In this document: positions 1-64,000 of the stretch, one piece after another | Position numbering within the stretch: the first letter of the stretch is position 1 | How the letters are laid out: each line of letters starts with the position of its first letter | Virus record (IMG/VR): IMGVR_UViG_3300043410_001471 | Coordinates: 181,437 to 245,436 of that record | Strand: one strand, 5' to 3' | Length of the DNA stretch: 64,000 nucleotides | The notes under the pieces: generated by a model | The model's database searches: none | What the model saw: the letters and a program-made list of their open reading frames with translations, nothing else | What the model was told of the DNA's origin: nothing | Made by a program: the position numbers and the translations under genes

Positions 1-1727
1 TTATTAAAGAAGTTGCTTATTTAAGAGCTGAGAAACTTCCGTATTGTGTATCAACAATGAACACATATTTTACAGCATATGTTATCAAATGGTCTGATTT
101 AAAGTTCTATCCTAAAAATTATAAAGGCGAACTTCAACCACATGATATTCAAAATTCTCAATCAAATAGAAATCCATCAATTAATGTTAATTCGAAAAAG
201 TTACCTAAGAAATTAGCATATGGAATTCGTATTATGGGAGGTAATTCATCTTTTAATTATTTACCATTGGGTATTTTAGATGATACAATTGCACTTCAAG
301 CTGAAGATAGAGGACATGAGGGTGGTGTATTATTCTTTAATTATGATACTAAATGGCCTATTAAAATTTGGAAAAGAGCTTTACAAATTTTAGAAACGGA
401 AGTTATGGAATCCGAACAAACTTCCAATACAAAATTAATTATAAAATCTTTGAAATCATTGATGAATGATAAGAAAGTAAAGGAATTATCATTTGCGGAA
501 ATTGTTCCATTAGATATAAAGAAAGAAAAAGATAACGCTTATATTCCAATAGAATTGAAAGTATATCCTAATAGAACATTTCATAGAAGAGAAATTTTAG
601 GAATTAATAATAATGAAGATACTTGGCAAACTCACCAAAAAGCAGTAGCTGAAGCTGAAATTGTTTTAGATGCAATTTATGGTGTGGGTAACGATTATTT
701 TGATAAAATATATACACCAGTTGAAGGTAAAGCACTTTTTCAAGGTGAATTAACTATGTTAGCAAAACATGCAGCAGCTGGTCACAAAATGGAAAGATAT
801 GAAGAAGAACCAATTATGCTATGGTTAAGTTCTAGACAATATAGAAAAGATTCTTTGGACATTTATAGAGGATTTGATTGTTCAACATTAAATACTCGCA
901 TTGCTCAATATAAAAAATTAGTTGAATCCATTTCTAAAGATAAAAAATTAGATGAATTAGTTAAAACGGAAGTAGATTTTTTAACTTACATATCAGAATG
1001 TGTTAATATAGACTCATTTGAAACAACGATTGATAATGTTGTTGCTAAATATAAAGGAAAATCTACAACCAACATCAATGACCTTTCTATGACAAAAATG
1101 GATTCGGCTCTTATGATGGCTCAAATTATTAGAGATTATTTAGATACACGAACTGCTAGATTAACAAAAGATGTTGTAATTACAGTTGGTAATAAAGTAT
1201 TGAAAATGGCTTCTGAATTATTGGAGAATGAAAATGTTCAATCCGAATTAATTTCATCATCTACCGGTGCTAATGGAAGATATAAGCAATTTTATATGAA
1301 CTTAGAGGAGGAATTAAATGAATTACCATATGAAGAGGTTAGTGATGTTAAAGAAACATTGATTTCAAAAGCTAAACAGCAAATGGATTCATCTTTAAAT
1401 CCAAATGGAGATATTCCAATGATTGATAGAGATGAAAATGCAAAATCGGTTTTTAAAATTGTTATTGTAAATATTAACAAAGGTATCGGATTTGAAAAAG
1501 GGCATAAGAATGCTGGAATAGATAGTAAAGATATCGATAACTTTTTCTTACAATTTACAGGAGATAATGGATTCTGGTCTAATAAAAGAGATTTTGAACC
1601 AAACACATATTCAGCTGAATATTTAAATTCAATAAAAGAATTTATGAAAACTAATGAGTTGAATGATAATGATGAGTGGCAAGATGCATATCAAAATACT
1701 CGTAAATTTGTAACATCTGTTTGGTAA
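1..1727 (+). CDS. Large hypothetical protein, 5'-truncated by the window edge (>=574 aa)
   Basis: Frame is open from position 3 (ATT AAA GAA...) into the ATG at 57, so the true start probably lies upstream; no recognisable motif. Confidence 0.85.
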   Translation, partial: IKEVAYLRAEKLPYCVSTMNTYFTAYVIKWSDLKFYPKNYKGELQPHDIQNSQSNRNPSINVNSKKLPKKLAYGIRIMGGNSSFNYLPLGILDDTIALQAEDRGHEGGVLFFNYDTKWPIKIWKRALQILETEVMESEQTSNTKLIIKSLKSLMNDKKVKELSFAEIVPLDIKKEKDNAYIPIELKVYPNRTFHRREILGINNNEDTWQTHQKAVAEAEIVLDAIYGVGNDYFDKIYTPVEGKALFQGELTMLAKHAAAGHKMERYEEEPIMLWLSSRQYRKDSLDIYRGFDCSTLNTRIAQYKKLVESISKDKKLDELVKTEVDFLTYISECVNIDSFETTIDNVVAKYKGKSTTNINDLSMTKMDSALMMAQIIRDYLDTRTARLTKDVVITVGNKVLKMASELLENENVQSELISSSTGANGRYKQFYMNLEEELNELPYEEVSDVKETLISKAKQQMDSSLNPNGDIPMIDRDENAKSVFKIVIVNINKGIGFEKGHKNAGIDSKDIDNFFLQFTGDNGFWSNKRDFEPNTYSAEYLNSIKEFMKTNELNDNDEWQDAYQNTRKFVTSVW

Positions 1728-1745
1728 TATAATAGTAAAATTAAT

Positions 1746-2849
1746 ATGAATAAATTTTGGGATTCCGAAATAGGTAATTTTGATAAGAAGGTATTAGTAG
1801 TACCCAATTATACTCACTTTGGTGAAGGTAAAAATATAAACGCAGATTCGTTTGTGTTAGTTATGAAATCATTTTTAGATAACACTAATTATGATAATTT
1901 ACAATTTATAATTCCATATCCAAATGGATATATGCCAACGGATTTTATGAAGTATAAAAATGTAAAACTTATTAATATGGGGAATGTTTCTACATTTCCC
2001 CCATTAATGAGAATTCAATTCCCCGATTCTGCATTTAAAAAGATATTTTCTGAAGAAGGAATTGATATCATTTGGTCACATTTGCCGGAATGGACTAATC
2101 AATTATTAATCGTTCGTAGATACAACACAGTAACTCAACCTGTTTTGGGTTATTGCCATTGGTGGGAGATTCCTGAAAATGGTGCATATAATCATAATTC
2201 CTTTTGGGCAAATGTGCAAGGTATGTTGAAAATGAGTGTATGTGGGGTAAACTCACAATGGGTTAAGAATTTAGTATTAAAAAGAGCAAGTGGGTTTTTG
2301 AATAAAGAACAATTAGAAAAATTAGATACAATCATTCAGCCTTGGTATTTAGGATGCGATGAGTGGCAAGAAGGAATTGTAAAACCAAAAACTATTTTAT
2401 TCAATCATAGAGCAGATGGGTATACCGGTGCTGATTGGTTTTTTGAAGAGATGGATAAGTTGTGGGAACAAAGACAAGATTTTAAAGTTCTTACATCCAT
2501 AGCTAGTGTTTCAAAACCATATACGGAATCAATCCGACATCCTAATAGAGAACATTATAAACAAAATGTAGGAAGCGCTGATATTGGTGTTGGATGTTTT
2601 ACAAAATATTCAGCATGGAGTATGAGTACAACTGATGGGTTGAGTATGAATGTACCATATATTTTACCAAAAGGATTGTGCTATGAAGAAATGGTTGGAG
2701 AAGATTATCCATTACTTTATAATGGTAAAAAGGAATTTGTAAAAATGTTAGTAGATTACTTAGATGGTAAAATAGAAAGACCTAACACAAAAAAAATGGC
2801 TGAGAAGTTATATTGGAAACATAGTTTAGAAAATTGGAAAATTATATAA
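1746..2849 (+). CDS. GT-B fold (GT4-like) glycosyltransferase
   Basis: KTILFNHR strand and C-terminal 'SAWSMSTTDGLSMNVPYILP' resembling the GT4 ExFG..EAM..G.P donor-binding segment. Confidence 0.65.
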   Translation: MNKFWDSEIGNFDKKVLVVPNYTHFGEGKNINADSFVLVMKSFLDNTNYDNLQFIIPYPNGYMPTDFMKYKNVKLINMGNVSTFPPLMRIQFPDSAFKKIFSEEGIDIIWSHLPEWTNQLLIVRRYNTVTQPVLGYCHWWEIPENGAYNHNSFWANVQGMLKMSVCGVNSQWVKNLVLKRASGFLNKEQLEKLDTIIQPWYLGCDEWQEGIVKPKTILFNHRADGYTGADWFFEEMDKLWEQRQDFKVLTSIASVSKPYTESIRHPNREHYKQNVGSADIGVGCFTKYSAWSMSTTDGLSMNVPYILPKGLCYEEMVGEDYPLLYNGKKEFVKMLVDYLDGKIERPNTKKMAEKLYWKHSLENWKII

Positions 2850-2850
2850 T

Positions 2851-4077
2851 ATGAAATTTTGGGATACAGGTGAACAAACCAACACAGAAGTATTTGACTA
2901 CGATGAGATGAAAAAGAAGTTCATTGAGAACTTGGATTATCTTAAAGAAATGTCAGTAGAAGAGCAAACTCTATACAAAAAATGGATGGAGTGGAATGAA
3001 GATTTAATTGGTAATATGCGAAAATTACCTGCTTTACAACAACATTATGATTCGTTGTGGAAACCGACTGATATTATGGATAAGGAATTAACGATAAAAG
3101 AAATCGAAGGATTGCAACCATATATTGAAGTTGTAGAAGATAATCCAAAAGAATCTACTCGTTGGACTGAAATCCGTAGATTAATTCATACTATGGAGTT
3201 TCAGGCAAATCCAGGTCGTAATGTAAAGTGCTATGTTAAAGATAGAACAAGCGGAAAGATATTAGGACAAGTTTGTTTAGGTTCAGACATTACATCATTG
3301 GGTGTGAGAGATGCATACATTGGTTGGCAGAAAGAAGATAAGTTTCAAAATGGTAAATTGAATTGTACTACTATTGCAACTACAATCGTATCAACCCAAC
3401 CATTTGGATATAATTTCTTAGGTGGTAAGTTAATTGCAGCATTGGCAACTGCACCTGAAGTTAGAGATTACTGGCAAAAGAAATACAACAATCCATTGAT
3501 TGGAGTAGGTACAACATCATTGTATGGTATTCACTCACAATACAATGGTATTCCTCATTTCAAAACATTGGGAGAATCTAAAGGTAAGATTTCTACAAAG
3601 CCAGATGATAAGGTATACGACCCATGGCATCAATGGTTGAAAGAAAATCGTTCTGAATGGTATAAGCAACACATTATGGATGAGAGAGAACGAAATGGTG
3701 CTAATATGGGATACGATAGAAACGGACCTGTAAGTGGAATCAAACAAAAGATTATTCAGGCAATTTTTAAAGAGTTGGGAATCAAAGGAAACGCTTATGA
3801 CCACGGATTCCAAAGAGGTGTGTATTTCGCACAAATGTATGAGAATGGTAATGAGTTCCTTTGTTCTAAAATCGAAGAGAAGGATTTAGTTCTTAAAAAG
3901 AAATTCGCTGATGGTAATGATTATACTATCAAATGGTGGAAAGATAAAGCAATTAAGAGATATACTAAATTGCATGAAGAAGGTAAAATTAAACCCGAAG
4001 TTTTATTCTATATTGATGCAATTGGAATGACTTGGGAACAAATGAAAGAACATTACTTAAAAGAAGTGGGAAGATAA
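2851..4077 (+). CDS. DUF4338 / DruA-like protein
   Basis: Motifs PGRN, QPFGYNFLGGKLIAAL, TTSLYG..SQYN, GESKG typical of DUF4338. Confidence 0.7.
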   Translation: MKFWDTGEQTNTEVFDYDEMKKKFIENLDYLKEMSVEEQTLYKKWMEWNEDLIGNMRKLPALQQHYDSLWKPTDIMDKELTIKEIEGLQPYIEVVEDNPKESTRWTEIRRLIHTMEFQANPGRNVKCYVKDRTSGKILGQVCLGSDITSLGVRDAYIGWQKEDKFQNGKLNCTTIATTIVSTQPFGYNFLGGKLIAALATAPEVRDYWQKKYNNPLIGVGTTSLYGIHSQYNGIPHFKTLGESKGKISTKPDDKVYDPWHQWLKENRSEWYKQHIMDERERNGANMGYDRNGPVSGIKQKIIQAIFKELGIKGNAYDHGFQRGVYFAQMYENGNEFLCSKIEEKDLVLKKKFADGNDYTIKWWKDKAIKRYTKLHEEGKIKPEVLFYIDAIGMTWEQMKEHYLKEVGR

Positions 4078-4080
4078 AAT

Positions 4081-6642
4081 ATGTATCAAAATATATACTA
4101 CGAAAGAAGCAAGAATTTAATTCATCTATGGGATGATACCAATGGATACCAAACATTTCCATACCGAAAATATGCCTACAAAAAAGACCCATATGGACAG
4201 CATCGTTCAATGTATGGGGATAAGTTATCTCGTATTTCAAAGTGGGAAAAGGATGAGGCCGAAGATTTATTCGAATCGGATGTACCAGAAACAACGAGAG
4301 TATTGGTAGATATCTATGATAATGATTTACCATCAAAAGGACATACAGTATTAACATTTGACATTGAGGTAGAAATGATATCAGGTCTACCAAACACACG
4401 AGAAGCTCAAAACGAAATCACAGCAATCGCAGCACACGATTCTATTACAAAAGAATATGAAGTGTTCGTATTAGATAAAGAAAGAAAAGTTAAAAACAAT
4501 GCTACTAATTTTAGTAAAAACGGCAGAGAGGTTAAAGTACACATATTTGACAACGAAAGGAATTTATTATTTGCATTTCTTAATTATTACCAACAAGTTG
4601 ACCCGACTATTCTAACGGGTTGGAACATTGATTTTTTCGATATTCCATATCTTTACAATCGTATTAAGAATGTTTGTGGAGAGGGACATGCTAAGAGATT
4701 ATCTCGTATCGGAGAAGCATTCTGGTCACCATATAGAGAGAAGTTTAGTTTTGGTGGTGTGAGTGTATTGGATTACATCAATTTGTATAAAACATACACA
4801 TATACATTGGAAGCATCTTATACATTGAACTACATCGCTACCAAAGAATTGGGTAGAGGTAAGGTGGAGTATGAGGGAAGTTTGGATGATTTATTTGTAA
4901 ACGATTTGGAGAAATTCATTGAGTATAACATTGTCGATGTGGAGTTGGTTGTAGCAATGGATGCCAAATTACAATTCATTGAATTATGTAGAGCCGTTTG
5001 TCACGCTGGATTTGTTCCATATGAAGATTACATATTTTCATCAAAGTGGTTAGAAGGAGCTTGTTTAGGATATCTTAAAAAGAAAGGATTGGTAGCAACC
5101 AATAAACCAAAAGATAGAAAGGAAAGAATGCAAGCTCTTAGAGATAATAACGAAGAGAAATTCATTGGAGCATATGTAAAAGAACCTATCGTTGGTAAGT
5201 ATGATTGGATTTATGATTTGGACTTAACATCTCTATATCCATCAATCATTATGACTTTGAATATCAGTCCCGAAACAAAGATTGGTAAGATTCAGAATTG
5301 GGATGCTGAAGCAAATATCAGAGGGTTAGATACTACATACAAAGTAGTTGGTAAAGATGGTGATACTTATGAATATACGACTCAGGAACTAAAGGAAGTT
5401 ATTAAGGATAGTAATTTAGGTGTTGCGGCAAATGGAGTTCTCTATTCACAAGATTCACCGGGTTTGATTGCCGATATCTTAAATGATTGGTTTCAAAAGC
5501 GTGTTGAGTTCCGTAAATTAGAAAAGAAATATGGTACGGAAGGTGATACTGAAAAGTATGAATTCTATGCTAAAAGACAGCTAGTACAAAAGATTCTTTT
5601 GAACTCAATGTATGGTGTATTGGGTTTACCAGCATTTCGATTCTATGATGTGGATAACGCTGAAGCAGTAACCCTAACAGGTCAAACTGTTATTAAGAAA
5701 ACAGCAGAGATGGCAAACATCAAATATTGGAAAGAACTCGGAACTAAAGAGGATTATAATGTGTACATCGATACTGATTCCATTTATATGATGGCAGAAC
5801 CTTTGGTAAAACATAGATACCCTGAATATAAAACATTTGACCAAAATCGAATGGCTGAAGAGGTAAATACTATTGCCGAAGAAACTCAAACATTTTTGAA
5901 CACATTCTATGATATGTTGGCTGAAAAGTTCTTCTTTATTCCAAAAGAGAAACATAGATTTGAGATTAAGAAAGAATACATTAGTAAAGCAGGATTTTGG
6001 GTAGCAAAGAAGAGATATGCACAATGGATGATTCTAAAAAATGGTGTACCTTGTGATAAGTTGGATGTTAAAGGATTGGATGTGGTTCGTTCATCATTTC
6101 CTAAAGCATTTCAGGACTTTATGGCTAAAATGTTGAAAGATATTTTAATGGGTAAGGATAACGCATTTATGGATGAATCTTTATTGGATTTCAAAAAGAA
6201 TATGATTAATCTACCTGTAAACAAAATAGCAAAGGGTGGAGCAATTAAGGAGTTAAGTAAGTATGATAATGGTAGTTGGAGAAAAGATGGTGGAGAAGCT
6301 ATCGCATCATTTGAAAAGGGAACACCTGCACACGTTAAAGCTGGAATCACTTACAATCGATTATTAAAATTCTTCAATTGTCCATTTAAGCATGAACCAA
6401 TTAGAGATGGTGATAAAGTAAAGTGGGTATATCTTAAAACAAATCCATTGGGATTAGATACTGTTGCATTTAAGGATTATAATGACCCAAAAGAGATTAT
6501 GGATTTCGTAGAACAATATGTTGATAGAGATATGATTTATAAAGCAGAGTTGGAAAACAAAGTAGATGATTTCTATAACGCCTTAAAATGGAGTAAAGCA
6601 TCAACCGAAGCACAAACCGCTAAAAAGTTTTTTAGTTTTTAA
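4081..6642 (+). CDS. Family B DNA polymerase with 3'-5' exonuclease
   Basis: ExoI FDIEV, ExoII GWNIDFFD, polB motifs DLTSLYPS, KILLNSMYG, YIDTDS. Confidence 0.97.
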   Translation: MYQNIYYERSKNLIHLWDDTNGYQTFPYRKYAYKKDPYGQHRSMYGDKLSRISKWEKDEAEDLFESDVPETTRVLVDIYDNDLPSKGHTVLTFDIEVEMISGLPNTREAQNEITAIAAHDSITKEYEVFVLDKERKVKNNATNFSKNGREVKVHIFDNERNLLFAFLNYYQQVDPTILTGWNIDFFDIPYLYNRIKNVCGEGHAKRLSRIGEAFWSPYREKFSFGGVSVLDYINLYKTYTYTLEASYTLNYIATKELGRGKVEYEGSLDDLFVNDLEKFIEYNIVDVELVVAMDAKLQFIELCRAVCHAGFVPYEDYIFSSKWLEGACLGYLKKKGLVATNKPKDRKERMQALRDNNEEKFIGAYVKEPIVGKYDWIYDLDLTSLYPSIIMTLNISPETKIGKIQNWDAEANIRGLDTTYKVVGKDGDTYEYTTQELKEVIKDSNLGVAANGVLYSQDSPGLIADILNDWFQKRVEFRKLEKKYGTEGDTEKYEFYAKRQLVQKILLNSMYGVLGLPAFRFYDVDNAEAVTLTGQTVIKKTAEMANIKYWKELGTKEDYNVYIDTDSIYMMAEPLVKHRYPEYKTFDQNRMAEEVNTIAEETQTFLNTFYDMLAEKFFFIPKEKHRFEIKKEYISKAGFWVAKKRYAQWMILKNGVPCDKLDVKGLDVVRSSFPKAFQDFMAKMLKDILMGKDNAFMDESLLDFKKNMINLPVNKIAKGGAIKELSKYDNGSWRKDGGEAIASFEKGTPAHVKAGITYNRLLKFFNCPFKHEPIRDGDKVKWVYLKTNPLGLDTVAFKDYNDPKEIMDFVEQYVDRDMIYKAELENKVDDFYNALKWSKASTEAQTAKKFFSF

Positions 6643-6643
6643 T

Positions 6644-7402
6644 ATGAAAGGATTAAAATTTTGGAAACCCATATCATTTGATGTTACATCATTTAGATGG
6701 AAATTGAATGAGAGAAAAGGAAGGAGATTTCAAGGTTCAGGTTCAGATAATTCAAATAAGAATGTATACACTTACAACGAACTTGGATTTAGAGGTGATT
6801 CATTTTTAAAAACTGGTTATAAAATTATGAGTGTGGGATGTTCTCACACCGAAGGTATAGGTGTAAATGATGATGAAACTTGGTCGCATTATTTATCAGA
6901 AATGATAGATAGTGGAGTAGATTTAAATTTCGGGCATAGTGGTAGAAGTAATGATTATATAGCAAGAACTATATTAACATTTACTGATAAAGTAAAACCG
7001 GATTTAGTATTGGCGATGTATAGTTATCCATCTCGACGAGAATATTATAAATCAGATGGTGGTATTGAACCATTTGCTTTAAATCCTTGGGGATATTATA
7101 AAGAACATCCGGATGGTATAGGTGAATTTCAAATGTTAGAAAAATTATCAAATGAAGAAGATGATTATATCAATTGGTACAAAAATCATTTGCTAATAAC
7201 ATATTATTTGAAATCAAAAAATATTCCATTTATTTGGAATGGGACATTTGTGAACACCGAATATACAGATGATAATCGATTTGATGGGGAATATAAACAA
7301 TATAGTGATACACATCAGCATGCTACATCGGAAGAAAATAAAAATTATGCAGAAAATTTATATAATCACATAAAAAGACTTGGTATTATCAAAAATTTAT
7401 AG
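6644..7402 (+). CDS. SGNH/GDSL-hydrolase-like protein
   Basis: Block I GCSHTEG, GRSN, C-terminal D..H. Confidence 0.6.
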   Translation: MKGLKFWKPISFDVTSFRWKLNERKGRRFQGSGSDNSNKNVYTYNELGFRGDSFLKTGYKIMSVGCSHTEGIGVNDDETWSHYLSEMIDSGVDLNFGHSGRSNDYIARTILTFTDKVKPDLVLAMYSYPSRREYYKSDGGIEPFALNPWGYYKEHPDGIGEFQMLEKLSNEEDDYINWYKNHLLITYYLKSKNIPFIWNGTFVNTEYTDDNRFDGEYKQYSDTHQHATSEENKNYAENLYNHIKRLGIIKNL

Positions 7403-7410
7403 TATATTTG
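7403..7410 (+). promoter_or_regulatory. Bacteroidota -7 promoter box (also at 12558, 29320, 29571, 33198, 40340, 62732)
   Basis: TAnnTTTG consensus, preceded by TTGG/TTGA, in intergenic gaps upstream of + strand genes. Confidence 0.75.
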
Positions 7411-7445
7411 TAAAACAAAATTAAAATTTAAATAAAACAACAATT

Positions 7446-8159
7446 ATGAACAAAAACAATCTATTACGATTTATCCAAAAGTATTCATTAGGTGGGGTAA
7501 TCGAATCGGTAGCATGGAACGCTGAAGGTAATAAGTTATCAGTTCGTTTCATTTCGGATGACAAGACTATGTTAGGTGAAGTGGATTTTGATGGTTTCAC
7601 ATCAACACCATTTAACATCGGTATTTACACAACTTCTTTATTAAAGAATTTAGTGGGAATTTTAGACAGTGATATCAATTTAAAAGTAGATTCAGTTGGA
7701 GATAAGGCGACTGTATTAAAGTTATCTTCAGATGAAACTGAAACATCTTATCAATTAGCAGATTTGGGAGTTATTCCATCTGTACCTGATTTGAAACAAA
7801 TGCCTGAATTTGGTATTGGTATTGAAATGGCATCTAATATGATTGATAAATTTATCAAAGCAAAAGGTGCATTATCCGATATCGATACATTCACTGTATT
7901 TACTGAAGGTGGTGATTTGAAAATGGCTATTGGTTATTCTTCAATCTCTACAAATAGAGTAACATTTACGGCAACTAAAGGGTTCGATGGTGAAGTAAAA
8001 CCAATTTCATTCTCAGCGAAGTATTTGAAAGAAATCTTAACAGCAAACAAAGAAGCAACTACTGCAAAGTTAAAAGTTTCAACTGATGGTTTAGCGCATG
8101 TTGAATTTAAGATTGATGAATTTACTTGTAAATATTATTTAGTTGAAATCTCAAATTAA
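7446..8159 (+). CDS. Sliding clamp (PCNA/gp45-like)
   Basis: 237 aa, FSAKYLKEIL motif, located between DNA polymerase and clamp-loader genes. Confidence 0.8.
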   Translation: MNKNNLLRFIQKYSLGGVIESVAWNAEGNKLSVRFISDDKTMLGEVDFDGFTSTPFNIGIYTTSLLKNLVGILDSDINLKVDSVGDKATVLKLSSDETETSYQLADLGVIPSVPDLKQMPEFGIGIEMASNMIDKFIKAKGALSDIDTFTVFTEGGDLKMAIGYSSISTNRVTFTATKGFDGEVKPISFSAKYLKEILTANKEATTAKLKVSTDGLAHVEFKIDEFTCKYYLVEISN

Positions 8160-8163
8160 TAGT

Positions 8164-8424
8164 ATGGAAGAGAAATTAGAACAACCTGTTGATATTGTAG
8201 ATGCGGAGTGGTGTTTTCAATTCTTTGATAACGAACCAGTTGTATTTGCATATTCTAACGAAGGGCAAGAAGAAGCTTCCCCATTAGTTCTACAAATTCA
8301 ATCGGTAGAGGGGCAGGGACTGCACTTCAAACACAATGGTATGGAATTTAAAATATTCCCAAGACCAGTTAGTGAAGAAACAAAATTAGAAAGAGTAAAA
8401 TCAAAAGAAAATGACATTCGATAA
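8164..8424 (+). CDS. Hypothetical acidic protein
   Basis: ORF filling the gap; ATG at 8164 just after the clamp stop preferred over 8143. Confidence 0.7.
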   Translation: MEEKLEQPVDIVDAEWCFQFFDNEPVVFAYSNEGQEEASPLVLQIQSVEGQGLHFKHNGMEFKIFPRPVSEETKLERVKSKENDIR

Positions 8425-8710
8425 TTTAATAGAAAATGTATCTCAATGGGCATCTGATAAAGATATCCTAAAGAAAGAAAACGCACCTAAACAATTGTTA
8501 AAGGTGTTAGAAGAAGTTGGCGAAACCGCAGGTGCTTTATTGAAATCCAAAGATGAGGAAATTAAAGATGGTATTGGTGATTCATTTGTAACACTTATCA
8601 TTTTAGCTAAACAATTAGGTTTAGAGCCTGCAGATTGTTTAGAAGCAGCATGGAATGAAATTAAAGATAGAACGGGTAAGACTGTAAATGGCGTATTCGT
8701 AAAAAATTAG
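8411..8710 (+). CDS. MazG-like NTP pyrophosphohydrolase
   Basis: EEVGE...DGIGD acidic helix motifs. Confidence 0.85.
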   Translation: MTFDNLIENVSQWASDKDILKKENAPKQLLKVLEEVGETAGALLKSKDEEIKDGIGDSFVTLIILAKQLGLEPADCLEAAWNEIKDRTGKTVNGVFVKN

Positions 8711-8712
8711 AA

Positions 8713-9663
8713 ATGAATATTTGGGTATCGGAATGGGCTTCAAATGAAATGAAAATGCTGGAATACATAAAGTTTCCAGCAACATTTCATTTAAATAGAA
8801 ACGGATTACCAATTTATAATTGTAATTATGGAGAGTATGATGCGTTTATCTGGTCTACAAAAGAATTTAAACCAGATGAGGTAACATTTTTATTAGAAAA
8901 TAATTGTAAAGTATTTCTTTTTTGTATTCATGGTGATGGGTTTCATTTAGAAAATCGTAAAGAGTTTTTAAAATACGATAATTTTAAAATTATTACCGGT
9001 GCAATAGATGGTGGACTGGCTGGACAAATATTGGAATATCCAAACACATATTTGGATGTTACATTAGTATTAGCTTATTATTATACTCTATTTGCGGTTG
9101 AACTCTATGAATTTCATAAAACAACTTCAAATAAATCATATAAAGTTGGGTTATGGCATAGAGAGGGATATAGACATGATAGAGATTTTTTAATAAAAAA
9201 TATTAGAAATTCCAAACACTCCGAATCATTTAAAATATTAACCCAAAAAGAATTGGATATATATGATGTCCTTATAGGGCGTGATATTGAAAGTAGTTAT
9301 AAACAATGGTCTGTGCAATATTTTAATTTTATGGATTGTGAATTATTTCTAAGTTTCGAATCAGCAAATACGGATTCAACACCATTCTTTTGTTCTGATA
9401 AAATATTGAAAGGATTTATTTTAGAAGCATTGGGTATACCAACTATTCATGTATTACAATCTACTCTTAAGTCTGAATTAGAAAAATATGGGTTTGATAT
9501 AATAGGATATACATCATATCAGGGTGAAATTGTTAATAAATTGATTGATATGAATGTAGATGAATTAAAAGAAAGAAACATCAAATCAAATAATTTGAAG
9601 ATACTTGAAGATATGATAAAGGGTGGACAAATTTTAAACGAATTAAAAAAAATAATGATATGA
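8713..9663 (+). CDS. Hypothetical, GT10 (fucosyltransferase)-like C-terminus
   Basis: FLSFESANTDSTPFFCSDK resembles GT10 FxLxFENS..YxTEK. Confidence 0.4.
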   Translation: MNIWVSEWASNEMKMLEYIKFPATFHLNRNGLPIYNCNYGEYDAFIWSTKEFKPDEVTFLLENNCKVFLFCIHGDGFHLENRKEFLKYDNFKIITGAIDGGLAGQILEYPNTYLDVTLVLAYYYTLFAVELYEFHKTTSNKSYKVGLWHREGYRHDRDFLIKNIRNSKHSESFKILTQKELDIYDVLIGRDIESSYKQWSVQYFNFMDCELFLSFESANTDSTPFFCSDKILKGFILEALGIPTIHVLQSTLKSELEKYGFDIIGYTSYQGEIVNKLIDMNVDELKERNIKSNNLKILEDMIKGGQILNELKKIMI

Positions 9664-10607
9664 GTTTTTTCGCAAACGATATTAGTAAAAGAGAGCATAG
9701 TTTGTGGGTGGAAAAATATCGACCACAAACACTTGCCGATTATGTTGGTAATGAAACCATCAAAGAAACTATTCAACAATATTTGGATAATAATGATATC
9801 CCACATTTATTGTTGTATGGAAAAGCCGGTACTGGTAAAACTACATTAGCAAAGTTAATCGTAAACACAATTAAATGTGACCATATGATTATCAATGCAT
9901 CGGATGAGAACAATGTGGATACAGTCCGTAACAAAGTAAAGAACTTCGCATCATCGGTGGGTTTTGCAGGATTTAAGGTTGTAATTTTGGATGAGTTTGA
10001 TTATATGACTCCAAACGCACAGGCAATCCTAAGAAATTTAATGGAAACATTCTCTAAACATTGTAGATTCATTTTGACTTGTAACTACATTGAGAAGATT
10101 ATTGACCCGATTCAAAGTAGATGTCAATCATTTGCAATCACACCTCCAACTAAAAAGGATGTGGCAGTGCAAGTTAGTAAGATTTTGGATAAAGAAGGTA
10201 TTAAGTACGATTTAAAAAATGTAGCTGATATTATCAGTTCATATTACCCAGATATTCGTAGAATCTTAAATACTTGCCAATTACAATCAGCTAAAGGTGA
10301 ACTGAAAGTGGATAAAGCTATTATGGTTGAATCCGATTTCAAAAATAAATTAGTAGATGCATTGAAGGGTTCGGATGATAAGAGAAATCTTTATTTAAAA
10401 ATAAGACAAATGGTGTTGGATAATCAAATGAATGATTATACCGAAATGTATACATATCTTTATGATAAAGTAGATGATTACGCAGGTGGTAACACAGCAA
10501 ATATCATTTTAGCAATTGCAGATTCTCAAGCAAAAGATGCATTGGTTGTTGATAAAGAAATTGTATTCGCATCATTATTAATTCAAATTATAAACATTAT
10601 AAGATAA
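9660..10607 (+). CDS. Clamp loader AAA+ subunit (RFC small subunit/gp44-like)
   Basis: WVEKYRP, Walker A GKAGTGKTT, DEFD, SRC motif. Confidence 0.95.
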   Translation: MSFFANDISKREHSLWVEKYRPQTLADYVGNETIKETIQQYLDNNDIPHLLLYGKAGTGKTTLAKLIVNTIKCDHMIINASDENNVDTVRNKVKNFASSVGFAGFKVVILDEFDYMTPNAQAILRNLMETFSKHCRFILTCNYIEKIIDPIQSRCQSFAITPPTKKDVAVQVSKILDKEGIKYDLKNVADIISSYYPDIRRILNTCQLQSAKGELKVDKAIMVESDFKNKLVDALKGSDDKRNLYLKIRQMVLDNQMNDYTEMYTYLYDKVDDYAGGNTANIILAIADSQAKDALVVDKEIVFASLLIQIINIIR

Positions 10608-10846
10608 TGGAACAAGGATTACCAATGGGTATCAATTTAAATGATGCCAGAGATATGGATTGTGAATGTGGAAATAAAACATTTATGCCAGGTTATAGAT
10701 TTAAAAAATTAAGTAAAATAATGACTGGTCAGCCACAAGATACAATTATTCCAATAGAAATGTATTTATGTACACAATGTGGTAAACCATTACAGGAATT
10801 ACTACCAAAAGAATTACAAGATAAACAATCATCAATAGGATTATAA
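10607..10846 (+). CDS. Small Zn-ribbon protein
   Basis: CECG ... CTQCG. Confidence 0.7.
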   Translation: MEQGLPMGINLNDARDMDCECGNKTFMPGYRFKKLSKIMTGQPQDTIIPIEMYLCTQCGKPLQELLPKELQDKQSSIGL

Positions 10847-11298
10847 TGGCAGGAAAATCATTATTTGACCATATTAAAGCAATTACAAACGAACAAGACC
10901 CGAAGTACTTTGAAAAATTATCCGATGAAGATAAGAAATCTTGGAGTAACTTTATGATTAATCGTTTTCTTTCAATGAATCCTGAATGGGTAGAATTGAT
11001 TGCAACAATACTACCTTTGACTCAAACACTTGAACCAAAGGATATGTATAAATTGTATATCAACGCTATTCCAAAAGGTAGATACTTTTTAAAATATATG
11101 AAAGGCAAATCTGCCGAAAAGTATGAAGATTTTATAATAGAATTGATTAAAAAGGAATACGATTGTTCAGAATCCCAAGCTATTGAATATTTGGATATAT
11201 TATATTCTAATAGAGAGGGTAGAGAAAATATAAAGTACATTTGTGAAAAATATGGTACTGATAAAAAGCAAATTACAAAATTAAAATTAAAAATATAA
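10846..11298 (+). CDS. Clamp loader small subunit (gp62-like)
   Basis: FMINRFLSM motif; position after the RFC gene. Confidence 0.7.
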   Translation: MAGKSLFDHIKAITNEQDPKYFEKLSDEDKKSWSNFMINRFLSMNPEWVELIATILPLTQTLEPKDMYKLYINAIPKGRYFLKYMKGKSAEKYEDFIIELIKKEYDCSESQAIEYLDILYSNREGRENIKYICEKYGTDKKQITKLKLKI

Positions 11299-12533
11299 TG
11301 AATAAGAGTTTTTGTATATTACCCTTTATACATTTGAATGGTTATATGGATGGGACAGCAAAACCATGCTGCGATTCGCAAAAAGCATTTACTGATATCG
11401 ATTTAAAGGGAACATCAATCGAAGAAGCATTTAATTCAGAAGAATATAAAAAACTTCGATTGGATATGGTAAACGATGTACAAAACGAATATTGTAGTGC
11501 TTGTTATGATTTGGAAAAGCAAGATATAAAATCATCTAGAATTAGATGGAATGAACATCATGCATCGAGATTAAATGATATTGACAAGAAATATGTAAAT
11601 AACGATAAATTTGATGGTACAGTAGCTACGGAATTTGTATCATTGGATTTAAGACCTTCTAATATATGTAATTTTAAATGTAGAACTTGCAACGATTCAT
11701 ATTCAACTAAATGGCAAGAAGAGAAAGAAGATTTCTATAAAACAAATATGGGAGTTCTTGCATTCGGTGAAGAAAAAGTCGAATCATTAAATAAAGTGGA
11801 TTTCAAATTAAATGAGGAATCTATGAAAAATATAGAAGTATTGTATTTTGCAGGAGGTGAACCATTTGTATTGGAAGAGCATTTTAAATTATTAGATTCT
11901 TTGAAAAACAAAAAAGATATTTCTTTAATGTACAATACGAATTTTAGTATTTTAAAATATAAAGGAAAAACTATATTTGAATATTTGAAAGATTTCAGAA
12001 AAGTACACTTTTCAATATCAATCGATGGGTTGGGCGAAATTGGAGAATATGTAAGGACTGGGTTCGATACGAAAGTTTTTAAAAAGAATATGATGGTGTT
12101 GAAATGGGCTATGACTCAATATAAAAATATTACATATGACTTTCAATATACATGCTCATTATTAAATGCATATGATTTTTTTGATTTTATAGAGGAATTG
12201 GATGAATCACACGAATTGATTAATTTTCATTATGTTCGTTTTCCTTGGTGGTATAACCCTGTAAATTTTGATGAACATAGAACAAAATTGATAACATTAT
12301 ATACAGATAAATTAAATACAATTAAGTCTCAAAAATTAAAAGAGTATTTAGAAAAGTATATAAACTATCTGAAAAGTGCCAAAGTTACGAGTTGGGATAG
12401 AGTTAATTCTAAAAAATATTTGATAGCACATACTACACATGGTATGATATTTAATGATACATTTTTACCTGAAAAACTTTCATTTATAGATGATATTATT
12501 AACGAAGATACTCGAAAAAATCCAATCATTTAA
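11298..12533 (+). CDS. Radical SAM protein with N-terminal SPASM/twitch-like Cys motifs
   Basis: CNFKCRTC (CxxxCxxC), FCILPF..PCC, CSAC, FAGGEP. Confidence 0.88.
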   Translation: MNKSFCILPFIHLNGYMDGTAKPCCDSQKAFTDIDLKGTSIEEAFNSEEYKKLRLDMVNDVQNEYCSACYDLEKQDIKSSRIRWNEHHASRLNDIDKKYVNNDKFDGTVATEFVSLDLRPSNICNFKCRTCNDSYSTKWQEEKEDFYKTNMGVLAFGEEKVESLNKVDFKLNEESMKNIEVLYFAGGEPFVLEEHFKLLDSLKNKKDISLMYNTNFSILKYKGKTIFEYLKDFRKVHFSISIDGLGEIGEYVRTGFDTKVFKKNMMVLKWAMTQYKNITYDFQYTCSLLNAYDFFDFIEELDESHELINFHYVRFPWWYNPVNFDEHRTKLITLYTDKLNTIKSQKLKEYLEKYINYLKSAKVTSWDRVNSKKYLIAHTTHGMIFNDTFLPEKLSFIDDIINEDTRKNPII

Positions 12534-12582
12534 TTTGGAAAAATGAAATAAATTGTTTATATTTGTACTATAAACAAATAAT

Positions 12583-13446
12583 ATGGCAAGAGTTTCATTT
12601 TCCCAATATAGTATGTGGAGTAGTTGTCCACAACAATATAAATTAAGTTATATTGATAAGTTATCCGAATCAACTTCAAATATACATTCAGTATTTGGTT
12701 CGGCAATGCATGAAACACTACAAGAATACTTAGATAAATGCCTTCGTATTTCGAAATCGCAGGCCGATAAGATGATGAATCTTAAAGATATGTTGAAAGT
12801 AAAAATGAAAGACATTTATCTAAAGGAATTCGAAGAATATCAAAAACATATTTCAACAAAAGAAGAAATGGTAGAATTTTTGGAAGATGGTAATCTTATT
12901 TTGGATTACTTTCAAAAGCCAAAAAACTTCAACAATTTCTTTTCCCTAAAAGATGATGAGTTAGTTGCTATTGAACAACCAATCAATACTAAGATTGCAG
13001 AAAATGTAAACTTCTTAGGATTTATTGACTTTATCGTTAGAAACAAAAAAACAGGTAGATATCGTATTACCGATTTCAAAACATCTACTAAAGGTTGGAG
13101 TAAATATCAAAAATCAGACCCGGTTAAAAATTCACAAATACTTTTGTATAAGAAATTCTATGCTGAAATGTTAAACATATCACAAGATATGATTGAGGTA
13201 GAATTTATTATCTTAAAAAGAAAAGTAGCAGAGGTAGAAGATTATACAATCCCTCGTATCAGTAAGCATGTGCCAGCAAGTGGTAAACCATCCGTTAATA
13301 AAGCATGGAATGGATTCCTATCGTTTGTAGAATCCGTATTTGATGAAGCTGGTAATTATAGAATGGATATCGAATACCCAAAGAAGCCATCAAAATTATG
13401 TGATTGGTGTGAATTTAAACAAAGAGGAATTTGTGATGGAAAATAA
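12583..13446 (+). CDS. PD-(D/E)XK nuclease (RecB/Cas4-like exonuclease)
   Basis: SFSQY..WSSCP, GFIDF, DFKT, QILLY, C-terminal CDWC..C. Confidence 0.88.
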   Translation: MARVSFSQYSMWSSCPQQYKLSYIDKLSESTSNIHSVFGSAMHETLQEYLDKCLRISKSQADKMMNLKDMLKVKMKDIYLKEFEEYQKHISTKEEMVEFLEDGNLILDYFQKPKNFNNFFSLKDDELVAIEQPINTKIAENVNFLGFIDFIVRNKKTGRYRITDFKTSTKGWSKYQKSDPVKNSQILLYKKFYAEMLNISQDMIEVEFIILKRKVAEVEDYTIPRISKHVPASGKPSVNKAWNGFLSFVESVFDEAGNYRMDIEYPKKPSKLCDWCEFKQRGICDGK

Positions 13447-13487
13447 TTTTATCTATATATATGTATATATATAAATACAAATTAACT

Positions 13488-13685
13488 ATGGCAGATTTAA
13501 AATTAACAACTGTTAAGGTTATACAAAAGTTATACGATGAAGATTTTAAGATAGCCGCAATTCAAGGTGGTATCAATTTCCAAAAACTCGTTAATAGAAG
13601 TTTAGACCTTTACACTAAAAATGAACAATTTAGAAAACAATTAAACGAATACACTACACTACAAATGAGTGGTTCACAATTTTAA
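13488..13685 (+). CDS. Small protein, possible ribbon-helix-helix DNA binder
   Basis: beta-alpha-alpha-like pattern (LTTVKV..LYDEDFK..FQKLVNRSLDLY); ATG 13488 preferred. Confidence 0.55.
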   Translation: MADLKLTTVKVIQKLYDEDFKIAAIQGGINFQKLVNRSLDLYTKNEQFRKQLNEYTTLQMSGSQF

Positions 13686-13699
13686 GAAAGAAAAAAGTT

Positions 13700-15082
13700 A
13701 TGGCAAAGAAGAAGATTCTGTTACTATCGGATGACTTACGAATGGCTAGTGGTATAGCCAATGTTTCCAAACAATTAGTATTAGGTACAGTTGATAAATA
13801 TGATTGGGTACAATTGGGAGCAGCAATTAAACATCCTGAAGCTGGAAAAGTTTTGGATTTAAATGAAAGTGTTAGAGAACAAACCGGTGTAAAGGATGCT
13901 GAAGTAAAAATCTATCCATTTGATGGATATGGTAATGCTGATGTGATTAGACAATTGTTGATGGTTGAAAAGCCAGATGCAATCTTACACTTTACTGACC
14001 CGAGATATTGGATTTGGTTATATGAAATGGAGCACGAAGTTCGTCAATCAGTACCTTTATTCTTTTATCATATTTGGGATGATTTGCCAGACCCAAAATA
14101 TAATAGAGATTATTACGAAAGTTGCGATTGGATTGGAACTATTTCAAAACAAACTTATGGTATTACTAAAAGAGTTTGGGGATGGGATAGAGAAAAACAT
14201 TGGACTAAGCCGGAAGATTGGCAAGTAAGTTATGTACCACATGGTATTAATTCGGATTTGTATAAGCCGGTAGATGTACCTGCTGATTTTAAGAAAAGTA
14301 TATTTGGTGATAAAGAATACGAATTTGTTCTTTATTGGTCAAATCGTAACATCAGAAGAAAACAACCTTTAGATGTAATATTTGCATTTGATAAATTTGT
14401 TCAAGCTTTGCCAGAAGAAAAAAGAGATAAAGTTTGTTTACTAATGCATACTGAACCAGTACAAGAGCATGGAACGGATTTACCACGTAGTATTGAAGAA
14501 TGTTGCTCATCTGAAACAAATGTAATATTTGCACCAAACAAATATTCTGAAATAGAATTAAATTATTTTTACAATATTGCAGATGTAACAATTAACATAG
14601 CATCTAATGAAGGATTTGGATTAGCAACCGCAGAATCAGTAATGGCTGGAACACCGATTATTGTAAATGTAACAGGTGGGTTGCAAGACCAATGTGGATT
14701 CAGAGATAAAGGTACGGGTAAATTATTAACGGCTGAAGATTATGTTGAGATTGGTTCTTTGCATGATAGACATAAGAAAGCAGGTGTAGTTTGGGGAGAT
14801 TGGGTTAAACCAATTTGGCCAGTTCGTTCAACAACAGGTTCAGTTCCTACACCATATATCTTTGATGATAGAGTTGATTTTGAAGATGTAGCTCCTTTAA
14901 TTATGGATTGGTATATGACTCCAAAAGAAGATAGAAAATCCATTGGATTAAAAGGTAGAAAGCATTTCTTAGGTGAAGGTAAATTAAGTAAAGAGGCAAT
15001 GTGTGATGCATTAGTTGAGGGAATGGAAGGCGCATTCGCAAATTGGAAACCAAAACAAAAATTTAAGTTAATAGAGTTATAG
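13700..15082 (+). CDS. GT4 glycosyltransferase
   Basis: KILLLSDD..SGIA, NEGFGLATAESVMAGTP. Confidence 0.9.
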   Translation: MAKKKILLLSDDLRMASGIANVSKQLVLGTVDKYDWVQLGAAIKHPEAGKVLDLNESVREQTGVKDAEVKIYPFDGYGNADVIRQLLMVEKPDAILHFTDPRYWIWLYEMEHEVRQSVPLFFYHIWDDLPDPKYNRDYYESCDWIGTISKQTYGITKRVWGWDREKHWTKPEDWQVSYVPHGINSDLYKPVDVPADFKKSIFGDKEYEFVLYWSNRNIRRKQPLDVIFAFDKFVQALPEEKRDKVCLLMHTEPVQEHGTDLPRSIEECCSSETNVIFAPNKYSEIELNYFYNIADVTINIASNEGFGLATAESVMAGTPIIVNVTGGLQDQCGFRDKGTGKLLTAEDYVEIGSLHDRHKKAGVVWGDWVKPIWPVRSTTGSVPTPYIFDDRVDFEDVAPLIMDWYMTPKEDRKSIGLKGRKHFLGEGKLSKEAMCDALVEGMEGAFANWKPKQKFKLIEL

Positions 15083-15083
15083 T

Positions 15084-16349
15084 ATGAAACCAACATTAGT
15101 ATTTCAAGCACCAGTAGCAACAAGAAGTGGATATGGTGACCACGCGAGAGATTTGTTGCATTCACTTTATAAATTGGATAAGTTTAATATCAAAGTAATC
15201 AGTACTCGTTGGGGACAAACTCCAATGGATGCACTGAATTATGATAACGAATTTCATAAGTGGATTATAGAAAATATAACTCCACAAATTACAGAAAAGC
15301 CAGATATCTACATTCAAGTTACAGTTCCAAATGAATTTCAACCATTAGGATTTTATAATATTGGAATTACTGCCGCAATCGAAACCACACATTGTGCATT
15401 AGATTGGGTACATGGTTGTAATAGAATGGATTTAATCATAGTTCCATCCGAACATTCTAAAGATAGTTTAGTTAAAACTATTTACAATGAACAAGATAAA
15501 AGAACAGGTCAACTGATAGGACAGCATAAAATTACAAAACCAGTTGAAGTTTTATTTGAAGGATTTAATGAAAATTTTGGAAGTGATGAAGTTGCATATG
15601 TAGAACAATTAGACCAAATCAAAGAAGATTTTGCTTTCTTATTCGTAGGACATTGGTTGAGAGGAGATTTAGGAGAAGATAGAAAGAATGTAGGTATGAT
15701 GATTAAAACATTTGCAACTGCATTTAAAAAAGAAAATGTGAAGCCGGCATTGGTATTAAAAACATCTTCGGCCGGATTTAGTATAATTGATAGGGAAAAT
15801 ACAATTAAAAAAATTAGAGAGGTATTGGGTAAAGATTATAAATCAGTACCAATTTATCTTTTACATGGTGATTTAACGGAAGTTGAAATGAATGGATTAT
15901 ATGAACATCCAAAAGTGAAGGCTATGTTAAATTTCACAAAAGGTGAAGGATTTGGTAGACCCCTATTAGAATTCAGTTTGACGGGTAAACCTGTAATAGT
16001 ATCTAATTGGAGTGGGCATCTGGATTTCTTAAAAGAAGGCGCAGTATTGTTGGAAGGTGAATTGAAAAATGTACACGAATCAGCGGCTGACCAATTCTTA
16101 TTAAAAGAATCACAATGGTTTAATGTAAATGTTTCAAAAGCATTGCCTGTAATCAAAGATGTTTATAAAAATTATGATAAATACAAAGTAGCATCATCTA
16201 AATTGGGTAAGCAAAATAAACAAAATTTTAGTTTATCAAAAATGACCGAATTGTTTGATGGTATTTTAAATCAGTATGGTATTTATACTAAGATACAACC
16301 AAAGTTTCAACAACTTCAGTTACCTAAATTGAAAATGTTAAATAAATAA
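15084..16349 (+). CDS. GT4 glycosyltransferase
   Basis: SGYG, GEGFGRPLLEFSLTGKP. Confidence 0.9.
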   Translation: MKPTLVFQAPVATRSGYGDHARDLLHSLYKLDKFNIKVISTRWGQTPMDALNYDNEFHKWIIENITPQITEKPDIYIQVTVPNEFQPLGFYNIGITAAIETTHCALDWVHGCNRMDLIIVPSEHSKDSLVKTIYNEQDKRTGQLIGQHKITKPVEVLFEGFNENFGSDEVAYVEQLDQIKEDFAFLFVGHWLRGDLGEDRKNVGMMIKTFATAFKKENVKPALVLKTSSAGFSIIDRENTIKKIREVLGKDYKSVPIYLLHGDLTEVEMNGLYEHPKVKAMLNFTKGEGFGRPLLEFSLTGKPVIVSNWSGHLDFLKEGAVLLEGELKNVHESAADQFLLKESQWFNVNVSKALPVIKDVYKNYDKYKVASSKLGKQNKQNFSLSKMTELFDGILNQYGIYTKIQPKFQQLQLPKLKMLNK

Positions 16350-16822
16350 TGCCAGTATACAATCCAATATATCGTAGATTCATAGATGATAGGAATATAG
16401 TAATGCCAAATAGAATGGTACGAAATAGTTTTTATTTAATAAAAGAATACGAATATGTAGATGGCACTAAAGGTAAATATAGTGAAGCAAACGCTCCCAT
16501 TATATTTACCTTATTTGTATCTCAATCGAAAGATATAGTACATGCAATAAAAGTATCAAATGTTAGACCTGATTTAATTCAGAAATTTTTTGGTAAGTTT
16601 GCTAATACTGAAACTGAAGAATTAGAAATGAAAGGAGGAGCTAAAGCCTTTTATGAAAAGGTTGTTTCGAAAGTTCCTATAATTACAAACGATTCATATA
16701 GAACTTATAAATTGAGTGGATTTGGTAGAGTTTTTAATTTGGATATGGATGTGAATAAATTGACACCATCGAATAAAACGATAACTGGAATAAATTCAAA
16801 ATCTCAAATAAAGAATAGATAA
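16349..16822 (+). CDS. Hypothetical protein
   Basis: Translationally coupled ORF; no motif. Confidence 0.8.
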   Translation: MPVYNPIYRRFIDDRNIVMPNRMVRNSFYLIKEYEYVDGTKGKYSEANAPIIFTLFVSQSKDIVHAIKVSNVRPDLIQKFFGKFANTETEELEMKGGAKAFYEKVVSKVPIITNDSYRTYKLSGFGRVFNLDMDVNKLTPSNKTITGINSKSQIKNR

Positions 16823-16824
16823 TT

Positions 16825-17235
16825 ATGACATCAAAAGAATATGTTATTTGGCTTAAAGGTTTTGTAGAAGCCTGTCACGAATACGCACCAACTCCAAAAC
16901 AATGGGATGCGTTAAAAGATAAATTAGAAGAAGTTAAAGATGATACAACATCATCGCCTTTTCCGTTTGGAGTTCCTAATACGGCACCGATTGTAACATT
17001 ACCATATATTACACCGGGTCCATCAACAGACCCATATAATCCATATAAAATAACTTGTAGTAGTGGTTCATTTGGAACAATTACAACAACACCTGGAACG
17101 GGATATATTACAACATATAATCCTGTACAATTTGGTAGTGGTTCAATATATAATGTATCAACATCAATGACACGATTTCCAATATCAGGTAGTAGTGTAA
17201 GTTACACAAATGGTGGAAACGATATAAAAGATTAA
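16825..17235 (+). CDS. Hypothetical protein with Pro/Thr/Ser-rich C-terminus
   Basis: ORF in operon; low-complexity tail. Confidence 0.75.
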   Translation: MTSKEYVIWLKGFVEACHEYAPTPKQWDALKDKLEEVKDDTTSSPFPFGVPNTAPIVTLPYITPGPSTDPYNPYKITCSSGSFGTITTTPGTGYITTYNPVQFGSGSIYNVSTSMTRFPISGSSVSYTNGGNDIKD

Positions 17236-17236
17236 A

Positions 17237-18100
17237 ATGAAAAAAGTATTAGTTACGGGTGGCGCAGGTTTTGTTGGATATGCGCTTACATTAGAATTAC
17301 TTAAAAGAAAGTATGAAGTTCATGTGATAGATAATCTTTCTATCGGAAATGAAGCAAGAGTATCTCCATATGTAAAGTTTTTGGGTGGAGATATTAGAGC
17401 AATGGATAATATCAAAAATACACCATATGATTACATTTTTCATTTAGCAGCATTAAGTAGAATACAACCATCGTTTCAAAATCCAACACTAACATTTTCA
17501 GTAAATGTGGATGGCACTAAGCAAGTTGTAGAATATGCATATCATACTAAATCAAAATTAATATATGCAGGTTCATCATCTCGTCATCACAATCCAATGT
17601 TATCACCATATGCTATGAGTAAACATATGGGAGAAGAGTGGATAAAGATGTTTAAAGGGGTATATGGGTTGAATGCGGAGATAGTTAGGTTTTATAATGT
17701 GTATGGACCTGGAGAGTTAGTAGATTCTCATATGGCGGCTGTAATTGGGTTATGGAGAGCAGCTGTAAAAAATGGTACTCCTATTTTAATTCACGGAGAT
17801 GGTAAGCAAAGAAGAGACTTTACTCACATTGATGATATTGTAGATGGTTTAATTCGAATAGCTGAAAGTGATGAAAAGCATGAAGATGCTTGGGAATTGG
17901 GTACAGGCCATAATTACTCTTTAAATGAAGTAGCCAGTTGGTTTGCACCACATCCAATCAGATATGTGGATGATGTTAAAGGGAATTATAGGGAAACCAT
18001 TAGAATTAATGATGATGCCTTAAATAGATTGGGATGGCAACCAAAAGACCAATTAAAAGAATATTTAAATGAAATTAAGTTACGCAATAACGGCTTGTAA
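17237..18100 (+). CDS. NAD-dependent nucleotide-sugar epimerase/dehydratase (extended SDR)
   Basis: TGGAGFVG, YAMSK (YxxxK), RFYNVYGP, RDFTHIDD. Confidence 0.93.
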   Translation: MKKVLVTGGAGFVGYALTLELLKRKYEVHVIDNLSIGNEARVSPYVKFLGGDIRAMDNIKNTPYDYIFHLAALSRIQPSFQNPTLTFSVNVDGTKQVVEYAYHTKSKLIYAGSSSRHHNPMLSPYAMSKHMGEEWIKMFKGVYGLNAEIVRFYNVYGPGELVDSHMAAVIGLWRAAVKNGTPILIHGDGKQRRDFTHIDDIVDGLIRIAESDEKHEDAWELGTGHNYSLNEVASWFAPHPIRYVDDVKGNYRETIRINDDALNRLGWQPKDQLKEYLNEIKLRNNGL

Positions 18101-18692
18101 TGAAGTCGAAGAAACCATTAGATTGGTTAATCAGTTATTAAACTACAAAGAAGAAAATTCAGAAATCGTAGTTCTCTTAGATACTCCAAAAGCACCTACT
18201 GAATTAGTAGAGTATTTGGAATTACAAGCAAACGCAGACCATATTAATCTTATTGAATCTGAATTTGATAATGATTTCGCACAATGGAAAAACTTATTAA
18301 ACTCACAATGTAAAGGTGAGTGGATTTTTCAATTGGATGCGGATGAATATCTTACACCCGATTTGATTGTCAATATGGAAGCTCTATTGGAAGCAAATAC
18401 CGATAAAGACCTTATCTTAGTTCCACGCATCAATACTGTTGAAGGATTGACTGAAGCACATATTCAAAAATGGAGATGGAATGTAAACGAAAAGGGATGG
18501 GTAAACTTTCCCGATGTTCAAACTCGTATCTACAAAAACTCTGATAAAATTGGTTGGAGTGGTAATGTACATGAGAGAATTGTTGGGTTTGAATCATATA
18601 CAAATTTTCCTATGGATGAAATATATTGTATTAAACATCCAAAAACTATCGAAAGACAAGAACGCCAAAATAATTACTACGATACTTTATAA
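18069..18692 (+). CDS. GT2 (GT-A) glycosyltransferase
   Basis: LSYAITACNE, WIFQLDADE, W.G.VHE. Confidence 0.88.
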   Translation: MKLSYAITACNEVEETIRLVNQLLNYKEENSEIVVLLDTPKAPTELVEYLELQANADHINLIESEFDNDFAQWKNLLNSQCKGEWIFQLDADEYLTPDLIVNMEALLEANTDKDLILVPRINTVEGLTEAHIQKWRWNVNEKGWVNFPDVQTRIYKNSDKIGWSGNVHERIVGFESYTNFPMDEIYCIKHPKTIERQERQNNYYDTL

Positions 18693-19324
18693 TGATACAC
18701 ATATATTATCACATATATGCAATCGATGGCGTTGAAGCTATTATAGATGAGCAACTAAATCTAATTAAAAAGCATTTTGATTTCCCATATAAATTAAATA
18801 TTGGTATTTCAATAGCCGATGAAAATAAATCCATTACAAATATACTGAATAAAATTGATATAACATTGGTGAGAGATATTCGAGCTATGGGACATGAGTT
18901 TACTACATTGGATTTATTGGAAAAAGATAAAGAAAAATTTGGAGATTCCGATTATATTTTGTATCTTCACACTAAAGGAGCATCTAAACAAAATGATGAA
19001 AAATATCAGAATATAAAGACATGGCGACATGTTATGAATTATTTTAATATTGAAAAAGTAAATGATGTATTTAAATTATTTGAAAGAAGTTCGTTTAATA
19101 CATATGGAATACTTTTTTATGGATTTTTTTATTCTGGTAATTTTTGGTGGATGAAAGGTGATTATGCTAGAACTATTAATACAACTGGTATGAAGAAAAA
19201 TAGATTTAATGCAGAAATCAAATTTATCCAATCGGGAGAAAATTGGAAGCCATATTCTCCATATGATGTTGAACCGCAAGATAATTATTCTATAAATTTT
19301 AAAAGAGAAGATTATGCAAAATAA
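18692..19324 (+). CDS. Glycosyltransferase-like hypothetical protein
   Basis: YLHTKG and YSGNFWW motifs; located in GT cluster. Confidence 0.5.
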   Translation: MIHIYYHIYAIDGVEAIIDEQLNLIKKHFDFPYKLNIGISIADENKSITNILNKIDITLVRDIRAMGHEFTTLDLLEKDKEKFGDSDYILYLHTKGASKQNDEKYQNIKTWRHVMNYFNIEKVNDVFKLFERSSFNTYGILFYGFFYSGNFWWMKGDYARTINTTGMKKNRFNAEIKFIQSGENWKPYSPYDVEPQDNYSINFKREDYAK

Positions 19325-20183
19325 AATAACATTCATTTTTGATTACAAAGGAGAGGAATGGTGTATGCCATTGGCAATTCTTAATGAATTTAAAGAAAGA
19401 GGATGGGAAACCAATATAGTTTCTATTGCAAATGGTGATGGGTTATTGAAAGAATTTGTAGAAGGACCAGAAGAACCCAATATTGTTATGTTTTTAGATT
19501 GGGGTAGATTTGATTCACCATATTTGGATAAAAATTTAAAACCATCGGCTTGTTGGATACAAGAGAGTGGTGATGACCCACAAAACTTCGAAAGAAATTA
19601 TCCTAAAGCAAATAGATTTCACTACACAATTACTCCTGATAAAATATCAGCAGTAGAATATAGAGAAAGAGGTATAAACGCAGAATGGGTAAATCACTTT
19701 GCAGATACCAAAGTTCAATTTCCAATGAATTTAGAACCAAAATATGTTGCAGTAACGAGTAGAGGTAGGGGTGGTTCTCAATTTTTAGATTATCTTACAA
19801 ATTGGGCAGAAGGTGCGATTGGAAATCAAAATGGAATGGGACCAAAAGAACATACGGAATTTTTGAATAGTGGATTAATGGTTATTCAAAATAGTAGATG
19901 GGGGGAAATCACTCGTAGAATATTCGAAGGTATGGCTTGTGGTAAAATGGTATTAACTGATAGATTAGATGTAATTAGAGGATTGGAAGAGTTGTTCGTA
20001 GATGGTGAAGATATCGTATTATATAATGATATGTTTGATTGTATAGAGAAAATGAACTATTACAATGAAAATGAAGAGGAGAGGGAGAGAATTGCACATA
20101 ATGGTATGATGAAAGTATTGCACAATTATACACAAATACAAATAGTAGATAAATTAATATCAATGTATGAAGGAAGTAGGTAG
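19314..20183 (+). CDS. CgeB-like (Glyco_trans_1_2) glycosyltransferase
   Basis: RRIFEGMACG.MVLTD, F.DGEDIVLY. Confidence 0.8.
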   Translation: MQNKITFIFDYKGEEWCMPLAILNEFKERGWETNIVSIANGDGLLKEFVEGPEEPNIVMFLDWGRFDSPYLDKNLKPSACWIQESGDDPQNFERNYPKANRFHYTITPDKISAVEYRERGINAEWVNHFADTKVQFPMNLEPKYVAVTSRGRGGSQFLDYLTNWAEGAIGNQNGMGPKEHTEFLNSGLMVIQNSRWGEITRRIFEGMACGKMVLTDRLDVIRGLEELFVDGEDIVLYNDMFDCIEKMNYYNENEEERERIAHNGMMKVLHNYTQIQIVDKLISMYEGSR

Positions 20184-20706
20184 TAACACATACGGACATA
20201 ACGACATAAAAATAATACATGGAGGCGAAGGAAAAACACTTCGTATTGGTAAATTTTGCTCAATCGCCGAAGGAGTGGTTGTTTTCTTAGGAGCAAATCA
20301 TAGAATGGATTGGATTACAACATATCCTTTTGGGCATATAAGAGAAAGTGAATTTCCAAAAGTAAAAAAAGACCACGGACACCCATCTACAAAAGGAGAT
20401 GTAACCATTGGCAATGATGTGTGGATTGCAACAAATGCAGTTATTATGAGTGGTCTTAGAATTGGAGATGGAGCAGTAATCGGTGCATATAGTGTAGTTA
20501 CCAAAGATGTACCACCATATACAATCGTAGCTGGAAATCCTGCCAAACAAATTAGAAAAAGATTTAGTGATGAAGTTATTGATAAACTTTTAGAAATGAA
20601 ATGGTGGGATATGCCAGAAAAACAAATAAATGAAATTTCAGATATACTATGTTCAAATAATATAGATAAATTAATAGAAGCATATGAATCGTACAGACAT
20701 AATTAA
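20167..20706 (+). CDS. Hexapeptide-repeat O-acetyltransferase (CatB/Vat-like)
   Basis: IGKFCSIA, IGNDVWI, IGDGAVIGA, VAGNPAK. Confidence 0.92.
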   Translation: MKEVGSNTYGHNDIKIIHGGEGKTLRIGKFCSIAEGVVVFLGANHRMDWITTYPFGHIRESEFPKVKKDHGHPSTKGDVTIGNDVWIATNAVIMSGLRIGDGAVIGAYSVVTKDVPPYTIVAGNPAKQIRKRFSDEVIDKLLEMKWWDMPEKQINEISDILCSNNIDKLIEAYESYRHN

Positions 20707-21277
20707 TATGTTAATTAAAAAATACGAATATAAATCGTATTTAGAAGTTGGAACTCAAGACCCTACATCGAATTTTGATAAAATAGAAGTAGAAAACAAA
20801 GTTTCAATTGACCCATTTCCGAGAGGACGGGTTACATTTGTTGGAACATCGGATGAATATTTTGAATCAATAACCGATGATGTAAAATATGATATCATAT
20901 TCATAGATGGATTACATCATTCAGACCAAGTTCTAAAAGATATCGAAAATTCATTAAACCATTTATCGGAAAACGGAACTATCGTTTGTCACGATTGTTT
21001 ACCTACCACCGAAAAGATGCAAGAACGAGATGACCATGGTGGCGAATGGACTGGAGATGTTTGGAAGGCAATCGCAGAATTGAGGGTTGAGAGTATTGAT
21101 TTAGATATCAGAGTAGTTAATACGGATTATGGATGTGGAATTATTCGTAGAGGTACAAATATACCATATGAAACAACGGATAATTATAAATCATATTATC
21201 ATTATTCTATGAATAAAGGAAGAATGTTAAATGTTATTTCACCAGAACAATTTATACAATGGATAAATATAGTGTAA
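20684..21277 (+). CDS. Class I SAM-dependent methyltransferase (Methyltransf_24-like)
   Basis: YLEVG, DIIFIDGLH, IVCHD. Confidence 0.85.
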   Translation: MNRTDIINMLIKKYEYKSYLEVGTQDPTSNFDKIEVENKVSIDPFPRGRVTFVGTSDEYFESITDDVKYDIIFIDGLHHSDQVLKDIENSLNHLSENGTIVCHDCLPTTEKMQERDDHGGEWTGDVWKAIAELRVESIDLDIRVVNTDYGCGIIRRGTNIPYETTDNYKSYYHYSMNKGRMLNVISPEQFIQWINIV

Positions 21278-21909
21278 TTATACCAACACTTTGGAAATCT
21301 AATAGAACTAAAAAATTACTTTCCGATTTAAGAGAATGCGAATATGTTGATGAAATAATTGTTATAGATAATGAATCACCAGCTGATATGAATTTATTTG
21401 TAGAACCAAAAATGCGAATGATTTCAAAAGGTAAAAACATTTATGTAAATCCTGCATGGAATTGGGGTATTGATTTAGCAAAAAATGAATCAATCGCATT
21501 ATTAAACGATGATATAAATTTTGACCCAAACATTTTTGGTTTAATTACAAATGATGTATTAAATCAATATGGTATTATAGGTATGGGGGAAGGAAATTAT
21601 AGAGGTGAAATTGATGAAGAAAGAGGACCTTATTTAGATGTATGGCAGCCTGGTGTGAATGATTGGGGATGGGGATGTTTCATTATGTTCAATAGAAAAT
21701 ATTGGGTAGATATTCCGAATGATATTAAAATTTGGTATGGTGATAATTTTATTAAAGATGTAAACACATCACCAAAAGCATGTTTAAGGAATTTCAAAGT
21801 AGAAACCGAAATGAGTACAACATCCGATGAAAAAGAATGGGATGAAATTAAGAAACAAGATTATGAGTATTTTATAAATTATTTGCGTTATGGAAAAACT
21901 ACCAATTAG
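21259..21909 (+). CDS. GT2 glycosyltransferase
   Basis: SVIIPT, IIVIDN, LLNDD. Confidence 0.85.
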   Translation: MDKYSVIIPTLWKSNRTKKLLSDLRECEYVDEIIVIDNESPADMNLFVEPKMRMISKGKNIYVNPAWNWGIDLAKNESIALLNDDINFDPNIFGLITNDVLNQYGIIGMGEGNYRGEIDEERGPYLDVWQPGVNDWGWGCFIMFNRKYWVDIPNDIKIWYGDNFIKDVNTSPKACLRNFKVETEMSTTSDEKEWDEIKKQDYEYFINYLRYGKTTN

Positions 21910-22633
21910 TGTAGGAATATTGGCTTGGCATAGTGGACAAGTATTAGTGGATACATTAACTACATATCACAACAACGGATTGTTTGATATGGTAAATGAT
22001 GTTACAATACTATTTCAGGAATTCAATGAACAAGATTATCAAATTGCAAAGCATTTTGGTTTGGATTTTATTGGATTGACACAAAATATTGGTATTGGGC
22101 AAGCATTTATTAAATTAACTGAAAATGCACAAACCGATAATGTTTTGGTATTGGAGCACGATTGGAATCTAATAGAAGATAGAGACACCGCATATGATAG
22201 ATTATCATCTGGTTTAGAATTATTGGATGGTAGCGTTGATGTGGTTAGATACAGACACAGAGTAAACCCTGGATTTCCACATTTTTCATTCAGACATCAA
22301 GGAAATGAATTAACTTATTATGATGATGAAATTGGAGCAACATCACCGCATCTTTTAGATTCGGTTCATTGGTGTGACCCACATAAATCATTTCCAGAAC
22401 AAATAGGCCAATTTGGAGAATACTTTTTGAGTAGTTCTAGATATGGTAATTGGACAAATAATCCTTGCTTATATAGAAAGCAATTCTATTTAGATGTTGT
22501 AAAACCTTTCGCCGGTGATGGAATTTCATTGGAAGGTAACATTGGAAAATGGTGGGTTCAACAAAATTACGGAGTAGCACATGGTGAGGGATTATTCATG
22601 CATAATGATTGGCAAAAATACGGAAGAAGATGA
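21890..22633 (+). CDS. GT-A fold glycosyltransferase
   Basis: NIGIG.A, VLVLEHDW (DxD-like). Confidence 0.7.
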   Translation: MEKLPISVGILAWHSGQVLVDTLTTYHNNGLFDMVNDVTILFQEFNEQDYQIAKHFGLDFIGLTQNIGIGQAFIKLTENAQTDNVLVLEHDWNLIEDRDTAYDRLSSGLELLDGSVDVVRYRHRVNPGFPHFSFRHQGNELTYYDDEIGATSPHLLDSVHWCDPHKSFPEQIGQFGEYFLSSSRYGNWTNNPCLYRKQFYLDVVKPFAGDGISLEGNIGKWWVQQNYGVAHGEGLFMHNDWQKYGRR

Positions 22634-23421
22634 AATATACAATAGTAGGATGTATAACAAAATATGGAGTAGAGCAAATTAAACCATTCGTTGAATCAAT
22701 TGAACGAAGTGGATTTAGTGGTGAAAAATTAATGTTAGTATATGATGTTACACAAGATACACTGGATTATTTAAATGATAAAGGGTGGATATTGGTTCAA
22801 TCAGAACCTCAACAACATATCATCTTACAAAGATTTAGAGATATGTATCAGATATTACATCAATATGAAACAGATGTAATTATTTGGGTCGATGTTAAAG
22901 ATATTATTTTTCAAAAAGACCCAACTGAATGGTTGAATAAATGGATGAGAAGGGATATCCTTGCATTTAGTGAATCATTGAAATTTGGAGATGAGGAATG
23001 GGCAAGATTAAATGCCGGAACATCATTTCCAATGGAATGGGAATGGTTACAAAATGAACAAATATATTGCGCAGGAACTATTGTTGGTAAGAGAGATGCA
23101 ATTAGAGATTTGTTTATTGACATTTATAGATGGAGTTTAACAACATCTAATCCAGAACAATTGGCAGACCAGGCTGCATACAACATTCTTATTCATTTGA
23201 ATCAATTTAAAGATAAGGTTCAATTTGTAAAACAACAAGAGGGATTTGCAGCACAATTACATTTGAAGTTAAAAAAGGGAGATACTTTACCATATACGGA
23301 AGTACTACCAACCATTGATGGTGATGTAATTAAAAATGAAAAAGGTGAATTGTACACATTGATTCATCAATATGATAGAAACGAAGAACTTAAAAAAATC
23401 ATAGAAAATAAATACAAATGA
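22630..23421 (+). CDS. GT-A-like glycosyltransferase
   Basis: WVDVKDIIFQKDP, DQAAYN, IHQYDR; ATG 22630 preferred. Confidence 0.65.
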   Translation: MKYTIVGCITKYGVEQIKPFVESIERSGFSGEKLMLVYDVTQDTLDYLNDKGWILVQSEPQQHIILQRFRDMYQILHQYETDVIIWVDVKDIIFQKDPTEWLNKWMRRDILAFSESLKFGDEEWARLNAGTSFPMEWEWLQNEQIYCAGTIVGKRDAIRDLFIDIYRWSLTTSNPEQLADQAAYNILIHLNQFKDKVQFVKQQEGFAAQLHLKLKKGDTLPYTEVLPTIDGDVIKNEKGELYTLIHQYDRNEELKKIIENKYK

Positions 23422-24314
23422 AAAAAATAGTTATAACATCCTTTGTGATGCCACATGAATTAGATGATTTGGAAAGAGTATTAGTTGATTTAAATAAAAC
23501 TATTAAATATGTAGATGGAAATAACTATGAGTTTTACATATCATTTTCAGTATCCGATTATCTATTTGATTGGGAAAATTCAAAAGTTGATAAGCAATTT
23601 TTTATAGATAGATTTAATTCATTGAAACCATTGACTGATTGGGCATCTAAATCAACATTTCAAATAAGAGATGAAATATATGGAGCATTTCAATGTAAAC
23701 GATATGCACATATGGAATGTAATGATGCAACCCATTTTATTTGGTTAGATACTGATATTTGTTTTGATGATAAAATTCTATTCTATATGGAAAAAGGAAT
23801 AGATGCAATTGAAGAAGGTAATTGGACTAAATATTTTATTACACCCGAAATTGTTAAATATTGGGATACAACTTGGGATTGTTTGGTTAATGAAAATTTT
23901 ATAGATAAACCATTAGATTATTGTAAAACGAATAACCCATTCGAAGATGCAGGGCAATATGGCGATGTGGGAATAGAAACTGTTTATAACAATGTACCCG
24001 GACAACCTATAACGAAATTTGGAGCAGGTTGGTTTACTTTATTATCGAAAGAATTATTGGATAGAATACCTTTGCCAGAATCTATGGGAGCATATGGCCC
24101 AGATGATACATTTTTAATGTGGGGAATCCAAAAATTAAATGAAACGGGTGAATCCATATACCAATTTAAATTAAAAAATCAGGTAGTTTGTGAGAACTAT
24201 ATTTATAGAAATAGAAAACACTATGATTCAATCTTAAAAAGAATCGATAGAAAGGAGGAATTTAAACAAATAGCACACTCCAATTTTCAACAAGAATTAA
24301 ATAAGATAAACTAA
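23418..24314 (+). CDS. GT-A-like glycosyltransferase
   Basis: FIWLDTD DxD motif, YGPDD; located in GT cluster. Confidence 0.55.
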   Translation: MKKIVITSFVMPHELDDLERVLVDLNKTIKYVDGNNYEFYISFSVSDYLFDWENSKVDKQFFIDRFNSLKPLTDWASKSTFQIRDEIYGAFQCKRYAHMECNDATHFIWLDTDICFDDKILFYMEKGIDAIEEGNWTKYFITPEIVKYWDTTWDCLVNENFIDKPLDYCKTNNPFEDAGQYGDVGIETVYNNVPGQPITKFGAGWFTLLSKELLDRIPLPESMGAYGPDDTFLMWGIQKLNETGESIYQFKLKNQVVCENYIYRNRKHYDSILKRIDRKEEFKQIAHSNFQQELNKIN

Positions 24315-24995
24315 ATGAGTAATTTAATTATTTTTGGTGATTCATTTTCAACTCATTTTACAACAGATGATTCTGTTAAGATAGAAGAAAGTTGGCCACA
24401 ATTACTTTCCAATAAATTAAATATGAATGTAATAAATCATTCATTAGTAGGAGGATGTAATGGAGAAATATTAAATAAATTTTTTAAAGAATATCAATGT
24501 ATTAAAAATAATGATATTGTCATTTTAGAAATTGGATTTTTTAATAGATTGTTGGACCATTTTAAAAATACAACAATACATTTAGAATACGATGATAGGT
24601 TTGATGAATTGGATTTTGAATTTTTCAGTAGAAAAGTATTGGATATGGATGAATACATACGACAGGATATAATAAAATATGGATTCATTTGTGAATATTT
24701 GAAGCAAAAAGGTAATAAATTTTACATATGGTGTTTGGATAGAGAACTATCATCTAAGAATGAACCATATGCACATTCACAATTTCATATATCACTTATA
24801 AAACAATTTGAATCAAATTTAATAACATTTAATGGCAAATATAGTTTAATGGATGAGGTAATAGAAAAAACACCTAAATATTGGGTAAATAATTCTGATA
24901 AACATTTCAATAAAACTGGCCATCAATTTTTTTTTCAATATTTATATGATATAATAATGTCTAAAATAGAAAAAGAAAATAAAAAAATAATATGA
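24315..24995 (+). CDS. SGNH-hydrolase-like protein
   Basis: FGDSFS, GGCN, SDKH (DxH). Confidence 0.65.
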   Translation: MSNLIIFGDSFSTHFTTDDSVKIEESWPQLLSNKLNMNVINHSLVGGCNGEILNKFFKEYQCIKNNDIVILEIGFFNRLLDHFKNTTIHLEYDDRFDELDFEFFSRKVLDMDEYIRQDIIKYGFICEYLKQKGNKFYIWCLDRELSSKNEPYAHSQFHISLIKQFESNLITFNGKYSLMDEVIEKTPKYWVNNSDKHFNKTGHQFFFQYLYDIIMSKIEKENKKII

Positions 24996-25369
24996 AATTC
25001 GAAGTAACTAATCCAAAGGCGTGGAAAGCTGTAAATGAAAAAAACATTCCAATGTCTCATAAAATTAAAGTATATGAGAAATTAGGAGGAGCATATCGTT
25101 TAGGTGAAAATGGGGGTGAGCAGGTATTTAACAAAATGACAGAATTGTTAAAACATAAAATAAATGAAGGACCTGAAACACAAGACCACGAAGTATCCAT
25201 GGCAGGTGGTCAATTGGATGATATTATAAGAAACGCAACCGAACTAAAAGGTAAGGTTGGTGAACAAGAAATGAATTTACCTGGTTGGATTCAAGACCAC
25301 ATATCTCAAGCTCAAAATTTTATTAATCAAGCTAATACTGGCTTTCATAAATTAGATGGAGGTGAATAA
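24992..25369 (+). CDS. Hypothetical, possibly virion-associated (DHEVSMA motif)
   Basis: INEG then DHEVSMA; ATATTTATA motif 46 nt upstream. Confidence 0.6.
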   Translation: MKFEVTNPKAWKAVNEKNIPMSHKIKVYEKLGGAYRLGENGGEQVFNKMTELLKHKINEGPETQDHEVSMAGGQLDDIIRNATELKGKVGEQEMNLPGWIQDHISQAQNFINQANTGFHKLDGGE

Positions 25370-25370
25370 T

Positions 25371-25685
25371 ATGGATAATTTATATACAGTCTTAATATCA
25401 ATTGTGACAGTATTGGGTTCAGCAGGAGCTTTTAGATACTATGAAAAAAGACAGATTCATAAAGAAAGAGATGAAGATTTCATCCGTCACGATTGTAAAG
25501 ATAGAATCGCTAAATTAGAAGCTCTATTGGAATCATCTGCAAAAGAAAAAGATGACCTTCGTAATATGGTATTGGCACTTACAAAAGAAGTGGCAGCATT
25601 ATCAGTTAAGGTTGAATTCCTTACAAGAGAAAACGAAGAACTTCATAAAAAGACAAAAACAAAAAAGTCATTATTGAATGGTTAA
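25371..25685 (+). CDS. Membrane-anchored coiled-coil protein
   Basis: N-terminal hydrophobic helix followed by heptad pattern. Confidence 0.7.
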   Translation: MDNLYTVLISIVTVLGSAGAFRYYEKRQIHKERDEDFIRHDCKDRIAKLEALLESSAKEKDDLRNMVLALTKEVAALSVKVEFLTRENEELHKKTKTKKSLLNG

Positions 25686-26520
25686 TAACTTTACATCGGG
25701 TATGTGGAATGGTATGAAAGTGGAATTCGGAAAAGTTTATTCCGGATTAAATACTTTTGCATTTAGACCATTGCAAGAAGCGGGTGAAAAGAAATTGAGA
25801 ATATTTGATTTTGATGATACATTAGTTAAAACAAAATCACACATATACATCACACATAAAGATGGTAAAAAATCTAAACTAACACCTGGTGAATATGCAA
25901 TATACGAACCAAAAGATGGTGACCAATTTGATTTTTCCGATTTTGAAAAGGTAAAACAACCACAAGAAATCAAGGGTGTTACGAGATTACTTAAAAATAT
26001 AGTAAGAGTAGGTGGTTCAGAAATCGTAATATTAACAGCAAGGAGCGCTTATAAACCAATTAAGGATTACTTATCCGATATTGGATTAGATAAGTTATAT
26101 GTGGTGGCATTAGCCGATTCTGACCCACAAAAGAAAGCAGACTGGATAGAGAGTAAAATAAAGAGTGGAGTAACGGATGTATTCTTCATAGATGATTCAC
26201 ATAAGAATGTATCAGCAGTTCAAGCTTTATCTAAAAAATATCCAAACATATCATTAAAGGTAAGACATGTTCAGCACGATATACCAACACCACCAAAACA
26301 AAATGATGATATGAAAACTCAATCAAAACAAAAAGATGTAACTAAACCAACATCAACAAAAGGAAATGATATGAGTTTGAAATCATTATTACCAAAGGAT
26401 TTGGATAAGAAGATTAAGAATCCAGAAACGGGTAAAATGATTAAATTAAAAACAGCATTAGGATACGAAAAAGATACAAAAGCATATAAAGCAGCACAAT
26501 TTGCATTAAAACAAAAATAG
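25678..26520 (+). CDS. HAD-superfamily hydrolase with C-terminal basic module
   Basis: FDFDDTL, ILTAR, FIDDS. Confidence 0.8.
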   Translation: MVNNFTSGMWNGMKVEFGKVYSGLNTFAFRPLQEAGEKKLRIFDFDDTLVKTKSHIYITHKDGKKSKLTPGEYAIYEPKDGDQFDFSDFEKVKQPQEIKGVTRLLKNIVRVGGSEIVILTARSAYKPIKDYLSDIGLDKLYVVALADSDPQKKADWIESKIKSGVTDVFFIDDSHKNVSAVQALSKKYPNISLKVRHVQHDIPTPPKQNDDMKTQSKQKDVTKPTSTKGNDMSLKSLLPKDLDKKIKNPETGKMIKLKTALGYEKDTKAYKAAQFALKQK

Positions 26521-26522
26521 TT

Positions 26523-26909
26523 ATGATTTACCTTTTAACGGGTCAACCTGGGAGTGGTAAAACTACTTTAGGAAAAAAGTTACAAATTTGGTTACAAACG
26601 GATAAAAAAAATTGGCGTAAATCCGTATTCCACATAGATGAACATCAAACAACACACCCTATTGAAGTTGCAAAATATTTGGATAAATGTGGTAATGATG
26701 TTGTAATAAGTTTTGTATTTCCCAATAGAAAAATAAGAGAAAAATTTAAATCCGAAAATAAAGTACAGGAAATCTATTGTCATACTAAAAAAATGAGAAC
26801 GGATTCAATTGTTACTGATTACGAACCACCAATACAATTTTTTGTAGATTTGGATACATCGGATACACCCGATAATACTTTTACAAAATTAATAAAATTG
26901 TTATTATAA
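26523..26909 (+). CDS. Short P-loop kinase (APS kinase/CysC-like)
   Basis: LTGQPGSGKTT, YEPP.. Confidence 0.65.
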   Translation: MIYLLTGQPGSGKTTLGKKLQIWLQTDKKNWRKSVFHIDEHQTTHPIEVAKYLDKCGNDVVISFVFPNRKIREKFKSENKVQEIYCHTKKMRTDSIVTDYEPPIQFFVDLDTSDTPDNTFTKLIKLLL

Positions 26910-27694
26910 TGAAATTCGATAGAATATATGTCAATGGGTGTAGTTTCAGTTGCGCAGGTGGATTACAATGGGATATACATAAAAAATTATACAAAGAAAA
27001 ATTATCAATTGATATAGATAATCATATGGATTTCGCATATCCAACTCTAATTGCAAATCACTTCAATGTACCCGTAATAAATGAATCAATTTCAGGTGGT
27101 TCAATTAATAGATTGATTAGAAAAACTTACGAATATATTTTTAAAAATATTCATAATTTAAAGGGAACTTTAATTATGTTAGAAATTCCACCAATGTGGC
27201 GAGATGAACTTTGGTCTAATAAATTAGATAGAACTTTAAATATTACAAGCGGATTGATAAGTGCACCTGATACCGATTTAACAGATATATCAAATGGATA
27301 TGGTAAGCATGAATTTAAAAAAATATACAATGAAGTTATGGTATATTTTGATTCATTTGTAAACCCCGATTTTGAAGATAAAAAATCGTATAATTCTCTA
27401 ATTGGATTATTATCTTTTATTAAAAGTTTAGAAATAGAATGTATTATTTTGGATAATTCGGAATTCCATCATTATCTTCTTAAAAATAATATGAGAGATA
27501 TTAAATTTAATTTTTGTTTTTTTGAAAACATACAAATGCATAGCTGGTTCAGAATCAAAAAGCTAACCATTGATGATGAATTAAATATGAAAAATATAGA
27601 TGGACATGCTGGAATTAAAGGAAATACGGAAATAAGTAAAACAATAATAAATTATATTAATAAAATTATTTTAGATAAGAAAATAATAATTTGA
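26909..27694 (+). CDS. SGNH-hydrolase-like protein
   Basis: NGCSFS, GGS.N, IDGH (DxH). Confidence 0.6.
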   Translation: MKFDRIYVNGCSFSCAGGLQWDIHKKLYKEKLSIDIDNHMDFAYPTLIANHFNVPVINESISGGSINRLIRKTYEYIFKNIHNLKGTLIMLEIPPMWRDELWSNKLDRTLNITSGLISAPDTDLTDISNGYGKHEFKKIYNEVMVYFDSFVNPDFEDKKSYNSLIGLLSFIKSLEIECIILDNSEFHHYLLKNNMRDIKFNFCFFENIQMHSWFRIKKLTIDDELNMKNIDGHAGIKGNTEISKTIINYINKIILDKKIII

Positions 27695-27727
27695 TATACT
27701 TATTAGTATAATCAAATAGTTATTAGT

Positions 27728-28303
27728 ATGGAAAACGAAGAAATGGAAGGATTCTTTCCAAATATCGAAGAAACAAGTAGAATCACAAAAAGAGGGTTAG
27801 GTGCTAAACCCATATTAGAATCACAAATAAAAGCAGCACAAGAAAAATCTCGTTCAGCATTCGAAGCAGCGAGAACATTGGGTATCTCATATAACACATA
27901 TAAGAAGTATGCCAAATTATATGGTATTTTTGAAGATTTAAAAAACCCATATGGCATTGGTATTGAGAGAGCCAAAAAAATCAAAAACAAAAAGTATCAT
28001 ATTGATGATTTAATTGCAGGGAAGCATTTAAAATATCCTCTATTCAAGTTCAAAAACAAATTGTTTGATAGTGGGTATTTACCAAAGGTATGTTCAAGTT
28101 GTGGATTCAGCGAAGAAAGAGTTACTGATGGAAAAATGCCATTATTGATTGATTTTTTAGATGGTAATCTAAATAATAGAAAGTTAGAAAACATTAGAGC
28201 ATTATGTTATAATTGTTTCTTCTTATTGGTAGGAGAACGAAATGTAAAGAATTGGTATGCAGAAAACGGAAATCCAGAAGATGAAGAAAATATACAGGAG
28301 TAA
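27728..28303 (+). CDS. HTH + degenerate HNH-fold protein
   Basis: AARTLGISYNTYKKYA helix-turn-helix; CSSC...IDFLDGN..N..LENIRALCYNC. Confidence 0.7.
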   Translation: MENEEMEGFFPNIEETSRITKRGLGAKPILESQIKAAQEKSRSAFEAARTLGISYNTYKKYAKLYGIFEDLKNPYGIGIERAKKIKNKKYHIDDLIAGKHLKYPLFKFKNKLFDSGYLPKVCSSCGFSEERVTDGKMPLLIDFLDGNLNNRKLENIRALCYNCFFLLVGERNVKNWYAENGNPEDEENIQE

Positions 28304-29309
28304 AGTCCCATTCAGGATTAGTTTTGGAGGTGGGGGTACTGATATGCCCGAATATACCAAATCACATATTGGTGCGGTAATCAATACTACTATTCGTTTA
28401 TTTACACATACATCTCTACAATTGAGAGATGATACCAAAGTTACATTTAAATGGATAAATAAGGATGAATTTGAGGAGCATGAGTTCAGTAGTGAGTTAG
28501 ATTGTTCGTATGGATTAAAACTCTTTAAAGCAACTCATAATCACATTTGCAAACGATTTAAGATAGAACCAATTGGATATGATATAGTTACCAATCAAGA
28601 TGTGCCAACTGGTAGTGGATTAGGAACTTCATCTACTCTTATAGTTTCTCTCATTGGTGTTTATATGGAATTATTCAACTTACCACTGGGTGAATATGAT
28701 ATCGCTGAAATGGCTATTCAAATTGAAAGAGTTGAATTGAAAGAAAATGGCGGTAAGCAAGACCAATACGCAGCAGCATTTGGTGGATTCAACTATATGG
28801 AATTTAGAGGAAATGATGTTATTGTAAATCCAATTAGAATCAGAGATAAGGTACAAGATGAAATTGAAAATAATATAGTTTTGTATTTTACAAATTTCAC
28901 TCGAAAGAGTTCCGATGTATTAGAAGAGCAAGTTAAAAAAATGGCTGATAATAACACAACATCGTTACTTTCATTACACGCATTGGTTGAACAAGCAAAA
29001 ATGATTAAAGATTGTCTTATTAAGGGAAACATTGATGAATTGGGTGAAATATTGGATTACGGATTTCAGCAAAAGAAATTATTAGCAAAAGGAATCAGTA
29101 CAACTGAAATAGAGCTATTATACAAAACTGCATTGGAGGCAGGGGCAACCGGTGGTAAGATAAGTGGAGCCGGTGGTGGGGGATTTATGTTCTTCTATTG
29201 TCCAAATAATACCAAATATAATGTTATTAAAGCATTGGATTCATTGAAGATGGGATATCATCAGCCATTTACTTGGAATAAATTTGGTATGAGGACTTGG
29301 CAAATATAA
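28281..29309 (+). CDS. GHMP kinase, HddA-like (heptose-7-phosphate/sugar kinase)
   Basis: PFRISFGGGGTD, PTGSGLGTSS, GKQDQYAAAFGG, KISGAGGGG. Confidence 0.88.
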   Translation: MKKIYRSKVPFRISFGGGGTDMPEYTKSHIGAVINTTIRLFTHTSLQLRDDTKVTFKWINKDEFEEHEFSSELDCSYGLKLFKATHNHICKRFKIEPIGYDIVTNQDVPTGSGLGTSSTLIVSLIGVYMELFNLPLGEYDIAEMAIQIERVELKENGGKQDQYAAAFGGFNYMEFRGNDVIVNPIRIRDKVQDEIENNIVLYFTNFTRKSSDVLEEQVKKMADNNTTSLLSLHALVEQAKMIKDCLIKGNIDELGEILDYGFQQKKLLAKGISTTEIELLYKTALEAGATGGKISGAGGGGFMFFYCPNNTKYNVIKALDSLKMGYHQPFTWNKFGMRTWQI

Positions 29310-29344
29310 AAATTATTCGTATATTTGAATATTAAGAAATTATT

Positions 29345-29545
29345 ATGTCTCTAAAAGTAACTAAAGAAAACAATAGTAAAACGGAAAAACCAACAAAATT
29401 TGAATACATATTCGAAGATGAGGAATGTAAATCCATATGGAAGTATGACCTTAAAAAATCAACCGCTGGACCGATATCAGTTGAATATCATTGGAAGGCT
29501 CACTATTTAAAGGAGCTAGAACTTAGAAGAAAAAGAGGAAGATAA
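29345..29545 (+). CDS. Hypothetical protein
   Basis: ORF directly after a TATATTTG promoter. Confidence 0.7.
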   Translation: MSLKVTKENNSKTEKPTKFEYIFEDEECKSIWKYDLKKSTAGPISVEYHWKAHYLKELELRRKRGR

Positions 29546-29597
29546 ATTTGGTAATTCAAAAAAATCTCCTTATATTTGTATAACTAAAACCAAAAGT

Positions 29598-29768
29598 ATG
29601 AGTAAAAAGCAAGAATTATTCGAACAAATGAACAAATTGTGGAACACCTTTGTGGAAGAGCACAATAAAACAACAAAAGTATCTCAAAAGAATGCCCGAA
29701 CGGCGATTGGTGACTTGAAAAAGTTAGTAACTGATTATAGACAGGCTTCGGTTGAGGAATCAAAGTAG
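29598..29768 (+). CDS. 56-aa histone-like (Hc1-type) protein, absent from the ORF track
   Basis: MSKKQELFEQMNKLWNTFVEEHNKTTKVSQKNARTAIGDLKKLVTDYRQASVEESK; own promoter (29571) and terminator (29779). Confidence 0.65.
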   Translation: MSKKQELFEQMNKLWNTFVEEHNKTTKVSQKNARTAIGDLKKLVTDYRQASVEESK

Positions 29769-29778
29769 TAAACCCAAT

Positions 29779-29805
29779 GGGGTACATGAAAGTGTACCCC
29801 TTTTT
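29779..29805 (+). terminator. Rho-independent terminator
   Basis: GGGGTACA/TGTACCCC stem followed by T-run. Confidence 0.85.
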
Positions 29806-29848
29806 ATTTTAACAATTAAACAATTTTTTTAACAAAAACAAAACAAGT

Positions 29849-32800
29849 ATGAAAAAAGTGATTTTATCGCTTCTCCTTTCAGTATCAGCTTTTGTAGGAT
29901 TTGGACAAGTAACCACTTCCTCAATTTCAGGTGTTGTGAAGAATGAGAAAAACGAAGTGTTGGTTGGAGCAACAATCCAAGCAGTACACACTCCAACTGG
30001 TACGAAGTATTCTACATCTACCAATAAGTTGGGTAGTTATGTGTTACCGGCGGTTAGAGTAGGAGGACCTTACACAATTCAAGCAACATTTGTTGGTACG
30101 AAGAAAGACGAGGTTACAGATGTTAATACCCAATTAGGTACTACATCAAATGTGAATTTTTTATTAGTTGATGAGAACAAAACCTTAAAAGAGGTTGTTG
30201 TAGTTTCTACTCGAAATAACATTATATCGAGAGAAAGAACAGGTGCATCTCAACAATTCACTCGTAGAGATTTACAAAACATCCCAATTACGGGAGCAAG
30301 AACAATCGATGGTATTACAAAGTACAATCCAAACGGAAACGGAAACTCATTCGGAGCACAAGATTCTCGTTTGAATAACTTTACAATTGATGGTTCTCAA
30401 TTCAATAATGGATTCGGTTTAGGTTCATCAGCACAAGCGGGTGGTAGAACCGGAGCATCGGCAATTTCTTTAGATGCTATTGAGCAACTTCAGGTTAATA
30501 TTGCACCTTTTGATATTCGTCAGAGTGGGTTTACTGGCGCAGGTATCAATGCAGTAACAAGAAGTGGTACAAACGAAATTGAAGGTAGTGTTTATCAAAC
30601 ACAAAGAGATAATAGTTCTACATATGTAGGTGATAACGCAAGAGGAACAAAAGTAACTGCATCTAAATTTGATGAGAAAGTACAAGGTTTCCGTTTAGGT
30701 GCACCAATCATTAAGAACAAATTGTTCATCTTTGGTAACTACGAACAAATTGAGAAAACTGAACCAGGTACAACTTGGATTTCAACAGGTTCTCCATTGA
30801 CAGGTTCACAAATTAGTAGACCAACTTATACACAATTATCAGACTTATCTAAATTTATGCAAGATAAGTTTAATTACACAACAGGTCCATTCGAAGGATA
30901 TTCTAACACAAACGCATCTAAGAAATTCTTAGTTCGTATGGATTGGAACATCAACGACAAACATAAATTAACGGCTCGTTATGTGCATCACGATTCTGAA
31001 GCAGAGATTAATATTTCAAACTCTACATCAGCAGGATTCGGTAATAGAACAACTTCAGCATTAGCAATGAGTTTCCAAAATAGTGGTTATATCATTATGG
31101 ATAACACTCGTTCTTATGTATTGGAATTAAACTCTAAATTATCAAATACTTTACATAATAACTTAATCGTTGGTTATGATAAGCAAATTGAGGATAGAGC
31201 ATATCGTTCTCAAATGTTCCCAACAATCGATATTAAGGATGGTGCAACAACTCTTACATCAGTAGGTTTTGACCCATTCACTCCAGGAAATAAGTTAGAT
31301 TACAATACTTTCCACATTACAAACAACTTAACAAAGTACGCTGATAAGCACACTTTGACATTAGGTTTTAATTATGAGAAATACCAATCTAATAACTTAT
31401 TCTTCCCAGCATCTAATGGTGTTTATATTTTCAATAGTTTAAGTGATTTCTACACTGCAGCTAATCAATCATTAGCAAATGGTGGAGCACCTTCAACATT
31501 AGTTCCAGCTCGTTTCCAATTCCGTTATTCGGCATTACCGGGAGCAGTTGAACCAATGCAAACTTTGAAAACTGATAGATTAGATGTTTACGGACAAGAT
31601 GAGTTCCAAGCAACTGAAAACTTAAAGTTCACTTTTGGTTTAAGAGCAGCAATCATCTCATTCGAACAAACTGCATTGGAAAATCCAGCAGTAACCGCAA
31701 TGACATTTGCAGGTGGATTGAAGTTTAACACAGGTGTATTACCAAAAACACAAACACTTTTCGAACCTCGTTTCGGATTTAACCATGATGTATTTGGTGA
31801 TAGAAAAACACAAGTTAGAGGTGGTACGGGTATCTTCACTGGTCGTCCTCCATATGTGTTTATCTCAAACCAAGTGGGTAACAATGGTGTATTGACAGGG
31901 TATATTGATGTGAGTGGTTCTGCGGCAGCTAAATATGGTTTCACTGCAGACCCTAATAAATACTTTATCCCATCAACTCCAACTTTACCATCTACATTTG
32001 ATTTAGCATTTACGGAAGAGAACTATAAGTTCCCACAAGTTTGGAAATCAAACATCGCAGTTGACCAAAAGTTACCATTCGGTTTCATAGGTACTGCTGA
32101 ATATATCCAAAATGTAAACTTAAACGCAGTTCATTATTACAACGCAAACTTTGGTGTTCCAACTGGCGTATTCGCAGGTGTTGATAAGAGAGCAAAGTAT
32201 GCAGGAACTGATGCAGGTGTTAGAGTAAATGGTAATGTTTCAAACGCAATCGTATTAGCTAATTCAGATAATACTCGTTTCAGTTCATTAACATTGAAAT
32301 TAGAATATCCTTACCAAAAAGGTATCTTCGGTTCATTTGCATGGACAGTATCGGATGCTAAAGACTTTATGAGCGCGGGTTCAATCGCTTCAGGTAGTTG
32401 GACAGGTGCTAGAAGTATCAATGGTAACAACGAATTAAACTTAGCTAATTCTGATAACTTATCTCCAAATCGTTTAGTTGGTTTGTTAGGATATAGATTA
32501 GAATATGGTAAAGGTTTAGGTGGAGCAACTTCATTCACATTAGGTTATGTAGGAAATCAGGGTAATCCATTCTCTTACACAATTGGTGGTGATATGAATG
32601 GTGATAGAATTGCAGGTAACGAATTAATCTTCGTTCCATCACAAATGAGTGATATCAAATTCGCACCATTGACAGTTGGTACAAGAACTTATACTGAAGC
32701 TGAACAACAAGCAGCATTTTGGTCTTACATCGAGCAAGACGAATACTTATCTACTCGTAGAGGTCAATATGCTGAAAGAAATGGTTCATTCTTACCAATG

Positions 32801-33121
32801 TTACATAGATTCGACTTATCAGTTGTACAAGATATCTATGTAAAGGTTAAAGGTAAAAAGAATACAATTCAAATCAGAGCAGATATCTTAAACTTTGGTA
32901 ACTTATTGAACAATGAGTGGGGTGTTTCTCAAAGAGCAACTATCCCAACTATCTTAAACTATTCAACTACTAATTCGGCAGGTGAACCAGTTTATAAGTT
33001 AGCAACTCAAAAATTAGCAGATGGTTCTACTATCTTAGCTAGAGATACTTATCAATATAATTCATCAGTATTTGATGTATGGTCAGCACAATTAGGAATT
33101 CGTTATATTTTTGGAAAATAA
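29849..33121 (+). CDS. TonB-dependent outer-membrane receptor (Oar/SusC-like, N-terminal carboxypeptidase-regulatory-like domain)
   Basis: Signal peptide (FG|Q), plug motif NNFTIDG...GGINAVTRSG, C-terminal QLGIRYIF. Confidence 0.92.
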   Translation: MKKVILSLLLSVSAFVGFGQVTTSSISGVVKNEKNEVLVGATIQAVHTPTGTKYSTSTNKLGSYVLPAVRVGGPYTIQATFVGTKKDEVTDVNTQLGTTSNVNFLLVDENKTLKEVVVVSTRNNIISRERTGASQQFTRRDLQNIPITGARTIDGITKYNPNGNGNSFGAQDSRLNNFTIDGSQFNNGFGLGSSAQAGGRTGASAISLDAIEQLQVNIAPFDIRQSGFTGAGINAVTRSGTNEIEGSVYQTQRDNSSTYVGDNARGTKVTASKFDEKVQGFRLGAPIIKNKLFIFGNYEQIEKTEPGTTWISTGSPLTGSQISRPTYTQLSDLSKFMQDKFNYTTGPFEGYSNTNASKKFLVRMDWNINDKHKLTARYVHHDSEAEINISNSTSAGFGNRTTSALAMSFQNSGYIIMDNTRSYVLELNSKLSNTLHNNLIVGYDKQIEDRAYRSQMFPTIDIKDGATTLTSVGFDPFTPGNKLDYNTFHITNNLTKYADKHTLTLGFNYEKYQSNNLFFPASNGVYIFNSLSDFYTAANQSLANGGAPSTLVPARFQFRYSALPGAVEPMQTLKTDRLDVYGQDEFQATENLKFTFGLRAAIISFEQTALENPAVTAMTFAGGLKFNTGVLPKTQTLFEPRFGFNHDVFGDRKTQVRGGTGIFTGRPPYVFISNQVGNNGVLTGYIDVSGSAAAKYGFTADPNKYFIPSTPTLPSTFDLAFTEENYKFPQVWKSNIAVDQKLPFGFIGTAEYIQNVNLNAVHYYNANFGVPTGVFAGVDKRAKYAGTDAGVRVNGNVSNAIVLANSDNTRFSSLTLKLEYPYQKGIFGSFAWTVSDAKDFMSAGSIASGSWTGARSINGNNELNLANSDNLSPNRLVGLLGYRLEYGKGLGGATSFTLGYVGNQGNPFSYTIGGDMNGDRIAGNELIFVPSQMSDIKFAPLTVGTRTYTEAEQQAAFWSYIEQDEYLSTRRGQYAERNGSFLPMLHRFDLSVVQDIYVKVKGKKNTIQIRADILNFGNLLNNEWGVSQRATIPTILNYSTTNSAGEPVYKLATQKLADGSTILARDTYQYNSSVFDVWSAQLGIRYIFGK

Positions 33122-33144
33122 TTTCAAATATAAACTAAATTTTA

Positions 33145-33172
33145 ATGGGGGGAAGAAATTCTCCCCATTTTT
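33145..33172 (+). terminator. Rho-independent terminator
   Basis: ATGGGGGGAA-GAAA-TTCTCCCCAT + TTTT. Confidence 0.85.
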
Positions 33173-33186
33173 ATTTGGAAAATTAA

Positions 33187-34854
<1,668 letters not shown>

Positions 34855-34888
34855 AATTTAAATTAATATAAACAAAAAACAAACAATT

Positions 34889-35095
34889 ATGGCAAAGTTT
34901 TATTCAGTACAAGTAGCAATCGAAGTTGAAGATGCTAAAGGTAAAATCAAAAAACAAAAGGAAAATTATTTAGTAGATGCAATGTCTGTAACAGAAGCAG
35001 AAGCTAAGTTAGTTAAGAAGTTCGTATCGGAAGGTGTAAACTTAGAATACGAAGTAGTAAAAGTTTCCGAAACAAATATTATTGAAGTATTCTAA
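34889..35095 (+). CDS. DUF4494-like small protein
   Basis: ENYLVDAMSVTEAEAK resembles the Bacteroidota DUF4494 YLVDA.SFTEAE motif. Confidence 0.7.
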   Translation: MAKFYSVQVAIEVEDAKGKIKKQKENYLVDAMSVTEAEAKLVKKFVSEGVNLEYEVVKVSETNIIEVF

Positions 35096-35096
35096 T

Positions 35097-35345
35097 ATGG
35101 AAAAAGAACTCAAAGAAGAGAAGGTATTAGTTCTCAAACGAGTTCCACCAGGGGATAGATGGGTATTTGCCGATGGTAGTCAAAAAGGTATTTACCCATC
35201 TCTTACCGATGCTTTAGAAGGTTGGTTTCAAATCAATGGAGATACCAACTTTTATATTGAAGCAAGAAAGGGAACGGTGGAAATCATAAAGCAGGAAGAG
35301 GTAGAAAAGATAGTACGAAAATTCTCATTATATGGCGAAGACTAA
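35097..35345 (+). CDS. Hypothetical protein
   Basis: Coupled ORF, ATG 35097. Confidence 0.7.
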   Translation: MEKELKEEKVLVLKRVPPGDRWVFADGSQKGIYPSLTDALEGWFQINGDTNFYIEARKGTVEIIKQEEVEKIVRKFSLYGED

Positions 35346-35769
35346 AACATTGGTAATAGCAAGTGGTTATTTCAATCCCGTTCATAAAGGACATATAGAA
35401 TATTTGATTAGAAGCAAGGAGCTGGGAGACCAACTCTTTGTTATTGTCAATTCTGATTTACAAAGAGAGCAGAAAGGTTCAAAAGAATTTATGGAAGAAT
35501 ATGAAAGGAAATTTGTCATTGAATCATTAAAGCCCGTAGATAAATCATTTATTGCTATTGATAGAGATAGATTGTGTAATAAAACTATCGAAATGATATA
35601 CAATATGTATAAGGATAAATTTGATAAATTCATATTTACTAATGGAGGTGACCAAACAGCTGAAACTATTGGTGAGGGTGATGTGTGTAATAGATTAGGA
35701 ATAGAAATGATTTTTGGATTAGGTGATAAAATCCAATCATCATCTTGGTTATTAAATGATAAAAAATGA
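35332..35769 (+). CDS. Cytidylyltransferase-family nucleotidyltransferase (RfaE-II/TagD/RibL-like)
   Basis: SGYFNPVHKGH (HxGH), KIQSSS. Confidence 0.88.
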   Translation: MAKTKTLVIASGYFNPVHKGHIEYLIRSKELGDQLFVIVNSDLQREQKGSKEFMEEYERKFVIESLKPVDKSFIAIDRDRLCNKTIEMIYNMYKDKFDKFIFTNGGDQTAETIGEGDVCNRLGIEMIFGLGDKIQSSSWLLNDKK

Positions 35770-36137
35770 TAAGAACGCCAATAAAAGTAGAAAAAGCCTG
35801 GGGGCACGAAATATGGATTCACAATGATGAAGAATATTGTGGAAAATTATTAGTATTTGAGAAAGTAAAAAATAAATTTTCAATGCATTACCATTTAAAA
35901 AAGAAAGAAACATGGTATGTACAAAAGGGGGGATTTATTTTTGATTGGATTGATACTGAAAATGGTAAATTAAATACTAAAATCTTAGCAATAGGAGATA
36001 GTGTTGTGATAGAAAGAGGATTACCACATCAATTGGAAGCTATGATGGATGGTTCTACTATTTTTGAAGTATCTACTCAGCATTTTGATGATGATTCGTA
36101 TCGAATTTATAAAGATTCACCAAATGATTTAAAATGA
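35766..36137 (+). CDS. Cupin (sugar isomerase-like)
   Basis: KAWG.E, SMHYH..KKETWYV, HQLEA. Confidence 0.85.
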   Translation: MIRTPIKVEKAWGHEIWIHNDEEYCGKLLVFEKVKNKFSMHYHLKKKETWYVQKGGFIFDWIDTENGKLNTKILAIGDSVVIERGLPHQLEAMMDGSTIFEVSTQHFDDDSYRIYKDSPNDLK

Positions 36138-36451
36138 GTTTTATAATTGGAAAAAGTTGTGTTGGATGTGTTGATACATCGTGTGTTGATGCTTGTCCTG
36201 TTGATTGTATAAACGGACCTATTCATATTGATAGAATGGGAGCCGAAGTAAAATCAATGTCAAAGGAAGAACTAATTGATAAGCAACTTTACATAGACCC
36301 AACAATGTGTATATTATGTGGCGCTTGTATTCCGGAATGTCCTGTTGATGCCATTTACAGAGATGAGAAGGAAGCAATCGATTTAGATGATGAAGAATCT
36401 ATACATAAAAATTACGAATTTTACGGACAAGTATTTTCCAAAAAAAATTAA
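36134..36451 (+). CDS. Dicluster Fe-S ferredoxin
   Basis: CVGCVDTSCVDACPVDC and CILCGACIPECP. Confidence 0.9.
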   Translation: MSFIIGKSCVGCVDTSCVDACPVDCINGPIHIDRMGAEVKSMSKEELIDKQLYIDPTMCILCGACIPECPVDAIYRDEKEAIDLDDEESIHKNYEFYGQVFSKKN

Positions 36452-36459
36452 TATTTATA
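36451..36459 (+). promoter_or_regulatory. Putative phage late-promoter motif ATA(T/C)TTAT(A/T) (also 24938, 27696, 41657, 48347, 51095, 52422, 54855)
   Basis: Recurrent motif upstream of operon starts lacking TAnnTTTG. Confidence 0.5.
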
Positions 36460-36493
36460 TTTAAAATAAATCGTTCACTAAAACAAACAAACA

Positions 36494-36724
36494 ATGGGAT
36501 TATTTTCATTTCTAAAAAACCTTTTCAAAAAAGCAGATGCTATTGAGAAACAGGTAGAAACTTTTGTAGAAGAAGTAGCAGAAAAAGCTCCTGAAGTAAT
36601 TAAGGAAGTTAAAAAAGTAACTACAAAAGCTAAGAAAGCAAAAGCAGAAGCAGAGGCTGCCGTTGCACAAGTTGAAGCATCAGTTGCTAAAGTAAGAGCT
36701 AAGAAAGCTAAAGCAACTAAGTAA
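36494..36724 (+). CDS. Small Lys/Ala/Glu-rich protein
   Basis: MGLFSFLKNLF amphipathic N-terminus, KAKKAK repeats. Confidence 0.7.
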   Translation: MGLFSFLKNLFKKADAIEKQVETFVEEVAEKAPEVIKEVKKVTTKAKKAKAEAEAAVAQVEASVAKVRAKKAKATK

Positions 36725-36756
36725 TAAAGTAAAGTAAAAAATCAGAGAATAACAAA

Positions 36757-36897
36757 ATGGCAAAAGCAAAATCATCTGCTGCATCGCAGAAAGTTTCATT
36801 TGGTAAGAGAAGAACAGGCCCAGGTTCCGGTACAAAGAGTTATGGTCCAAAAGCACAGAAACCAAAGAAATACAGAGGACAAGGTAAGATAAACTAA
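36757..36897 (+). CDS. 46-aa basic microprotein (KKYRGQG), absent from the ORF track
   Basis: MAKAKSSAASQKVSFGKRRTGPGSGTKSYGPKAQKPKKYRGQGKIN; stop 1 nt before the next ATG. Confidence 0.7.
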   Translation: MAKAKSSAASQKVSFGKRRTGPGSGTKSYGPKAQKPKKYRGQGKIN

Positions 36898-36898
36898 T

Positions 36899-37864
36899 AT
36901 GATTAGATTAAAATCCTTATTAAAGGAAGAAGAAGTTGTAAAAAACAAAAAAACAGGTAATGTTTATGTGGTTCAAACTTTTGACCCATCTAAACACGAT
37001 AAACCAAGCTCCGTTGAAATTGAAAAAGCTAAAGCAGCTAATAATGGGCAACTTCCTAAAGGAGAACCTCAACCTATTCAAACTCCAAAAAATACTGCAC
37101 CTACAAAATCAGGTCAAAAATTGGGTGGTAGTGATTTCAAATCATCAGCCGAAACTCCAAAAGGAAATGGCATCCCTAAGTTAAAGGATTTGATGCCGGG
37201 TGCAGATTTTTCTAACAAACCACTATCTCAAGTAACTCCCGTAGAAAGACAACAAATTTCTACTATTATTGATAAGTTAGCAGAATTAGGAAATCAGGCA
37301 AAACAAAGTGGTGAAAAAGCACCAAATTTTAATTTATGTAAGGTTTCAATTCCAGGTACTAACTTATATTGCGATGGTAACAAAGGTATTCCTCGTGAGG
37401 ATATGCCACAATTCAAAGGAACACCTGAACCAGGTTCTCCAGCCGATAAGTTACCAAAAGATAAAAATGGAGAAGCTGATACTGAAGAATTCTTTAAACA
37501 AATGTTAGAGAAAGAAGGTATAAATGTATCTAATCCTGCAGCAGTTCCACCTGATAGATTAAAAGCAACTCAATCTGAATTGGTTGGTGTTAAAGTAGCA
37601 GGTATGAGTAAAGCATTGGAAGAAAACCCACAACATCCAGCAATCACCGCACCTATATATGTTTCAAATGATGGATATGTGTTAGATGGACATCATAGAT
37701 GGGCAGCAGTTGTAGCATACAATGCGGCACATCCTAAAGAACAAATTCCAATGAATGTTAGAGTGATTGATGAACCGATTGTACCATTAGTACATCGTTC
37801 AAATAAATTTGCGGAAGCAATTGGTATTAAAGCAAAAGCCGCTGATACCGGCGCAAGAGGATAA
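36899..37864 (+). CDS. ParB/sulfiredoxin-like domain protein with LKSLLxE N-terminus
   Basis: PIYVSNDGYVLDGHHRWAA. Confidence 0.75.
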   Translation: MIRLKSLLKEEEVVKNKKTGNVYVVQTFDPSKHDKPSSVEIEKAKAANNGQLPKGEPQPIQTPKNTAPTKSGQKLGGSDFKSSAETPKGNGIPKLKDLMPGADFSNKPLSQVTPVERQQISTIIDKLAELGNQAKQSGEKAPNFNLCKVSIPGTNLYCDGNKGIPREDMPQFKGTPEPGSPADKLPKDKNGEADTEEFFKQMLEKEGINVSNPAAVPPDRLKATQSELVGVKVAGMSKALEENPQHPAITAPIYVSNDGYVLDGHHRWAAVVAYNAAHPKEQIPMNVRVIDEPIVPLVHRSNKFAEAIGIKAKAADTGARG

Positions 37865-37866
37865 TT

Positions 37867-38637
37867 ATGTACCCAGTTAGAGGATATTACAAACCGGAAG
37901 CACTATTTCATACTATCTCCCAATGGGAAGAGATAGCTAACGAGTTTTTGGCATTAGAAAAGCAAGGGTATGATACAAGAGGTGGTGTTATTGATAATAA
38001 CGCTACATTAGTAGGATTAATCAATAAGTACTTTGGTTATCAGCTATATGTTGAAACTGAATTGTACGATGAATATACAAAAAAGCAAGTATTGGATTTC
38101 ATTGAAGATTTCGTAAATCATAGAGCATGGGGATTGAAAGATGAATTTGGAAAATACATTGCAAATATTGATAATGATAAAATAGCATTCTTCTATTCAA
38201 GAGGAGCATTAGAACCTTATGTATTATTGGATAAGGAATTTACACAAGAAACATATGGTAGTACTGATATCGAAGTAGAAACTCTACATTGGGCATCAGA
38301 GCAAGGATTAAAGAATATTATAGATGGAATTGAACAAGGATTTCAATATTCCATTTCAACATTTACTACACAAGCTAAAGAGTTTTTCAGACCTGAAAGT
38401 AATGTGTTAGTTAAAGTAAAAGGTAAGTTAGTAGCAGCTTTTCAATCTGATGCTAAGACTTTGGTTACAGACCGTGGCAATAGAGCCGCTAATCTATTTC
38501 GTTTTTCCTACCCAGATAATGAAAACAATCTTTGTAGGAATTGGGAACAATGTAAGAATGATAAAACATATCTTTGGAACGAAATAGTTGTTAAACCAAT
38601 ATCTATATTAGATTATAAAAAAGTAGAAAAATACTAA
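37867..38637 (+). CDS. Hypothetical protein, possible ADP-ribosyltransferase-like fold
   Basis: TLHWASEQGLKNII / SISTFT / WNEIVV spacing resembles H-S-E of ARTs (weak). Confidence 0.4.
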   Translation: MYPVRGYYKPEALFHTISQWEEIANEFLALEKQGYDTRGGVIDNNATLVGLINKYFGYQLYVETELYDEYTKKQVLDFIEDFVNHRAWGLKDEFGKYIANIDNDKIAFFYSRGALEPYVLLDKEFTQETYGSTDIEVETLHWASEQGLKNIIDGIEQGFQYSISTFTTQAKEFFRPESNVLVKVKGKLVAAFQSDAKTLVTDRGNRAANLFRFSYPDNENNLCRNWEQCKNDKTYLWNEIVVKPISILDYKKVEKY

Positions 38638-38649
38638 ACTTAAATTACT

Positions 38650-39498
38650 ATGTTGTTAAGAAAAGGTGATAATAACGAAGATGTAAAAAAATTACAAGCT
38701 AAATTGGGTGTAGAACCTATGGGTAATTTCGGACCAAAAACCGAAGAAGCCGTTAAAGCTTGGCAACTGAAGAATGGTTTAACTCCGGATGGTATTGTAG
38801 GACCGGCAACTTGGGCAAAGATAATGGGAGAATCCATAACTGCACAAGTTTCAAATACACAATCAGTAGCATCAACTCCAGCACCACAAGTTGCAGGATT
38901 AAAATTAGATAAACTTAAAGGACATGTTCCTCAAGTTGTAATAGATTCAATTCCAGAAGTTGCTTCTAAATTTGGTATCAACACTCCATTGAGAGTTGCA
39001 CACTTTTTAGCACAATGTGGACACGAAAGTGGTGGATTCAGAGTAACGCAAGAAAACTTAAACTATTCAGCAAAAGGTTTGAATGGTATATTCAAAAAGT
39101 ATTTCCCAACTGAAGCTGCAGCAGCGGCTTATGCTAGAAATCCACAAAAGATTGCTAACAAAGTTTACTCTAATAGAATGGGTAACGGAACTGAAGCAAG
39201 TGGAGATGGATACAAATTCAGAGGACGTGGTTATATTCAATTGACAGGTAAAGATAACTACACTGCATTTGGTAAATCAATCGGAGTGGATATTCCAAAC
39301 AATCCCGATTTAGTAGCATCTAAATATGCATTAGCATCAGCAGCTTGGTTCTTCTCTAAGAACGGATTACATAAGATGGCAGATGAGGGGGCAAGTGATG
39401 TAGTTGTAACAAAGATTACAAAAAGAGTAAATGGTGGGACAATTGGATTGCCAGATAGAATCAAACACTTCAAAGAATATTATCATTTATTAGCATAA
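38650..39498 (+). CDS. Endolysin: peptidoglycan-binding domain + GH19
   Basis: DGIVGPATW, AHFLAQCGHES, FRGRGYIQLTGKDNY, TKRVNGG. Confidence 0.92.
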   Translation: MLLRKGDNNEDVKKLQAKLGVEPMGNFGPKTEEAVKAWQLKNGLTPDGIVGPATWAKIMGESITAQVSNTQSVASTPAPQVAGLKLDKLKGHVPQVVIDSIPEVASKFGINTPLRVAHFLAQCGHESGGFRVTQENLNYSAKGLNGIFKKYFPTEAAAAAYARNPQKIANKVYSNRMGNGTEASGDGYKFRGRGYIQLTGKDNYTAFGKSIGVDIPNNPDLVASKYALASAAWFFSKNGLHKMADEGASDVVVTKITKRVNGGTIGLPDRIKHFKEYYHLLA

Positions 39499-40328
39499 TG
39501 AGTAATAAAAAAAGGTTATATTGGAATAGTTGTTCTTTTTTAGATAATGATTGTATTGTTGATGAATTTGCGGATTTATCAACAATATTTAGTACATCTT
39601 ATCCCGATATTACCAAAATAAAACAAAGTTATAAAGCATCTATTGGTGGTAGTAGTAATGAATCTATATTCAGACGAACACTTATAGAATGCTCTAAAAA
39701 TCATTTCGACTTTGCTTTAGTAGCTTGGTCGCATCCCGAAAGATATTTTATAACCGATTGGAAGCATGAACTTGATTATAATAAATTAAGAGCTGATGCC
39801 GATTCTCTTTATTTCCCAACTAGATGGGATGAAACTCATATGTATGGGTATCAATCTCAAATTCCACATGAATTAAACGATATTGTTAAACATACAAATA
39901 TTCTAAAATTAGAACCAAAGGGTACTGATGATACTATATTTTATACTATAAGTTTACACAATTTTTTTAAACAAAAGGGGATACCACATTTATTTCTTAA
40001 TATGGGTAAATTGGATTCTGATGTATTATGGGCTAGAGAGAGTTGGTTGAATGAAATAGACCCTAAAAATTATTTATCGATAAATGATAATGATACTATT
40101 TTACAAAAAATGCAATTTTCATTTGTAGAATATTTTTTAAAATTGGATAATGGTATCTTAATGAAAGATGTAGAAATAAATCGATTACAACATTTAGGAA
40201 ACTTAGATAACTCCAAAAAAGATAAAATATATACAAGTGATGAATCTGGTCATTTAACCGATATGGGCTACAAACTGATATCTAAATATATTTGTGATTA
40301 TATTATGAAACATAATTTGGTTTTGTAA
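39498..40328 (+). CDS. SGNH-hydrolase-like protein
   Basis: NSCSF, GGSSNESI, DESGHL. Confidence 0.5.
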   Translation: MSNKKRLYWNSCSFLDNDCIVDEFADLSTIFSTSYPDITKIKQSYKASIGGSSNESIFRRTLIECSKNHFDFALVAWSHPERYFITDWKHELDYNKLRADADSLYFPTRWDETHMYGYQSQIPHELNDIVKHTNILKLEPKGTDDTIFYTISLHNFFKQKGIPHLFLNMGKLDSDVLWARESWLNEIDPKNYLSINDNDTILQKMQFSFVEYFLKLDNGILMKDVEINRLQHLGNLDNSKKDKIYTSDESGHLTDMGYKLISKYICDYIMKHNLVL

Positions 40329-40369
40329 CATTTTTTTCGTATATTTGTTACAACAATAATAATAAAAAT

Positions 40370-40573
40370 ATGTTAGGACTTAAAATTAGAATAGTATTAA
40401 ATGTATTATTCATCACATCTATCATAGGATTAGCAATATCCTATATCACAATCTTATTACCACAAATACCTGATTTAAACTTTTTAGAATCAGTTGGTTT
40501 ATATTGTATGTTATTACCTGTAAATGAGTTTTTAAAATCTATAATGGAGGGAGATGATGAACAACATAGATAA
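40370..40573 (+). CDS. Small two-helix membrane protein
   Basis: Two hydrophobic stretches; promoter at 40340. Confidence 0.65.
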   Translation: MLGLKIRIVLNVLFITSIIGLAISYITILLPQIPDLNFLESVGLYCMLLPVNEFLKSIMEGDDEQHR

Positions 40574-41624
40574 AAAATATCAGCAATTACTTTCAGATAT
40601 TATTGAATTTGGAGTAGAGAAAGAAGATAGAACCGGAACGGGTACTATTTCATTATTTGGAGAACAAATTCGCCATAAAATGAGTGAAGGGTTTCCCTTA
40701 CTTACTACAAAGAAAATGGCGTGGAAAACAATAGTAACTGAATTGAAGTGGTTTTTACAAGGTGATACCAATATCAAATACCTTGTTGATAACGATTGTC
40801 ACATTTGGGATGGTGATGCATATAAAAACTATTCCGAAACTTGGAATGCAGAAAATCCACCATTCGCCGGTCCTTATACCGATGTTGAACCATTTCTTAC
40901 TAAAGAGGAATTCATTAAAAGAATCAAAGAAGATTCAGATTTTGCAAATACATATGGTGAGTTAGGACCAATCTATGGCGCACAATGGAGAAGATGGACT
41001 TGGGATTTAAACCCAGACCCAATTGACCAAATCCAAAATTTAATCAATGAATTAAAAACAAATCCAGATAGTAGAAGATTGATGGTAAGTGCTTGGAATG
41101 TCGGTGCGTTAGAATCAATGGTACTTCCACCTTGTCATTATGGATTTCAAGTTTATACAAGAGAGTTGAGTTTGAATGAAAGAGGTGAATTGTTTAGAAA
41201 AACATATCCAAACAAATCTGTTGATGACTTCAAACCAAATGGAATGGAAATCCAATCAATGACACACCAATTAGACACAAGATACACTAACGCAAATATC
41301 CCAACCAGAGCAATCTCTTTAATGTGGAATCAACGAAGTGTAGATACATTCTTAGGATTACCATTCAATATCGCATCATATGGATTATTATTGTTAATGA
41401 TTGCAGATGAAGTAAATATGGTTCCTGATGAATTGATTGGTAATTTAGGTGATGTTCATTTGTATAAGAATCACATTGAACAGGCTAAAGAACAAATCAG
41501 TAGAAAACCAATGGAATTACCATCGGTTCATATTATGGATGGCATATATTCATTTATGCCAGGCGATGTCATATTAGAAAATTATAATTCACATCCAACA
41601 ATTAAAGCACCTTTAAGTAATTAA
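40554..41624 (+). CDS. thyA: Thymidylate synthase
   Basis: DRTGTG, LPPCH, QRSVDTFLGLPFNIASY. Confidence 0.97.
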   Translation: MMNNIDKKYQQLLSDIIEFGVEKEDRTGTGTISLFGEQIRHKMSEGFPLLTTKKMAWKTIVTELKWFLQGDTNIKYLVDNDCHIWDGDAYKNYSETWNAENPPFAGPYTDVEPFLTKEEFIKRIKEDSDFANTYGELGPIYGAQWRRWTWDLNPDPIDQIQNLINELKTNPDSRRLMVSAWNVGALESMVLPPCHYGFQVYTRELSLNERGELFRKTYPNKSVDDFKPNGMEIQSMTHQLDTRYTNANIPTRAISLMWNQRSVDTFLGLPFNIASYGLLLLMIADEVNMVPDELIGNLGDVHLYKNHIEQAKEQISRKPMELPSVHIMDGIYSFMPGDVILENYNSHPTIKAPLSN

Positions 41625-41682
41625 CAAATAAATAATTTCGATTTGAATTATTTCCTATATTTATAGATGATAATAATCATTT

Positions 41683-42333
41683 ATGAAACAGGCGGTATTA
41701 CATTTGAGAAATAATATTTTAGATTACTTAGTACAAGGATTCGCATACTTTGTATGTGTATGGATTGTATTTGCACTATGTTTTCAACTATTCTTTGTTT
41801 ACTTACATTTTTCAGGTAAAGATGTTTTGGCAGGCCAGATATCAAATGAAATAATGTGGAGAATTGATGGTACATTCAAAAATAATCCAAACAACATTAT
41901 GTATAACGCCGAAGACCATATATGGGTTGAATCGGTAACCAATCAGGTTAAAATCGGTAAGTTAGCCGGTAATAGAAATTTAGAATTCGGTTTAAAAAAT
42001 ATATTAGAAGAATTTTTACAAGAGAAGGGATTGGATTTAGCTCCATCTGCAACTCAAAGATTAAAAGTGGACATCATTTATTTAGATGTTCTGACTACAA
42101 AAAAGAATATATCAGTATTCCACTCTAATGAGGAGGAAGTTGTTATCCGTTTAAGAGGTACACTCTATAAGGATGGTAAAAAAGACAAAGAGGTTATGGT
42201 TGAAGAAAGTTCATCTGAAATCTCAATGTCAACTCTCATAGTAGATGAAGGTGGTAAGTTCAACCAAACATCATTGTCAAATGCATTGAAAAAAGGTTGC
42301 GATAAACTTATCACTAAACTACTAGGAAAGTAA
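41683..42333 (+). CDS. Membrane-anchored protein, CsgG-like fold suspected
   Basis: N-terminal TM; C-terminus KFNQTSLSNALKK resembles KFNQSTISIATKK of 48381 ORF. Confidence 0.55.
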   Translation: MKQAVLHLRNNILDYLVQGFAYFVCVWIVFALCFQLFFVYLHFSGKDVLAGQISNEIMWRIDGTFKNNPNNIMYNAEDHIWVESVTNQVKIGKLAGNRNLEFGLKNILEEFLQEKGLDLAPSATQRLKVDIIYLDVLTTKKNISVFHSNEEEVVIRLRGTLYKDGKKDKEVMVEESSSEISMSTLIVDEGGKFNQTSLSNALKKGCDKLITKLLGK

Positions 42334-42334
42334 A

Positions 42335-43987
42335 ATGAAAAAATTAATTATGTTTTTAGGGATACTATTGATATCCTTAACTTCTTATGGACAATTGACA
42401 ATCAGTCAATCTCTATCACCTAACTCAAATTTAAAAGTGGGTGATACTATTACAGTATCTTACAATTTAACCAAAGGACAGGTAATCAAAAATCCTCGTT
42501 ATCTTTGGTTTAGATATCAGTACAATAACAAAGCATTGGCTTATGTATCTACTGCATTTAATCAAGGAACATCTGCACAAACTTTCTACACTGGTTGGAG
42601 TAACTACAAATTTACTTTCAATGGTGGTGCGAGTGATAATGATTTAGATGTTCAGTACGGATTGACCCCTTGGAATTATGCAGTAAACGCAGATTGGAAT
42701 GTTGGACAATTGACAGTTCAAAGAGCAGATGCATCTATTAGTGGTTTAATTGCTACTCAAAAGTATATCTTAAAAGACCAAAACACTTACAACAACATTT
42801 TCAAAATAGATTTAGCAACTGGTACTGATACAACAGGTGCAGCGGTTGGAACAATCTATGGTGGTGGTTGGTCATCATTGGTAGGTGTAAAAGGTAATAC
42901 ATCTCAATTCAAAGTAAAAGTTCTTTATCCACAAGGATACACTATTACTGACCATAGTGTTCAATTAATGAGATTGAAATCGGATGGTAGTGGTATGATT
43001 GATTGGTCACAACAACCTATTGCACAATTACCATTGGATGCAAGTGGTGAAGCACTTTTCACAACACAAGTTAAAGTTGGTGATTCAGTTGGTGTATTTG
43101 TTGGACCTGCATTTCAAAAAAGTTGGATGAATAACATTGTGACCGTATCCGATGCATATAAGGCATTTTTAGGACATGCACAAACTGATATTAGTGGAAC
43201 TGCAAACTTCTTTACATATCCTACATTGGAAAAAAGAGTTGGTAAAATAACCACTAATTCAAATCCATTTGGTGAAGGTGATTCATATGCATTATTTGCA
43301 CATGTAATGGGACAAGATATGACATCAGTATCAATGATTCCAACATCAACATCATCATCTATTAGATGGCAAAGTGGTTTGTTGAATCAAAGTTGGTTAG
43401 ATGGCACACCTACAAGTAGAGTGTTAATTGATTCTCCTATAAAAGAAGTATACGCAGTATATGCTTGGGGTGGTGATTTAAACTGGTCACACTCATCAGA
43501 ACCATCTGCGATTGTAGCTAAAATAAGTGCAGGACAATATACAAATGCAGTAAGTGATAAATCGGTAAATACAATCAAATCTATGAGTACTGCTCCAATG
43601 GCATACCAAACTTTGGCAGTAGAAACGGCTAAATTAAGTGTAACATCTACATTGGAAGGTGGTAAAGTAGTATTAACTACAAATTTAACAAAAGAAGGTT
43701 TAGCAGGTTTACAAGTGATTATGAACTACGATGAATCTAAATTAACATTGGATAATGTGATATTTGATGCAGGAAGTACAATCACAAACTTCTCAACACA
43801 TAAAGATGGTAGATTAACATTTGGTTCTATTGACCAATTGAAAACTGCGAGAATCAAAGTTGGTACTCCATACAAATTAATATTCACACCAAAAACACCA
43901 TTAACAAATACAGCAGGATTATTCTATTTTGTATTATCGGATGCAGTAGATGCTAGTGGTAATAAAATCGACTTAATAGTTGAATAA
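42335..43987 (+). CDS. Secreted beta-rich protein with cohesin-like domain(s)
   Basis: Signal peptide (SYG|Q); GLQVIMNYDESKL cohesin-like strand pattern. Confidence 0.65.
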   Translation: MKKLIMFLGILLISLTSYGQLTISQSLSPNSNLKVGDTITVSYNLTKGQVIKNPRYLWFRYQYNNKALAYVSTAFNQGTSAQTFYTGWSNYKFTFNGGASDNDLDVQYGLTPWNYAVNADWNVGQLTVQRADASISGLIATQKYILKDQNTYNNIFKIDLATGTDTTGAAVGTIYGGGWSSLVGVKGNTSQFKVKVLYPQGYTITDHSVQLMRLKSDGSGMIDWSQQPIAQLPLDASGEALFTTQVKVGDSVGVFVGPAFQKSWMNNIVTVSDAYKAFLGHAQTDISGTANFFTYPTLEKRVGKITTNSNPFGEGDSYALFAHVMGQDMTSVSMIPTSTSSSIRWQSGLLNQSWLDGTPTSRVLIDSPIKEVYAVYAWGGDLNWSHSSEPSAIVAKISAGQYTNAVSDKSVNTIKSMSTAPMAYQTLAVETAKLSVTSTLEGGKVVLTTNLTKEGLAGLQVIMNYDESKLTLDNVIFDAGSTITNFSTHKDGRLTFGSIDQLKTARIKVGTPYKLIFTPKTPLTNTAGLFYFVLSDAVDASGNKIDLIVE

Positions 43988-43988
43988 T

Positions 43989-46283
43989 ATGAAACACTTA
44001 TTAGTTACATTATTCTTATTCATATCATTTTTAGGGTTCGGACAGAGTGTATCTGCTCCGGACTCTAAATCGTTTATACCATCCACAACTGCACAAGATG
44101 CAAGTGGATTTGTATTGAGTGGATTCAATTCTACATCAACTCTATTAGCATCAATCAGTTTAGTAGAATACCCATCAGGTACTACATTCTATCTAACTAC
44201 CACAACAGGTTTAACTGCGGCAAGTGGATTTACATTGTCGGGAAATAAAACTCGATTAGTTGTAACGGGAACGATGGCTAATATCAATACGGCATTGGCA
44301 TCCCTAAAAGTAAATACTGGTTCGGTAGTAGGAAATGTTAAATTATCAGTAGCAGCAACAGTCAATCCAATCGGTTACTATTATAATGGTGTAAACGGAC
44401 ACTTTTACAAACCTGTATATCCTGGAACAACTTATACTAATGCAAGAGCAATATCTTTAACAACAACATTCAAAGGACAACAGGGATATTTGGTAACAAT
44501 TACATCAGCTTCGGAAGATGCTTTTATTCAAGCCAATGTTCCTCAAACCAATATATGGTTCGCCGCAACGGATGAAGTAATAGATGGAACTTGGGTAATA
44601 GATGCTGGTCCTGAAAAGGGAACTGTAATGAAAACAAGGAATGGTAATCTTAATGGAAACATTCCAGGTGTATATAACAACTGGGCAAGTGGTGAACCAA
44701 ATGGTAGTAATCATACTGAGGATTATGCGGTAACAAAATGGAATGGTAATTTATGGAACGATTTAAATAACAATTGGAATAATGCGTATGTAATTGAATA
44801 TGGAACTTGGAGTAATCCAGATGACCAAACATTTACCGAATTTTATACCAATTCAGTAAATCACTCAAATGGCTCAGTATTAAGAACTCAATTTAATTTT
44901 GATTTTGGTGGGAATGTAGATGAAACTAAATTCTCAGCAAAAGCAAACACTTATGTAAATAATGTATGGGGAACAACAAATTCAACTGCAAGAGCATTAA
45001 GTGGGTTAGGTAAAGTTGATATTACAAGTGATTTGGATACTGTTAAAATAAGTGGTAATGGTGTAAAAGCATCAACAACTGCTGGATATGCTGAATGGTG
45101 TGTAATATACGAATATGAAGTAACAAACCAAAGATATAGAGTTGGAATCGATAGTAGAGAGGTTACAGGTATTTTATCTGACCCATCAACAATCAGTAGT
45201 TTACAATTATTTGATTTATGGAATGGACCAGTTACCTATGGTAGTTATGACTCGAATGGTTGGACAGAGGTTTATATCTATACCACAACACCATTGAATT
45301 TCGCTGGTTCATCTTATACATCTAATATTAGAAATGGTGGTTCATATTATGCATTAACTGCAGAATTTACATTTTCACCAATTCAAAGTTACAAACAACA
45401 TGGAATTGAAATTGTTGCGAATTCACAAACTGAATTAAACACTTTATATACGAATATTGTAACAGTATCAGATGTTTATTTAGCATTTAAAGAATTATCG
45501 AATGGTGGTATATTGGGAAACCAAAGTGGATTGGAATTTGGAAATGGTATCCAATATATGAATGCGGATGTGGATGGTAATGGTTCATTTAATGAAGCAG
45601 ATACTTACAAACTATTACAACATTTGAGTGGGATTGCACCACTAACACAATATTCAGCATTAACTTATTTGATGAAATTATATAACAAATCAGATTATGA
45701 TGTAATAACAAAATCAAATTGGAATACACAATTAAATTCAACAAGAAGTTTGATTCCATTTAATTTGAACACTGGTGCATTGAATAACACTTACAATATA
45801 AATGTAACATGGGTAGGTGATGTAAACCTTTCACATTCAGCACAACAAACCCAAAGTAGTGTTGCAACTAATTCAATTAGAACTATGAGTTTGACAACTA
45901 ATTCGGTTTCAAATATCATAAACGCAGAATTGATGGGCGAAAATGTGGGTGGTAAGTTAGTTGTAACAATTACATTAGACCCGTTACAACAAGAAGTGGT
46001 TGGAACTCAATTTAATTTGAATTATGATAATACTGCTCTTAAATTTGAAAAAGTAGATTTTGTAACAAAGGGTAATCCTACCAATTTTGGAACTGATAAG
46101 GGAACATCTATAATATTTGGTTCTTTAATTACGGATGGTTCAACTACATTGGATAAAACGACTCAATACAAAATAACATTTGCACCACTAATGATGCTAG
46201 GTGATAATTTGGGATTAACATCTATATCACTAACTGATGCGGTTAATAAGAATGGTACACAATTAAAAGTAAAGTTAAACTAA
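43989..46283 (+). CDS. Secreted protein: C-type lectin + dockerin/EF-hand-like + cohesin-like domains
   Basis: Signal peptide (GFG|Q); YLVTITS..WF..W..YNNWASGEPN..WNDL lectin motif; DVDGNGSFNEAD; GTQFNLNYD. Confidence 0.75.
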   Translation: MKHLLVTLFLFISFLGFGQSVSAPDSKSFIPSTTAQDASGFVLSGFNSTSTLLASISLVEYPSGTTFYLTTTTGLTAASGFTLSGNKTRLVVTGTMANINTALASLKVNTGSVVGNVKLSVAATVNPIGYYYNGVNGHFYKPVYPGTTYTNARAISLTTTFKGQQGYLVTITSASEDAFIQANVPQTNIWFAATDEVIDGTWVIDAGPEKGTVMKTRNGNLNGNIPGVYNNWASGEPNGSNHTEDYAVTKWNGNLWNDLNNNWNNAYVIEYGTWSNPDDQTFTEFYTNSVNHSNGSVLRTQFNFDFGGNVDETKFSAKANTYVNNVWGTTNSTARALSGLGKVDITSDLDTVKISGNGVKASTTAGYAEWCVIYEYEVTNQRYRVGIDSREVTGILSDPSTISSLQLFDLWNGPVTYGSYDSNGWTEVYIYTTTPLNFAGSSYTSNIRNGGSYYALTAEFTFSPIQSYKQHGIEIVANSQTELNTLYTNIVTVSDVYLAFKELSNGGILGNQSGLEFGNGIQYMNADVDGNGSFNEADTYKLLQHLSGIAPLTQYSALTYLMKLYNKSDYDVITKSNWNTQLNSTRSLIPFNLNTGALNNTYNINVTWVGDVNLSHSAQQTQSSVATNSIRTMSLTTNSVSNIINAELMGENVGGKLVVTITLDPLQQEVVGTQFNLNYDNTALKFEKVDFVTKGNPTNFGTDKGTSIIFGSLITDGSTTLDKTTQYKITFAPLMMLGDNLGLTSISLTDAVNKNGTQLKVKLN

Positions 46284-46624
46284 TGAAGAAGATAATATTA
46301 ATATCGTTAATTTTGTTAGTAGGATGTACTAAACCAGAATTACCAACACCAGTATTGCCTGTTGAAAAAATATTTAATGCAACTGAAAGTTCAGTAACAA
46401 ATGGACAATCTATACACTTTGATTTACCATCGGTAGGAGTGTATACATTAACTTTAATAGATAAAGAAAGTGGGCAAGTTGTAAGTAGAGAAAGATTTAA
46501 TGGTATAAGTGGTGAAAATGTAAAAAAGATTTATACGAAATCATTACAAAGTAGATATTTATATTTGTTATTGGAAGATGTTACTAAAAAAGAATTAGGT
46601 AAAACAACAATAATAATAAACTAA
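46283..46624 (+). CDS. Lipoprotein with T9SS-CTD-like Ig domain
   Basis: Lipobox LLVG|C; C-terminal ~70-aa beta-sandwich pattern. Confidence 0.6.
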   Translation: MKKIILISLILLVGCTKPELPTPVLPVEKIFNATESSVTNGQSIHFDLPSVGVYTLTLIDKESGQVVSRERFNGISGENVKKIYTKSLQSRYLYLLLEDVTKKELGKTTIIIN

Positions 46625-46993
46625 ATGAAAAAATTAATTTTAACATTTGCGATAGCAGCTTTATTGGTAGGATGTAGTAAAGAAGATATCATCCCAACAC
46701 CTCAATCGGTATCGGAAGATTTGAAGATTGCAAGTTCGGTGGGTATCAAAGTACAATCACACTTTGTAACATCGGAAGTTGCAATGAATGTAAAAACTGA
46801 AACTGCTCAATCAGTAACGATTAAAATATTCGATATTGGAAATAGAGTAGTATCAAAAGAAACAATGAATGTAGTAGCAGGTGATAATGTACTTAAAGTA
46901 TATACATCAGCATTACCATCATCTGCATATAGAATAGGATTATTCGATGCAAGTGGTAGACAATTAGGAATAACAGATTTTAACAAATTATAA
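46625..46993 (+). CDS. Lipoprotein with T9SS type-A sorting-domain-like C-terminus
   Basis: Lipobox LLVG|C-SKED; IKIFDIGNRVV..G.N..LPSSAY. Confidence 0.7.
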   Translation: MKKLILTFAIAALLVGCSKEDIIPTPQSVSEDLKIASSVGIKVQSHFVTSEVAMNVKTETAQSVTIKIFDIGNRVVSKETMNVVAGDNVLKVYTSALPSSAYRIGLFDASGRQLGITDFNKL

Positions 46994-47006
46994 AAAACAA
47001 TTTACA

Positions 47007-47327
47007 ATGGCAGAAGAACAAGAAGAAAAAGGTGGTACTTCAATTAAAAGTATCTTAATCGGTTTAGTGAGTACTATCACATTAGGAGTTGGTGGTTTCA
47101 TTACAAACAAATTAACAGGTGGTGAAGAAGAAAAACCTGCAGTACAACAAGCTGCACCTGTTATCAATATTCAAAACACTCAAAATCAATCTCAATCGGC
47201 AGGTGGTAAGACTGTAATCATTAAAGAGAAAGCAGTTGGTGGTGGAAATGCTCAACCAGCACAACCTCAACCAAAGCCTAAGAAGAAAGAAGGCGATGAG
47301 TTCAAAGAAGAAGCACCAAAGTGGTAA
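47007..47327 (+). CDS. Single-TM protein with Gln/Pro-rich tail
   Basis: Hydrophobic segment at residues ~14-33. Confidence 0.7.
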   Translation: MAEEQEEKGGTSIKSILIGLVSTITLGVGGFITNKLTGGEEEKPAVQQAAPVINIQNTQNQSQSAGGKTVIIKEKAVGGGNAQPAQPQPKPKKKEGDEFKEEAPKW

Positions 47328-47416
47328 TTTATAAATTAGGCGTAGTTGTAGTTATGTTAATGTTATTAGCAAGTGCAATCTATGTAGGATTAAAACAACA
47401 AAAAGAAAATGAGTAA
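47321..47416 (+). CDS. 31-aa single-TM microprotein, absent from the ORF track
   Basis: GTG start; VIYKLGVVVVMLMLLASAIYVGLKQQKENE; overlaps both neighbours. Confidence 0.45.
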   Translation: MVIYKLGVVVVMLMLLASAIYVGLKQQKENE

Positions 47417-48014
47417 TCAACAACCGCCAAGCGGATTTAAGGATTTATTAAATTCAATGATGTCCAGAAGATGGTACATCACTGCGTTAGTATTGGGTTC
47501 ATTCATATTAATCATCGGAGGTATTTTCGGTGCAATTACATCGAATACGGCAGCATCGGCAGAATGGAAAGAACTTCTATTATTAATGTTGGGTGCTTTC
47601 ATTGGTTCTTATGGTAAAATCATTGACTATTGGTTTAGTGATACCGATAAGGATAAAATGTTAGTTCAGAAAATGGATGAAGAAGATGGTACATCGTTAA
47701 GTAATACGGCGGATATGCCAGATACTCCAATCGTTCCTATGAGTGTAGCACCATTAGTATTACCAAATACCGAAGAATCAGTAGTATCACTACCAAAAAC
47801 TGAAGAAAAACAAACCGAAAAGAAAGGTGTTGAAATTGATGAAGATGGCGATGGCGTAATGGATGGTTTAGATTTCGATGGTGATGGTAAGATTGATGAA
47901 TACTTCGCACATAGACAATGTGAGCATGTATGGGGAGATTTGGATGGCGATGGTGAAGAAGAATGTTTAAAATGTGGTAAAATCAGAGATGATGATGCCG
48001 AAATGGTAGGATAA
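47409..48014 (+). CDS. Two-TM protein with DxDGDG (Ca-binding-like) repeats
   Basis: Two TM helices; DEDGDG, DFDGDG, DLDGDG; CEH..CLKC. Confidence 0.7.
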   Translation: MSNQQPPSGFKDLLNSMMSRRWYITALVLGSFILIIGGIFGAITSNTAASAEWKELLLLMLGAFIGSYGKIIDYWFSDTDKDKMLVQKMDEEDGTSLSNTADMPDTPIVPMSVAPLVLPNTEESVVSLPKTEEKQTEKKGVEIDEDGDGVMDGLDFDGDGKIDEYFAHRQCEHVWGDLDGDGEEECLKCGKIRDDDAEMVG

Positions 48015-48051
48015 ATAGGTTACATAGTATTAACAATTTAAATGTAAAACT

Positions 48052-48309
48052 ATGACTTTTAAAGAATGGGTAATTGATTTATTCAAAGATGAAAGAGGAG
48101 CAATATCAGTAAAACCTGTAATTGCATTCGTTGGAGCATTATTCTTATGTGGAACAATGTTAGTGAACTCTTTCTCACATGGTGATATCAAACCAGCAGC
48201 AGAATTGGTAAACGCAGTAATGGTAATCACAGCAATCGGAATGGGAGCTGATACATTAGATAAGTTTACACATAAAAAGAGTGAACCTAAAGAAGAAGAA
48301 TTAGGATAA
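48052..48309 (+). CDS. Small two-TM membrane protein (holin-like)
   Basis: Two hydrophobic helices, charged C-terminus. Confidence 0.6.
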   Translation: MTFKEWVIDLFKDERGAISVKPVIAFVGALFLCGTMLVNSFSHGDIKPAAELVNAVMVITAIGMGADTLDKFTHKKSEPKEEELG

Positions 48310-48318
48310 TAATTGAAA

Positions 48319-48346
48319 AGGGAGAACATAGTTTCTCCCTTTTTTT
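48319..48346 (+). terminator. Rho-independent terminator
   Basis: AGGGAGAA/TTCTCCCT stem + T-run. Confidence 0.8.
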
Positions 48347-48380
48347 ATACTTATACATAAACGAACAAACTCATTTATGT

Positions 48381-49103
48381 ATGAAAAATTTATTAGTATT
48401 ATTAAGTTTCTTTTTGTTAAGCAGTGTTGCGGGTGTTGCTCAAACAATAGGAAGCACTAAAACAGAGCAGTACAAAGCATCCTTCGAAACAAAATCGGAC
48501 ATTAGTCAATTTTTAAATTATGAAGGAAAGCAAATTCCGATTCAAATCCTTAAATGTGGTATTGGTGATGAAGTTTATGACCAATATCCGGAGCTCAAGG
48601 AAAAGAGAGTTGGTTTGGGTGTGGCTAATATCACGCTTGAATATTTGGATAATCTTAACCGATTTACATTTACGGAAGATAAAACTGAAATTAAAAACAG
48701 AATGGTTAAGCAGTTTCAGGCATCTCAAGCAGGCATTTCGGAAGATAAATTGGATGGTAGAGGAAAAATCCGTTTAGCACATTACTTTGTTGAAATAGAA
48801 GTATATGACTATTCCGTTTCCGAAGATGAAACAATCAATTTAAAAGATGGTATCAAAGATAATATGGTAACTCGTTTAGGTTTACAGGTTAGATTCACAA
48901 ACGCAGAGAATGGTACTATTATCGCAGCATCTGGTTTAGGTGAAGCAACTACAAAAAGAGAATTAACTCTATTATCAGATGCAACTATTGACCCTATAAA
49001 ATTCAACCAATCAACTATTAGTATTGCAACAAAGAAAGCATTGGATATCGCTTGTGCAAATATATTAGGTAAAATGGTTAAAAAGGGAGTATTTGAAAAA
49101 TAA
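48381..49103 (+). CDS. CsgG/HfaB-family protein
   Basis: Signal peptide (GVA|Q); LGLQVRFTNAENGTII..SGLGEA CsgG-like strand. Confidence 0.65.
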   Translation: MKNLLVLLSFFLLSSVAGVAQTIGSTKTEQYKASFETKSDISQFLNYEGKQIPIQILKCGIGDEVYDQYPELKEKRVGLGVANITLEYLDNLNRFTFTEDKTEIKNRMVKQFQASQAGISEDKLDGRGKIRLAHYFVEIEVYDYSVSEDETINLKDGIKDNMVTRLGLQVRFTNAENGTIIAASGLGEATTKRELTLLSDATIDPIKFNQSTISIATKKALDIACANILGKMVKKGVFEK

Positions 49104-49108
49104 TTATT

Positions 49109-49327
49109 ATGAAATATATTACATTCCTTATATTCTTATTTTTAGTTAGTTGTACGCCTGTTAGAAAAGTAAATGTTTATAGCAAACACAATTATTATCA
49201 AAGACATAGAACCAACACATATACATCTCCAACTTGGATTCCAGGTAGAGGTATCATATTGGAAACACATATACATAAGTTACCCAAAAGAAGTTACGCC
49301 CCTAAAGTTAGAAGAGGAAGGCATTAA
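49109..49327 (+). CDS. Small basic lipoprotein
   Basis: Lipobox FLVS|C. Confidence 0.65.
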   Translation: MKYITFLIFLFLVSCTPVRKVNVYSKHNYYQRHRTNTYTSPTWIPGRGIILETHIHKLPKRSYAPKVRRGRH

Positions 49328-50868
49328 TGAAAAAATGGTTAGTAAGTTTATCAATAATGGTTATGTTCATATTTGCTCAAGAAGCGAAAGGGCAAACCTA
49401 TACCCAAACATTCGTAGATAAATGTAGTGGACAAATCAAAACGGCAACAACTACTATGGTTAATGGTAACGCCGTTGTTTCCTTTTATGACCAAGTTAAA
49501 GTATTTACTCCATTGGAAGTACAAAGTGGAGCAGTTAAACTTTGGTTAAACGCAACATATTTAGCATATTCAACAATGGGTTGTCCTACTAACATAGTAG
49601 TTCAGCAAACAGTCCAACAAACTGTAAATAACGCAGTATCACAGGCAGCATCATCTGCGGCAACTCAAGCGGCTAGTGCGGCAGCAAGTTCAGCAGCTTC
49701 ATCAGCTGCGAGTTCAGCCGCATCAACTGCAGCAAGTTCAGCCGCAAGTTCGGCGGCATCTTCATCGGCATCTACGGCAGCAAGTAATAGTGCAAGTTCA
49801 GCGGCATCATCATCCGCTAGTTCTGCATCATCAACTGCGGCAAGTAGTGGTGCAACGGCATCTACATCATCAACTGCTTCAACTCCACCACCAGCAAGTA
49901 GTAGTTCATCATCTACGAATTCATCGAGTAGCAGTTCATCGAATAATAGTAATTCATCATCATCTTCATCCGAAACTAAATCGGAAAGTAGTAGTTCATC
50001 ATCATCTTCATCTGAATCAAAATCAGAGACTAAATCGGAAACAAAGAGTGAATCTAAATCCGAATCAAAATCTGAAAGTAAGAGTGAGGAAAAGAAAGAG
50101 GAATCTAAATCAGAATCTAAAAAGGAAGAGAAAAAAGAAGAATCTAAAAAAGAAGAAAAGAAAGAGGAGAAGAAGGAAGAGAAAAAAGAGGAAAAGAAAC
50201 AAAAGGCTCAAAATATGAATCCGTTGTTAATAGCATCGGATTTAACAACCGCTGAAGACCAGGATGGTACATACAATGCAATCGCATCGGTAGGTATTAG
50301 TAGAAGTTCAATGGCTGGAGATGTAACCTATTCCCTAAACTCTATGATATGGAGTTCATTAGACCAATTCGCATTAAGTAGTGGTATAACTAAAATGAAC
50401 TTTGAAGGTGGTAAGTTATCATCTATCAATTCATACTCATTGACATCGGCATATCTTAAAGGTAGTTGGATGGGATTGATGGGGTATACCTATATCAAAC
50501 CACATCCTAAATTGGGAGTATATGGATACAATGTGGGAGCAGTGATGTTAATGATGCCAGGTAGTAAACAAAAATGGGATGTATCCCTATCTACATCGGC
50601 AGTAGCATTTTGGACCAAACCATTTCAGTATAGTAAGAAATTAACACTTTCACCGCAAGTATTCGCAATGTATTCTCCAATTGGATATAATACATTTACC
50701 GGAAATACTGCAGTAGGTAGACACTTTGGATTTTTGGTAGGTTCTTCGGTTGATTATAAAATCAGTAGAAGATTTGGATTCTCATTTAACTATAAGTTGA
50801 ATATGAATACACAACCTGGTCAGAAATTTACAAGTAACTTTTTGATTGGAACAAGAATGATGCTTTAA
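49327..50868 (+). CDS. Secreted protein with Ser/Ala and Glu/Lys low-complexity stalk and beta-barrel-like C-terminus
   Basis: Signal peptide (AKG|Q); ASSAA and KKEE repeats; amphipathic beta-strands in the last ~210 aa. Confidence 0.75.
   Translation: MKKWLVSLSIMVMFIFAQEAKGQTYTQTFVDKCSGQIKTATTTMVNGNAVVSFYDQVKVFTPLEVQSGAVKLWLNATYLAYSTMGCPTNIVVQQTVQQTVNNAVSQAASSAATQAASAAASSAASSAASSAASTAASSAASSAASSSASTAASNSASSAASSSASSASSTAASSGATASTSSTASTPPPASSSSSSTNSSSSSSSNNSNSSSSSSETKSESSSSSSSSSESKSETKSETKSESKSESKSESKSEEKKEESKSESKKEEKKEESKKEEKKEEKKEEKKEEKKQKAQNMNPLLIASDLTTAEDQDGTYNAIASVGISRSSMAGDVTYSLNSMIWSSLDQFALSSGITKMNFEGGKLSSINSYSLTSAYLKGSWMGLMGYTYIKPHPKLGVYGYNVGAVMLMMPGSKQKWDVSLSTSAVAFWTKPFQYSKKLTLSPQVFAMYSPIGYNTFTGNTAVGRHFGFLVGSSVDYKISRRFGFSFNYKLNMNTQPGQKFTSNFLIGTRMML
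49640..50200 (+). repeat. Coding low-complexity tandem repeats (ASSAA / SES(K) / KKEE)
   Basis: Degenerate codon-level repeats inside the 49327 ORF. Confidence 0.85.
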
Positions 50869-50990
50869 TCCAATTTTAAAGGTTCAGTATGTTCTCTTTG
50901 TTTTCTGAATCCATACTCTTTTGTTGTTTTTGAAATCATCGCTCCGAATGAGCTACACATTAATGTAAGGGCTATAAGTAAGTTTATCAT
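50865..50990 (-). CDS. Possible 41-aa membrane peptide (only plausible minus-strand CDS)
   Basis: MINLLIALTLMCSSFGAMISKTTKEYGFRKQREHTEPLKLD fills an otherwise empty gap. Confidence 0.35.
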   Translation of the reverse strand: MINLLIALTLMCSSFGAMISKTTKEYGFRKQREHTEPLKLD

Positions 50991-51122
50991 ATATTATATT
51001 ATTTTAATATATATATCGACCTAAATTGTAAAAAAGTAAGAAAAATAGGATTTTCCAAATAAGTTGATGAAAGTTCCTTAAATTGTACAATTATATATTT
51101 ATTCAAAATTAAACACAAATAA

Positions 51123-51758
51123 ATGAAGAGAATTTTATCCATTGTTATGCTATTGGTTATAGCAACAACATTAAACGCACAAGATGTAGTACAATTGAAA
51201 CATCTTAATTACACATCACATTTCAGTAAATCAAAAAAATACCCTGTAATGGTAGAATGGTGGGAAACTAAAATCAAAGTTGGATGCGCAACTCCACTTC
51301 CTCGTAAGGATAACTTTAAGCCAGACCCATTATTACCAAAAGAAACTAACATCGGACAAGATTATGTAAATAGTGGATACGATAGAGGTCATTTAATGCC
51401 AGCAAAATCAAACCAATGTCAAACAACATTTGTACAAGATGAGTGTTTCTATTATTCTAATATGGCTGCACAAACACATAGATTAAATGCAGGAGATTGG
51501 AAATCATTGGAAACTCTAACAAGAGAATGGGCAGTAGTACAAGATTCGGTGCATGTGTGGGCTGGAAATGTTGGTGAGATTAAAAAAATAGGTACAACAT
51601 CAGTTCCAAAACAATGTTGGAAAGTAGTACATATTAAGAAAACAAATGAGTGGTTCTTTTACTTATTTGAGAATGATTTATCAGCACCAGATGGTATCAA
51701 TAACAATAAGGTGTTAAGAGAAGATATAGAGAAATTGACAGGTTTTAAATTCCAATAG
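51123..51758 (+). CDS. Secreted DNA/RNA non-specific endonuclease (NucA/EndA family)
   Basis: Signal peptide (LNA|Q); YDRGHL, SNMAAQ..LN..W. Confidence 0.92.
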   Translation: MKRILSIVMLLVIATTLNAQDVVQLKHLNYTSHFSKSKKYPVMVEWWETKIKVGCATPLPRKDNFKPDPLLPKETNIGQDYVNSGYDRGHLMPAKSNQCQTTFVQDECFYYSNMAAQTHRLNAGDWKSLETLTREWAVVQDSVHVWAGNVGEIKKIGTTSVPKQCWKVVHIKKTNEWFFYLFENDLSAPDGINNNKVLREDIEKLTGFKFQ

Positions 51759-51806
51759 GGGGAGGGGCTGGGGTAACGCAGTCGTAAACCCAAAATTTTT
51801 GATAGT

Positions 51807-51896
51807 ATGCAACAAAACGATATTTGCCCTAAATGCTCTTCGGTAATCGGTTCGGAGGGGATTTGTTGGGGGTGTATGATTAAAAGAAATAATTAG
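51807..51896 (+). CDS. 29-aa four-Cys microprotein, absent from the ORF track
   Basis: MQQNDICPKCSSVIGSEGICWGCMIKRNN; stop 2 nt before the next ATG. Confidence 0.5.
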   Translation: MQQNDICPKCSSVIGSEGICWGCMIKRNN

Positions 51897-51898
51897 GT

Positions 51899-52411
51899 AT
51901 GAGAACCACTAAATTCGTAACACAAACGGAAGAAACGGAACTAATCCATAAGTTGGGGGATAGACTTTTGGAATCGGGCTATAACGCTTCGAATTCGGTA
52001 ATAGTGATAGTGAGTACGGATTATTCATCCATAGTAGGTCAAATCCTACGACATTATCTTTCCCATAACGGAGAGGTGTGTGAGGGGTTTGGAATCGATG
52101 TTCCATATCCGGATGAAACTTGGAATAGAAGGTATGTTGATGAAATGTATGAAACCTTTCGAATACACTCCAATTCTTTTAGAGGAAAGGCTCTGATATT
52201 TGTGGAGGCTGGTGTAATTAGAGGTGGAAATTATACATATATTATGGATTGGATTAAAAAGCGTTTAGAAACTGGGAAACGACTTGTAACTCTAACTCTT
52301 TTTGAAAATGTGGGTTCGAAGTTCAAATCAGATTTTGTAGGCGAATACTATGATGATTCTAAAGAAGATTTAACTTTTTGGTGGGAAAGGTATAATAATC
52401 ATTGGAAATGA
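51899..52411 (+). CDS. Phosphoribosyltransferase-fold protein
   Basis: LIFVEAGVIRGGNY resembles a degenerate PRPP-binding loop. Confidence 0.5.
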   Translation: MRTTKFVTQTEETELIHKLGDRLLESGYNASNSVIVIVSTDYSSIVGQILRHYLSHNGEVCEGFGIDVPYPDETWNRRYVDEMYETFRIHSNSFRGKALIFVEAGVIRGGNYTYIMDWIKKRLETGKRLVTLTLFENVGSKFKSDFVGEYYDDSKEDLTFWWERYNNHWK

Positions 52412-52453
52412 AAAAAATTATATATTTATTATAGAAACTAAAATAACAAAACT

Positions 52454-52648
52454 ATGGAAGAAAAAGAATTAGATAAAGGGCCATTTAAAATATGTTTGGC
52501 TTGTACATCTACTCCAGTTGAAGGATGTGAATCTATGACAATGGATGAAGCATTAGAATGGTTAAATGCGAACAATGAAACTTTAGAAGAACCGGCTGAA
52601 TGTGGTGATTTAAAGAAGTACATTGTATTGGATGCGAATCATAACTAA
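52454..52648 (+). CDS. Small acidic Cys-containing protein
   Basis: ORF after an ATATTTATT motif. Confidence 0.6.
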   Translation: MEEKELDKGPFKICLACTSTPVEGCESMTMDEALEWLNANNETLEEPAECGDLKKYIVLDANHN

Positions 52649-52670
52649 TATAGTAAAAACATATATTGTG

Positions 52671-52749
52671 TAACTGATTGATAACCAATTAGTTAGATAA
52701 CCCATTGATTTTTAACGACTTATAACTCGTTGATTTTCAATGGGTTATA
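52671..52749. repeat. Two adjacent imperfect palindromes
   Basis: TAACTGATTG-5-CAATTAGTTA (52671-52695) and ATAACCCATTGA...TCAATGGGTTAT (52697-52749). Confidence 0.8.
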
Positions 52750-52831
52750 TTTTTTTGTAAAAAAAGTACCTCAAAAATTTGGCAGTATCGACATTTATTC
52801 GTATATTTACTATGTAATAAATGATAAAGAT

Positions 52832-53059
52832 ATGAATATTAAGCAATTTTATTTGGAAAGTTACCCAACTGATGAATTGGGTGTTGAAATTAATTCACAA
52901 GCTACATTCGGTGGTTTATGGGCCGCAATTCGTGGTGGTATTGTTTACGAATATATTGGTGTTTTTGATTCCGTAATTAGAGAGAGGGTTTTTGAGAAAT
53001 TCTCCGAAATTACAGGTCATGATTATGATTACATTTATCAAGAATGGATAAATTCTTAA
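52832..53059 (+). CDS. Hypothetical protein
   Basis: ATG 52832 downstream of a promoter; the 52730 start overlaps the palindrome and promoter. Confidence 0.7.
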   Translation: MNIKQFYLESYPTDELGVEINSQATFGGLWAAIRGGIVYEYIGVFDSVIRERVFEKFSEITGHDYDYIYQEWINS

Positions 53060-53160
53060 AAAATAATTGAGAAAAAGCTTGACTTGTGTTCAATTTTTTT
53101 GTATATTGTAAGGTAATTGAGAGTGAGAGTTAAAATCGTTAAAATCTAAAATTTAAAAAT

Positions 53161-53739
53161 ATGAAATCTAAAATGAAATTTACTTGGTTGGGTGTTAATT
53201 TTGAATTACCATCAGAGTGTTTAAGAACTACTTCTTATTGGGGTGAGAAATTAGAAACTCCTTATATTTCTATCGGACGTAAAGAAGTTCCCCTTTTGTT
53301 CAAACAATATGTTAAAGCTAAATATCCTGATTTTTTAGTGTGGGGTAAATCATCCACTTTCGCTAATGGTTCTTCTTCTGATTTGTATGTGTGTAAAGCC
53401 AATGGTGATGAACTTGATTATAGTTCTAAAGAATACAATGATTTAAGTTCATTCGCTAATATGATGCAAGGCGGTCGTTACAATGGTATGGAAGATATCT
53501 ACGAATACGGGGAGTCTGGTCAAACTGATAACGGAACTAGATTGGAATTTAATTCCAAATATGTTCATTTCCAACCTAAAGCTCCTTTCGCTTCTTGGCC
53601 AGATGTAAAGAGAATGTTAATCGATATGCAAGAAGGTAAGTATGTTTGGGGCCCGATTTCATTGGAGAAAGCAATTGAGAAAGTTAAGGGTTACAAAGCT
53701 AAAGATTCTGATATTCAGAAAGCATTACAATACATTTAA
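53161..53739 (+). CDS. Hypothetical, LPD29-like domain
   Basis: SSTFANGSS ... GRYNGMEDIYEY resembles LPD29 (G.FDGM.D.Y.Y). Confidence 0.5.
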   Translation: MKSKMKFTWLGVNFELPSECLRTTSYWGEKLETPYISIGRKEVPLLFKQYVKAKYPDFLVWGKSSTFANGSSSDLYVCKANGDELDYSSKEYNDLSSFANMMQGGRYNGMEDIYEYGESGQTDNGTRLEFNSKYVHFQPKAPFASWPDVKRMLIDMQEGKYVWGPISLEKAIEKVKGYKAKDSDIQKALQYI

Positions 53740-53765
53740 TTCCTTAAACTTTAAAATCTAAAATT

Positions 53766-53975
53766 ATGAATAAGATAGAAGAATTAATATCGGTAATTGG
53801 AAAAGAGGTTTCACAAAACCAATCACCAACATTGAGAGGTAAGTTAATAAAAGTAAATAAAAAGACTTGTACTTTTGAGGTAGTAAAATCACCATATCGT
53901 TCAGGCGATGAAAGTAGAATCGGTGAAAGATATTTAGTACCAATTAGTTGGGCTTGGAACGCATTTTTCTTCTAA
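53766..53975 (+). CDS. Small SH3/KOW-like hypothetical protein
   Basis: LRGKLIKVNKKTCTFEV beta pattern. Confidence 0.65.
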   Translation: MNKIEELISVIGKEVSQNQSPTLRGKLIKVNKKTCTFEVVKSPYRSGDESRIGERYLVPISWAWNAFFF

Positions 53976-54057
53976 AATAATTTAAAAATAAATGACAAAA
54001 AGCTTGGCATTATCAAGCTTTTTTCGTACATTTACTAAGTAATAAGAGATAAACATT

Positions 54058-54438
54058 ATGAAAAAAGAACAAGGATACAAAACAATTTTTAGTGATATCG
54101 ATGGGACTCTAATTGAGCAAGTTAGTTTCGAAGAGTTAGACCCAAATGTGGTAAATGTTTTACCAGGTGTTAAAGAGAAAATGAATGAATGGTACAATGC
54201 CGGACATTACATCGTTTTAACTACTGCAAGACCAGAACATTTGAGAGAGATTACTGAAATTCAAATGAACAAAGCAGGTATCAGATTTGACCAATTGGTT
54301 ATGGGTATCGGTAGAGAGGAACGAATTTTAATCAATAACAACTCTTCAAAAGACCCACAACGAAACCGAGCATTTGGAGTGCCAGTTGCTAGAGACGGTG
54401 GGTTTAATCAAATTGATTTTGAATCTGTTGGTTTATAA
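54058..54438 (+). CDS. Cap-less HAD phosphatase
   Basis: FSDIDGTL, LTTAR. Confidence 0.8.
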   Translation: MKKEQGYKTIFSDIDGTLIEQVSFEELDPNVVNVLPGVKEKMNEWYNAGHYIVLTTARPEHLREITEIQMNKAGIRFDQLVMGIGREERILINNNSSKDPQRNRAFGVPVARDGGFNQIDFESVGL

Positions 54439-54465
54439 TTAAAATATAATATATATAACAACAAT

Positions 54466-54839
54466 GGGGATGCCCGGTATTGACAGGTATGAAGTGTTAG
54501 TACAATTGATGCAAGCAGGATTAGATGGAAATCCTTAAACACCTATCGAACAATAAACGCAGTAGAATTATCTACAATGACCTTCGAAGATGCTATGGCA
54601 TTCGTTGGTGCTGATTTAGCAGTAGCTGCCTAATCTCTCCCGCACACATCGTGGGACTTGAAATAGAATGTGAACCCAGGTGGATACCAATTGAACCCGA
54701 AATCGAATTGGAAACATTAATGATAACGAATGTATAAATCTTTATCTATTTTGTCAGTTAAGAAAAACTGACTAAGCTTGTGAATGAGGTTTATTAAACC
54801 ATATTTTGGACGAGGGTTCGACTCCCTCCATCTCCACCA
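54466..54839 (+). ncRNA. ssrA: tmRNA; predicted tag (A)AVELSTMTFEDAMAFVGADLAVAA*
   Basis: GGGGATG/CATCTCC-ACCA acceptor with G3.U70, TTGAC after the 5' end, GGGTTCGACTCCC T-arm, tag ORF 54559-54633 ending AVAA. Confidence 0.93.
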
Positions 54840-54866
54840 TTTTGAAAAAAATTTATACTTATTAGT

Positions 54867-55121
54867 ATGATAAAACTAACGGATTTAATAAGTGAAGCAA
54901 CTACATCTTGGTCAAGAATGATGCAAGGTGTTAGAGCTGGTGGTTCAGGCCCTTGGTCTTTAGTTGCAATTGAGTACAACAAAGTAGTTGCTCAAAAGAA
55001 TAACATTAAAGATAAGAATCTTTTACCTGCTCACTTCGAAGCAATGAGAAGAGAAAATCCAAAAGCTAAAATCCATATCGAAGATGCGGGTGGACAAGTA
55101 GTTTGGAATGAAAAAAAATAA
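54867..55121 (+). CDS. Small protein with MIKLTDLISE N-terminus
   Basis: ORF after ATACTTATTAGTA motif. Confidence 0.75.
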   Translation: MIKLTDLISEATTSWSRMMQGVRAGGSGPWSLVAIEYNKVVAQKNNIKDKNLLPAHFEAMRRENPKAKIHIEDAGGQVVWNEKK

Positions 55122-55125
55122 TACA

Positions 55126-55509
55126 ATGAAACTAAAAGACTTATTAAACGAAAGTGTAGTTGCCAAAGATGGTAAAGTAACATCAAGTGGTAATCTTATC
55201 GGTTATTATGAATTCGATAGAGATTCAGATTCTTTTTGGGTAGATGATGTAAAGAAAGGCAAAGGTCAATTATCATTTGAAACCAAAAAGGAAGTTGAAG
55301 ATTACTTTAAGAAGAATGAAAAAGATGCTATCAAACATTTAGGAAAATTGAGAGAATCCATTCCAGAAGCAACAATGCATGATATGACAAGAGAAAAGGC
55401 ATTGGATAATCTTAAAGATGTAATTCATAATATCAGACCTTATAGTAAGGAAGTAGTTAAACATTGTGAAGCAGCTATTGCAATCATAGAGAAATTTGAA
55501 AAACGATAA
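55126..55509 (+). CDS. Small protein with MKLKDLLNE N-terminus
   Basis: ATG 55126 preferred; second LRES site internally. Confidence 0.75.
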   Translation: MKLKDLLNESVVAKDGKVTSSGNLIGYYEFDRDSDSFWVDDVKKGKGQLSFETKKEVEDYFKKNEKDAIKHLGKLRESIPEATMHDMTREKALDNLKDVIHNIRPYSKEVVKHCEAAIAIIEKFEKR

Positions 55510-56261
55510 TGATTAAGTTAAAAGATTTATTAAATTCAAACATATTAAATGAGGGTGTAGATGACCCGGGTATTCTTAAATGTGTATTTTTAGCAGGAGG
55601 ACCTGGTAGTGGTAAATCGAAGGTAGCTGCAGATTTGTTTGGTGTACAAGGTATAGCAACATTTTCGGCAAGTGGATTGAAGATGGTGAATTCTGATATC
55701 GCATTTGAAGCTCAATTAAAAAAGAGTGGTATTGACCCAAAAGATTTAGGTAAAATTGAAAAGGAAGACCCTGCATTATGGGATTTCATTACTAAATCAA
55801 AAGAAGGTCCGAGAGAAACGGGAAAAGGAATTACTCAAAAAACCAAAGCATTTTATGAAGAGGGTAGATTGGGTATGATTATAGATGGTACGGGTGATGA
55901 TGTGGCTAAAATCAGAAAGCAAAAAGCAAGAGCAGAAGAGTTAGGATACGATACATATATGGTATTTGTGAATACATCATTGGAAATAGCTCAGGCTCGT
56001 AACGCTAAAAGAAGTAGAAGTTTGCCAGAATCATTGGTTAATGATATATGGAAAGAATGTCAGCACAATTTAGGAGCATTTCAAACCCTATTTAGTGGTA
56101 ATTTCCGTATCATAGATAACACAAAGGATGGTAACAATATAACATCAAGCATTCAAAAAGCAGTTGATGGATTCATAAGAGAACCATTGAGAAATGCAGT
56201 TGGTAAGAAATGGGTAACGAATGCAAGAATTTTAAAAAACGCAAATATAATTAAGAAATGA
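55509..56261 (+). CDS. Zeta-toxin/AAA_33-like P-loop kinase with MIKLKDLL N-terminus
   Basis: LAGGPGSGKS, MIIDGT, ARNAKRSR. Confidence 0.75.
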   Translation: MIKLKDLLNSNILNEGVDDPGILKCVFLAGGPGSGKSKVAADLFGVQGIATFSASGLKMVNSDIAFEAQLKKSGIDPKDLGKIEKEDPALWDFITKSKEGPRETGKGITQKTKAFYEEGRLGMIIDGTGDDVAKIRKQKARAEELGYDTYMVFVNTSLEIAQARNAKRSRSLPESLVNDIWKECQHNLGAFQTLFSGNFRIIDNTKDGNNITSSIQKAVDGFIREPLRNAVGKKWVTNARILKNANIIKK

Positions 56262-56959
56262 TAAAGGCAGGTAGATACGATTTAAACGAAGCATCATTAG
56301 GTAGAATATATCAACATGTGGTTTCAAATCCTAAAATGAAAAATTGGGGAGTAGTAACTGCAAGTAGAGGTGAATTGACACCTGCTGAAAACAAACAAAG
56401 AAACAAAGAGTTAGAAAACGATTTGCGTAAATTGGGATACGGGTTTGTTCATGTAGATGGTATGTGGCAGGAATGTAGACAACCAAATACGGAATATAAG
56501 GATTGTCCAGAAGATATGAAAGTACCAACTGAAGAGAAATCTTTATTTGTACCTAACATATCACAACAACATATTCAGGCATTAGGTAAGAAGTATCAAC
56601 AAGATAGTGTATTATTTGCGGATGAAGCAACTAAAGCCAAAGGTGAAGCAACATTTATTGATTCAAAATCAGGTGAAGCATTCAACATTGGTAAGTTTGC
56701 ACCTGGCAAAATAGCACAAGGTTATTCTAAAATGAAAGGTGGTAAAGTATTCACATTTGAACCACAAGAAGAGCCTAAAGAAGAACCAAAGGATGATATG
56801 AAGTTGAAATCTTTATTACCTAAAGGAATATTGGATAAAACTGTTATGAATCCTGATACAGGTAAAATGATTAAGGTTAAATCGGCGTTGAAATACGATG
56901 ATGACCATAAGGTTAAGCAGGCTGCAAAATCAATGATTAAAACTGCTTTACATAAATAA
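56258..56959 (+). CDS. Conserved-looking phage protein with C-terminal basic module
   Basis: LNEASLGR; TASR..EN..RN..L..DLR..GYG; LGKKYQQDSVL. Confidence 0.7.
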   Translation: MIKAGRYDLNEASLGRIYQHVVSNPKMKNWGVVTASRGELTPAENKQRNKELENDLRKLGYGFVHVDGMWQECRQPNTEYKDCPEDMKVPTEEKSLFVPNISQQHIQALGKKYQQDSVLFADEATKAKGEATFIDSKSGEAFNIGKFAPGKIAQGYSKMKGGKVFTFEPQEEPKEEPKDDMKLKSLLPKGILDKTVMNPDTGKMIKVKSALKYDDDHKVKQAAKSMIKTALHK

Positions 56960-56964
56960 ATTTT

Positions 56965-58197
56965 GTGAAAATTGGTTATTTGAATAAATGTGTATTTTAC
57001 ACATTCCAAGGTAGTAATGTATTATCCGATTTGGAAAAATTGGAATACGATATTACGCAATATCAAATCGATGAATCATTTGATTATGATTCCATCGATA
57101 CAGAGAAAACCAATTTCTTAATTTTTAATTGGAGTAGGTATTTTACCGAGTATTACGATGACCCTATTGATAAAGAGGAATATCGTAAACAAGGTTTTGT
57201 ATTTACTAAAAAGTTTTTTGAAATAGTTGAAATATTATCTGAAAAGGGATTTAATTTTTTGATAGATAATGTAATGGAAGCTGATGTGTATATAACTCCG
57301 GAATTAGTTTTCTTCTTGGAAAAATTCCATCAGATGAAAATTAATTCGAATAGATTAGCTATGATTTATAACAATAGTATAAACATGGGTAGTTCTATTG
57401 TTAGAATTAGAAATTTTGAATTAAATACCTTTCATTTTCCTCATTTTTTCATATCCACATTATTTGAATTACCAGATATAGTAGATTGTAAATTTGAAAA
57501 GGAAACGGATTTTTTAATTCTAAATAGAAGATTGGGATTAAATAAATTTAAATTATTAAAAACCATATCTGATAGGGGATTATTGGATAAATGTTTATAT
57601 ACGATTCTATCGATTTTGCCAGATACTACTTATAATTTAAATAAGTATGCTGAATTGAATGAAGTGGCAAAACATATAGGATTGGATAGATTACCAATAA
57701 CATTATCCGATGATATTGCTGATGTAAACGATGTATTAAAAGATGATACATATTTGTATAGATTAAATACAAATGTATTTTTTAAGACAAAAGTTAATAT
57801 CATACCTGAAACATTTTTAGATTATAGAATTGATGATAGATTTACAAATACAATTCATATTACTGAAAAAACATGGAAAGCAATATATATAGGAGTCCCA
57901 TTTGTAGTAAGCGCTACAAACGGACATATTGAAACTTTACATAAGTTTGGATTCAAAACTTTTAACAATGTAATTGATGAAAGTTATGATTTGGAAGAAG
58001 ATGTTGATATTAAATTAGATAAGATAGTAACATCAGCAATTCAATTACTTGATAAGTACAATACAAATGAAGTATTGGATATTATTGAGTACAATAAAGC
58101 CCTTTTTAAGAATATTGAGCATAAAAAAAGTATTATTGAAGAATACTTTATAAAAGATTTTCAAAATATTTTTAAAAAAAATAAAAAATATATATAG
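56965..58197 (+). CDS. Hypothetical, GT10-like C-terminus
   Basis: GTG start; NIIPET..ITEKTWKAI..PF. Confidence 0.5.
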   Translation: MKIGYLNKCVFYTFQGSNVLSDLEKLEYDITQYQIDESFDYDSIDTEKTNFLIFNWSRYFTEYYDDPIDKEEYRKQGFVFTKKFFEIVEILSEKGFNFLIDNVMEADVYITPELVFFLEKFHQMKINSNRLAMIYNNSINMGSSIVRIRNFELNTFHFPHFFISTLFELPDIVDCKFEKETDFLILNRRLGLNKFKLLKTISDRGLLDKCLYTILSILPDTTYNLNKYAELNEVAKHIGLDRLPITLSDDIADVNDVLKDDTYLYRLNTNVFFKTKVNIIPETFLDYRIDDRFTNTIHITEKTWKAIYIGVPFVVSATNGHIETLHKFGFKTFNNVIDESYDLEEDVDIKLDKIVTSAIQLLDKYNTNEVLDIIEYNKALFKNIEHKKSIIEEYFIKDFQNIFKKNKKYI

Positions 58198-58253
58198 ATA
58201 TATTTGGAAGTTAAAAAAAACTTTCGTATATTTGTATCAACAAAAGAGAAAAA

Positions 58254-58264
58254 GTTCTTTAACA
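58254..58264 (+). promoter_or_regulatory. boxA-like antiterminator GTTCTTT(A/G)A (also 58951, 62744)
   Basis: Resembles rrn boxA (TGCTCTTTAACA); each copy lies between a promoter and a stable-RNA gene. Confidence 0.55.
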
Positions 58265-58270
58265 TTATAT

Positions 58271-58341
58271 CGTGGGGTAGTGTAACGGTAGCATATTGGG
58301 CTCATAACCCTAAGACGGAGGTTCGAATCCTCCCCCCGCAA
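58271..58341 (+). tRNA. tRNA-fMet(CAT)
   Basis: C1.A72 mismatch, GGG/CCC anticodon stem, cloverleaf. Confidence 0.92.
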
Positions 58342-58967
58342 CTAAAGTAAAAAAATTTACAAATAAATTAGGAAATGTGAAAATGTTTTCGTATATTTGT
58401 AAAACAAAATGAGATAGTGGTTGAAGCCAACATCTAATAAAACCGAATGTGTGAACATCTTTCCAACATATTAGCGGAGGGGTTAAAAAGCCGGATATCA
58501 CTAATTCATTTTGAAAAATATAATAATTGTGGGAGAGTAGACTAATTGTAAATAAGACGCCCGTAAAATGTACAACATTTCAATTATTATTACAAATAAT
58601 TTGGAAGTTTGAAAAAACTTTCGTATATTTGTAAAGTTGTTCAGAAGTAGGAAGTATATATGGTGTAAGTAAACATAGCTGAAAATGTTCAACAAAAAAA
58701 ATTAAAATAAATTTGAAAGTTTATTTGGAATTGTGAAAAAAAAGTATTATCTTTACATAGTAAATGAGAAACTTATAGGCGATGAAAGATACTCGGTATT
58801 CAAATTTATAAAAAAATAATTGTAAAAATATTAGGAAGTTTGGAAAAGTTTTCGTATCTTTACAAAGTAATCAGAAATCGTAAAAACATACCTGAAGTAA
58901 GAGTAACAAAGTTTACTATACCAAATGGTTGAAATCTGATTACAAAAAATGTTCTTTAAAATACTGA

Positions 58968-59837
58968 AAAGATTATACATAGTAGATTCGTTCTACATAG
59001 TATAACAACGGCCGCCTATGGTCGTGAAATAAACTACGAAAGTAGGATAAAGTGGGTACATTGGTTAATGTAACTGCGGCTACTCCCCCGTAAGGGAGCA
59101 AGCTTGAGTAGGCAAGTGAGATATCATTCTGACTTTGTAGGTGGGGGTAACACTATCATCGAAGAGCCGGAATGACTGGGCAAATGTAGATTGTTCAGTT
59201 GAGATGGGAACATCAATAAGAATAACTCATAGAATTATTGTGAAAAGTAAGGACTTAATCTCTCCTTATTATTGCGTGATTCAATACAAAAGTGGTCTTG
59301 AGAATCAAGCTATCCGAAAGGACGTGAGATAAGATAATGTACGAGTGGTGTCGTTATTATCCTTTAGACTGGGACACCAATCCCTTCTATTGAAGATGAC
59401 TTGAAGTATGGTGATAGGGATATCACATTGAGTAGTATAGTATTCTGTTGTTCAAAAGATAACGGAGCTGGTGGCAAACCACTACTCGAATCCATCTACA
59501 AACCAAAACTCATTTGCATTTTGACGCAAAATCATAAATCAAGTAAGCAAAAGTGTTTGCCAGTTTCAGATGAAAGGTGTGTACATAGTAGGGAGTTGTT
59601 CCTTGCCACGATACCTCCGCAAGAGGTCTGTGATTCTTTTGAAAGGTTTCTAGCATCGCAAGTGTGAATCAGCTCGGCAGGGTTGAAGAAAATAAGTAGG
59701 AAGAGAGTAATCTGAAACTCTAAGAGTGGTTGGCTATACTAACCCACATTGAATTGGTACATCTCAAAAGGGTGTGGAAAAGAAAGGAAACAATAATCTT
59801 TCGAAAGCTGGTTCACAAAAAGGAGTATTCTCATCCT
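58968..59837 (+). ncRNA. Large structured ncRNA, GOLLD-like (boundaries approximate)
   Basis: ~870 nt, GC-richer than flanks, no convincing ORF, many short hairpins (CTAC-GAAA-GTAG 59034, CTCCC..GGGAG 59083, ACCTC-CGCAA-GAGGT 59613), directly upstream of the tRNA array. Confidence 0.7.
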
Positions 59838-59844
59838 TATATAA

Positions 59845-59915
59845 GCGAGATTAGTGTAACGGTAGCACAGCAGCCGTCCAGGTTGCAAGATGGGGTTCAA
59901 TTCCTTGGTTTCGCT
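59845..59915 (+). tRNA. Atypical tRNA-Gly(TCC), G33, weak T-stem
   Basis: GCGAGAT/GTTTCGC-T acceptor; anticodon loop CG-TCC-AG. Confidence 0.65.
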
Positions 59916-60131
59916 CTTCGTAGTGGTTTACGGCAGATAGGTTGGGTGTATCTCTCCAATAACTGGAAATCCACTTTAAAAAAAATGACAAATAGTGTGA
60001 AGATATGGTTTTCGTAGGGGATTTTCGCCTTAAACAATCTCAACCAATACGAATTAGTGTTGATGGTAAAAGCGGCTGTAGCTAGGCCTTTGAAAGTACC
60101 ACCCTACAAATCTTTCTTTTATAGCTTATAA

Positions 60132-60202
60132 GCGGTGGAAGTGTAATGTTTGCACACCTAGCGTCCAGCTAGGGGGAGGTGGTTCGAATCCACACCACCG
60201 CT
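60132..60202 (+). tRNA. Atypical tRNA-Gly(TCC), G33
   Basis: Perfect GCGGTGG/CCACCGC-T acceptor; CCTAG/CTAGG stem; loop CG-TCC-AG. Confidence 0.75.
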
Positions 60203-60326
60203 CAATTAACTAATTTATTGAGGATGATAATAACCGGTGCATGACACGACGTGGCGTATTTTGAAGATGAATTAGTTTATTTTATAAAAAAATAACTTTT
60301 AATAAATTTTTACATATATATTAACA

Positions 60327-60485
60327 ATGAAAACTCTTAACATACATACAAATTGTTCATTAGCGGCTCAAAGAAATGAGTGGCAAGGGCTTGGTATGTT
60401 TAGTACGATAGCAAATCCGGCAGTCTTGAATTTAGGCAAGGTGGATTATATTGGAAAAAAGTTAAGGGACACTGATGTAGGATAG
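60327..60485 (+). CDS. 52-aa possible leader peptide
   Basis: MKTLNIHTNCSLAAQRNEWQGLGMFSTIANPAVLNLGKVDYIGKKLRDTDVG, followed by a terminator. Confidence 0.45.
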   Translation: MKTLNIHTNCSLAAQRNEWQGLGMFSTIANPAVLNLGKVDYIGKKLRDTDVG

Positions 60486-60517
60486 TAGTGTAAGATTTAG
60501 ATAAAAGATATTTAAAG

Positions 60518-60556
60518 AACCCCTTAACTAATTAAAAAAAGTTAAGGGGTTTTTTG
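60518..60556 (+). terminator. Rho-independent terminator immediately before tRNA-Asn
   Basis: AACCCCTTAAC/GTTAAGGGGTT 11-bp stem + T-run. Confidence 0.85.
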
Positions 60557-60560
60557 TTTT

Positions 60561-60632
60561 GGGATGGTAGCTCAGAGGCAGAGCAGATGACTGTTAATCA
60601 TCAGGTCGAGATTTCGAAATTCTCCCTTCCCT
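60561..60632 (+). tRNA. tRNA-Asn(GTT)
   Basis: Cloverleaf, GATGA-CTGTTAA-TCATC; single mismatches in the acceptor and T stems. Confidence 0.8.
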
Positions 60633-60638
60633 CAAAAT

Positions 60639-60716
60639 AGAAGATTAGCTCAGTCGGTTCAGAGCAATTCGTTTACACCGAATAGGTCATAGGTTCGAAT
60701 CCTATATCTTCTACCA
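60639..60716 (+). tRNA. tRNA-Val(TAC), CCA encoded
   Basis: Canonical cloverleaf. Confidence 0.93.
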
Positions 60717-60722
60717 TTTAAC

Positions 60723-60804
60723 GCCGACGTCGCATAGTGGCAATTGCAAGGGACTGTAAATCCCTCCTCTTCGGAGTTCGTAGGTTCGAGTCCTACCGGC
60801 GGCA
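60723..60804 (+). tRNA. tRNA-Tyr(GTA)
   Basis: AGGGA-CTGTAAA-TCCCT, long variable arm. Confidence 0.92.
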
Positions 60805-60810
60805 CAAAAT

Positions 60811-60883
60811 GGAGCTTTGGTATAGCTGGTGCGTACGCTAGTCTGAAGAACTAGAGGATAAGGTTCGATTCCTTGAGGCTCCA
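60811..60883 (+). tRNA. tRNA-Phe(GAA)
   Basis: CTAGT-CTGAAGA-ACTAG. Confidence 0.9.
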
Positions 60884-60978
60884 CAATGAATTGGCTAAGA
60901 CATCGTAAAATCGATGGGTGGTGATTCCGAATTTATTTGTGAGCCACTTAAACACTGATAGCAATGTCAATTCAATTT

Positions 60979-61052
60979 GAACTCGTAGCTCAGTCGGTTA
61001 GAGCACCTCACTTTTAATGAGGGAGTCAATGGTTCGAGTCCATTCGGGTTCA
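60979..61052 (+). tRNA. tRNA-Lys(TTT)
   Basis: CCTCA-CTTTTAA-TGAGG. Confidence 0.93.
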
Positions 61053-61107
61053 CATAGTAGTTTTGAGGTTGGCGAATTCTACTTTAAAAAAATAATCCAT
61101 CCACCAT

Positions 61108-61180
61108 AGGGTAGTTGACTAATGGTTAAGTCACTTGCTTTGGGAGCAAGACGATGGAGGTTCGAGTCCTCTCTACCCTA
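61108..61180 (+). tRNA. tRNA-Pro(TGG)
   Basis: CTTGC-TTTGGGA-GCAAG. Confidence 0.9.
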
Positions 61181-61186
61181 CAACAC

Positions 61187-61260
61187 TGGTAGTTAGCTCA
61201 TTTGGTTAGAGCATCTCGCTGATACCGAGAAGGTGGCAGGTTCGAATCCCGCACTACCAA
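61187..61260 (+). tRNA. tRNA-Ile(GAT)
   Basis: TCTCG-CTGATAC-CGAGA. Confidence 0.9.
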
Positions 61261-61338
61261 CAATACGAATCAACCGGGTGGCTGAAACCTGACTAGTAGT
61301 GGAGAATACCCACAACCCGGTCAATGTTCGTATTAACT

Positions 61339-61409
61339 ATGGGTATGGTGCAATGGTAGCATACCGGTCTCCAAAACCGATGATGTGGGTTCGAATCCTA
61401 CTACCCGTG
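61339..61409 (+). tRNA. tRNA-Trp(CCA)
   Basis: CTCCAAA loop, G73. Confidence 0.88.
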
Positions 61410-61471
61410 CTAAATGATAAAACTATGAAACAATTATTTGACAAGCATTAGGTAACAAAACCTAATGTATT

Positions 61472-61675
61472 ATGACAAACAAAGAGTATCGAGTAAAACG
61501 AATGAAGCAATCGTATGATTATTGCTACATTTGTCAGAAAAGAAACGGGAGTTGGTATTATGATTGTTCGCCCACATTTGTATATGGTAGACATGGAAGT
61601 GGGAAACCAATTGAATCATTCAAAGTAAGAAGATTCAGAAGTTGGAAATACAATCGTAAAACTCAATGGAAGTAA
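61472..61675 (+). CDS. Small basic Cys-containing protein within the tRNA array
   Basis: CYIC; C-terminal RSWKYNRKTQWK. Confidence 0.65.
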   Translation: MTNKEYRVKRMKQSYDYCYICQKRNGSWYYDCSPTFVYGRHGSGKPIESFKVRRFRSWKYNRKTQWK

Positions 61676-61679
61676 AGTT

Positions 61680-61751
61680 GGTTCTATGGTGTAATGGATA
61701 GCACTCTTCACTACGGATGAAGCAGTTTGGGTTCGAATCCTAATAGAACTA
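61680..61751 (+). tRNA. tRNA-Arg(ACG)
   Basis: CTTCA-CTACGGA-TGAAG. Confidence 0.9.
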
Positions 61752-61759
61752 CATTAAAT

Positions 61760-61831
61760 GTCAGGTTGGCCGAGTTGGTTAGGCGGAGGACTGCAAATCC
61801 TTTTACATTGGTTCGAATCCAATACGTGACT
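61760..61831 (+). tRNA. tRNA-Cys(GCA)
   Basis: GAGGA-CTGCAAA-TCCTT, U73. Confidence 0.9.
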
Positions 61832-61839
61832 CGATAAAG

Positions 61840-61886
61840 GATACTGGTTGTATCGCCTGACGAGGAGAGTGTGGTTCGATTCCACA
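61840..61886 (+). pseudogene. tRNA-like fragment without acceptor stem
   Basis: GATAC-TGGTT-GTATC hairpin and perfect T-arm TGTGG-TTCGATT-CCACA. Confidence 0.45.
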
Positions 61887-61890
61887 AAAC

Positions 61891-61960
61891 TGCATGGCTT
61901 AGTGGAAAAGAGTTATCTCTCATAAGGATGACCAAATGAGTTCGAACCTCATACATGCAA
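61891..61960 (+). tRNA. Atypical tRNA(CAT)
   Basis: TGCATG/CATGCA acceptor, extended 7-bp anticodon stem, shortened 8-9 connector. Confidence 0.5.
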
Positions 61961-61965
61961 CATAT

Positions 61966-62042
61966 GGTGTTTATAGTGTCAGCGGTTAGCACTTCAGTTT
62001 GTGGTACTGATAGCATGGGTTCGAATCCCATTAAACACCCCA
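61966..62042 (+). tRNA. tRNA-His(GTG), G-1:C73 and CCA encoded
   Basis: 8-bp acceptor, TTGTGGT loop. Confidence 0.93.
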
Positions 62043-62044
62043 AT

Positions 62045-62130
62045 AGAGAGTTACCCAAGTTGGTGAAGGGGCTTGTTTGCTAAACAAGTAGGATGTAAAA
62101 GTCGCAAGGGTTCGAACCCCTTACTCTCTA
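62045..62130 (+). tRNA. tRNA-Ser(GCT)
   Basis: CTTGT-TTGCTAA-ACAAG, long variable arm. Confidence 0.9.
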
Positions 62131-62139
62131 CGGAAACAC

Positions 62140-62214
62140 ACCCGTATGGCGGAATTGGAATACGCAGTGGCTTTAGACACCACACAATTGAAGGTTCGAG
62201 TCCTTCTATGGGTA
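62140..62214 (+). tRNA. tRNA-Leu(TAG), short variable region
   Basis: ACCCGTA/TATGGGT acceptor; loop TT-TAG-AC; lacks the usual long arm. Confidence 0.75.
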
Positions 62215-62231
62215 CAATAAATAACAATGAT

Positions 62232-62687
62232 ATGGTTTATAGAAAACTACATGATGGAACAAAAGTTGAATTAGAAACATATATCGCTGAATATATGAAT
62301 GAACATGAAGGAGTTGAAATACTAATTGGATGTGATTCACAAAACTTCAGAGATAAAACTATCTATGCGATTGTTGTAGCATTATATACGCCAGGTAGAG
62401 GAGCGCATGTATTGTATAATCGGTGGAATGCACCGAGAGAGTACACTCGTTCAGTAAGATTATTAAATGAAGTTTGGTTTGCAGTTGAAGTAGCAGAAGA
62501 ATTACGAAATGCCGGAGTTCAAAAAGCAACTTGGATTGATGTGGATTTAAATCCAGACCCTAAATACAAATCTAATGAAGTGTTCAGACAAGCAGTAGGT
62601 ATGGTTGAAGGTATGGGTTATAATGTACGATACAAAACTTTAGGTCCAATCGCAACATATTGTGCGGACCATTTAGTAAAAATGTAG
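62232..62687 (+). CDS. YkuK/DUF458 RNase H-like protein
   Basis: ILIGCDSQ, RLLNEVW, IDVD, ADH; ATG 62232 (the ORF-track extension overlaps tRNAs). Confidence 0.85.
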   Translation: MVYRKLHDGTKVELETYIAEYMNEHEGVEILIGCDSQNFRDKTIYAIVVALYTPGRGAHVLYNRWNAPREYTRSVRLLNEVWFAVEVAEELRNAGVQKATWIDVDLNPDPKYKSNEVFRQAVGMVEGMGYNVRYKTLGPIATYCADHLVKM

Positions 62688-62773
62688 AAAATAAATATAT
62701 AGAATTAGTTGACATTATAAAAAACTTTTCGTATATTTGTAATGTTCTTTGAAATAATGGTTTAGTAAGTAAC

Positions 62774-62847
62774 GCTCCGTTGGACAAATCGGTTAAGTCG
62801 CATCCCTTTCACGGATGAGATTAGGGGTTCGAGCCCCCTACGGAGTA
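62774..62847 (+). tRNA. tRNA-Glu(TTC)
   Basis: CATCC-CTTTCAC-GGATG. Confidence 0.93.
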
Positions 62848-62955
62848 CAACTCACATATCAAACACTTTAATTCGGTCAAGCCACATTGAGCCGTTAGTA
62901 TGTGAATAGGTAAGAGAGAGGTGGTGGCTGGTACATCTCTCTTACTACAACTTTT

Positions 62956-63028
62956 GCCTCCGTAGCTCATTTGGTAGAGCAGCTGATTTGTAATCAGCAG
63001 GTGGTTGGTTCGAGCCCGACCGGAGGCT
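62956..63028 (+). tRNA. tRNA-Thr(TGT)
   Basis: GCTGA-TTTGTAA-TCAGC. Confidence 0.93.
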
Positions 63029-63163
63029 CAATGATTACTGAAATTGAATGATACGAGCCCCGAAAGTTCGAAATGAGTCAATTGGTAATCATAGAGTGGA
63101 TTCATCAGTTGATGAAAACCAATCGGGGGTTGTCCCACTAGAATGGAAACATCCCCTGCAATC

Positions 63164-63237
63164 GGTACTTTGGTGTAGAGGCCTAACATGCTTCCCTGTC
63201 ACGGAAGAGACCACGGGTTCGAATCCCGTAAGTACCG
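63164..63237 (+). tRNA. tRNA-Asp(GTC)
   Basis: CTTCC-CTGTCAC-GGAAG, G73. Confidence 0.93.
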
Positions 63238-63426
63238 CGAAACCTGTTTTGATGGTAAATCCCAACATAATCCATCATCGTATAAGGGGTTGGGCAGATT
63301 GAGAAGCTGTCTTCGCTACGAAAGCGGAAAATATCTACAAATAAGATGAATAGAACACACTTTTGAGTTAGTGGCATGCTAAAGGTTCTCATCTGGTACA
63401 CAAGACCAGAGTTCATCTTATTATTT

Positions 63427-63500
<74 letters not shown>

Positions 63501-63512
63501 CATTAGAGTAAT

Positions 63513-63597
63513 GCTCGGGTGGTGTAATGGTAGCCACGAGGGACTTAAAATCCCTTGAACCGAAAGGTTCGTGCCGGTTCGAGTCCGGCCCCGAGTA
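63513..63597 (+). tRNA. tRNA-Leu(TAA)
   Basis: AGGGA-CTTAAAA-TCCCT, long variable arm. Confidence 0.93.
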
Positions 63598-63604
63598 CTG
63601 AAAC

Positions 63605-63677
63605 GGGGGTATGGTATAGTTGGCTAACACACTTGCCTTGCACGCAGGAATCCAGAGTTCGAATCTCTGTACCTCCA
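63605..63677 (+). tRNA. tRNA-Ala(TGC)
   Basis: G3.U70, CTTGCAC loop. Confidence 0.9.
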
Positions 63678-63729
63678 CTATCGTTGAAATATACGATAAA
63701 AACTATTATCGTTCATAATAACGATATTC

Positions 63730-63803
63730 GGACTTGTAGCTCAGTCGGTTAGAGCACCGCACTCATAATGCGTAGGTCGTTGGTTCGAGCCCAGCCTGGT
63801 CCA
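63730..63803 (+). tRNA. tRNA(CAT), elongator Met or Ile2
   Basis: CTCATAA loop, paired G1-C72. Confidence 0.88.
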
Positions 63804-63808
63804 CATAA

Positions 63809-63880
63809 GCAGATATCGTATAATGGTTATTACTCTAGCCTTCCAAGCCTGAGATGTCAGTTCGATTCTGACTATCTGCT
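63809..63880 (+). tRNA. tRNA-Gly(TCC), canonical loop
   Basis: GCAGATA/TATCTGC-T; CT-TCC-AA loop; two mismatches in the anticodon stem. Confidence 0.8.
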
Positions 63881-63961
63881 CAACTCAAGTACCCATACCG
63901 CTAACGATGGGCTAAGTAAGATACAATTCCGTACTGCGGGGAGTAGAATGCTTGAGATTAT

Positions 63962-64000
63962 TGCCCGATGGTGTAGCGGTAGCACAAATGTTTTTGGTGC
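63962..64000 (+). tRNA. tRNA-Gln(TTG), truncated by the window end
   Basis: TGCCCGA-TG-GTGT..GCAC D-arm, TT-TTG-GT loop. Confidence 0.7.

What the first reader, a model, noticed from the sequence alone, without database searches (positions are those of the whole stretch)
1..6642. Glycosyltransferase + DUF4338 + large orphan tightly linked to DNA polymerase: candidate DNA-hypermodification locus
Seen: GT-B, DUF4338 and polymerase genes are separated by 1-3 nt, apart from the main GT cluster. Known: T-even phages glycosylate DNA with GT-B enzymes; DUF4338 is DruA of the Druantia defence system, whose other genes are absent here. Inference: a base-modification pathway (sugar and/or acyl transfer) protecting the phage genome.
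Basis: inference. Interest (0 to 1): 0.6.

Follow-up and report, generated by a model that had tools for sequence, protein, structure and literature searches.

The report
Mom-like enzymes embedded in phage replisome genes
In an uncultured 245-kb T4-like aquatic phage, a sugar transferase and a Mom-like acyltransferase (a DruA homologue) sit inside the DNA-polymerase/clamp gene block, next to two genuine Mom DNA-modification genes; this makes a replication-linked DNA-modification module plausible but unproven.

Summary
Window 1746-2849 encodes a divergent GT-B glycosyltransferase, seen by fold only. Window 2851-4077 encodes a full-length DruA/DUF4338 homologue, and 4081-6642 a T4-type PolB. The gaps between them are 1-3 nt. 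Such gaps are the genome norm (49% of gaps are 3 nt or less), so spacing alone means nothing.

Synteny is the real signal. In 80 related viral contigs the usual order is RNR, thioredoxin, Mom, Mom, a variable slot, GT-B, PolB, sliding clamp, DruA-like, clamp loader. In three cyanophages the DruA-like gene lies between the clamp-loader genes gp44 and gp62.

Evidence against a single pathway: the thymidylate synthase is canonical, and GT-B also occurs alone in two complete 30-kb phages.

Verdict: a replication-coupled DNA-modification module is plausible for the GNAT enzymes and uncertain for GT-B. No chemistry has been shown.

The parts
1..1727 (+). Orphan of 584 aa. The true start is 28 nt upstream of the window, at genome position 181409. 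It occupies a variable slot between Mom2 and GT-B.
   Evidence: ORF. No Pfam, PHROG, NCBIfam or PADLOC hit. Only 31 homologues were found. It is unrelated to the large proteins in the same slot of L008 and L010. In other loci the slot is empty or holds other genes. There is a weak AIPR-like lead only (0.88, 128 shared features).
1746..2849 (+). Divergent GT4-like GT-B glycosyltransferase of 367 aa. It has a disordered N-terminal M-N-K-F-W-D peptide.
   Evidence: The AF2 model has pLDDT 87.2. Foldseek PDB and BFVD matches are to GT-B enzymes. The word search found 626 homologues, none carrying a Pfam domain. There is no homologue in 50,697 isolate phage records. Synteny with PolB is shown. The N-terminal motif is shown.
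2851..4077 (+). DruA/DUF4338-family GNAT of 408 aa. Its fold is closest to Mu Mom. It has an invariant N-terminal M-x-F-W-D peptide.
4081..6642 (+). T4-type family B DNA polymerase of 853 aa. Its C-terminal tail ends K-K-F-F-S-F.
   Evidence: PF00136, PF03104 and phrog_262 E 3e-183. It is 50% identical to the Microcystis phage Mel-JY01 PolB. The C-terminal [KQ]-F-F-x-F motif is conserved in the relatives.
6644..7402 (+). Protein of 252 aa with unknown function. Its N-terminus is M-K-G-L-K-F-W. It is found only in the window's own subclade.
   Evidence: ORF. No family hit. Present only in L016 and L024. The motif is shown.
7446..8159 (+). gp45-like sliding clamp of 237 aa.
   Evidence: Weak PCNA_C hit at E 0.0024. 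Atlas feature hits to sliding-clamp clusters carrying gp45-slide_C and DNA_PPF (0.94, 195-202 shared features). It folded with pLDDT 91 when given as three copies. It always lies between PolB and the clamp loader.
8411..8710 (+). MazG-like nucleotide pyrophosphohydrolase of 99 aa.
   Evidence: PF12643 at E 2e-5 (25.2 bits, below its 27-bit cut-off) and PF03819 at E 1.4e-4.
9660..10607 (+). Clamp-loader AAA+ subunit, gp44-like. Its N-terminus is M-S-F-F.
   Evidence: phrog_168 E 8e-88, with AAA and DNA_pol3_delta2 domains. The N-terminal motif is shown.
10846..11298 (+). Clamp-loader A subunit, gp62-like.
   Evidence: PF16790 E 9e-10.

Best explanation
The region is the replication-gene block of a complete, uncultured 245-kb T4-like aquatic phage. 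Nucleic-acid-modifying enzymes are built into this block.

Two Mom-family genes lie just upstream of the window. In phage Mu, Mom transfers glycine from Gly-tRNA to N6 of adenine in double-stranded DNA. A third GNAT, the DruA homologue, has a predicted fold closest to Mom. It most likely also acylates or aminoacylates a nucleic-acid substrate.

The enzymes carry short disordered terminal F-W peptides that resemble the polymerase's C-terminal tail and the clamp loader's N-terminus. I infer that these peptides tether them to the sliding clamp, so that newly made phage DNA is modified at or behind the fork and is protected from host nucleases.

The GT-B enzyme may add a sugar to DNA. It works independently of the GNATs, and its target is the least certain part.

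Shown: gene identities, folds, catalytic-residue conservation in the Moms, synteny, and motif distribution.

Inferred: the substrates, clamp tethering, and any modification of virion DNA.
For: 1. Two PF25680 Mom genes lie at genome 179773-181324 (E about 1e-44; phrog_1384). They keep Mu Mom residues H58, Y59, R111, S124, D149, Y159 and W181. R111 and S124 are essential in Mu (PMC13219725).
3. Synteny. The order Mom, Mom, variable slot, GT-B, PolB, clamp, DruA-like, clamp loader (or a rearrangement of it) is found in nearly all of the 80 GT-B loci that have enough flank (and 21-24). In cyanophages S-SM2, S-CAM9 and S-SSM7 the DruA-like gene lies between gp44 and gp62.
4. The DruA-like protein is 60-93% identical across the clade. 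That is as conserved as PolB or more so, which is unlike an accessory gene.
5. Terminal F-W. Of 316 ORFs in the genome, F-W occurs in the first 10 residues only in GT-B, DruA-like and p252, and in the last 6 residues only in Mom2. It is present in 44 of 44 DruA-like homologues and in 45 of 89 Mom homologues. PolB always ends [KQ]-F-F-x-F, and the clamp loader often starts M-x-F-F. The peptides are predicted to be disordered.
6. The complex test of a clamp trimer with DruA-like residues 1-40 scored 0.48 against a best control of 0.01, giving the verdict 'weak support'. The mark was reached by 58 of 80 solved complexes and 2 of 110 mismatched pairs. At 0.60 or under, only 7 of the solved complexes reached it, as did both of the mismatches that passed. 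Partner pLDDT was at least 38, and contact agreement at least 42%.
Against: - No chemistry has been observed.
- The Mom residue R151 is K or G in the two paralogues.
- ThyA is canonical, there is no ThyX, and there is no hydroxymethylase to create a sugar acceptor.
- GT-B occurs alone in two complete 30-kb phages without Mom, DruA, TS or a visible clamp, yet keeps the N-terminal F-W.
- Most clade members' GT-B lacks the N-terminal peptide.
- Cyanophage and pelagiphage DruA-likes lack F-W.
- The complex score is in the range the tool calls more often wrong than right.
- The T4 alpha-GT/gp45 precedent was not reproduced (10.64898/2025.12.06.692756).
- Dense packing makes adjacency cheap.
Confidence: 0.4

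Rival explanations
1. The GT-B enzyme is not a DNA enzyme. It is a self-sufficient accessory glycosyltransferase acting on a host or virion glycan, protein or small molecule. It happens to be fixed beside a variable-gene slot upstream of PolB.
For: Homologues of 53% identity stand alone, on the opposite strand to their neighbours, in two complete 30-kb phages with no Mom, DruA, TS or PolB nearby. The best non-family viral structural matches are Arthrobacter-phage glycosyltransferases (E 3e-18 and 2e-17) and generic GT4 enzymes, not AGT-like DNA glucosyltransferases (E about 1e-7, TM 0.43-0.50). The genome has its own sugar-activation and GT cluster. There is no hydroxymethyl-pyrimidine pathway.
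Against: In 51-100%-identity relatives the gene is almost always directly upstream of, or beside, PolB and apart from the sugar cluster. A phage DNA-pathway GT (HY126, 9iqz) is among the top PDB matches (PMC13326640). Part of the family carries the same terminal F-W peptide as the DruA-like protein.
Confidence: 0.35
2. The DruA-like GNAT acetylates a protein rather than DNA. The target would be a replisome component or a host factor, so the enzyme regulates replication or host takeover.
For: Most GNATs are protein or small-molecule acyltransferases. All weak Foldseek matches are to protein acetyltransferases such as the p300 HAT and Naa enzymes. The gene is linked to the clamp and clamp-loader genes. 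The predicted contact with the clamp could equally reflect a substrate relation.
Against: Mom is the single best structural match and covers 171 of its 202 residues. The gene co-occurs with two Mom genes throughout the clade.
Confidence: 0.15
3. The phage DruA homologue is a counter-defence decoy that interferes with host Druantia type I by mimicking DruA.
For: It is a full-length homologue of DruA, and no other Druantia gene is present. Phages do sometimes capture defence components.
Against: It is among the most conserved proteins of the replication block (60-93% identity) and holds a fixed position between replisome genes in three phage lineages. Counter-defence genes are usually variable and accessory. 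Identity to bacterial DruA is low.
Confidence: 0.05
4. There is no functional link. The genes are neighbours only because the genome is densely packed and transcribed from one strand.
For: 49% of gaps are 3 nt or less and 95% of the + strand is coding. The closest isolate, Mel-JY01, has other genes upstream of PolB.
Against: The same genes stay together through three different rearrangements and down to 51% identity. The terminal F-W peptides are confined to this locus in a 316-ORF genome.
Confidence: 0.05

Closest known systems
Phage Mu Mom (PF25680), a Gly-tRNA-dependent DNA N6-adenine aminoacyltransferase (PMC13219725)
   Same: Two true family members lie directly upstream of the window, with the essential residues R111 and S124 kept. 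The DruA-like protein has a GNAT core, and Mom is its best structural match.
   Different: There are two paralogues, 43% identical to each other, rather than one gene. They sit in the early/replication block rather than in a late, Com-controlled operon. One has a C-terminal tail ending in F-W. The DruA-like protein is not a sequence member of the Mom family. It is twice as long, with extra N- and C-terminal helical parts.
DruA (DUF4338, PF14236) of the Druantia type I defence system
   Same: Homology is significant and runs the full length. The length is similar, at about 407 aa.
   Different: The gene is phage-encoded and stands alone. No DruB-E genes are present, and the DruE-type MZB domain is absent. 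It is embedded in replisome genes. DruA-like proteins in six Synechococcus phages were already noted from structure by the Phold preprint (10.1101/2025.08.05.668817), without a function or a context.
T4 alpha- and beta-glucosyltransferases, and the HY126/RB69 5-hydroxycytosine arabinosyltransferases (PMC13326640)
   Same: All share the GT-B fold. The HY126 GT 9iqz is a top-10 structural match. All are encoded in T4-like genomes.
   Different: There is no Pfam AGT/BGT hit. No hydroxymethylase was found (only a canonical ThyA, no ThyX), and no cytosine-hydroxylase gene was looked for. The canonical GT4 E-x7-E motif reads S-x7-D by my own reading of the alignment, which I did not verify by superposition.
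C-terminal sliding-clamp-binding tail of T4/RB69 DNA polymerase (from my own knowledge of the RB69 clamp-peptide structure)
   Same: PolB here ends in a conserved aromatic tail, [KQ]-F-F-x-F. The F-W peptides are terminal, disordered and aromatic like it.
   Different: Some of the peptides are N-terminal. Binding has not been shown. The only test gave weak support.

Membership tests
DruA / DUF4338 (PF14236) | Sequence match to the family profile above the curated cut-off | tested here: met
   72.6 bits against a cut-off of 27, E 4e-20, covering profile positions 15-295 of 297. PADLOC PDLC00002 gives E 1e-20.
Druantia type I system | DruA encoded together with DruB-D and the DruE helicase | tested here: not met
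   No MZB/DUF1998 domain is found anywhere in the complete 245-kb genome. The neighbours are replisome genes. DruB-D were not searched individually.
Mom family (PF25680): the two upstream genes | Profile match above the cut-off, with the essential residues R111 and S124 kept | tested here: met
   About 150 bits each against a cut-off of 27.1. H58, Y59, R111, S124, D149, Y159 and W181 are kept. R151 is K in one paralogue and G in the other.
Mom family (PF25680): the DruA-like protein | Sequence or profile similarity to Mom | tested here: not met
Mom-type activity (aminoacyl-tRNA-dependent DNA modification) | Transfer of an amino acid from charged tRNA to adenine in dsDNA | not testable with these tools
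   This needs in vivo plasmid nucleoside LC-MS or in vitro assays, as in PMC13219725.
GT-B glycosyltransferase, GT4-like | Two Rossmann-like domains with the GT-B topology | tested here: met
   The model has pLDDT 87.2 and pTM 0.85. There are at least 500 Foldseek PDB matches at E 1e-3 or better, and all 50 rows shown are glycosyltransferases or sugar synthases. The best is MshA at TM 0.70.
GT-B glycosyltransferase, GT4-like | Family sequence signature (Glycos_transf_1 profile, E-x7-E motif) | tested here: not met
   No Pfam or NCBIfam hit even at E up to 10. The corresponding segment reads S-x7-D by my reading of the invariant columns, which is inference.
T-even DNA glucosyltransferases (AGT PF11440, BGT PF09198) | Family profile match, and a 5-hydroxymethylcytosine acceptor made by a TS-like hydroxymethylase | tested here: not met
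   No profile hit. The only TS homologue scores as the thymidylate synthase equivalog (344.5 bits against a cut-off of 325). There is no ThyX.
Sliding-clamp client proteins | Terminal peptide that binds the clamp | tested here: inconclusive
   The motif is shared with the PolB tail and is confined to this locus. The complex score was 0.48 against a best control of 0.01, 'weak support', with the calibration counts given.

The most novel reading that the evidence does not exclude
DruA-family proteins are Mom-like nucleic-acid-modifying GNATs that work at the replication fork. In these phages they, a Mom paralogue and a GT-B are clients of the sliding clamp through terminal F-W peptides, forming a replisome-tethered DNA-hypermodification machine. 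By extension, DruA in Druantia type I would write or read a DNA mark.
Probability: 0.2. Interest if true: 0.85.

Novelty: new variant of a known kind. Interest (0 to 1): 0.62.

Why it matters
Mom's chemistry, aminoacyl-tRNA-dependent DNA modification, was solved only recently and for a single gene in Mu. Here a large, abundant and entirely uncultured aquatic phage clade carries two Mom paralogues plus a third Mom-like GNAT. The word searches found 626 GT-B homologues and 3151 DruA-like homologues, and the GT-B family has no isolate. All of these genes are wired into the replisome genes.

If the DruA-like enzyme acts on DNA, that would give the first functional handle on DruA, the unexplained first gene of Druantia type I. 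If the terminal F-W peptides bind the clamp, that would be a clear case of DNA-modifying enzymes recruited as clamp clients. This idea was proposed for T4 alpha-GT and was recently disputed.

All four enzymes are small and can be expressed in E. coli. The published plasmid-nucleoside LC-MS assay can therefore test the question directly.

Tried and rejected
**Similarity searches**
- Megablast of the region against isolate phages found no match.
- Sequence searches of GT-B, DruA-like and the clamp against PDB found nothing, whether run as single sequences or as profiles.
- hhalign of DruA-like against Mom profiles found nothing. The DruA-like alignment has low diversity, with Neff 1.7.
- Foldseek PDB for DruA-like gave only weak acetyltransferase rows. 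The wide VIA search was needed.

**The orphan**
- It has no family.
- It is unrelated to the large proteins in the same slot of other phages.
- The Atlas lead to AIPR is below the trust level.

**Other F-F/F-W-terminal ORFs in the genome**
- They are uninformative.

**Sequencing runs**
- Only DNA metagenomes kept as contigs are available, with no RNA and no raw long reads.
- Read laying was therefore not used. Neither expression nor base-calling anomalies could be examined.

**Searches not run**
- It returns no names or context.

**Ideas rejected**
- A T-even-style 5hmC glucosylation pathway: ThyA is canonical and there is no hydroxymethylase.
- GT-B acting on a Mom/DruA-made acceptor as an obligate pathway: GT-B occurs without them in complete small phages.
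- The DruA-like gene as part of a Druantia system.

**Complex test**
- The result is 'weak support' only and is reported as such.


Full report
**What is there.**
The window is the last 64 kb of a complete 245,436-bp viral record with direct terminal repeats. About 95% of the + strand is coding and the GC content is about 31%. Positions 1-6642 hold four + strand ORFs.
- An orphan ends at 1727. It really starts 28 nt before the window and is 584 aa long.
- 1746-2849 encodes 367 aa.
- 2851-4077 encodes 408 aa.
- 4081-6642 encodes 853 aa.

The gaps of 1 and 3 nt are real. However, half of all gaps in this genome are 3 nt or less (median 4 nt), so spacing alone is not evidence of coupling.

**Identities.**
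The 853-aa protein is a T4-type family B polymerase. Its nearest isolate relative is the Microcystis phage Mel-JY01 PolB, at 50% identity.

The 408-aa protein is a full-length DruA/DUF4338 homologue. Pfam gives 72.6 bits and PADLOC gives E 1e-20.

The 367-aa protein has no sequence-level family at all. It does have 626 metagenomic homologues. With their alignment it folds confidently (pLDDT 87.2) into a GT-B glycosyltransferase. The closest solved structures are GT4 enzymes such as MshA and PimB'. The DNA-pathway glycosyltransferase of phage HY126 is also in the top ten (PMC13326640). Among viral models, generic and Arthrobacter-phage GTs match far better than AGT-like DNA glucosyltransferases. 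The family is absent from 50,697 isolate phage records.

The orphan has 31 homologues and no assignable family.

Two Mom-family genes lie immediately upstream of the window, at genome 179773-181324. They score about 150 bits each and are 43% identical to each other. They follow RNR, a 346-aa unknown and thioredoxin, and further upstream gp32, UvsX, a 5'-3' exonuclease and DnaB.

Mu Mom is now known to transfer glycine from Gly-tRNA(Gly) to N6 of adenine in dsDNA. [quoted passage not shown] Both paralogues keep H58, Y59, R111, S124, D149, Y159 and W181. R151 is not kept.

Downstream of PolB lie a 252-aa unknown, a gp45-like clamp, MazG, the clamp-loader subunits, a twitch radical-SAM protein and a PD-(D/E)XK nuclease. 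After these comes the separate sugar/GT cluster.

**Synteny.**
I fetched 80 viral contigs that carry a GT-B homologue of 51-100% identity. I then mapped the neighbours by tblastn. Three arrangements recur.
- Most contigs: RNR, Trx, Mom, Mom, a variable slot, GT-B, PolB, clamp, DruA-like, clamp loader.
- The window's clade: Mom, Mom, orphan, GT-B, DruA-like, PolB, clamp.
- A third group: a split PolB, then clamp, GT-B, DruA-like.

The same picture came from four independent metagenome look-ups. The slot between Mom2 and GT-B varies from 10 nt to more than 4 kb. The orphan therefore belongs to a variable slot and not to the conserved set.

The DruA-like protein is 60-93% identical across the clade. 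It is often more conserved than PolB.

The DruA-like gene occurs in 31 isolate phages. In cyanophages S-SM2, S-CAM9 and S-SSM7 it lies between the clamp-loader genes gp44 and gp62. In S-B68 and the pelagiphages it lies near gp46/47. Mel-JY01 lacks it.

**The DruA-like fold.**

The margin is about one Z unit, and profile-profile comparison finds nothing. This is therefore a lead, not membership. DUF4338 had already been called a GNAT (PMC10853773). DruA-like proteins had already been noted in six cyanophages.

**A shared terminal peptide.**
GT-B starts M-N-K-F-W-D. DruA-like starts M-K-F-W-D. The 252-aa protein starts M-K-G-L-K-F-W. Mom2 ends K-F-W.

Among 316 ORFs in the genome, these are the only three with F-W in the first ten residues, and Mom2 is the only one with F-W in the last six. 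About 1.8 and 1.0 would be expected genome-wide by chance, and all four fall within six consecutive genes.

The motif is present in 44 of 44 DruA-like homologues. It is also present in 45 of 89 Mom homologues, which is about half and would fit one paralogue per phage. Both peptides lie in segments predicted to be disordered.

PolB always ends [KQ]-F-F-x-F. The clamp loader often begins M-x-F-F. From my own knowledge, T4/RB69 polymerases bind the clamp through such a C-terminal aromatic tail.

I tested a clamp trimer against DruA-like residues 1-40. The score was 0.48 (runs 0.48, 0.52 and 0.48) against a best control of 0.01, and the verdict was 'weak support'. The mark was reached by 58 of 80 solved complexes and 2 of 110 mismatched pairs. 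At 0.60 or under, only 7 of the solved complexes reached it, as did both of the mismatches that passed. Partner pLDDT was at least 38, and contact agreement at least 42%.

Several points count against the idea.
- Most clade members' GT-B lacks the N-terminal peptide and has a different C-terminal tail.
- Cyanophage and pelagiphage DruA-likes lack the motif.
- The T4 alpha-GT/gp45 precedent was not reproduced in a 2025 preprint.

**Against a single pathway.**
The only TS homologue (window 40554-41624) is a canonical thymidylate synthase. There is no ThyX, no N6/N4 methyltransferase and no DruE-type domain.

Two complete phages of about 30 kb carry a 53%-identical GT-B on the strand opposite to their neighbours. 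These phages have Terminase_3, HNH and XkdF genes. Neither has Mom, DruA or TS. GT-B therefore does not depend on the GNATs for its substrate.

**Conclusion.**
The strongest case for DNA modification rests on the two Mom genes outside the window and on the Mom-like, replisome-embedded DruA homologue. The GT-B target remains open, and I put roughly one chance in three on DNA. No modification has been shown. Section the next steps lists the assays that would settle it.

**Limits.**
- The available runs hold only contigs of DNA metagenomes, from freshwater and marine samples. Expression and base-level signals could not be examined, and read laying was not used.
- No alternative genetic code was used.

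Noticed in passing
Just upstream of the window: genome 179773-180537 and 180521-181324 (L015:14774-15538 and 15522-16325): Two tandem, overlapping Mom-family genes with intact catalytic residues. They are 43% identical to each other. The second has a tail of about 26 residues ending in K-F-W.
   Followed up: yes
L015:14557-14790 (genome 179556-179789); in relatives, for example L033:4981-5184: A small ORF of 67-77 aa overlaps the start of Mom1. It has weak HTH DNA-binding hits (E 3e-5). In the main clade it ends N-E-F-W-S-G-S-L. Its position recalls Mu com overlapping mom, but it is not a zinc finger by any test run here.
   Followed up: partly
window 54466-63881: A predicted tmRNA plus 23 tRNA genes, including two tRNA-Gly(UCC), lie in a GC-richer tail of the genome. 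A Gly-tRNA supply could matter for Mom-type enzymes, but this is speculative.
   Followed up: no
window 13700-29309: A separate sugar cluster holds two GT4-like GTs (one with a weak 'GT4-conflict' hit), an NAD-dependent epimerase/dehydratase, a Glyco_trans_1_2 protein, a GHMP kinase and many unknown genes.
   Followed up: partly
window 11298-12533: A twitch-domain radical SAM/SPASM protein (NF033640, E 5e-81) lies between the clamp-loader genes and a PD-(D/E)XK nuclease. It is another candidate nucleic-acid-modifying or metabolite-modifying enzyme in the replication block.
   Followed up: no
L010:1545-6960, L026 and L028 (relatives): PolB is split into two or three pieces, with intervening ORFs, in one subclade. 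Nearby IMPDH genes show intein/Hint hits. This suggests introns, inteins or homing elements in the replication genes.
   Followed up: no
L061:9995-11119 and L059:594-1715: A GT-B homologue of 53% identity, with an N-terminal F-W, is present as a lone opposite-strand gene in two complete phages of about 30 kb that lack Mom, DruA and TS. This implies horizontal transfer of the GT as a self-sufficient unit.
   Followed up: yes
window 40554-41624: The thymidylate synthase is 356 aa and matches its profiles in two or three stretches. This suggests an insertion of about 45 residues near residues 207-254.
   Followed up: no
window 6644-7402: A 252-aa protein with an N-terminal K-F-W, no detectable family, and homologues only in the window's own subclade. 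It is inserted between PolB and the clamp gene.
   Followed up: partly
L068:13998-14270, L070:13055-13330 and L073:14585-15220 (also three Mom genes in L004): Some relatives carry a third, more divergent Mom-like gene inside the PolB, clamp and clamp-loader stretch.
   Followed up: no

Follow-up and report, generated by a model that had tools for sequence, protein, structure and literature searches.

The capsid-targeting sequence (CTS) of bacteriophage T4 is a 10-residue N-terminal peptide, MKTYQEFIAE, which is found on the otherwise unrelated proteins IPI, IPII, IPIII and Alt and is removed in one cut by gp21, a protease that cleaves after the E of I/LxE. To our knowledge, it is the sole feature common to the injected internal proteins with which T4 disarms host defences, and it has been used as a handle for loading foreign proteins into heads. 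Genetic work on T4 assigned CTS residues 4 and 7 to targeting and residues 8 and 10 to processing (PMC9026906). In giant phages similar to phiKZ and SPN3US, the propeptides of ejection proteins are cut after Glu by a gp21-related protease and are thought to direct entry into the prohead (PMC5694885). However, those propeptides have 79-127 residues or more and share no short consensus, whereas the tag described here is about 10 residues long and belongs to a genome that, with its T4-type portal, putative scaffold and gp23, falls outside the phiKZ/SPN3US-like lineage.

We analysed a window of 64,000 nucleotides that forms the end (positions 181,437 to 245,436) of a 245,436-bp T4-like phage genome (IMG/VR record IMGVR_UViG_3300043410_001471; 31.7% GC). 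Four of its genes yield the N-terminal consensus M-(I)-K/R-L-x-D/S-L-L/I-x-E, and we put the probability that M-I-K/R-L-x-D/S-L-L/I-x-E is the capsid-targeting sequence of this lineage at roughly 0.8. It would be a T4-type CTS whose consensus is new, from a distant branch of the T4-like phages, and would very probably be removed by the head protease; as such a sequence, it would therefore mark proteins packed into the head with the DNA. As in T4, otherwise unrelated proteins begin with a peptide of some 10 residues in which positions 4 and 7 are hydrophobic, position 8 is I/L and position 10 is Glu. The genome likewise encodes a gp21-family protease and a putative gp22-like cleavable scaffold, and the cargo genes are likewise variable and partly clustered, with several basic mature products. 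In contrast, the peptide reads MIKLKDLLxE here and MKTYQEFIAE in T4, the phage belongs to a distant T4-like group, the cargo is far more diverse than that of T4 (56 families in one partial survey), and the tag here is known from sequence alone. No occurrence of the strings MIKLKDLL, MKLKDLL or IKLKDLL was found in the literature searched.

The leaders and modules mapped within the window all lie on the + strand. The leader MIRLKSLLKE (10 aa; 36899-36928) opens a gene for a 321-aa protein (36899-37864; start MIRLKSLLKEE), MIKLTDLISE (10 aa; 54867-54896) opens one for 84 aa (54867-55121; start MIKLTDLISEA), MKLKDLLNE (9 aa; 55126-55152) one for 127 aa (55126-55509; start MKLKDLLNES), and MIKLKDLLNSNILNE (15 aa; 55509-55553) one for a 250-aa P-loop kinase (55509-56261; start MIKLKDLLNSNILNEG). 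The start at 55126 is an internal ATG of the open reading frame 55108-55509, and we preferred it to 55108 because the orthologue on contig L038 starts exactly there, without an upstream start. A divergent 11-aa leader, MIKAGRYDLNE (56258-56290), stands at the head of gene 56258-56959 (233 aa). The shared leader of the original prediction was thus found at 36899, 54867, 55126 and 55509 and only in divergent form at 56258. Two further genes had been counted in, but in the 125-aa product of gene 24992 INEG occupies residues 57-60, in the 25678 product LQEA occupies residues 32-35, and neither is an N-terminal tag. The same prediction held that the leader-bearing proteins are unrelated, and BLASTP agrees: the mature parts of five tagged proteins are mutually unrelated. 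Three of the tagged genes are adjacent (54867-56261).

Past its leader, the 36899 protein continues with a VKNKKTGNVYVV module and a low-complexity linker and ends in a putative ParB/Srx-like domain that contains DGHHR. Its orthologues on contigs L020 and L064 begin MIKLKDLL[RK]E, and its tblastn matches are large virion proteins, internal or structural, from Pseudomonas podophages. Profile searches gave no Pfam match, a weak match to PHROG 1033 (E 0.0058) and one to PHROG 2859, a family of unknown function (E 2e-18). The ParB-like cargo foreseen in the original prediction keeps the DGHHR motif and the weak PHROG 1033 match in its favour but has no counterpart in Pfam, and the motif and weak matches only hint at such an identity. 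A tag-like string recurs inside this protein at residues 94-101. The mature 54867 product (8.3 kDa, pI 9.9) had no family match in profile searches. The 56258 product belongs, by profile match, to the S-AdoMet lyase family PF23780/DUF3293; its LNEA occupies residues 9-12 (MIKAGRYDLNE|A), and [IL]-[ND]-E is kept in the 120 close homologues listed, although this set of at least 120 sequences, all at least 88% identical, is uninformative on distant N-termini. Mature proteins D, F and G and the HAD-like protein have pI values of 9.2-9.9, compared with a proteome median of 5.9.

A scan of 76,415 proteome positions, with a matrix built from the four sequences of the original prediction only, singled out one further gene. 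The best position outside the seeds is residue 3 (MIRLKDLLSE; score 27.5, the next being 21.0) of genome gene 126915-127352; the genome-wide search that had been proposed thus leads to the N-terminus of a gene directly downstream of the protease, an arrangement matched in genome G003. Ten pairs of N-termini score at least 28, whereas column shuffles give an expectation of 1.27 and, in 300 of them, never more than 5; six of these 10 pairs fall inside the tag set. Synonymous codons vary between the copies (CGT/AGA/AAA, CTA/TTA, ATA/ATT) while the peptide is kept, and selection therefore acts on the peptide and not on the DNA.

The tag extends well beyond this genome. A DNA pattern for MIKLKDLL, in which residue 10 was left free, matched more than 120 viral contigs in IMG/VR, and Glu stands at residue 10 in 91 of 100 non-redundant MIKLKDLL ORFs (background 5.9%; p 8.5e-101). 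Conservation ends at this Glu, with residue 9 and residues 11 onward variable, and the median distance from a preceding in-frame stop to the ORF start is 5 codons. The mature parts of the 100 ORFs form 56 unrelated families in this one partial survey, including polynucleotide-kinase-like, NUDIX, PAP2, Acb1/2H-phosphoesterase-like, SAM-lyase-like and zincin peptidase-like enzymes. Bacterial genomes lack the signature, which is confined to viral (T4-like) sequence: across 596 Gb of bacterial and archaeal genomes, E10 occurs in just 4 of 25 such ORFs, each of the four being on a small MAG contig, and two (L159 and L173) visibly match families from viral contigs (L124 and L083). Among related genomes, G001 has 14 tagged genes and G003 has three by the strict pattern, its kinase and terminase-portal orthologues lying outside that pattern, and the best six-frame match in Flavobacterium phage immuto (vB_FspM_immuto) is the N-terminus of gp231, MIKLIDLLTE|S; gp082 of the same phage starts MRLLELLRE|A. 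L4, L7, L/I8 and E10 are kept in G000, G001, G003 and immuto, whereas positions 5, 6 and 9 vary. The grammar of targeting and cleavage (hydrophobic residues at 4 and 7, I/L at 8, Glu at 10) would thus be kept across very distant T4-like lineages while the letters drift. In some tagged cargo a second ΦxE lies a few residues downstream.

The machinery that such a signal would require is encoded in the same genome. Positions 126063-126653 of the genome encode a gp21-type prohead protease (Peptidase_S77, PF03420; E 3e-30, 102 bits) that is apparently active, judging from its conserved catalytic His (ELDHP) and Ser (SSRGLGS), both of which align to T4 gp21 in 5JBL; the catalytic residues of T4 gp21 are H85 and S140 (PMC12991175). 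It also carries LIE-8, the counterpart of LIE-9 in T4 gp21. Between protease and capsid gene lies a 407-aa acidic protein that starts MANSKLLKE|A and holds 13 [LI]xE sites; its family searches returned no match, so its assignment as a putative scaffold rests on position and composition. The genome also has a T4-type portal gene and encodes a capsid protein of the gp23 type; this protein has LLDE|A at 59/60 and is 54% identical to that of immuto and about 30% identical to those of T4-like cyanophages. These protease, putative scaffold and gp23 genes, together with the 10-residue length, the residues at 4, 7, 8 and 10 and the boundary at Glu10, support the candidate capsid-targeting signal of the original prediction. 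Elsewhere, Peptidase_S77 was found on 10 of 18 tag-bearing contigs tested, most of them only 22-72% complete, and on an eleventh contig the broken end carries a T4 portal. A PF07068 (Gp23) search of five contigs matched nothing, controls included, and is hence uninformative; a capsid-protein query there also came back empty. The 207-kb tag-bearing contig G002, rated 100% complete, showed neither an S77 protease nor a T4 portal nor a capsid protein of the gp23 type. In our genome, the + strand carries 15 copies of the T4 late-promoter word TATAAATA, none of them in the 300 nt upstream of any tagged or head gene; a scan of 54300-57200 for sigma-70 promoters and terminators did not rise above shuffles, and PHROG and Pfam searches had no match for the 687-aa protein at genome position 166107.

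The kinase at 55509 connects the tag to phages whose virions have been analysed. Its product is a P-loop kinase of the polynucleotide-kinase/zeta group, with matches above cut-off to AAA_33 (34.9 bits) and Zeta_toxin (30.7 bits). The AF2 model (pLDDT 93) has a core above 90 from about residue 21, with the leader as a low-confidence helix, and its best fold matches are Clostridium thermocellum polynucleotide kinase, zeta toxin and T4 polynucleotide kinase. The zeta-like kinase of the original prediction is therefore right as far as the Zeta_toxin profile goes, but its closest folds include polynucleotide kinases as well as zeta toxins. In its leader the first site is lost (S10), and a conserved junction, E15|G16, lies ahead of the kinase core; the E|G junction occurs in 108 of 137 cluster representatives of the family. 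The leaders of its orthologues differ, and yet all end in ΦxE before the junction: MIPFILKE|G in HTVC008M, MKTFAELQE|G in Melnitz, MTTFKEYLLE|G in RsoM2USA and MKSFKDFTSLDE|A in leB. The E|G junction might reflect the structure of the fold and not mark a cleavage site. Atu_ph07 gp53 is homologous to the 55509 kinase (35% identity, E 1e-33) and has ΦxE|G, in the form VTE|G, ahead of the kinase core, although it is a 779-aa multidomain protein with the N-terminus MKWNDLNE|A, unlike the 250-aa product here. This 87-kDa kinase fusion was detected in virions by 31 peptides (45.5% coverage) and was most abundant in band 9, where proteins of about 21 kDa run (PMC6102473, Table S5); it runs far below its full size and appears to be processed. 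RsoM2USA ORF257 is an abundant virion protein (PMC8504454), and its gene falls within a run of leader-like genes, 258-254.

The chief competitor to a capsid-targeting sequence is a short linear motif that docks onto some other hub of phage or host, such as a replication or transcription factory, a membrane site or a chaperonin, with neither capsid signal nor cleavage. None of our results names the partner of the tag, a similar string is internal to proteins (residues 94-101 of the 36899 protein and the C-terminal modules discussed below), and G002, apparently complete, bears the tag and shows no T4-type head genes. Nevertheless, we consider docking unlikely, given that it leaves unexplained the sharp end of conservation at Glu10, the swapping of leaders with ΦxE kept at the junction in other T4-like lineages, the position of the most conserved tagged gene beside the head protease and the apparently processed orthologue in virions.

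Less probable again, and to our minds improbable outright, is an expression element in which A/U-rich first codons keep the start region unstructured and selection works at the RNA level. The genome is AT-rich and the tag codons are rich in A/T, as this would have it, but the codons vary between copies of a constant peptide, more than 50 gene families keep Glu10 and Leu4, 7 and 8 at the residue level, and the tag is absent from most other genes of this genome, even from structural genes that are highly expressed. The adjacency of three tagged genes might also suggest chance similarity, or neighbouring paralogues that recently came to share one duplicated gene start. Against this, the mature parts are unrelated, and the remaining copies are distant: 36899 is some 18 kb off within the window, and 126915 some 110 kb upstream in the genome. 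The bacterial control also speaks against chance, and the shuffle tests, the viral-contig survey and the unrelated mature parts refute this explanation, to which we give next to no weight.

With a capsid-targeting sequence as our preferred reading, we propose the following model. Late in infection, tagged proteins would bind the scaffolding core of the prohead through the tag, with hydrophobic residues 4 and 7 presumably making the contact, and would be enclosed during assembly of the gp23-type shell. Next, the serine protease of the gp21 type (genome 126063-126653) would cut after Glu10 of L/I-x-E, and the mature proteins, several of them basic, would stay in the head with the DNA. They probably enter the host with the DNA, a step proposed solely by analogy with T4. 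On a bolder reading, to which we return below and which we give less than even odds, any ORF starting with the tag would specify a pre-made protein delivered together with DNA, and the more than 50 tagged families would be a large untapped arsenal of counter-defence proteins for the first minutes of infection. A sequence-distinct CTS that can be read from DNA would allow packaged proteins to be listed from metagenomes of abundant aquatic T4-like phages and candidate anti-defence enzymes that act before phage gene expression to be identified. With a second CTS, protein-loading tools could also be made for phages that infect non-enteric hosts, Bacteroidota among them.

The HAD-like protein (gene 25678-26520), cited as a tagged effector in the original prediction, has no N-terminal tag in this genome, although its homologue on contig L114 begins MIKLKDLLED. 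Its LQEA lies just ahead of the HAD core; the first 34 residues, ending LQE|A (25678-25779), may form a long propeptide, but as a candidate this is weak. At its C-terminus is a module of about 50 aa, MSLKSLLPK...NPETGKMIKLKTAL (26371-26520). This module (LKSLLPK...NPxTGKxIK) could be a second, uncleaved route into the head, for example by binding DNA. We hold only tentatively, at appreciably less than even odds, the joint reading in which MIKLKDLLxE is the address label of a large uncultured branch of T4-like phages and the C-terminal module provides such a second route. Pfam and Atlas searches with the module gave no usable match, only MvaT_DBD at E 0.11. M[KS]LKSLLPK, which lacks the Glu, stands at the start of the C-terminal module in two proteins, so the motif may in part have another function. 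The second of these is the SAM-lyase-like protein, in which the equivalent module, MKLKSLLPK...NPDTGKMIKVKSAL (56798-56959), follows an acidic/proline linker; the two modules are related (tblastn E 2e-11).

Four genes of the window, starting at 36899 (MIRLKSLLKEE), 54867 (MIKLTDLISEA), 55126 (MKLKDLLNES) and 55509 (MIKLKDLLNSNILNEG), share an N-terminal ten-residue leader of the type MIKLKDLLxE. That this tag is a capsid-targeting sequence (CTS) of the T4 type, with a new consensus and in a distant T4-like lineage, is well supported, in this phage as read from its genes; the capsid-targeting function proposed in the original prediction is supported by a gp21-type protease with its head module, the glutamate endpoint at residue 10, the functional positions of the T4 signal and virion data from relatives. 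For this phage, binding of the tagged proteins to the prohead core, their cleavage at Glu10 and their delivery into the host are predicted steps. Start 55126 is internal to a longer ORF, 55108, and is the likely start since no upstream start exists in the orthologue of L038, a close relative. Gene 56258 opens with a divergent form, MIKAGRYDLNE/A (the slash marks the presumed cut), whose [IL]-[ND]-E is kept in 120 of 120 close homologues among the matches listed. The shared leader thus stands for four genes, with 56258 a plausible fifth, but not for 24992 and 25678, which had also been linked to it: their motifs are internal, INEG at residues 57-60 and LQEA at residues 32-35, the latter immediately ahead of the HAD core. 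The residues up to LQEA may form a long propeptide; a 25678 homologue (L114) begins MIKLKDLLED. Directly upstream of the tagged cluster, 428 bp (54439-54866) hold no convincing ORF; this gap is absent in L038.

The T4 CTS, MKTYQEFIAE, is about ten residues long and receives a single cut, gp21 cleaving after Glu in I/LxE; the T4 background of the original prediction, a CTS of about 10 residues cut after (I/L)xE, agrees with the literature. Suppressor genetics of IPIII assigned residues 4 and 7 to targeting and residues 8 and 10 to processing (PMC9026906). Since exactly L4, L7, L/I8 and E10 are conserved in the tag, while positions 5, 6 and 9 vary, the tag and the T4 CTS have length and functional positions in common but not letters. 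Our literature search found no paper reporting a MIKLKDLLxE consensus; that T4 relatives place CTS-like leaders on varied cargo is already an established idea.

A chance resemblance was weighed in two ways. When a scoring matrix built solely from the four originally noticed sequences was scanned across the entire predicted proteome (76,415 positions), the top new position, scoring 27.5 against 21.0 for the runner-up, was residue 3 of a gene at genome 126915-127352 (MIRLKDLLSE), outside the window and near the head protease; the genome-wide scan suggested earlier found its best new match at an N-terminus. In an all-against-all comparison of N-termini, 10 pairs scored at least 28 against a mean of 1.27 (maximum 5) in 300 position-preserving shuffles; six of these pairs lie within the tag set and the rest are mostly paralogous enzymes. 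As predicted, the mature parts of all five tagged proteins are unrelated to one another. Their tag copies differ in synonymous codons, and the conserved entity is therefore the peptide.

The phage genome, of which the window is the final 64 kb, is 245,436 bp long, carries direct terminal repeats and has a GC content of 31.7%; almost all of its genes lie on the + strand. It encodes a Peptidase_S77 (T4 gp21-type) prohead protease at genome 126063-126653 (E 3e-30), whose catalytic His and Ser align to their gp21 counterparts, H85 and S140 (PMC12991175), and whose LIE motif at residue 8 resembles the one at residue 9 of gp21. Nearby are a T4-type portal, a 407-aa acidic protein that is presumably the scaffold (MANSKLLKE/A; 13 [LI]xE sites) and a gp23-type capsid protein with LLDE/A at residues 59/60, close to the point of alignment with mature T4 gp23. 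A short ORF of 84 aa separates the protease gene from the tagged gene at 126915-127352, which is the second gene downstream. Between terminase and portal, an intervening gene starts MRLLDLIPLKE/M; its homologues start MIKLKDLLTE/D or MKLSNIVKE/M, immediately ahead of the same conserved domain. The head module, which lies outside the window, also contains a Dps-like/DUF5856 gene (PHROG 858, PF19174; genome 127353-127724, L002:9353-9724) that follows the tagged gene and precedes the scaffold gene; its product may be a further internal head protein. In the related Microcystis phage Mel-JY01 (L134:2845-3072), a ribosomal protein S21 gene is annotated within the head module; the gene next to it is homologous to the tagged head-module gene but starts MNKQRKQPSRR, without the tag.

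A degenerate DNA pattern for M-I-K-L/F-K-D-L/F-L/F, which imposed no Glu at residue 10, matched at least 120 IMG/VR contigs. Among the matches listed, the non-redundant set starting MIKLKDLL comprises 100 ORFs of 30 aa or more, which open at a median of 5 codons past an in-frame stop; 91 have Glu at residue 10 (background 5.9%; binomial p 8.5e-101), residue 9 and residues 11 onward are variable, and the mature parts form 56 families mutually unrelated by BLASTP. In bacterial and archaeal genomes (596 Gb) the same pattern matched mainly short or internal sequences, by chance; 25 ORFs qualified and four had Glu10, all on small MAG contigs, two of which (L159, L173) can be seen to match families from the viral contigs (L124, L083). 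Peptidase_S77 was found on 10 of 18 tag-bearing viral contigs tested, and an eleventh breaks off at a T4 portal; the majority of these contigs are fragments, 22-72% complete, of large genomes. No T4 head genes turned up on G002, which is rated complete and stands as an exception. Several contigs carry runs of tagged genes, five within 13.7 kb at L083 and four in tandem at L028. By a stricter pattern used for whole genomes, the 296-kb G001 has 14 tagged genes, Flavobacterium phage immuto two (best six-frame match, the gp231 N-terminus) and G003 three, its tagged kinase and terminase-portal orthologues falling outside the pattern. At L083 (G001, about 207.5-216.9 kb), some ten tandem paralogues all read MIKLK[DEQ][IL]LLE and then IF[VI]PRR[ML][ED]DR, an expanded tagged-gene family of this phage.

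The product of 55509 is, as had been proposed, a zeta-like P-loop kinase, its nearest folds being bacterial and T4 polynucleotide kinases and zeta toxins; the family has 2,058 cluster representatives. Orthologues in other T4-like phages carry differing short leaders that all end in ΦxE immediately before a conserved G-[VI]-x-D-P-G-I: MIPFILKE/G in Pelagibacter phage HTVC008M, MKTFAELQE/G in Melnitz, MTTFKEYLLE/G in RsoM2USA and MKSFKDFTSLDE/A in Cronobacter phage leB, the last resembling the T4 CTS. Orthologous cargo thus swaps its leader according to lineage. The junction is E/G in 108 of 137 representatives, fusions with an internal kinase included; since this could partly reflect the fold, we count it as supportive, not decisive. 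In an AF2 model (pLDDT 93) the core begins at about residue 21, preceded by the leader as a low-confidence helix. In the Atu_ph07 virion proteome, gp53, an 87-kDa protein containing the kinase, gave 31 unique peptides (45.5% coverage) and peaked in gel band 9, the position of ~21-kDa proteins (PMC6102473, Table S5), consistent with packaging and processing of the protein. The RsoM2USA kinase belongs to gene run 258-254, every member of which has a leader-like start, and ORF257 of this run is one of ten abundant virion bands (PMC8504454).

As for other cargo, weak profile matches point to a ParB/Srx-like C-terminal domain in 36899, in keeping with its ParB-like assignment; large internal virion proteins of Pseudomonas podophages carry the domain as well. 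The module VKNKKTGNVYVV..DP..H.KP after the 36899 leader (36929-37060) recurs at genome 166272-166427 (L133, outside the window), as residues ~56-107 of a 687-aa protein without family match that starts MIPNFKEILLE; this copy, too, is preceded by ΦxE (SFLNE/D). Gene 56258 encodes an S-AdoMet-lyase-family protein, and a family search gave no matches for 54867 and 55126. Mature 54867 (8.3 kDa) has a pI of 9.9, and those of mature 55509, 56258 and HAD-like 25678 range from 9.2 to 9.5, where the median for the whole proteome is 5.9; this recalls the basic T4 internal proteins. Pfam recognised few of 96 tagged proteins from viral contigs (zeta/AAA_33 kinases, NUDIX, PAP2, lysozyme, a 2H/Acb1-like phosphoesterase and two zincin peptidases) and none of the remainder. 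The HAD-like (26371-26520) and SAM-lyase-like (56798-56959) proteins have in common a C-terminal module of ~50 aa that follows an acidic/proline linker and reads M[SK]LKSLLPK, tag-like without the Glu, and then NP[DE]TGKMIK[VL]K[ST]AL; an MvaT-type DNA-binding domain is faintly indicated (E 0.11), and the module could serve as a DNA tether or provide another way into the head.

Elsewhere in the window, a 1,090-aa outer-membrane beta-barrel protein (29849-33121) carries a CarboxypepD_reg domain and a signal peptide and resembles TonB-dependent receptors; it points to a Bacteroidota host, whose surface it possibly remodels. Also encoded are a GroEL-type chaperonin (33205-34854), a PG-binding and GH19 endolysin (38650-39498), thymidylate synthase (40554-41624) and a secreted non-specific DNA/RNA endonuclease (51123-51758). 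A gene run at 42335-50868 has signal-peptide or lipoprotein-like starts (42335, 43980, 46283, 46625, 48381, 49327). Of these, 42335, 43980 and 49327 were scanned and had no Pfam match. A block of 23 tRNA genes, a nearly full set, occupies 58271-63881 at the right genome end and accounts for the rise in GC to 41% there.

What the first reader, a model, noticed from the sequence alone, without database searches (positions are those of the whole stretch)
41683..50868. Phage-encoded cell-envelope export/surface-display module (CsgG-like pore, lectin/cohesin proteins, lipoproteins, stalked beta-barrel)
Seen: twelve consecutive + strand ORFs (counting the 31-aa microprotein), all with a signal peptide, lipobox or TM segment, in two units each preceded by the ATA(T/C)TTATA motif. 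They include two mutually similar CsgG-like proteins (41683, 48381), two cohesin-like paralogues (one with a C-type lectin), three lipoproteins, three membrane proteins and an S/A-E/K-stalked protein with a barrel-like end. Known: CsgG forms the outer-membrane secretion pore for curli, and virion proteins normally lack signal peptides. Inference: a dedicated apparatus that remodels the infected Bacteroidota cell surface (adhesion, aggregation, receptor masking). I know of no described phage system with this layout. Best candidate for a new system in the window.
Basis: partly seen in the sequence, partly recalled or inferred. Interest (0 to 1): 0.82.

Follow-up and report, generated by a model that had tools for sequence, protein, structure and literature searches.

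The report
Phage-encoded host cell-envelope gene cassette
A very common group of large aquatic phages of Bacteroidota carries a conserved block of about eleven genes whose products all go to the host's membranes, periplasm or surface (sugar-binding adhesins, an outer-membrane barrel, two curli-pore-like proteins), so the virus appears to re-equip the envelope of the cell it infects, for a purpose nobody has tested.

Summary
Eleven solid genes plus one doubtful micro-ORF at 41683-50868 all start with a signal peptide, lipobox or membrane segment. Almost no other gene in the window does.

The block is tightly packed and split in two by a terminator. It keeps its order in at least 80 related viral contigs, and its core recurs in Flavobacterium phage immuto and in marine contigs.

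- **48381 (I):** a distant CsgG-superfamily protein by profile and by fold. It has no lipid anchor, and its two hairpins are short and charged, so a CsgG-type pore is not supported.
- **41683 (A):** a remote LptE/YajG-like paralogue of I.
- **49327 (K):** the true membrane part, a 12-stranded barrel of NanC/FapF/autotransporter type. A long disordered tether and a cysteine-paired head precede it.
- **42335 and 43989 (B, C):** modular adhesins. Relatives swap the head (C-type lectin, PA14 or LCCL) on a constant dockerin-like plus cohesin stem, and distant relatives add a type IX secretion tail.

Endolysin and a secreted nuclease hover around the block.

Best reading (about 0.4): a phage envelope-remodelling and surface-display island. 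Rivals are a lysis or egress device and nutrient scavenging.

Phage CsgG genes and huge-phage outer-membrane proteins are already reported. This cassette is not.

The parts
41657..41665 (+). ATATTTATA promoter-like element upstream of A
   Evidence: One search gives the position. The same 9-mer lies within 90 nt upstream of A in 22 of 58 distinct relatives. It is not enriched in the window as a whole.
41683..42333 (+). A: membrane-anchored LptE/YajG/CsgG-superfamily domain protein (216 aa)
   Evidence: Pfam Lipoprotein_16 at 4.6e-5, below cut-off. Atlas neighbours are LptE/CsgG-labelled. hhalign to the I family gives 86.5%. In relatives the N-terminal 75 aa membrane part is a free-standing gene, and the domain then has a cleavable signal peptide.
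42335..43987 (+). B: secreted protein (550 aa), unknown N-terminal half, then dockerin-like segment and cohesin-like C-terminus
   Evidence: Signal peptide. Cohesin at 4.6e-4, below cut-off. Homologous to the C-terminal 280 aa of C.
43989..46283 (+). C: secreted modular adhesin (764 aa) with a C-type lectin head, a dockerin-like F-hand and a cohesin domain
   Evidence: Lectin_C 26.6 bits and Cohesin 24.9 bits, both above cut-off. The EPN and WND sugar/calcium motifs lie in residues 228-260, which match mannose-binding proteins. The stem is homologous to a marine phage protein that carries a type IX sorting tail.
46283..46624 (+). D: small lipoprotein (113 aa) with an Ig-like domain
   Evidence: Lipobox LVGC. 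Paralogue of E. Family members hit DUF3244 (18 of 35) and Por_Secre_tail (12 of 35) weakly.
46625..46993 (+). E: small lipoprotein (122 aa), same family as D
   Evidence: Lipobox LVGC followed by SKED. Across the family the Cys is followed by x-K-x-(D/E). DUF3244 at 6e-3 and Por_Secre_tail at 0.03.
47007..47327 (+). F: single-pass membrane protein (106 aa) with a Q/N/P/K-rich linker and a conserved C-terminal motif ending in Trp
   Evidence: Membrane segment at 15-33. The C-terminal K-K-K-(E/D)-G-D-E-F-K...W is almost invariant in 57 relatives. A counterpart exists in immuto and marine contigs.
47321..47416 (+). 31-aa hydrophobic micro-ORF (doubtful gene)
   Evidence: Listed. A comparable small hydrophobic ORF lies in the F-G gap in only about 5 of 40 relatives.
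47409..48014 (+). G: inner-membrane protein (201 aa) with an acidic DxDGDG-repeat and Cys/His C-terminal region
   Evidence: Membrane segment at 24-42 plus a second hydrophobic stretch. 6405 homologues, none named. The N-terminal 95 aa are nearly identical in marine contigs. Topology is unresolved.
48052..48309 (+). H: holin-like 85-aa protein with two membrane segments and a charged tail
   Evidence: Weak match to holin_phiLC3, E 0.11. In relative L012 an analogous 91-aa protein occupies this slot, with one gene between it and the endolysin.
48315..48344 (+). Intrinsic terminator between the A-H and I-K units
   Evidence: 12-bp stem followed by a T-run. The hairpin plus T-run is conserved upstream of I in many relatives.
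48347..48355 (+). ATACTTATA promoter-like element upstream of I
   Evidence: Present upstream of I in 18 of 59 distinct relatives.
48381..49103 (+). I: secreted CsgG-superfamily protein (240 aa), the most conserved gene of the block
   Evidence: The family profile hits E. coli CsgG at 5.7e-5. 15 of 34 relatives hit Pfam CsgG. AlphaFold2 pLDDT is 84.6 and the top PDB matches are CsgG at 1e-7. The conserved Y-P-E-L aligns with the CsgG constriction loop. There is no lipobox and the hairpins are short and charged. Median identity among relatives is 85%.
49109..49327 (+). J: 72-aa basic, Pro/Tyr/His-rich lipoprotein (optional)
   Evidence: Lipobox LVSC. Found in only 5 relatives by BLAST. Another small lipoprotein fills the same slot in L017.
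49327..50868 (+). K: outer-membrane protein (513 aa) with signal peptide, Cys-paired head, S/A/P then E/K linker, helix and 12-stranded barrel
   Evidence: Alignment of 31 relatives: conserved C33/C86, variable linker, conserved barrel. In the AlphaFold2 model the barrel blocks have pLDDT 81-93 and a helix spans 270-295. PDB matches are the COG4313 channel, OmpG, PcoB, NanC, FapF and autotransporter barrels, E about 1e-6. No Pfam family matches.
51123..51758 (+). Associated gene: secreted DNA/RNA non-specific endonuclease
   Evidence: Endonuclease_NS at 9e-32 with a signal peptide. Lies within 10 kb of the block in 19 of 37 full-length relatives, at shifting positions, and next to it in immuto and marine contigs.
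38650..39498 (+). Loosely linked gene: endolysin (PG_binding_1 + GH19), no signal peptide
   Evidence: Lies within 10 kb of the block in 14 of 37 full-length relatives: upstream in 7, downstream in 5, inside in 2. It sits directly upstream of A in L090.
29849..33121 (+). Possibly related: phage-encoded TonB-dependent-receptor-like outer-membrane protein (1090 aa) with signal peptide
   Evidence: CarboxypepD_reg at 3e-15 and OMP_b-brl_4 at 1e-52. A 30%-identical homologue lies inside the block, between I and J-K, in relative L012.

Best explanation
This is a conserved accessory island of a very abundant lineage of large phages of aquatic Bacteroidota. All of its products leave the cytoplasm, and together they re-equip the envelope of the infected cell. 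It has three layers.

1. **Surface layer.** B and C are modular glycan-binding adhesins. Relatives swap the head (C-type lectin with intact EPN/WND site, PA14 or LCCL) on a constant dockerin-like plus cohesin stem. D and E are small Ig-like lipoproteins. These proteins are meant for the cell surface. Distant relatives route the cohesin protein through the host type IX secretion system.
2. **Inner-membrane layer.** F is a tether with an invariant C-terminal peptide, G is a membrane protein of unresolved topology, and H is holin-like.
3. **Outer-membrane layer.** K is the membrane part: a 12-stranded barrel with a preceding plug-like helix and a long flexible tether that ends in a disulfide-type head. 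That head probably hangs in the periplasm. I and A are CsgG/LptE-fold proteins that lack CsgG's membrane hairpins. They most likely form a periplasmic cap or plug for K, or for a host barrel, as LptE does for LptD and PelC for PelB.

**Shown:** the export signals, the folds, the domain content, the synteny and the abundance.

**Inferred:** that the parts work together, that B and C reach the surface in this clade, and that the purpose is to change what the infected cell's surface binds. That purpose could be receptor masking or superinfection exclusion, or sticking the cell to particles or neighbours.
For: - **Export signals:** every gene has one, against a background of about 1 in 10.
- **Operon-like packing:** tight junctions with one internal terminator.
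- **Synteny:** the block is kept while its flanks change. Presence in informative relatives: A 49/54, B 45/54, C 50/54, D and E 41/54, F 64/71, G 57/71, K 74/81 by tblastn.
- **Wider distribution:** the core (lectin, cohesin, F, I, K, A, nuclease) recurs in distant lineages, namely phage immuto, TARA marine contigs, L082 and L090.
- **I:** CsgG fold.
- **K:** 12-stranded barrel.
- **C:** lectin with EPN/WND.
- **Adhesin modularity:** heads are swapped among relatives and Por_Secre_tail is above cut-off in immuto and TARA proteins. C is the least conserved gene (50%) and I the most (85%).
- **Context:** a second phage outer-membrane protein, TonB-receptor-like, lies in the window and inside the block in L012. 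Huge phages are reported to encode many outer-membrane proteins with envelope genes beside them (bioRxiv 10.64898/2026.10.24.761521).
Against: - There is no experimental data on any member.
- No type IX tail was detected on B or C of this clade, so how they would cross the outer membrane is open.
- No protein-protein contact was tested.
- The endolysin and a holin-like gene sit in or beside the block, which suggests that part of it serves lysis.
- The secreted nuclease and the porin-like folds of K fit nutrient uptake equally well.
- The signal peptides could simply allow disulfide formation before release at lysis.
- The read-laying run failed, so I have no direct expression evidence. Metatranscriptome runs holding 5-19% of the sampled words of gene I are only a hint.
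Confidence: 0.4

Rival explanations
1. Lysis or egress device. H is the holin for the nearby signal-less endolysin. F (inner-membrane tether), K (outer-membrane barrel with a long periplasmic tether and Cys-paired head), the lipoproteins and the CsgG/LptE-fold proteins form a spanin-like or channel-like system. That system breaches the Bacteroidota outer membrane or times its breaching. The nuclease thins the lysate.
For: - The endolysin has no signal peptide.
- It lies within 10 kb of the block in 14 of 37 full-length relatives, at shifting positions. It is inside the block in two of them, L012 and L069, and in L012 one gene separates it from a holin-like 91-aa gene. It lies directly upstream of A in L090 and about 6 kb downstream in immuto.
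- H has the shape of a class II holin.
- Phage csgG/csgF genes in Melnitz and pelagimyophages were likewise proposed to regulate lysis, on the basis of synteny with a lysin (PMC9004378).
Against: - Large lectin, PA14 and cohesin adhesins with type IX tails have no role in lysis.
- Immuto and the marine contigs keep F, I, K and A but lack H and most of G.
- F has no coiled coil.
- J, the only Rz1-like small lipoprotein, is optional.
- The block lies among replication and nucleotide-metabolism genes.
Confidence: 0.2
2. Nutrient-scavenging auxiliary module. The secreted nuclease digests external or periplasmic nucleic acid. K is a small solute or oligomer channel, like Tsx, NanC or KdgM, that imports the products. 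The lectin-type proteins and lipoproteins capture glycans, as surface proteins of polysaccharide-utilisation loci do. The TonB-receptor-like protein adds uptake capacity for a phage with a large genome.
For: - K matches 12-stranded solute channels (NanC, COG4313, PcoB, OmpG), and its Atlas neighbours are Tsx/OmpK and KdgM.
- The nuclease is linked to the block in 19 of 37 relatives and sits next to it in distant lineages.
- The block lies beside thymidylate synthase here and beside ribonucleotide reductase in immuto.
- The TonB-receptor-like gene is in the window and inside the block in L012.
- The huge-phage preprint finds transport genes beside 12- and 22-stranded phage outer-membrane proteins.
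Against: - It does not explain the long tether and Cys-paired head of K, the CsgG/LptE-fold proteins, F, G, H, or the cohesin-dockerin stems.
- No SusD-like partner, phosphatase or inner-membrane transporter was found in the block.
- The fold matches of K are generic for 12-stranded barrels and include polypeptide transporters.
Confidence: 0.15
3. I (with A) is a CsgG-type outer-membrane secretion pore. With K it forms a dedicated phage translocon that exports B and C to the surface.
For: - I has a CsgG fold and a conserved Y-P loop aligned with the CsgG constriction.
- More distant relatives of I are lipoproteins, like CsgG.
- B and C of this clade lack a type IX tail and so need some other route.
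- K resembles the polypeptide channels FapF and autotransporter barrels.
Against: - The two hairpin regions of the whole I family are short (about 21 and 19-23 residues against 28 for the first in E. coli), carry up to 9 charged residues (8 and 7 in the window protein) and show no alternating hydrophobic face.
- I has no lipobox in this clade.
- The window protein has no Pfam CsgG hit.
- No CsgE, CsgF or CsgA-like genes are present.
- CsgG passes unfolded chains, whereas B and C are large multi-domain proteins whose C-type lectin fold normally needs disulfides.
Confidence: 0.1
4. Not one system. Independent accessory genes for exported proteins (adhesins, lysis genes, outer-membrane proteins) merely accumulate in one permissive region of the genome.
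For: - Endolysin, nuclease, thymidylate synthase, a TonB-receptor-like gene and other genes move in and out of the region.
- H, J, D and E are dispensable in some lineages.
- The block has two transcription units.
Against: - The order A-B-C-D-E-F-G-(H)-I-(J)-K holds while the flanks change.
- The core set co-occurs in lineages as distant as 37-52% identity in I.
- Genes are translationally close-packed.
Confidence: 0.15

Closest known systems
Curli secretion channel CsgG (type VIII secretion; Pfam PF03783, PDB 4UV3/4UV2)
   Same: I has the same alpha/beta fold (Foldseek E 1e-7). Its family profile aligns with residues 1-194 of E. coli CsgG, including the Y-P of the constriction loop. Distant relatives of I are lipoproteins.
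   Different: I has no lipid anchor in this clade. Its hairpins are short and charged instead of two membrane hairpins. The window protein itself has no Pfam hit. There are no csgE/F/A/B partners. Oligomeric state is unknown.
Phage-encoded csgG/csgF of pelagimyophage HTVC008M and methylophage Melnitz (PMC9004378; PMC7029224)
   Same: A phage carries a CsgG-family gene without amyloid subunit genes. It lies near a lysin, the function is unknown, and the proposals are lysis timing, uptake or 'sibling capture'.
   Different: tblastn with I finds only immuto phages among 50,697 phage records, so this is a separate lineage. There is no CsgF. Here the gene is embedded in a 9-kb cassette with a barrel protein, an LptE-like paralogue, lectin and cohesin adhesins and lipoproteins.
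Plug or cap lipoproteins of outer-membrane barrels: LptE-LptD and PelC-PelB
   Same: A and I share the LptE/PelC/CsgG-type fold (PelC 4e-5, LptE 2e-3; Atlas). I is always encoded next to a barrel protein. A bacterial relative of I also sits beside a predicted barrel, DUF3187.
   Different: K has 12 strands, not 26 (LptD) or 16 (PelB). No LPS or polysaccharide synthesis link was shown. No contact was tested.
Twelve-stranded barrels with an N-terminal helix: FapF amyloid transporter and type Va autotransporter translocators
   Same: K has a C-terminal 12-stranded barrel directly preceded by a helix, with an N-terminal domain on a long linker.
   Different: There is no sequence-family match. The linker is low-complexity S/A/P then E/K rather than a coiled coil or beta-helix passenger. 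The conserved Cys pair 53 residues apart argues against autotransport of the head.
Type IX secretion cargo of Bacteroidota (type A C-terminal sorting domain, Por_Secre_tail)
   Same: Homologous cohesin proteins of immuto and marine phage contigs carry a Por_Secre_tail above Pfam cut-off. D and E give weak hits to the same domain and to DUF3244.
   Different: B and C in this window end with the cohesin domain and have no detectable sorting tail of type A or B.
Outer-membrane proteins of huge phages (bioRxiv 10.64898/2026.10.24.761521)
   Same: Large phages, many from freshwater, encode 6- to 22-stranded barrels, including TonB-dependent receptors, often next to envelope-related genes.
   Different: That survey does not mention CsgG, LptE, lectin or cohesin and does not describe this cassette.

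Membership tests
CsgG/HfaB family (curli-type outer-membrane channel) | CsgG alpha/beta core fold | tested here: met
   The AlphaFold2 model has pLDDT 84.6. The top 22 PDB matches are CsgG chains, E 1e-7 to 3e-5, TM 0.35-0.57. The family profile hits CsgG at 5.7e-5.
CsgG/HfaB family (curli-type outer-membrane channel) | Match to Pfam PF03783 above threshold | tested here: not met
   The window protein has no hit at E up to 1. 15 of 34 aligned relatives do match, best 1.9e-17, so membership is transitive only.
CsgG/HfaB family (curli-type outer-membrane channel) | N-terminal lipobox (outer-membrane lipoprotein) | tested here: not met
   The signal peptide ends ...VAGVAQ/T with no Cys. Relatives from TARA, L082 and bacteria do have a lipobox.
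CsgG/HfaB family (curli-type outer-membrane channel) | Two amphipathic hairpins per subunit that build the membrane barrel | tested here: not met
   Hairpin regions are 22 and 23 residues with 8 and 7 charged residues and no hydrophobic alternation. The same holds across the family. The AlphaFold2 monomer shows one long hairpin only.
CsgG/HfaB family (curli-type outer-membrane channel) | Nonameric ring | not testable with these tools
   No multimer prediction was available.
CsgG/HfaB family (curli-type outer-membrane channel) | Partner genes csgE/csgF and amyloid substrate csgA/csgB | tested here: not met
   No such Pfam or NCBIfam hits in any gene of the block.
C-type lectin domain | Pfam Lectin_C above cut-off, with the calcium/sugar site motifs | tested here: met
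   C scores 26.6 bits against a cut-off of 22.6. E-P-N and W-N-D lie in residues 228-260, which align to mannose-binding proteins.
Cohesin-dockerin modules | Cohesin domain above cut-off | tested here: met
   C scores 24.9 bits against a cut-off of 24.1. B scores 20.8, below cut-off. Relatives reach 31-43 bits.
Cohesin-dockerin modules | Dockerin (duplicated calcium-binding F-hand) | tested here: inconclusive
   C has a single D-V-D-G-N-G...D...L-L segment and no Pfam hit. One relative hits Dockerin_1 at 21.2 bits against a cut-off of 22.9.
Type IX secretion cargo | C-terminal sorting domain (type A Por_Secre_tail or type B) | tested here: not met
   None in B or C. Present in the homologous immuto and TARA proteins. 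D and E reach only sub-threshold scores.
Type Va autotransporter | C-terminal 12-stranded barrel preceded by a pore helix | tested here: met
   Helix at 270-295, then about 12 strands at 300-512. NalP, BrkA and EspP are among the matches, E about 3e-6 to 2e-5.
Type Va autotransporter | Autotransporter sequence family and a translocation-competent passenger | tested here: not met
   No Pfam Autotransporter hit. The passenger would be a small head with a conserved Cys pair 53 residues apart plus low-complexity linker.
Phage lysis cassette (holin, endolysin, spanin) | Holin-like small membrane protein next to an endolysin | tested here: inconclusive
   H has two membrane segments and a charged tail and matches holin_phiLC3 at only E 0.11. 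The endolysin lies 2.2 kb upstream of the block here and one gene away from a holin-like gene in L012.
Phage lysis cassette (holin, endolysin, spanin) | Spanin pair (membrane-anchored coiled-coil protein plus small proline-rich lipoprotein) | tested here: not met
   PHROGs gives only signal-peptide-level hits. F has a low-complexity linker, not a coiled coil. J is optional.
LptD/LptE-type plug-and-barrel pair | LptE-fold protein encoded with its barrel | tested here: inconclusive
   A and I have the fold, and I is adjacent to K in nearly all relatives. K is 12-stranded, not LptD-like. Contact was not tested.

The most novel reading that the evidence does not exclude
The block is a self-contained, phage-built envelope-spanning machine of a new kind. 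A CsgG-fold ring (I, with A) caps a FapF/autotransporter-like 12-stranded barrel (K). The inner-membrane tether F reaches it with its invariant C-terminal peptide. The machine exports or anchors the phage's own lectin-cohesin adhesins independently of type IX secretion, or couples the two membranes for release.
Probability: 0.12. Interest if true: 0.85.

Novelty: new variant of a known kind. Interest (0 to 1): 0.6.

Why it matters
**Abundance.** The lineage is extremely common. I has 5,967 and G has 6,405 distinct homologues at 90% clustering in public metagenomes. There are 512 confirmed loci in IMG/VR, on contigs up to 333 kb.

**Neglected side of infection.** Yet not one protein of the block has a name or a tested function. 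It would be an abundant, tractable example of a phage installing its own outer-membrane and surface proteins in Bacteroidota. These bacteria are key degraders of algal and particulate carbon.

**If it masks receptors or glues cells to particles,** it bears on superinfection, on phage spread in blooms and on particle export.

**If it is the missing outer-membrane step of lysis** in Bacteroidota phages, it fills a real gap.

**A model is available.** Phage immuto, with its host Flavobacterium sp. LMO8, is cultured and carries the core genes.

Tried and rejected
**Searches that found nothing**
- Megablast of the block against 50,697 phage records: no match.
- tblastn of G and of the K barrel against phages: no match. 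I finds only the four immuto records.
- PHROGs: only signal-peptide-level hits.
- PADLOC: nothing meaningful.
- NCBIfam: no type IX tail, PorP/SprF, spanin or CsgG hits.
- Pfam on 31 K relatives: only low-complexity artefacts.
- The profile of the A family against PDB sequences: nothing.
- Plain BLAST of E against a type IX tail-bearing homologue: nothing.

**Calls that failed or gave little**
The scan with the K alignment found four loci, all looking like phage contigs inside metagenome bins (Sediminibacterium, Bacteroidia, Micavibrio) rather than a bacterial operon.
- Laying metatranscriptome reads failed on a filter and used the only call, so I have no expression data. I record only that RNA runs hold 5-19% of the sampled words of gene I.
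- Bacterial contexts of distant I relatives gave no known system: small unknown genes, one DUF3187 barrel, and fusions to caspase-like and kinase domains.

**Rejected readings**
- Virion proteins, because all products carry export signals.
- A chromosomal Bacteroidota locus, because none was found.
- A type B sorting tail or a PorP-like identity for K, because no family hits support either.

Full report
**What is there.**
The window is phage DNA. All genes are on the + strand and G+C is about 31%. It carries a DNA polymerase, GroEL, glycosyltransferases and an endolysin, thymidylate synthase (by inspection of the 40554-41624 translation), and a tmRNA with 23 tRNAs. It is 100% identical in gene I to a 245-kb IMG/VR contig.

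Between 41683 and 50868 lie eleven solid genes and one doubtful 31-codon ORF.
- A hydropathy scan of every + strand gene shows that each of them begins with a strongly hydrophobic stretch.
- Three of them (D, E, J) have lipoboxes.
- Only about one in ten of the other genes in the window scores similarly.
- Junctions are 0-14 nt or overlapping.
- A 12-bp hairpin with a T-run at 48315-48344 divides the block into A-H and I-K.

Even so, it is found within 90 nt upstream of gene A in 22 of 58 distinct relatives and upstream of gene I in 18 of 59, usually right after the terminator. It is probably part of a phage promoter.

**The individual proteins.**

*I (48381, 240 aa).*
- It has no Pfam hit of its own.
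- A profile of 34 diverse relatives hits E. coli CsgG in the PDB at 5.7e-5 over residues 1-194, and 15 of those relatives hit Pfam CsgG.
- The AlphaFold2 model is confident (pLDDT 84.6, pTM 0.75). Its best PDB matches are all CsgG (E 1e-7), followed by PelC, GNA1162, FlgT and LptE.
- The most conserved motif of the family, Y-P-E-L...V-G-L-G, aligns with the Y-P of the CsgG constriction loop.
- Against a pore: the window protein has an ordinary signal peptide without a Cys.
- Also against a pore: the two regions that correspond to the CsgG membrane hairpins are short (22 and 23 residues, against 28 for the first in E. coli). They carry 8 and 7 charged residues and have no hydrophobic face. This holds for the whole family.

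*A (41683).*
- It gives a sub-threshold hit to the YajG lipoprotein family, and its Atlas neighbours are labelled LptE/CsgG.
- It aligns with the I family at 86.5% probability over the same loop-helix segment.
- Its first 75 residues form a membrane module that is a separate small gene in many relatives. There the domain carries a cleavable signal peptide instead.

*K (49327, 513 aa).* Its conserved architecture is:
- a signal peptide;
- a 65-residue head with two invariant cysteines;
- a linker of variable length, S/A-rich, then P/S-rich, then E/K-rich;
- a barrel.

AlphaFold2 gives a helix at 270-295 followed by about twelve strands, with pLDDT 81-93. The PDB matches are the 12-stranded COG4313 channel, PcoB, NanC, FapF, autotransporter and intimin barrels, plus OmpG (E about 1e-6). 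No Pfam family matches.

*C (43989).*
- It has a C-type lectin domain above cut-off with intact E-P-N and W-N-D motifs.
- It also has a single dockerin-like calcium loop and a cohesin domain above cut-off.

*B (42335).* It shares the C-terminal 280 residues with C.

*The C-type position across relatives.* The head is exchanged for PA14 or LCCL, while the stem is kept.

*D and E.* They are paralogous lipoproteins. Their family gives weak but repeated hits to DUF3244 (18 of 35) and to the type IX sorting domain (12 of 35).

*F.* It is a single-pass membrane protein. Its last residues, K-K-K-(E/D)-G-D-E-F-K...W, are almost invariant.

*G.* It is a membrane protein with an acidic DxDGDG-repeat and a Cys/His tail. 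It has 6,405 unnamed homologues.

*H.* It is an 85-residue protein with two membrane segments and a charged tail, which is the shape of a class II holin.

*J.* It is a small basic lipoprotein present in few relatives.

**Comparative evidence.**
- I has 5,967 homologues at 90% clustering and 512 confirmed loci in IMG/VR.
- In the 80 best loci the order A-B-C-D-E-F-G-(H)-I-(J)-K is kept. Presence counts are A 49/54, B 45/54, C 50/54, D and E 41/54, F 64/71, G 57/71, H 28/71 and K 74/81.
- The flanking genes differ between loci.
- I is the most conserved gene (median 85% identity) and C the least (50%).

The core recurs in much more distant phages.
- *Flavobacterium phage immuto.* The order is nuclease, lectin, unknown, cohesin, F, I, K, A, and I is 52% identical.
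- *TARA marine contigs.* The order is cohesin, the G N-terminal part, nuclease, F, I, K, A. I is a lipoprotein there.
- *L082*.
- *L090.* This compact version sits on a 112-kb contig binned with a Sediminibacterium genome. Its order is endolysin, A, one B/C-like gene, one D/E-like gene, F, I, K.

In immuto and the marine contigs the cohesin protein ends with a type IX sorting domain above the Pfam cut-off. That makes it cargo of the host's own secretion system and points to the cell surface as its destination.

No bacterial chromosomal counterpart of the cassette was found. Distant bacterial relatives of I are lipoproteins next to unknown small genes or a DUF3187 barrel, or are fused to caspase-like or kinase domains.

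**Linked genes.**
- A secreted non-specific nuclease (51123) lies within 10 kb of the block in 19 of 37 full-length relatives.
- The signal-less endolysin lies within 10 kb in 14 of 37.
- Both sit at shifting positions, sometimes inside the block.
- In L012 a holin-like gene and the endolysin (one gene apart) and a TonB-receptor-like outer-membrane gene all sit inside the block. A homologue of the last is at 29849-33121 in the window.

**How it most likely works.**
The export signals, folds, domain content, operon-like packing and conserved co-occurrence are shown. The rest is inference.

I read the block as an envelope-remodelling island with three layers.
- The adhesins B and C, with D and E, go to the surface. 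They bind sugars through exchangeable heads, and their cohesin and dockerin-like parts may link them to each other or to an anchor.
- K is the only credible membrane channel or anchor in the outer membrane. Its conserved, widely spaced cysteine pair makes a periplasmic head on a long tether more likely than an autotransported passenger.
- I and A lack membrane hairpins. They probably form a periplasmic cap or plug, as LptE and PelC do for their barrels.
- F may reach this complex from the inner membrane with its invariant C-terminal peptide.

The likely pay-off is a changed cell surface: receptor masking or superinfection exclusion, protection of progeny from debris, or attachment to particles or neighbours. 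I give this 0.4.

The rivals are:
- a lysis or egress device (0.2), favoured by H and the endolysin linkage and by the published lysis proposal for phage csgG/csgF (PMC9004378);
- nutrient scavenging (0.15), favoured by the nuclease, the porin-like matches of K and the TonB-receptor-like gene;
- a mere gathering of independent accessory genes (0.15).

**Comparison and novelty.**
Phage-borne csgG/csgF genes are known in pelagimyophages and in methylophage Melnitz, with unknown function. A BFVD entry from an uncultured phage is even labelled CsgG and matches the model of I at 8e-8.

A preprint of October 2026 reports 1,603 outer-membrane barrels in huge phages, including TonB-dependent receptors, often beside envelope genes. 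It does not mention CsgG, LptE, lectin or cohesin.

So the phenomenon is known in outline. This specific, very abundant cassette is undescribed: CsgG-fold and LptE-fold proteins, a tethered 12-stranded barrel, lectin-cohesin adhesins, small lipoproteins and membrane proteins. I file it as a new variant of a known kind.

It is not a member of the curli system. The fold test is met, but the lipid anchor, the membrane hairpins, the family threshold and the partner genes are not.

**Limits.**
- There is no expression, localisation or interaction data.
- The one read-laying run failed.
- The signal-peptide calls rest on hydropathy and inspection, not on a trained predictor.
- The idea that the Cys-x-K-x-(D/E) pattern after the lipobox of D and E is a Bacteroidota surface-export signal is from my own knowledge and was not tested.

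Noticed in passing
window 29849-33121 (+); L012 10868-13885: A phage-encoded 1090-aa outer-membrane protein with signal peptide, CarboxypepD_reg domain and a large OMP_b-brl_4 barrel, so it is TonB-dependent-receptor-like. A 30%-identical homologue lies inside the envelope block, between I and J-K, in relative L012.
   Followed up: partly
window 54466-54839 and 58271-63881 (+): A phage tmRNA gene (tag peptide ending ...ADLAVAA) and an array of 23 tRNA genes. The tRNA region explains the higher G+C at the end of the window.
   Followed up: no
window 33205-34854, 13700-16349, 11298-12533, 28257-29309 (+): A phage GroEL, two adjacent glycosyltransferases, a radical SAM protein and a GHMP-family kinase. 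The glycosyltransferases and the kinase could belong to a sugar or surface-glycan pathway related to the lectins, but this was not examined.
   Followed up: no
window 40370-40573 (+): A 67-aa single-pass membrane protein between the endolysin region and thymidylate synthase. It is another holin candidate. A counterpart was found in 7 relatives.
   Followed up: no
window 41683-41910; e.g. L017 9780-9995, L040 3600-3815: The N-terminal membrane module of A (about 75 aa, with a conserved W-K-x-D-G-x-F-K-N-x-P-x-N-I-W-Y segment) exists as a free-standing 71-76-aa gene just upstream of I in many relatives. In those relatives the LptE-like domain has an ordinary signal peptide.
   Followed up: partly
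window 47262-47327 (C-terminus of F): The last 15 or so residues of F, K-K-K-(E/D)-G-D-E-F-K-E-x-x-P-x-W, are nearly invariant in 57 relatives, while the rest of the periplasmic part is low-complexity and variable. This looks like a docking peptide.
   Followed up: partly
L015, L017, L032, L048 and others (B/C-type gene); L001 8743-9741: An alternative single adhesin gene replaces B and C in a sub-clade and always ends in ...I-K-L-T-G-Y-N-N-F. The immuto lectin ends in ...V-G-Y-N-N. This may be an unrecognised C-terminal sorting or anchoring signal.
   Followed up: no
proteins P0220, P0226, P0231, P0250, P0260 (bacterial relatives of I): Distant bacterial relatives of I are fused to a caspase-like domain (H-G...D-S-C motifs) or lie at the C-terminus of Ser/Thr protein kinases. 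This hints that the fold can act as a periplasmic sensor or anchoring module rather than a pore.
   Followed up: no
L017 8859-9776: In one sub-clade a 305-aa protein of the acyl-CoA:6-APA acyltransferase / peptidase C45 type (Pfam AAT, 3.7e-6) sits between H and the small membrane gene upstream of I. Other relatives have the endolysin in this part of the block.
   Followed up: no
window 48030-48329 (-) and 49676-50218 (+): A 99-aa antisense ORF over gene H and a 180-aa alternative-frame ORF over the low-complexity linker of K are almost certainly not genes. The second is a by-product of the repetitive S/A and E/K codons.
   Followed up: no
L090 (contig JBBAJS010000010.1, 112 kb, binned as Sediminibacterium sp.): A compact version of the cassette lies on a one-strand, phage-like contig inside a Chitinophagaceae genome bin. 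This is a weak hint about the host range of the wider lineage, or a binning artefact.
   Followed up: partly
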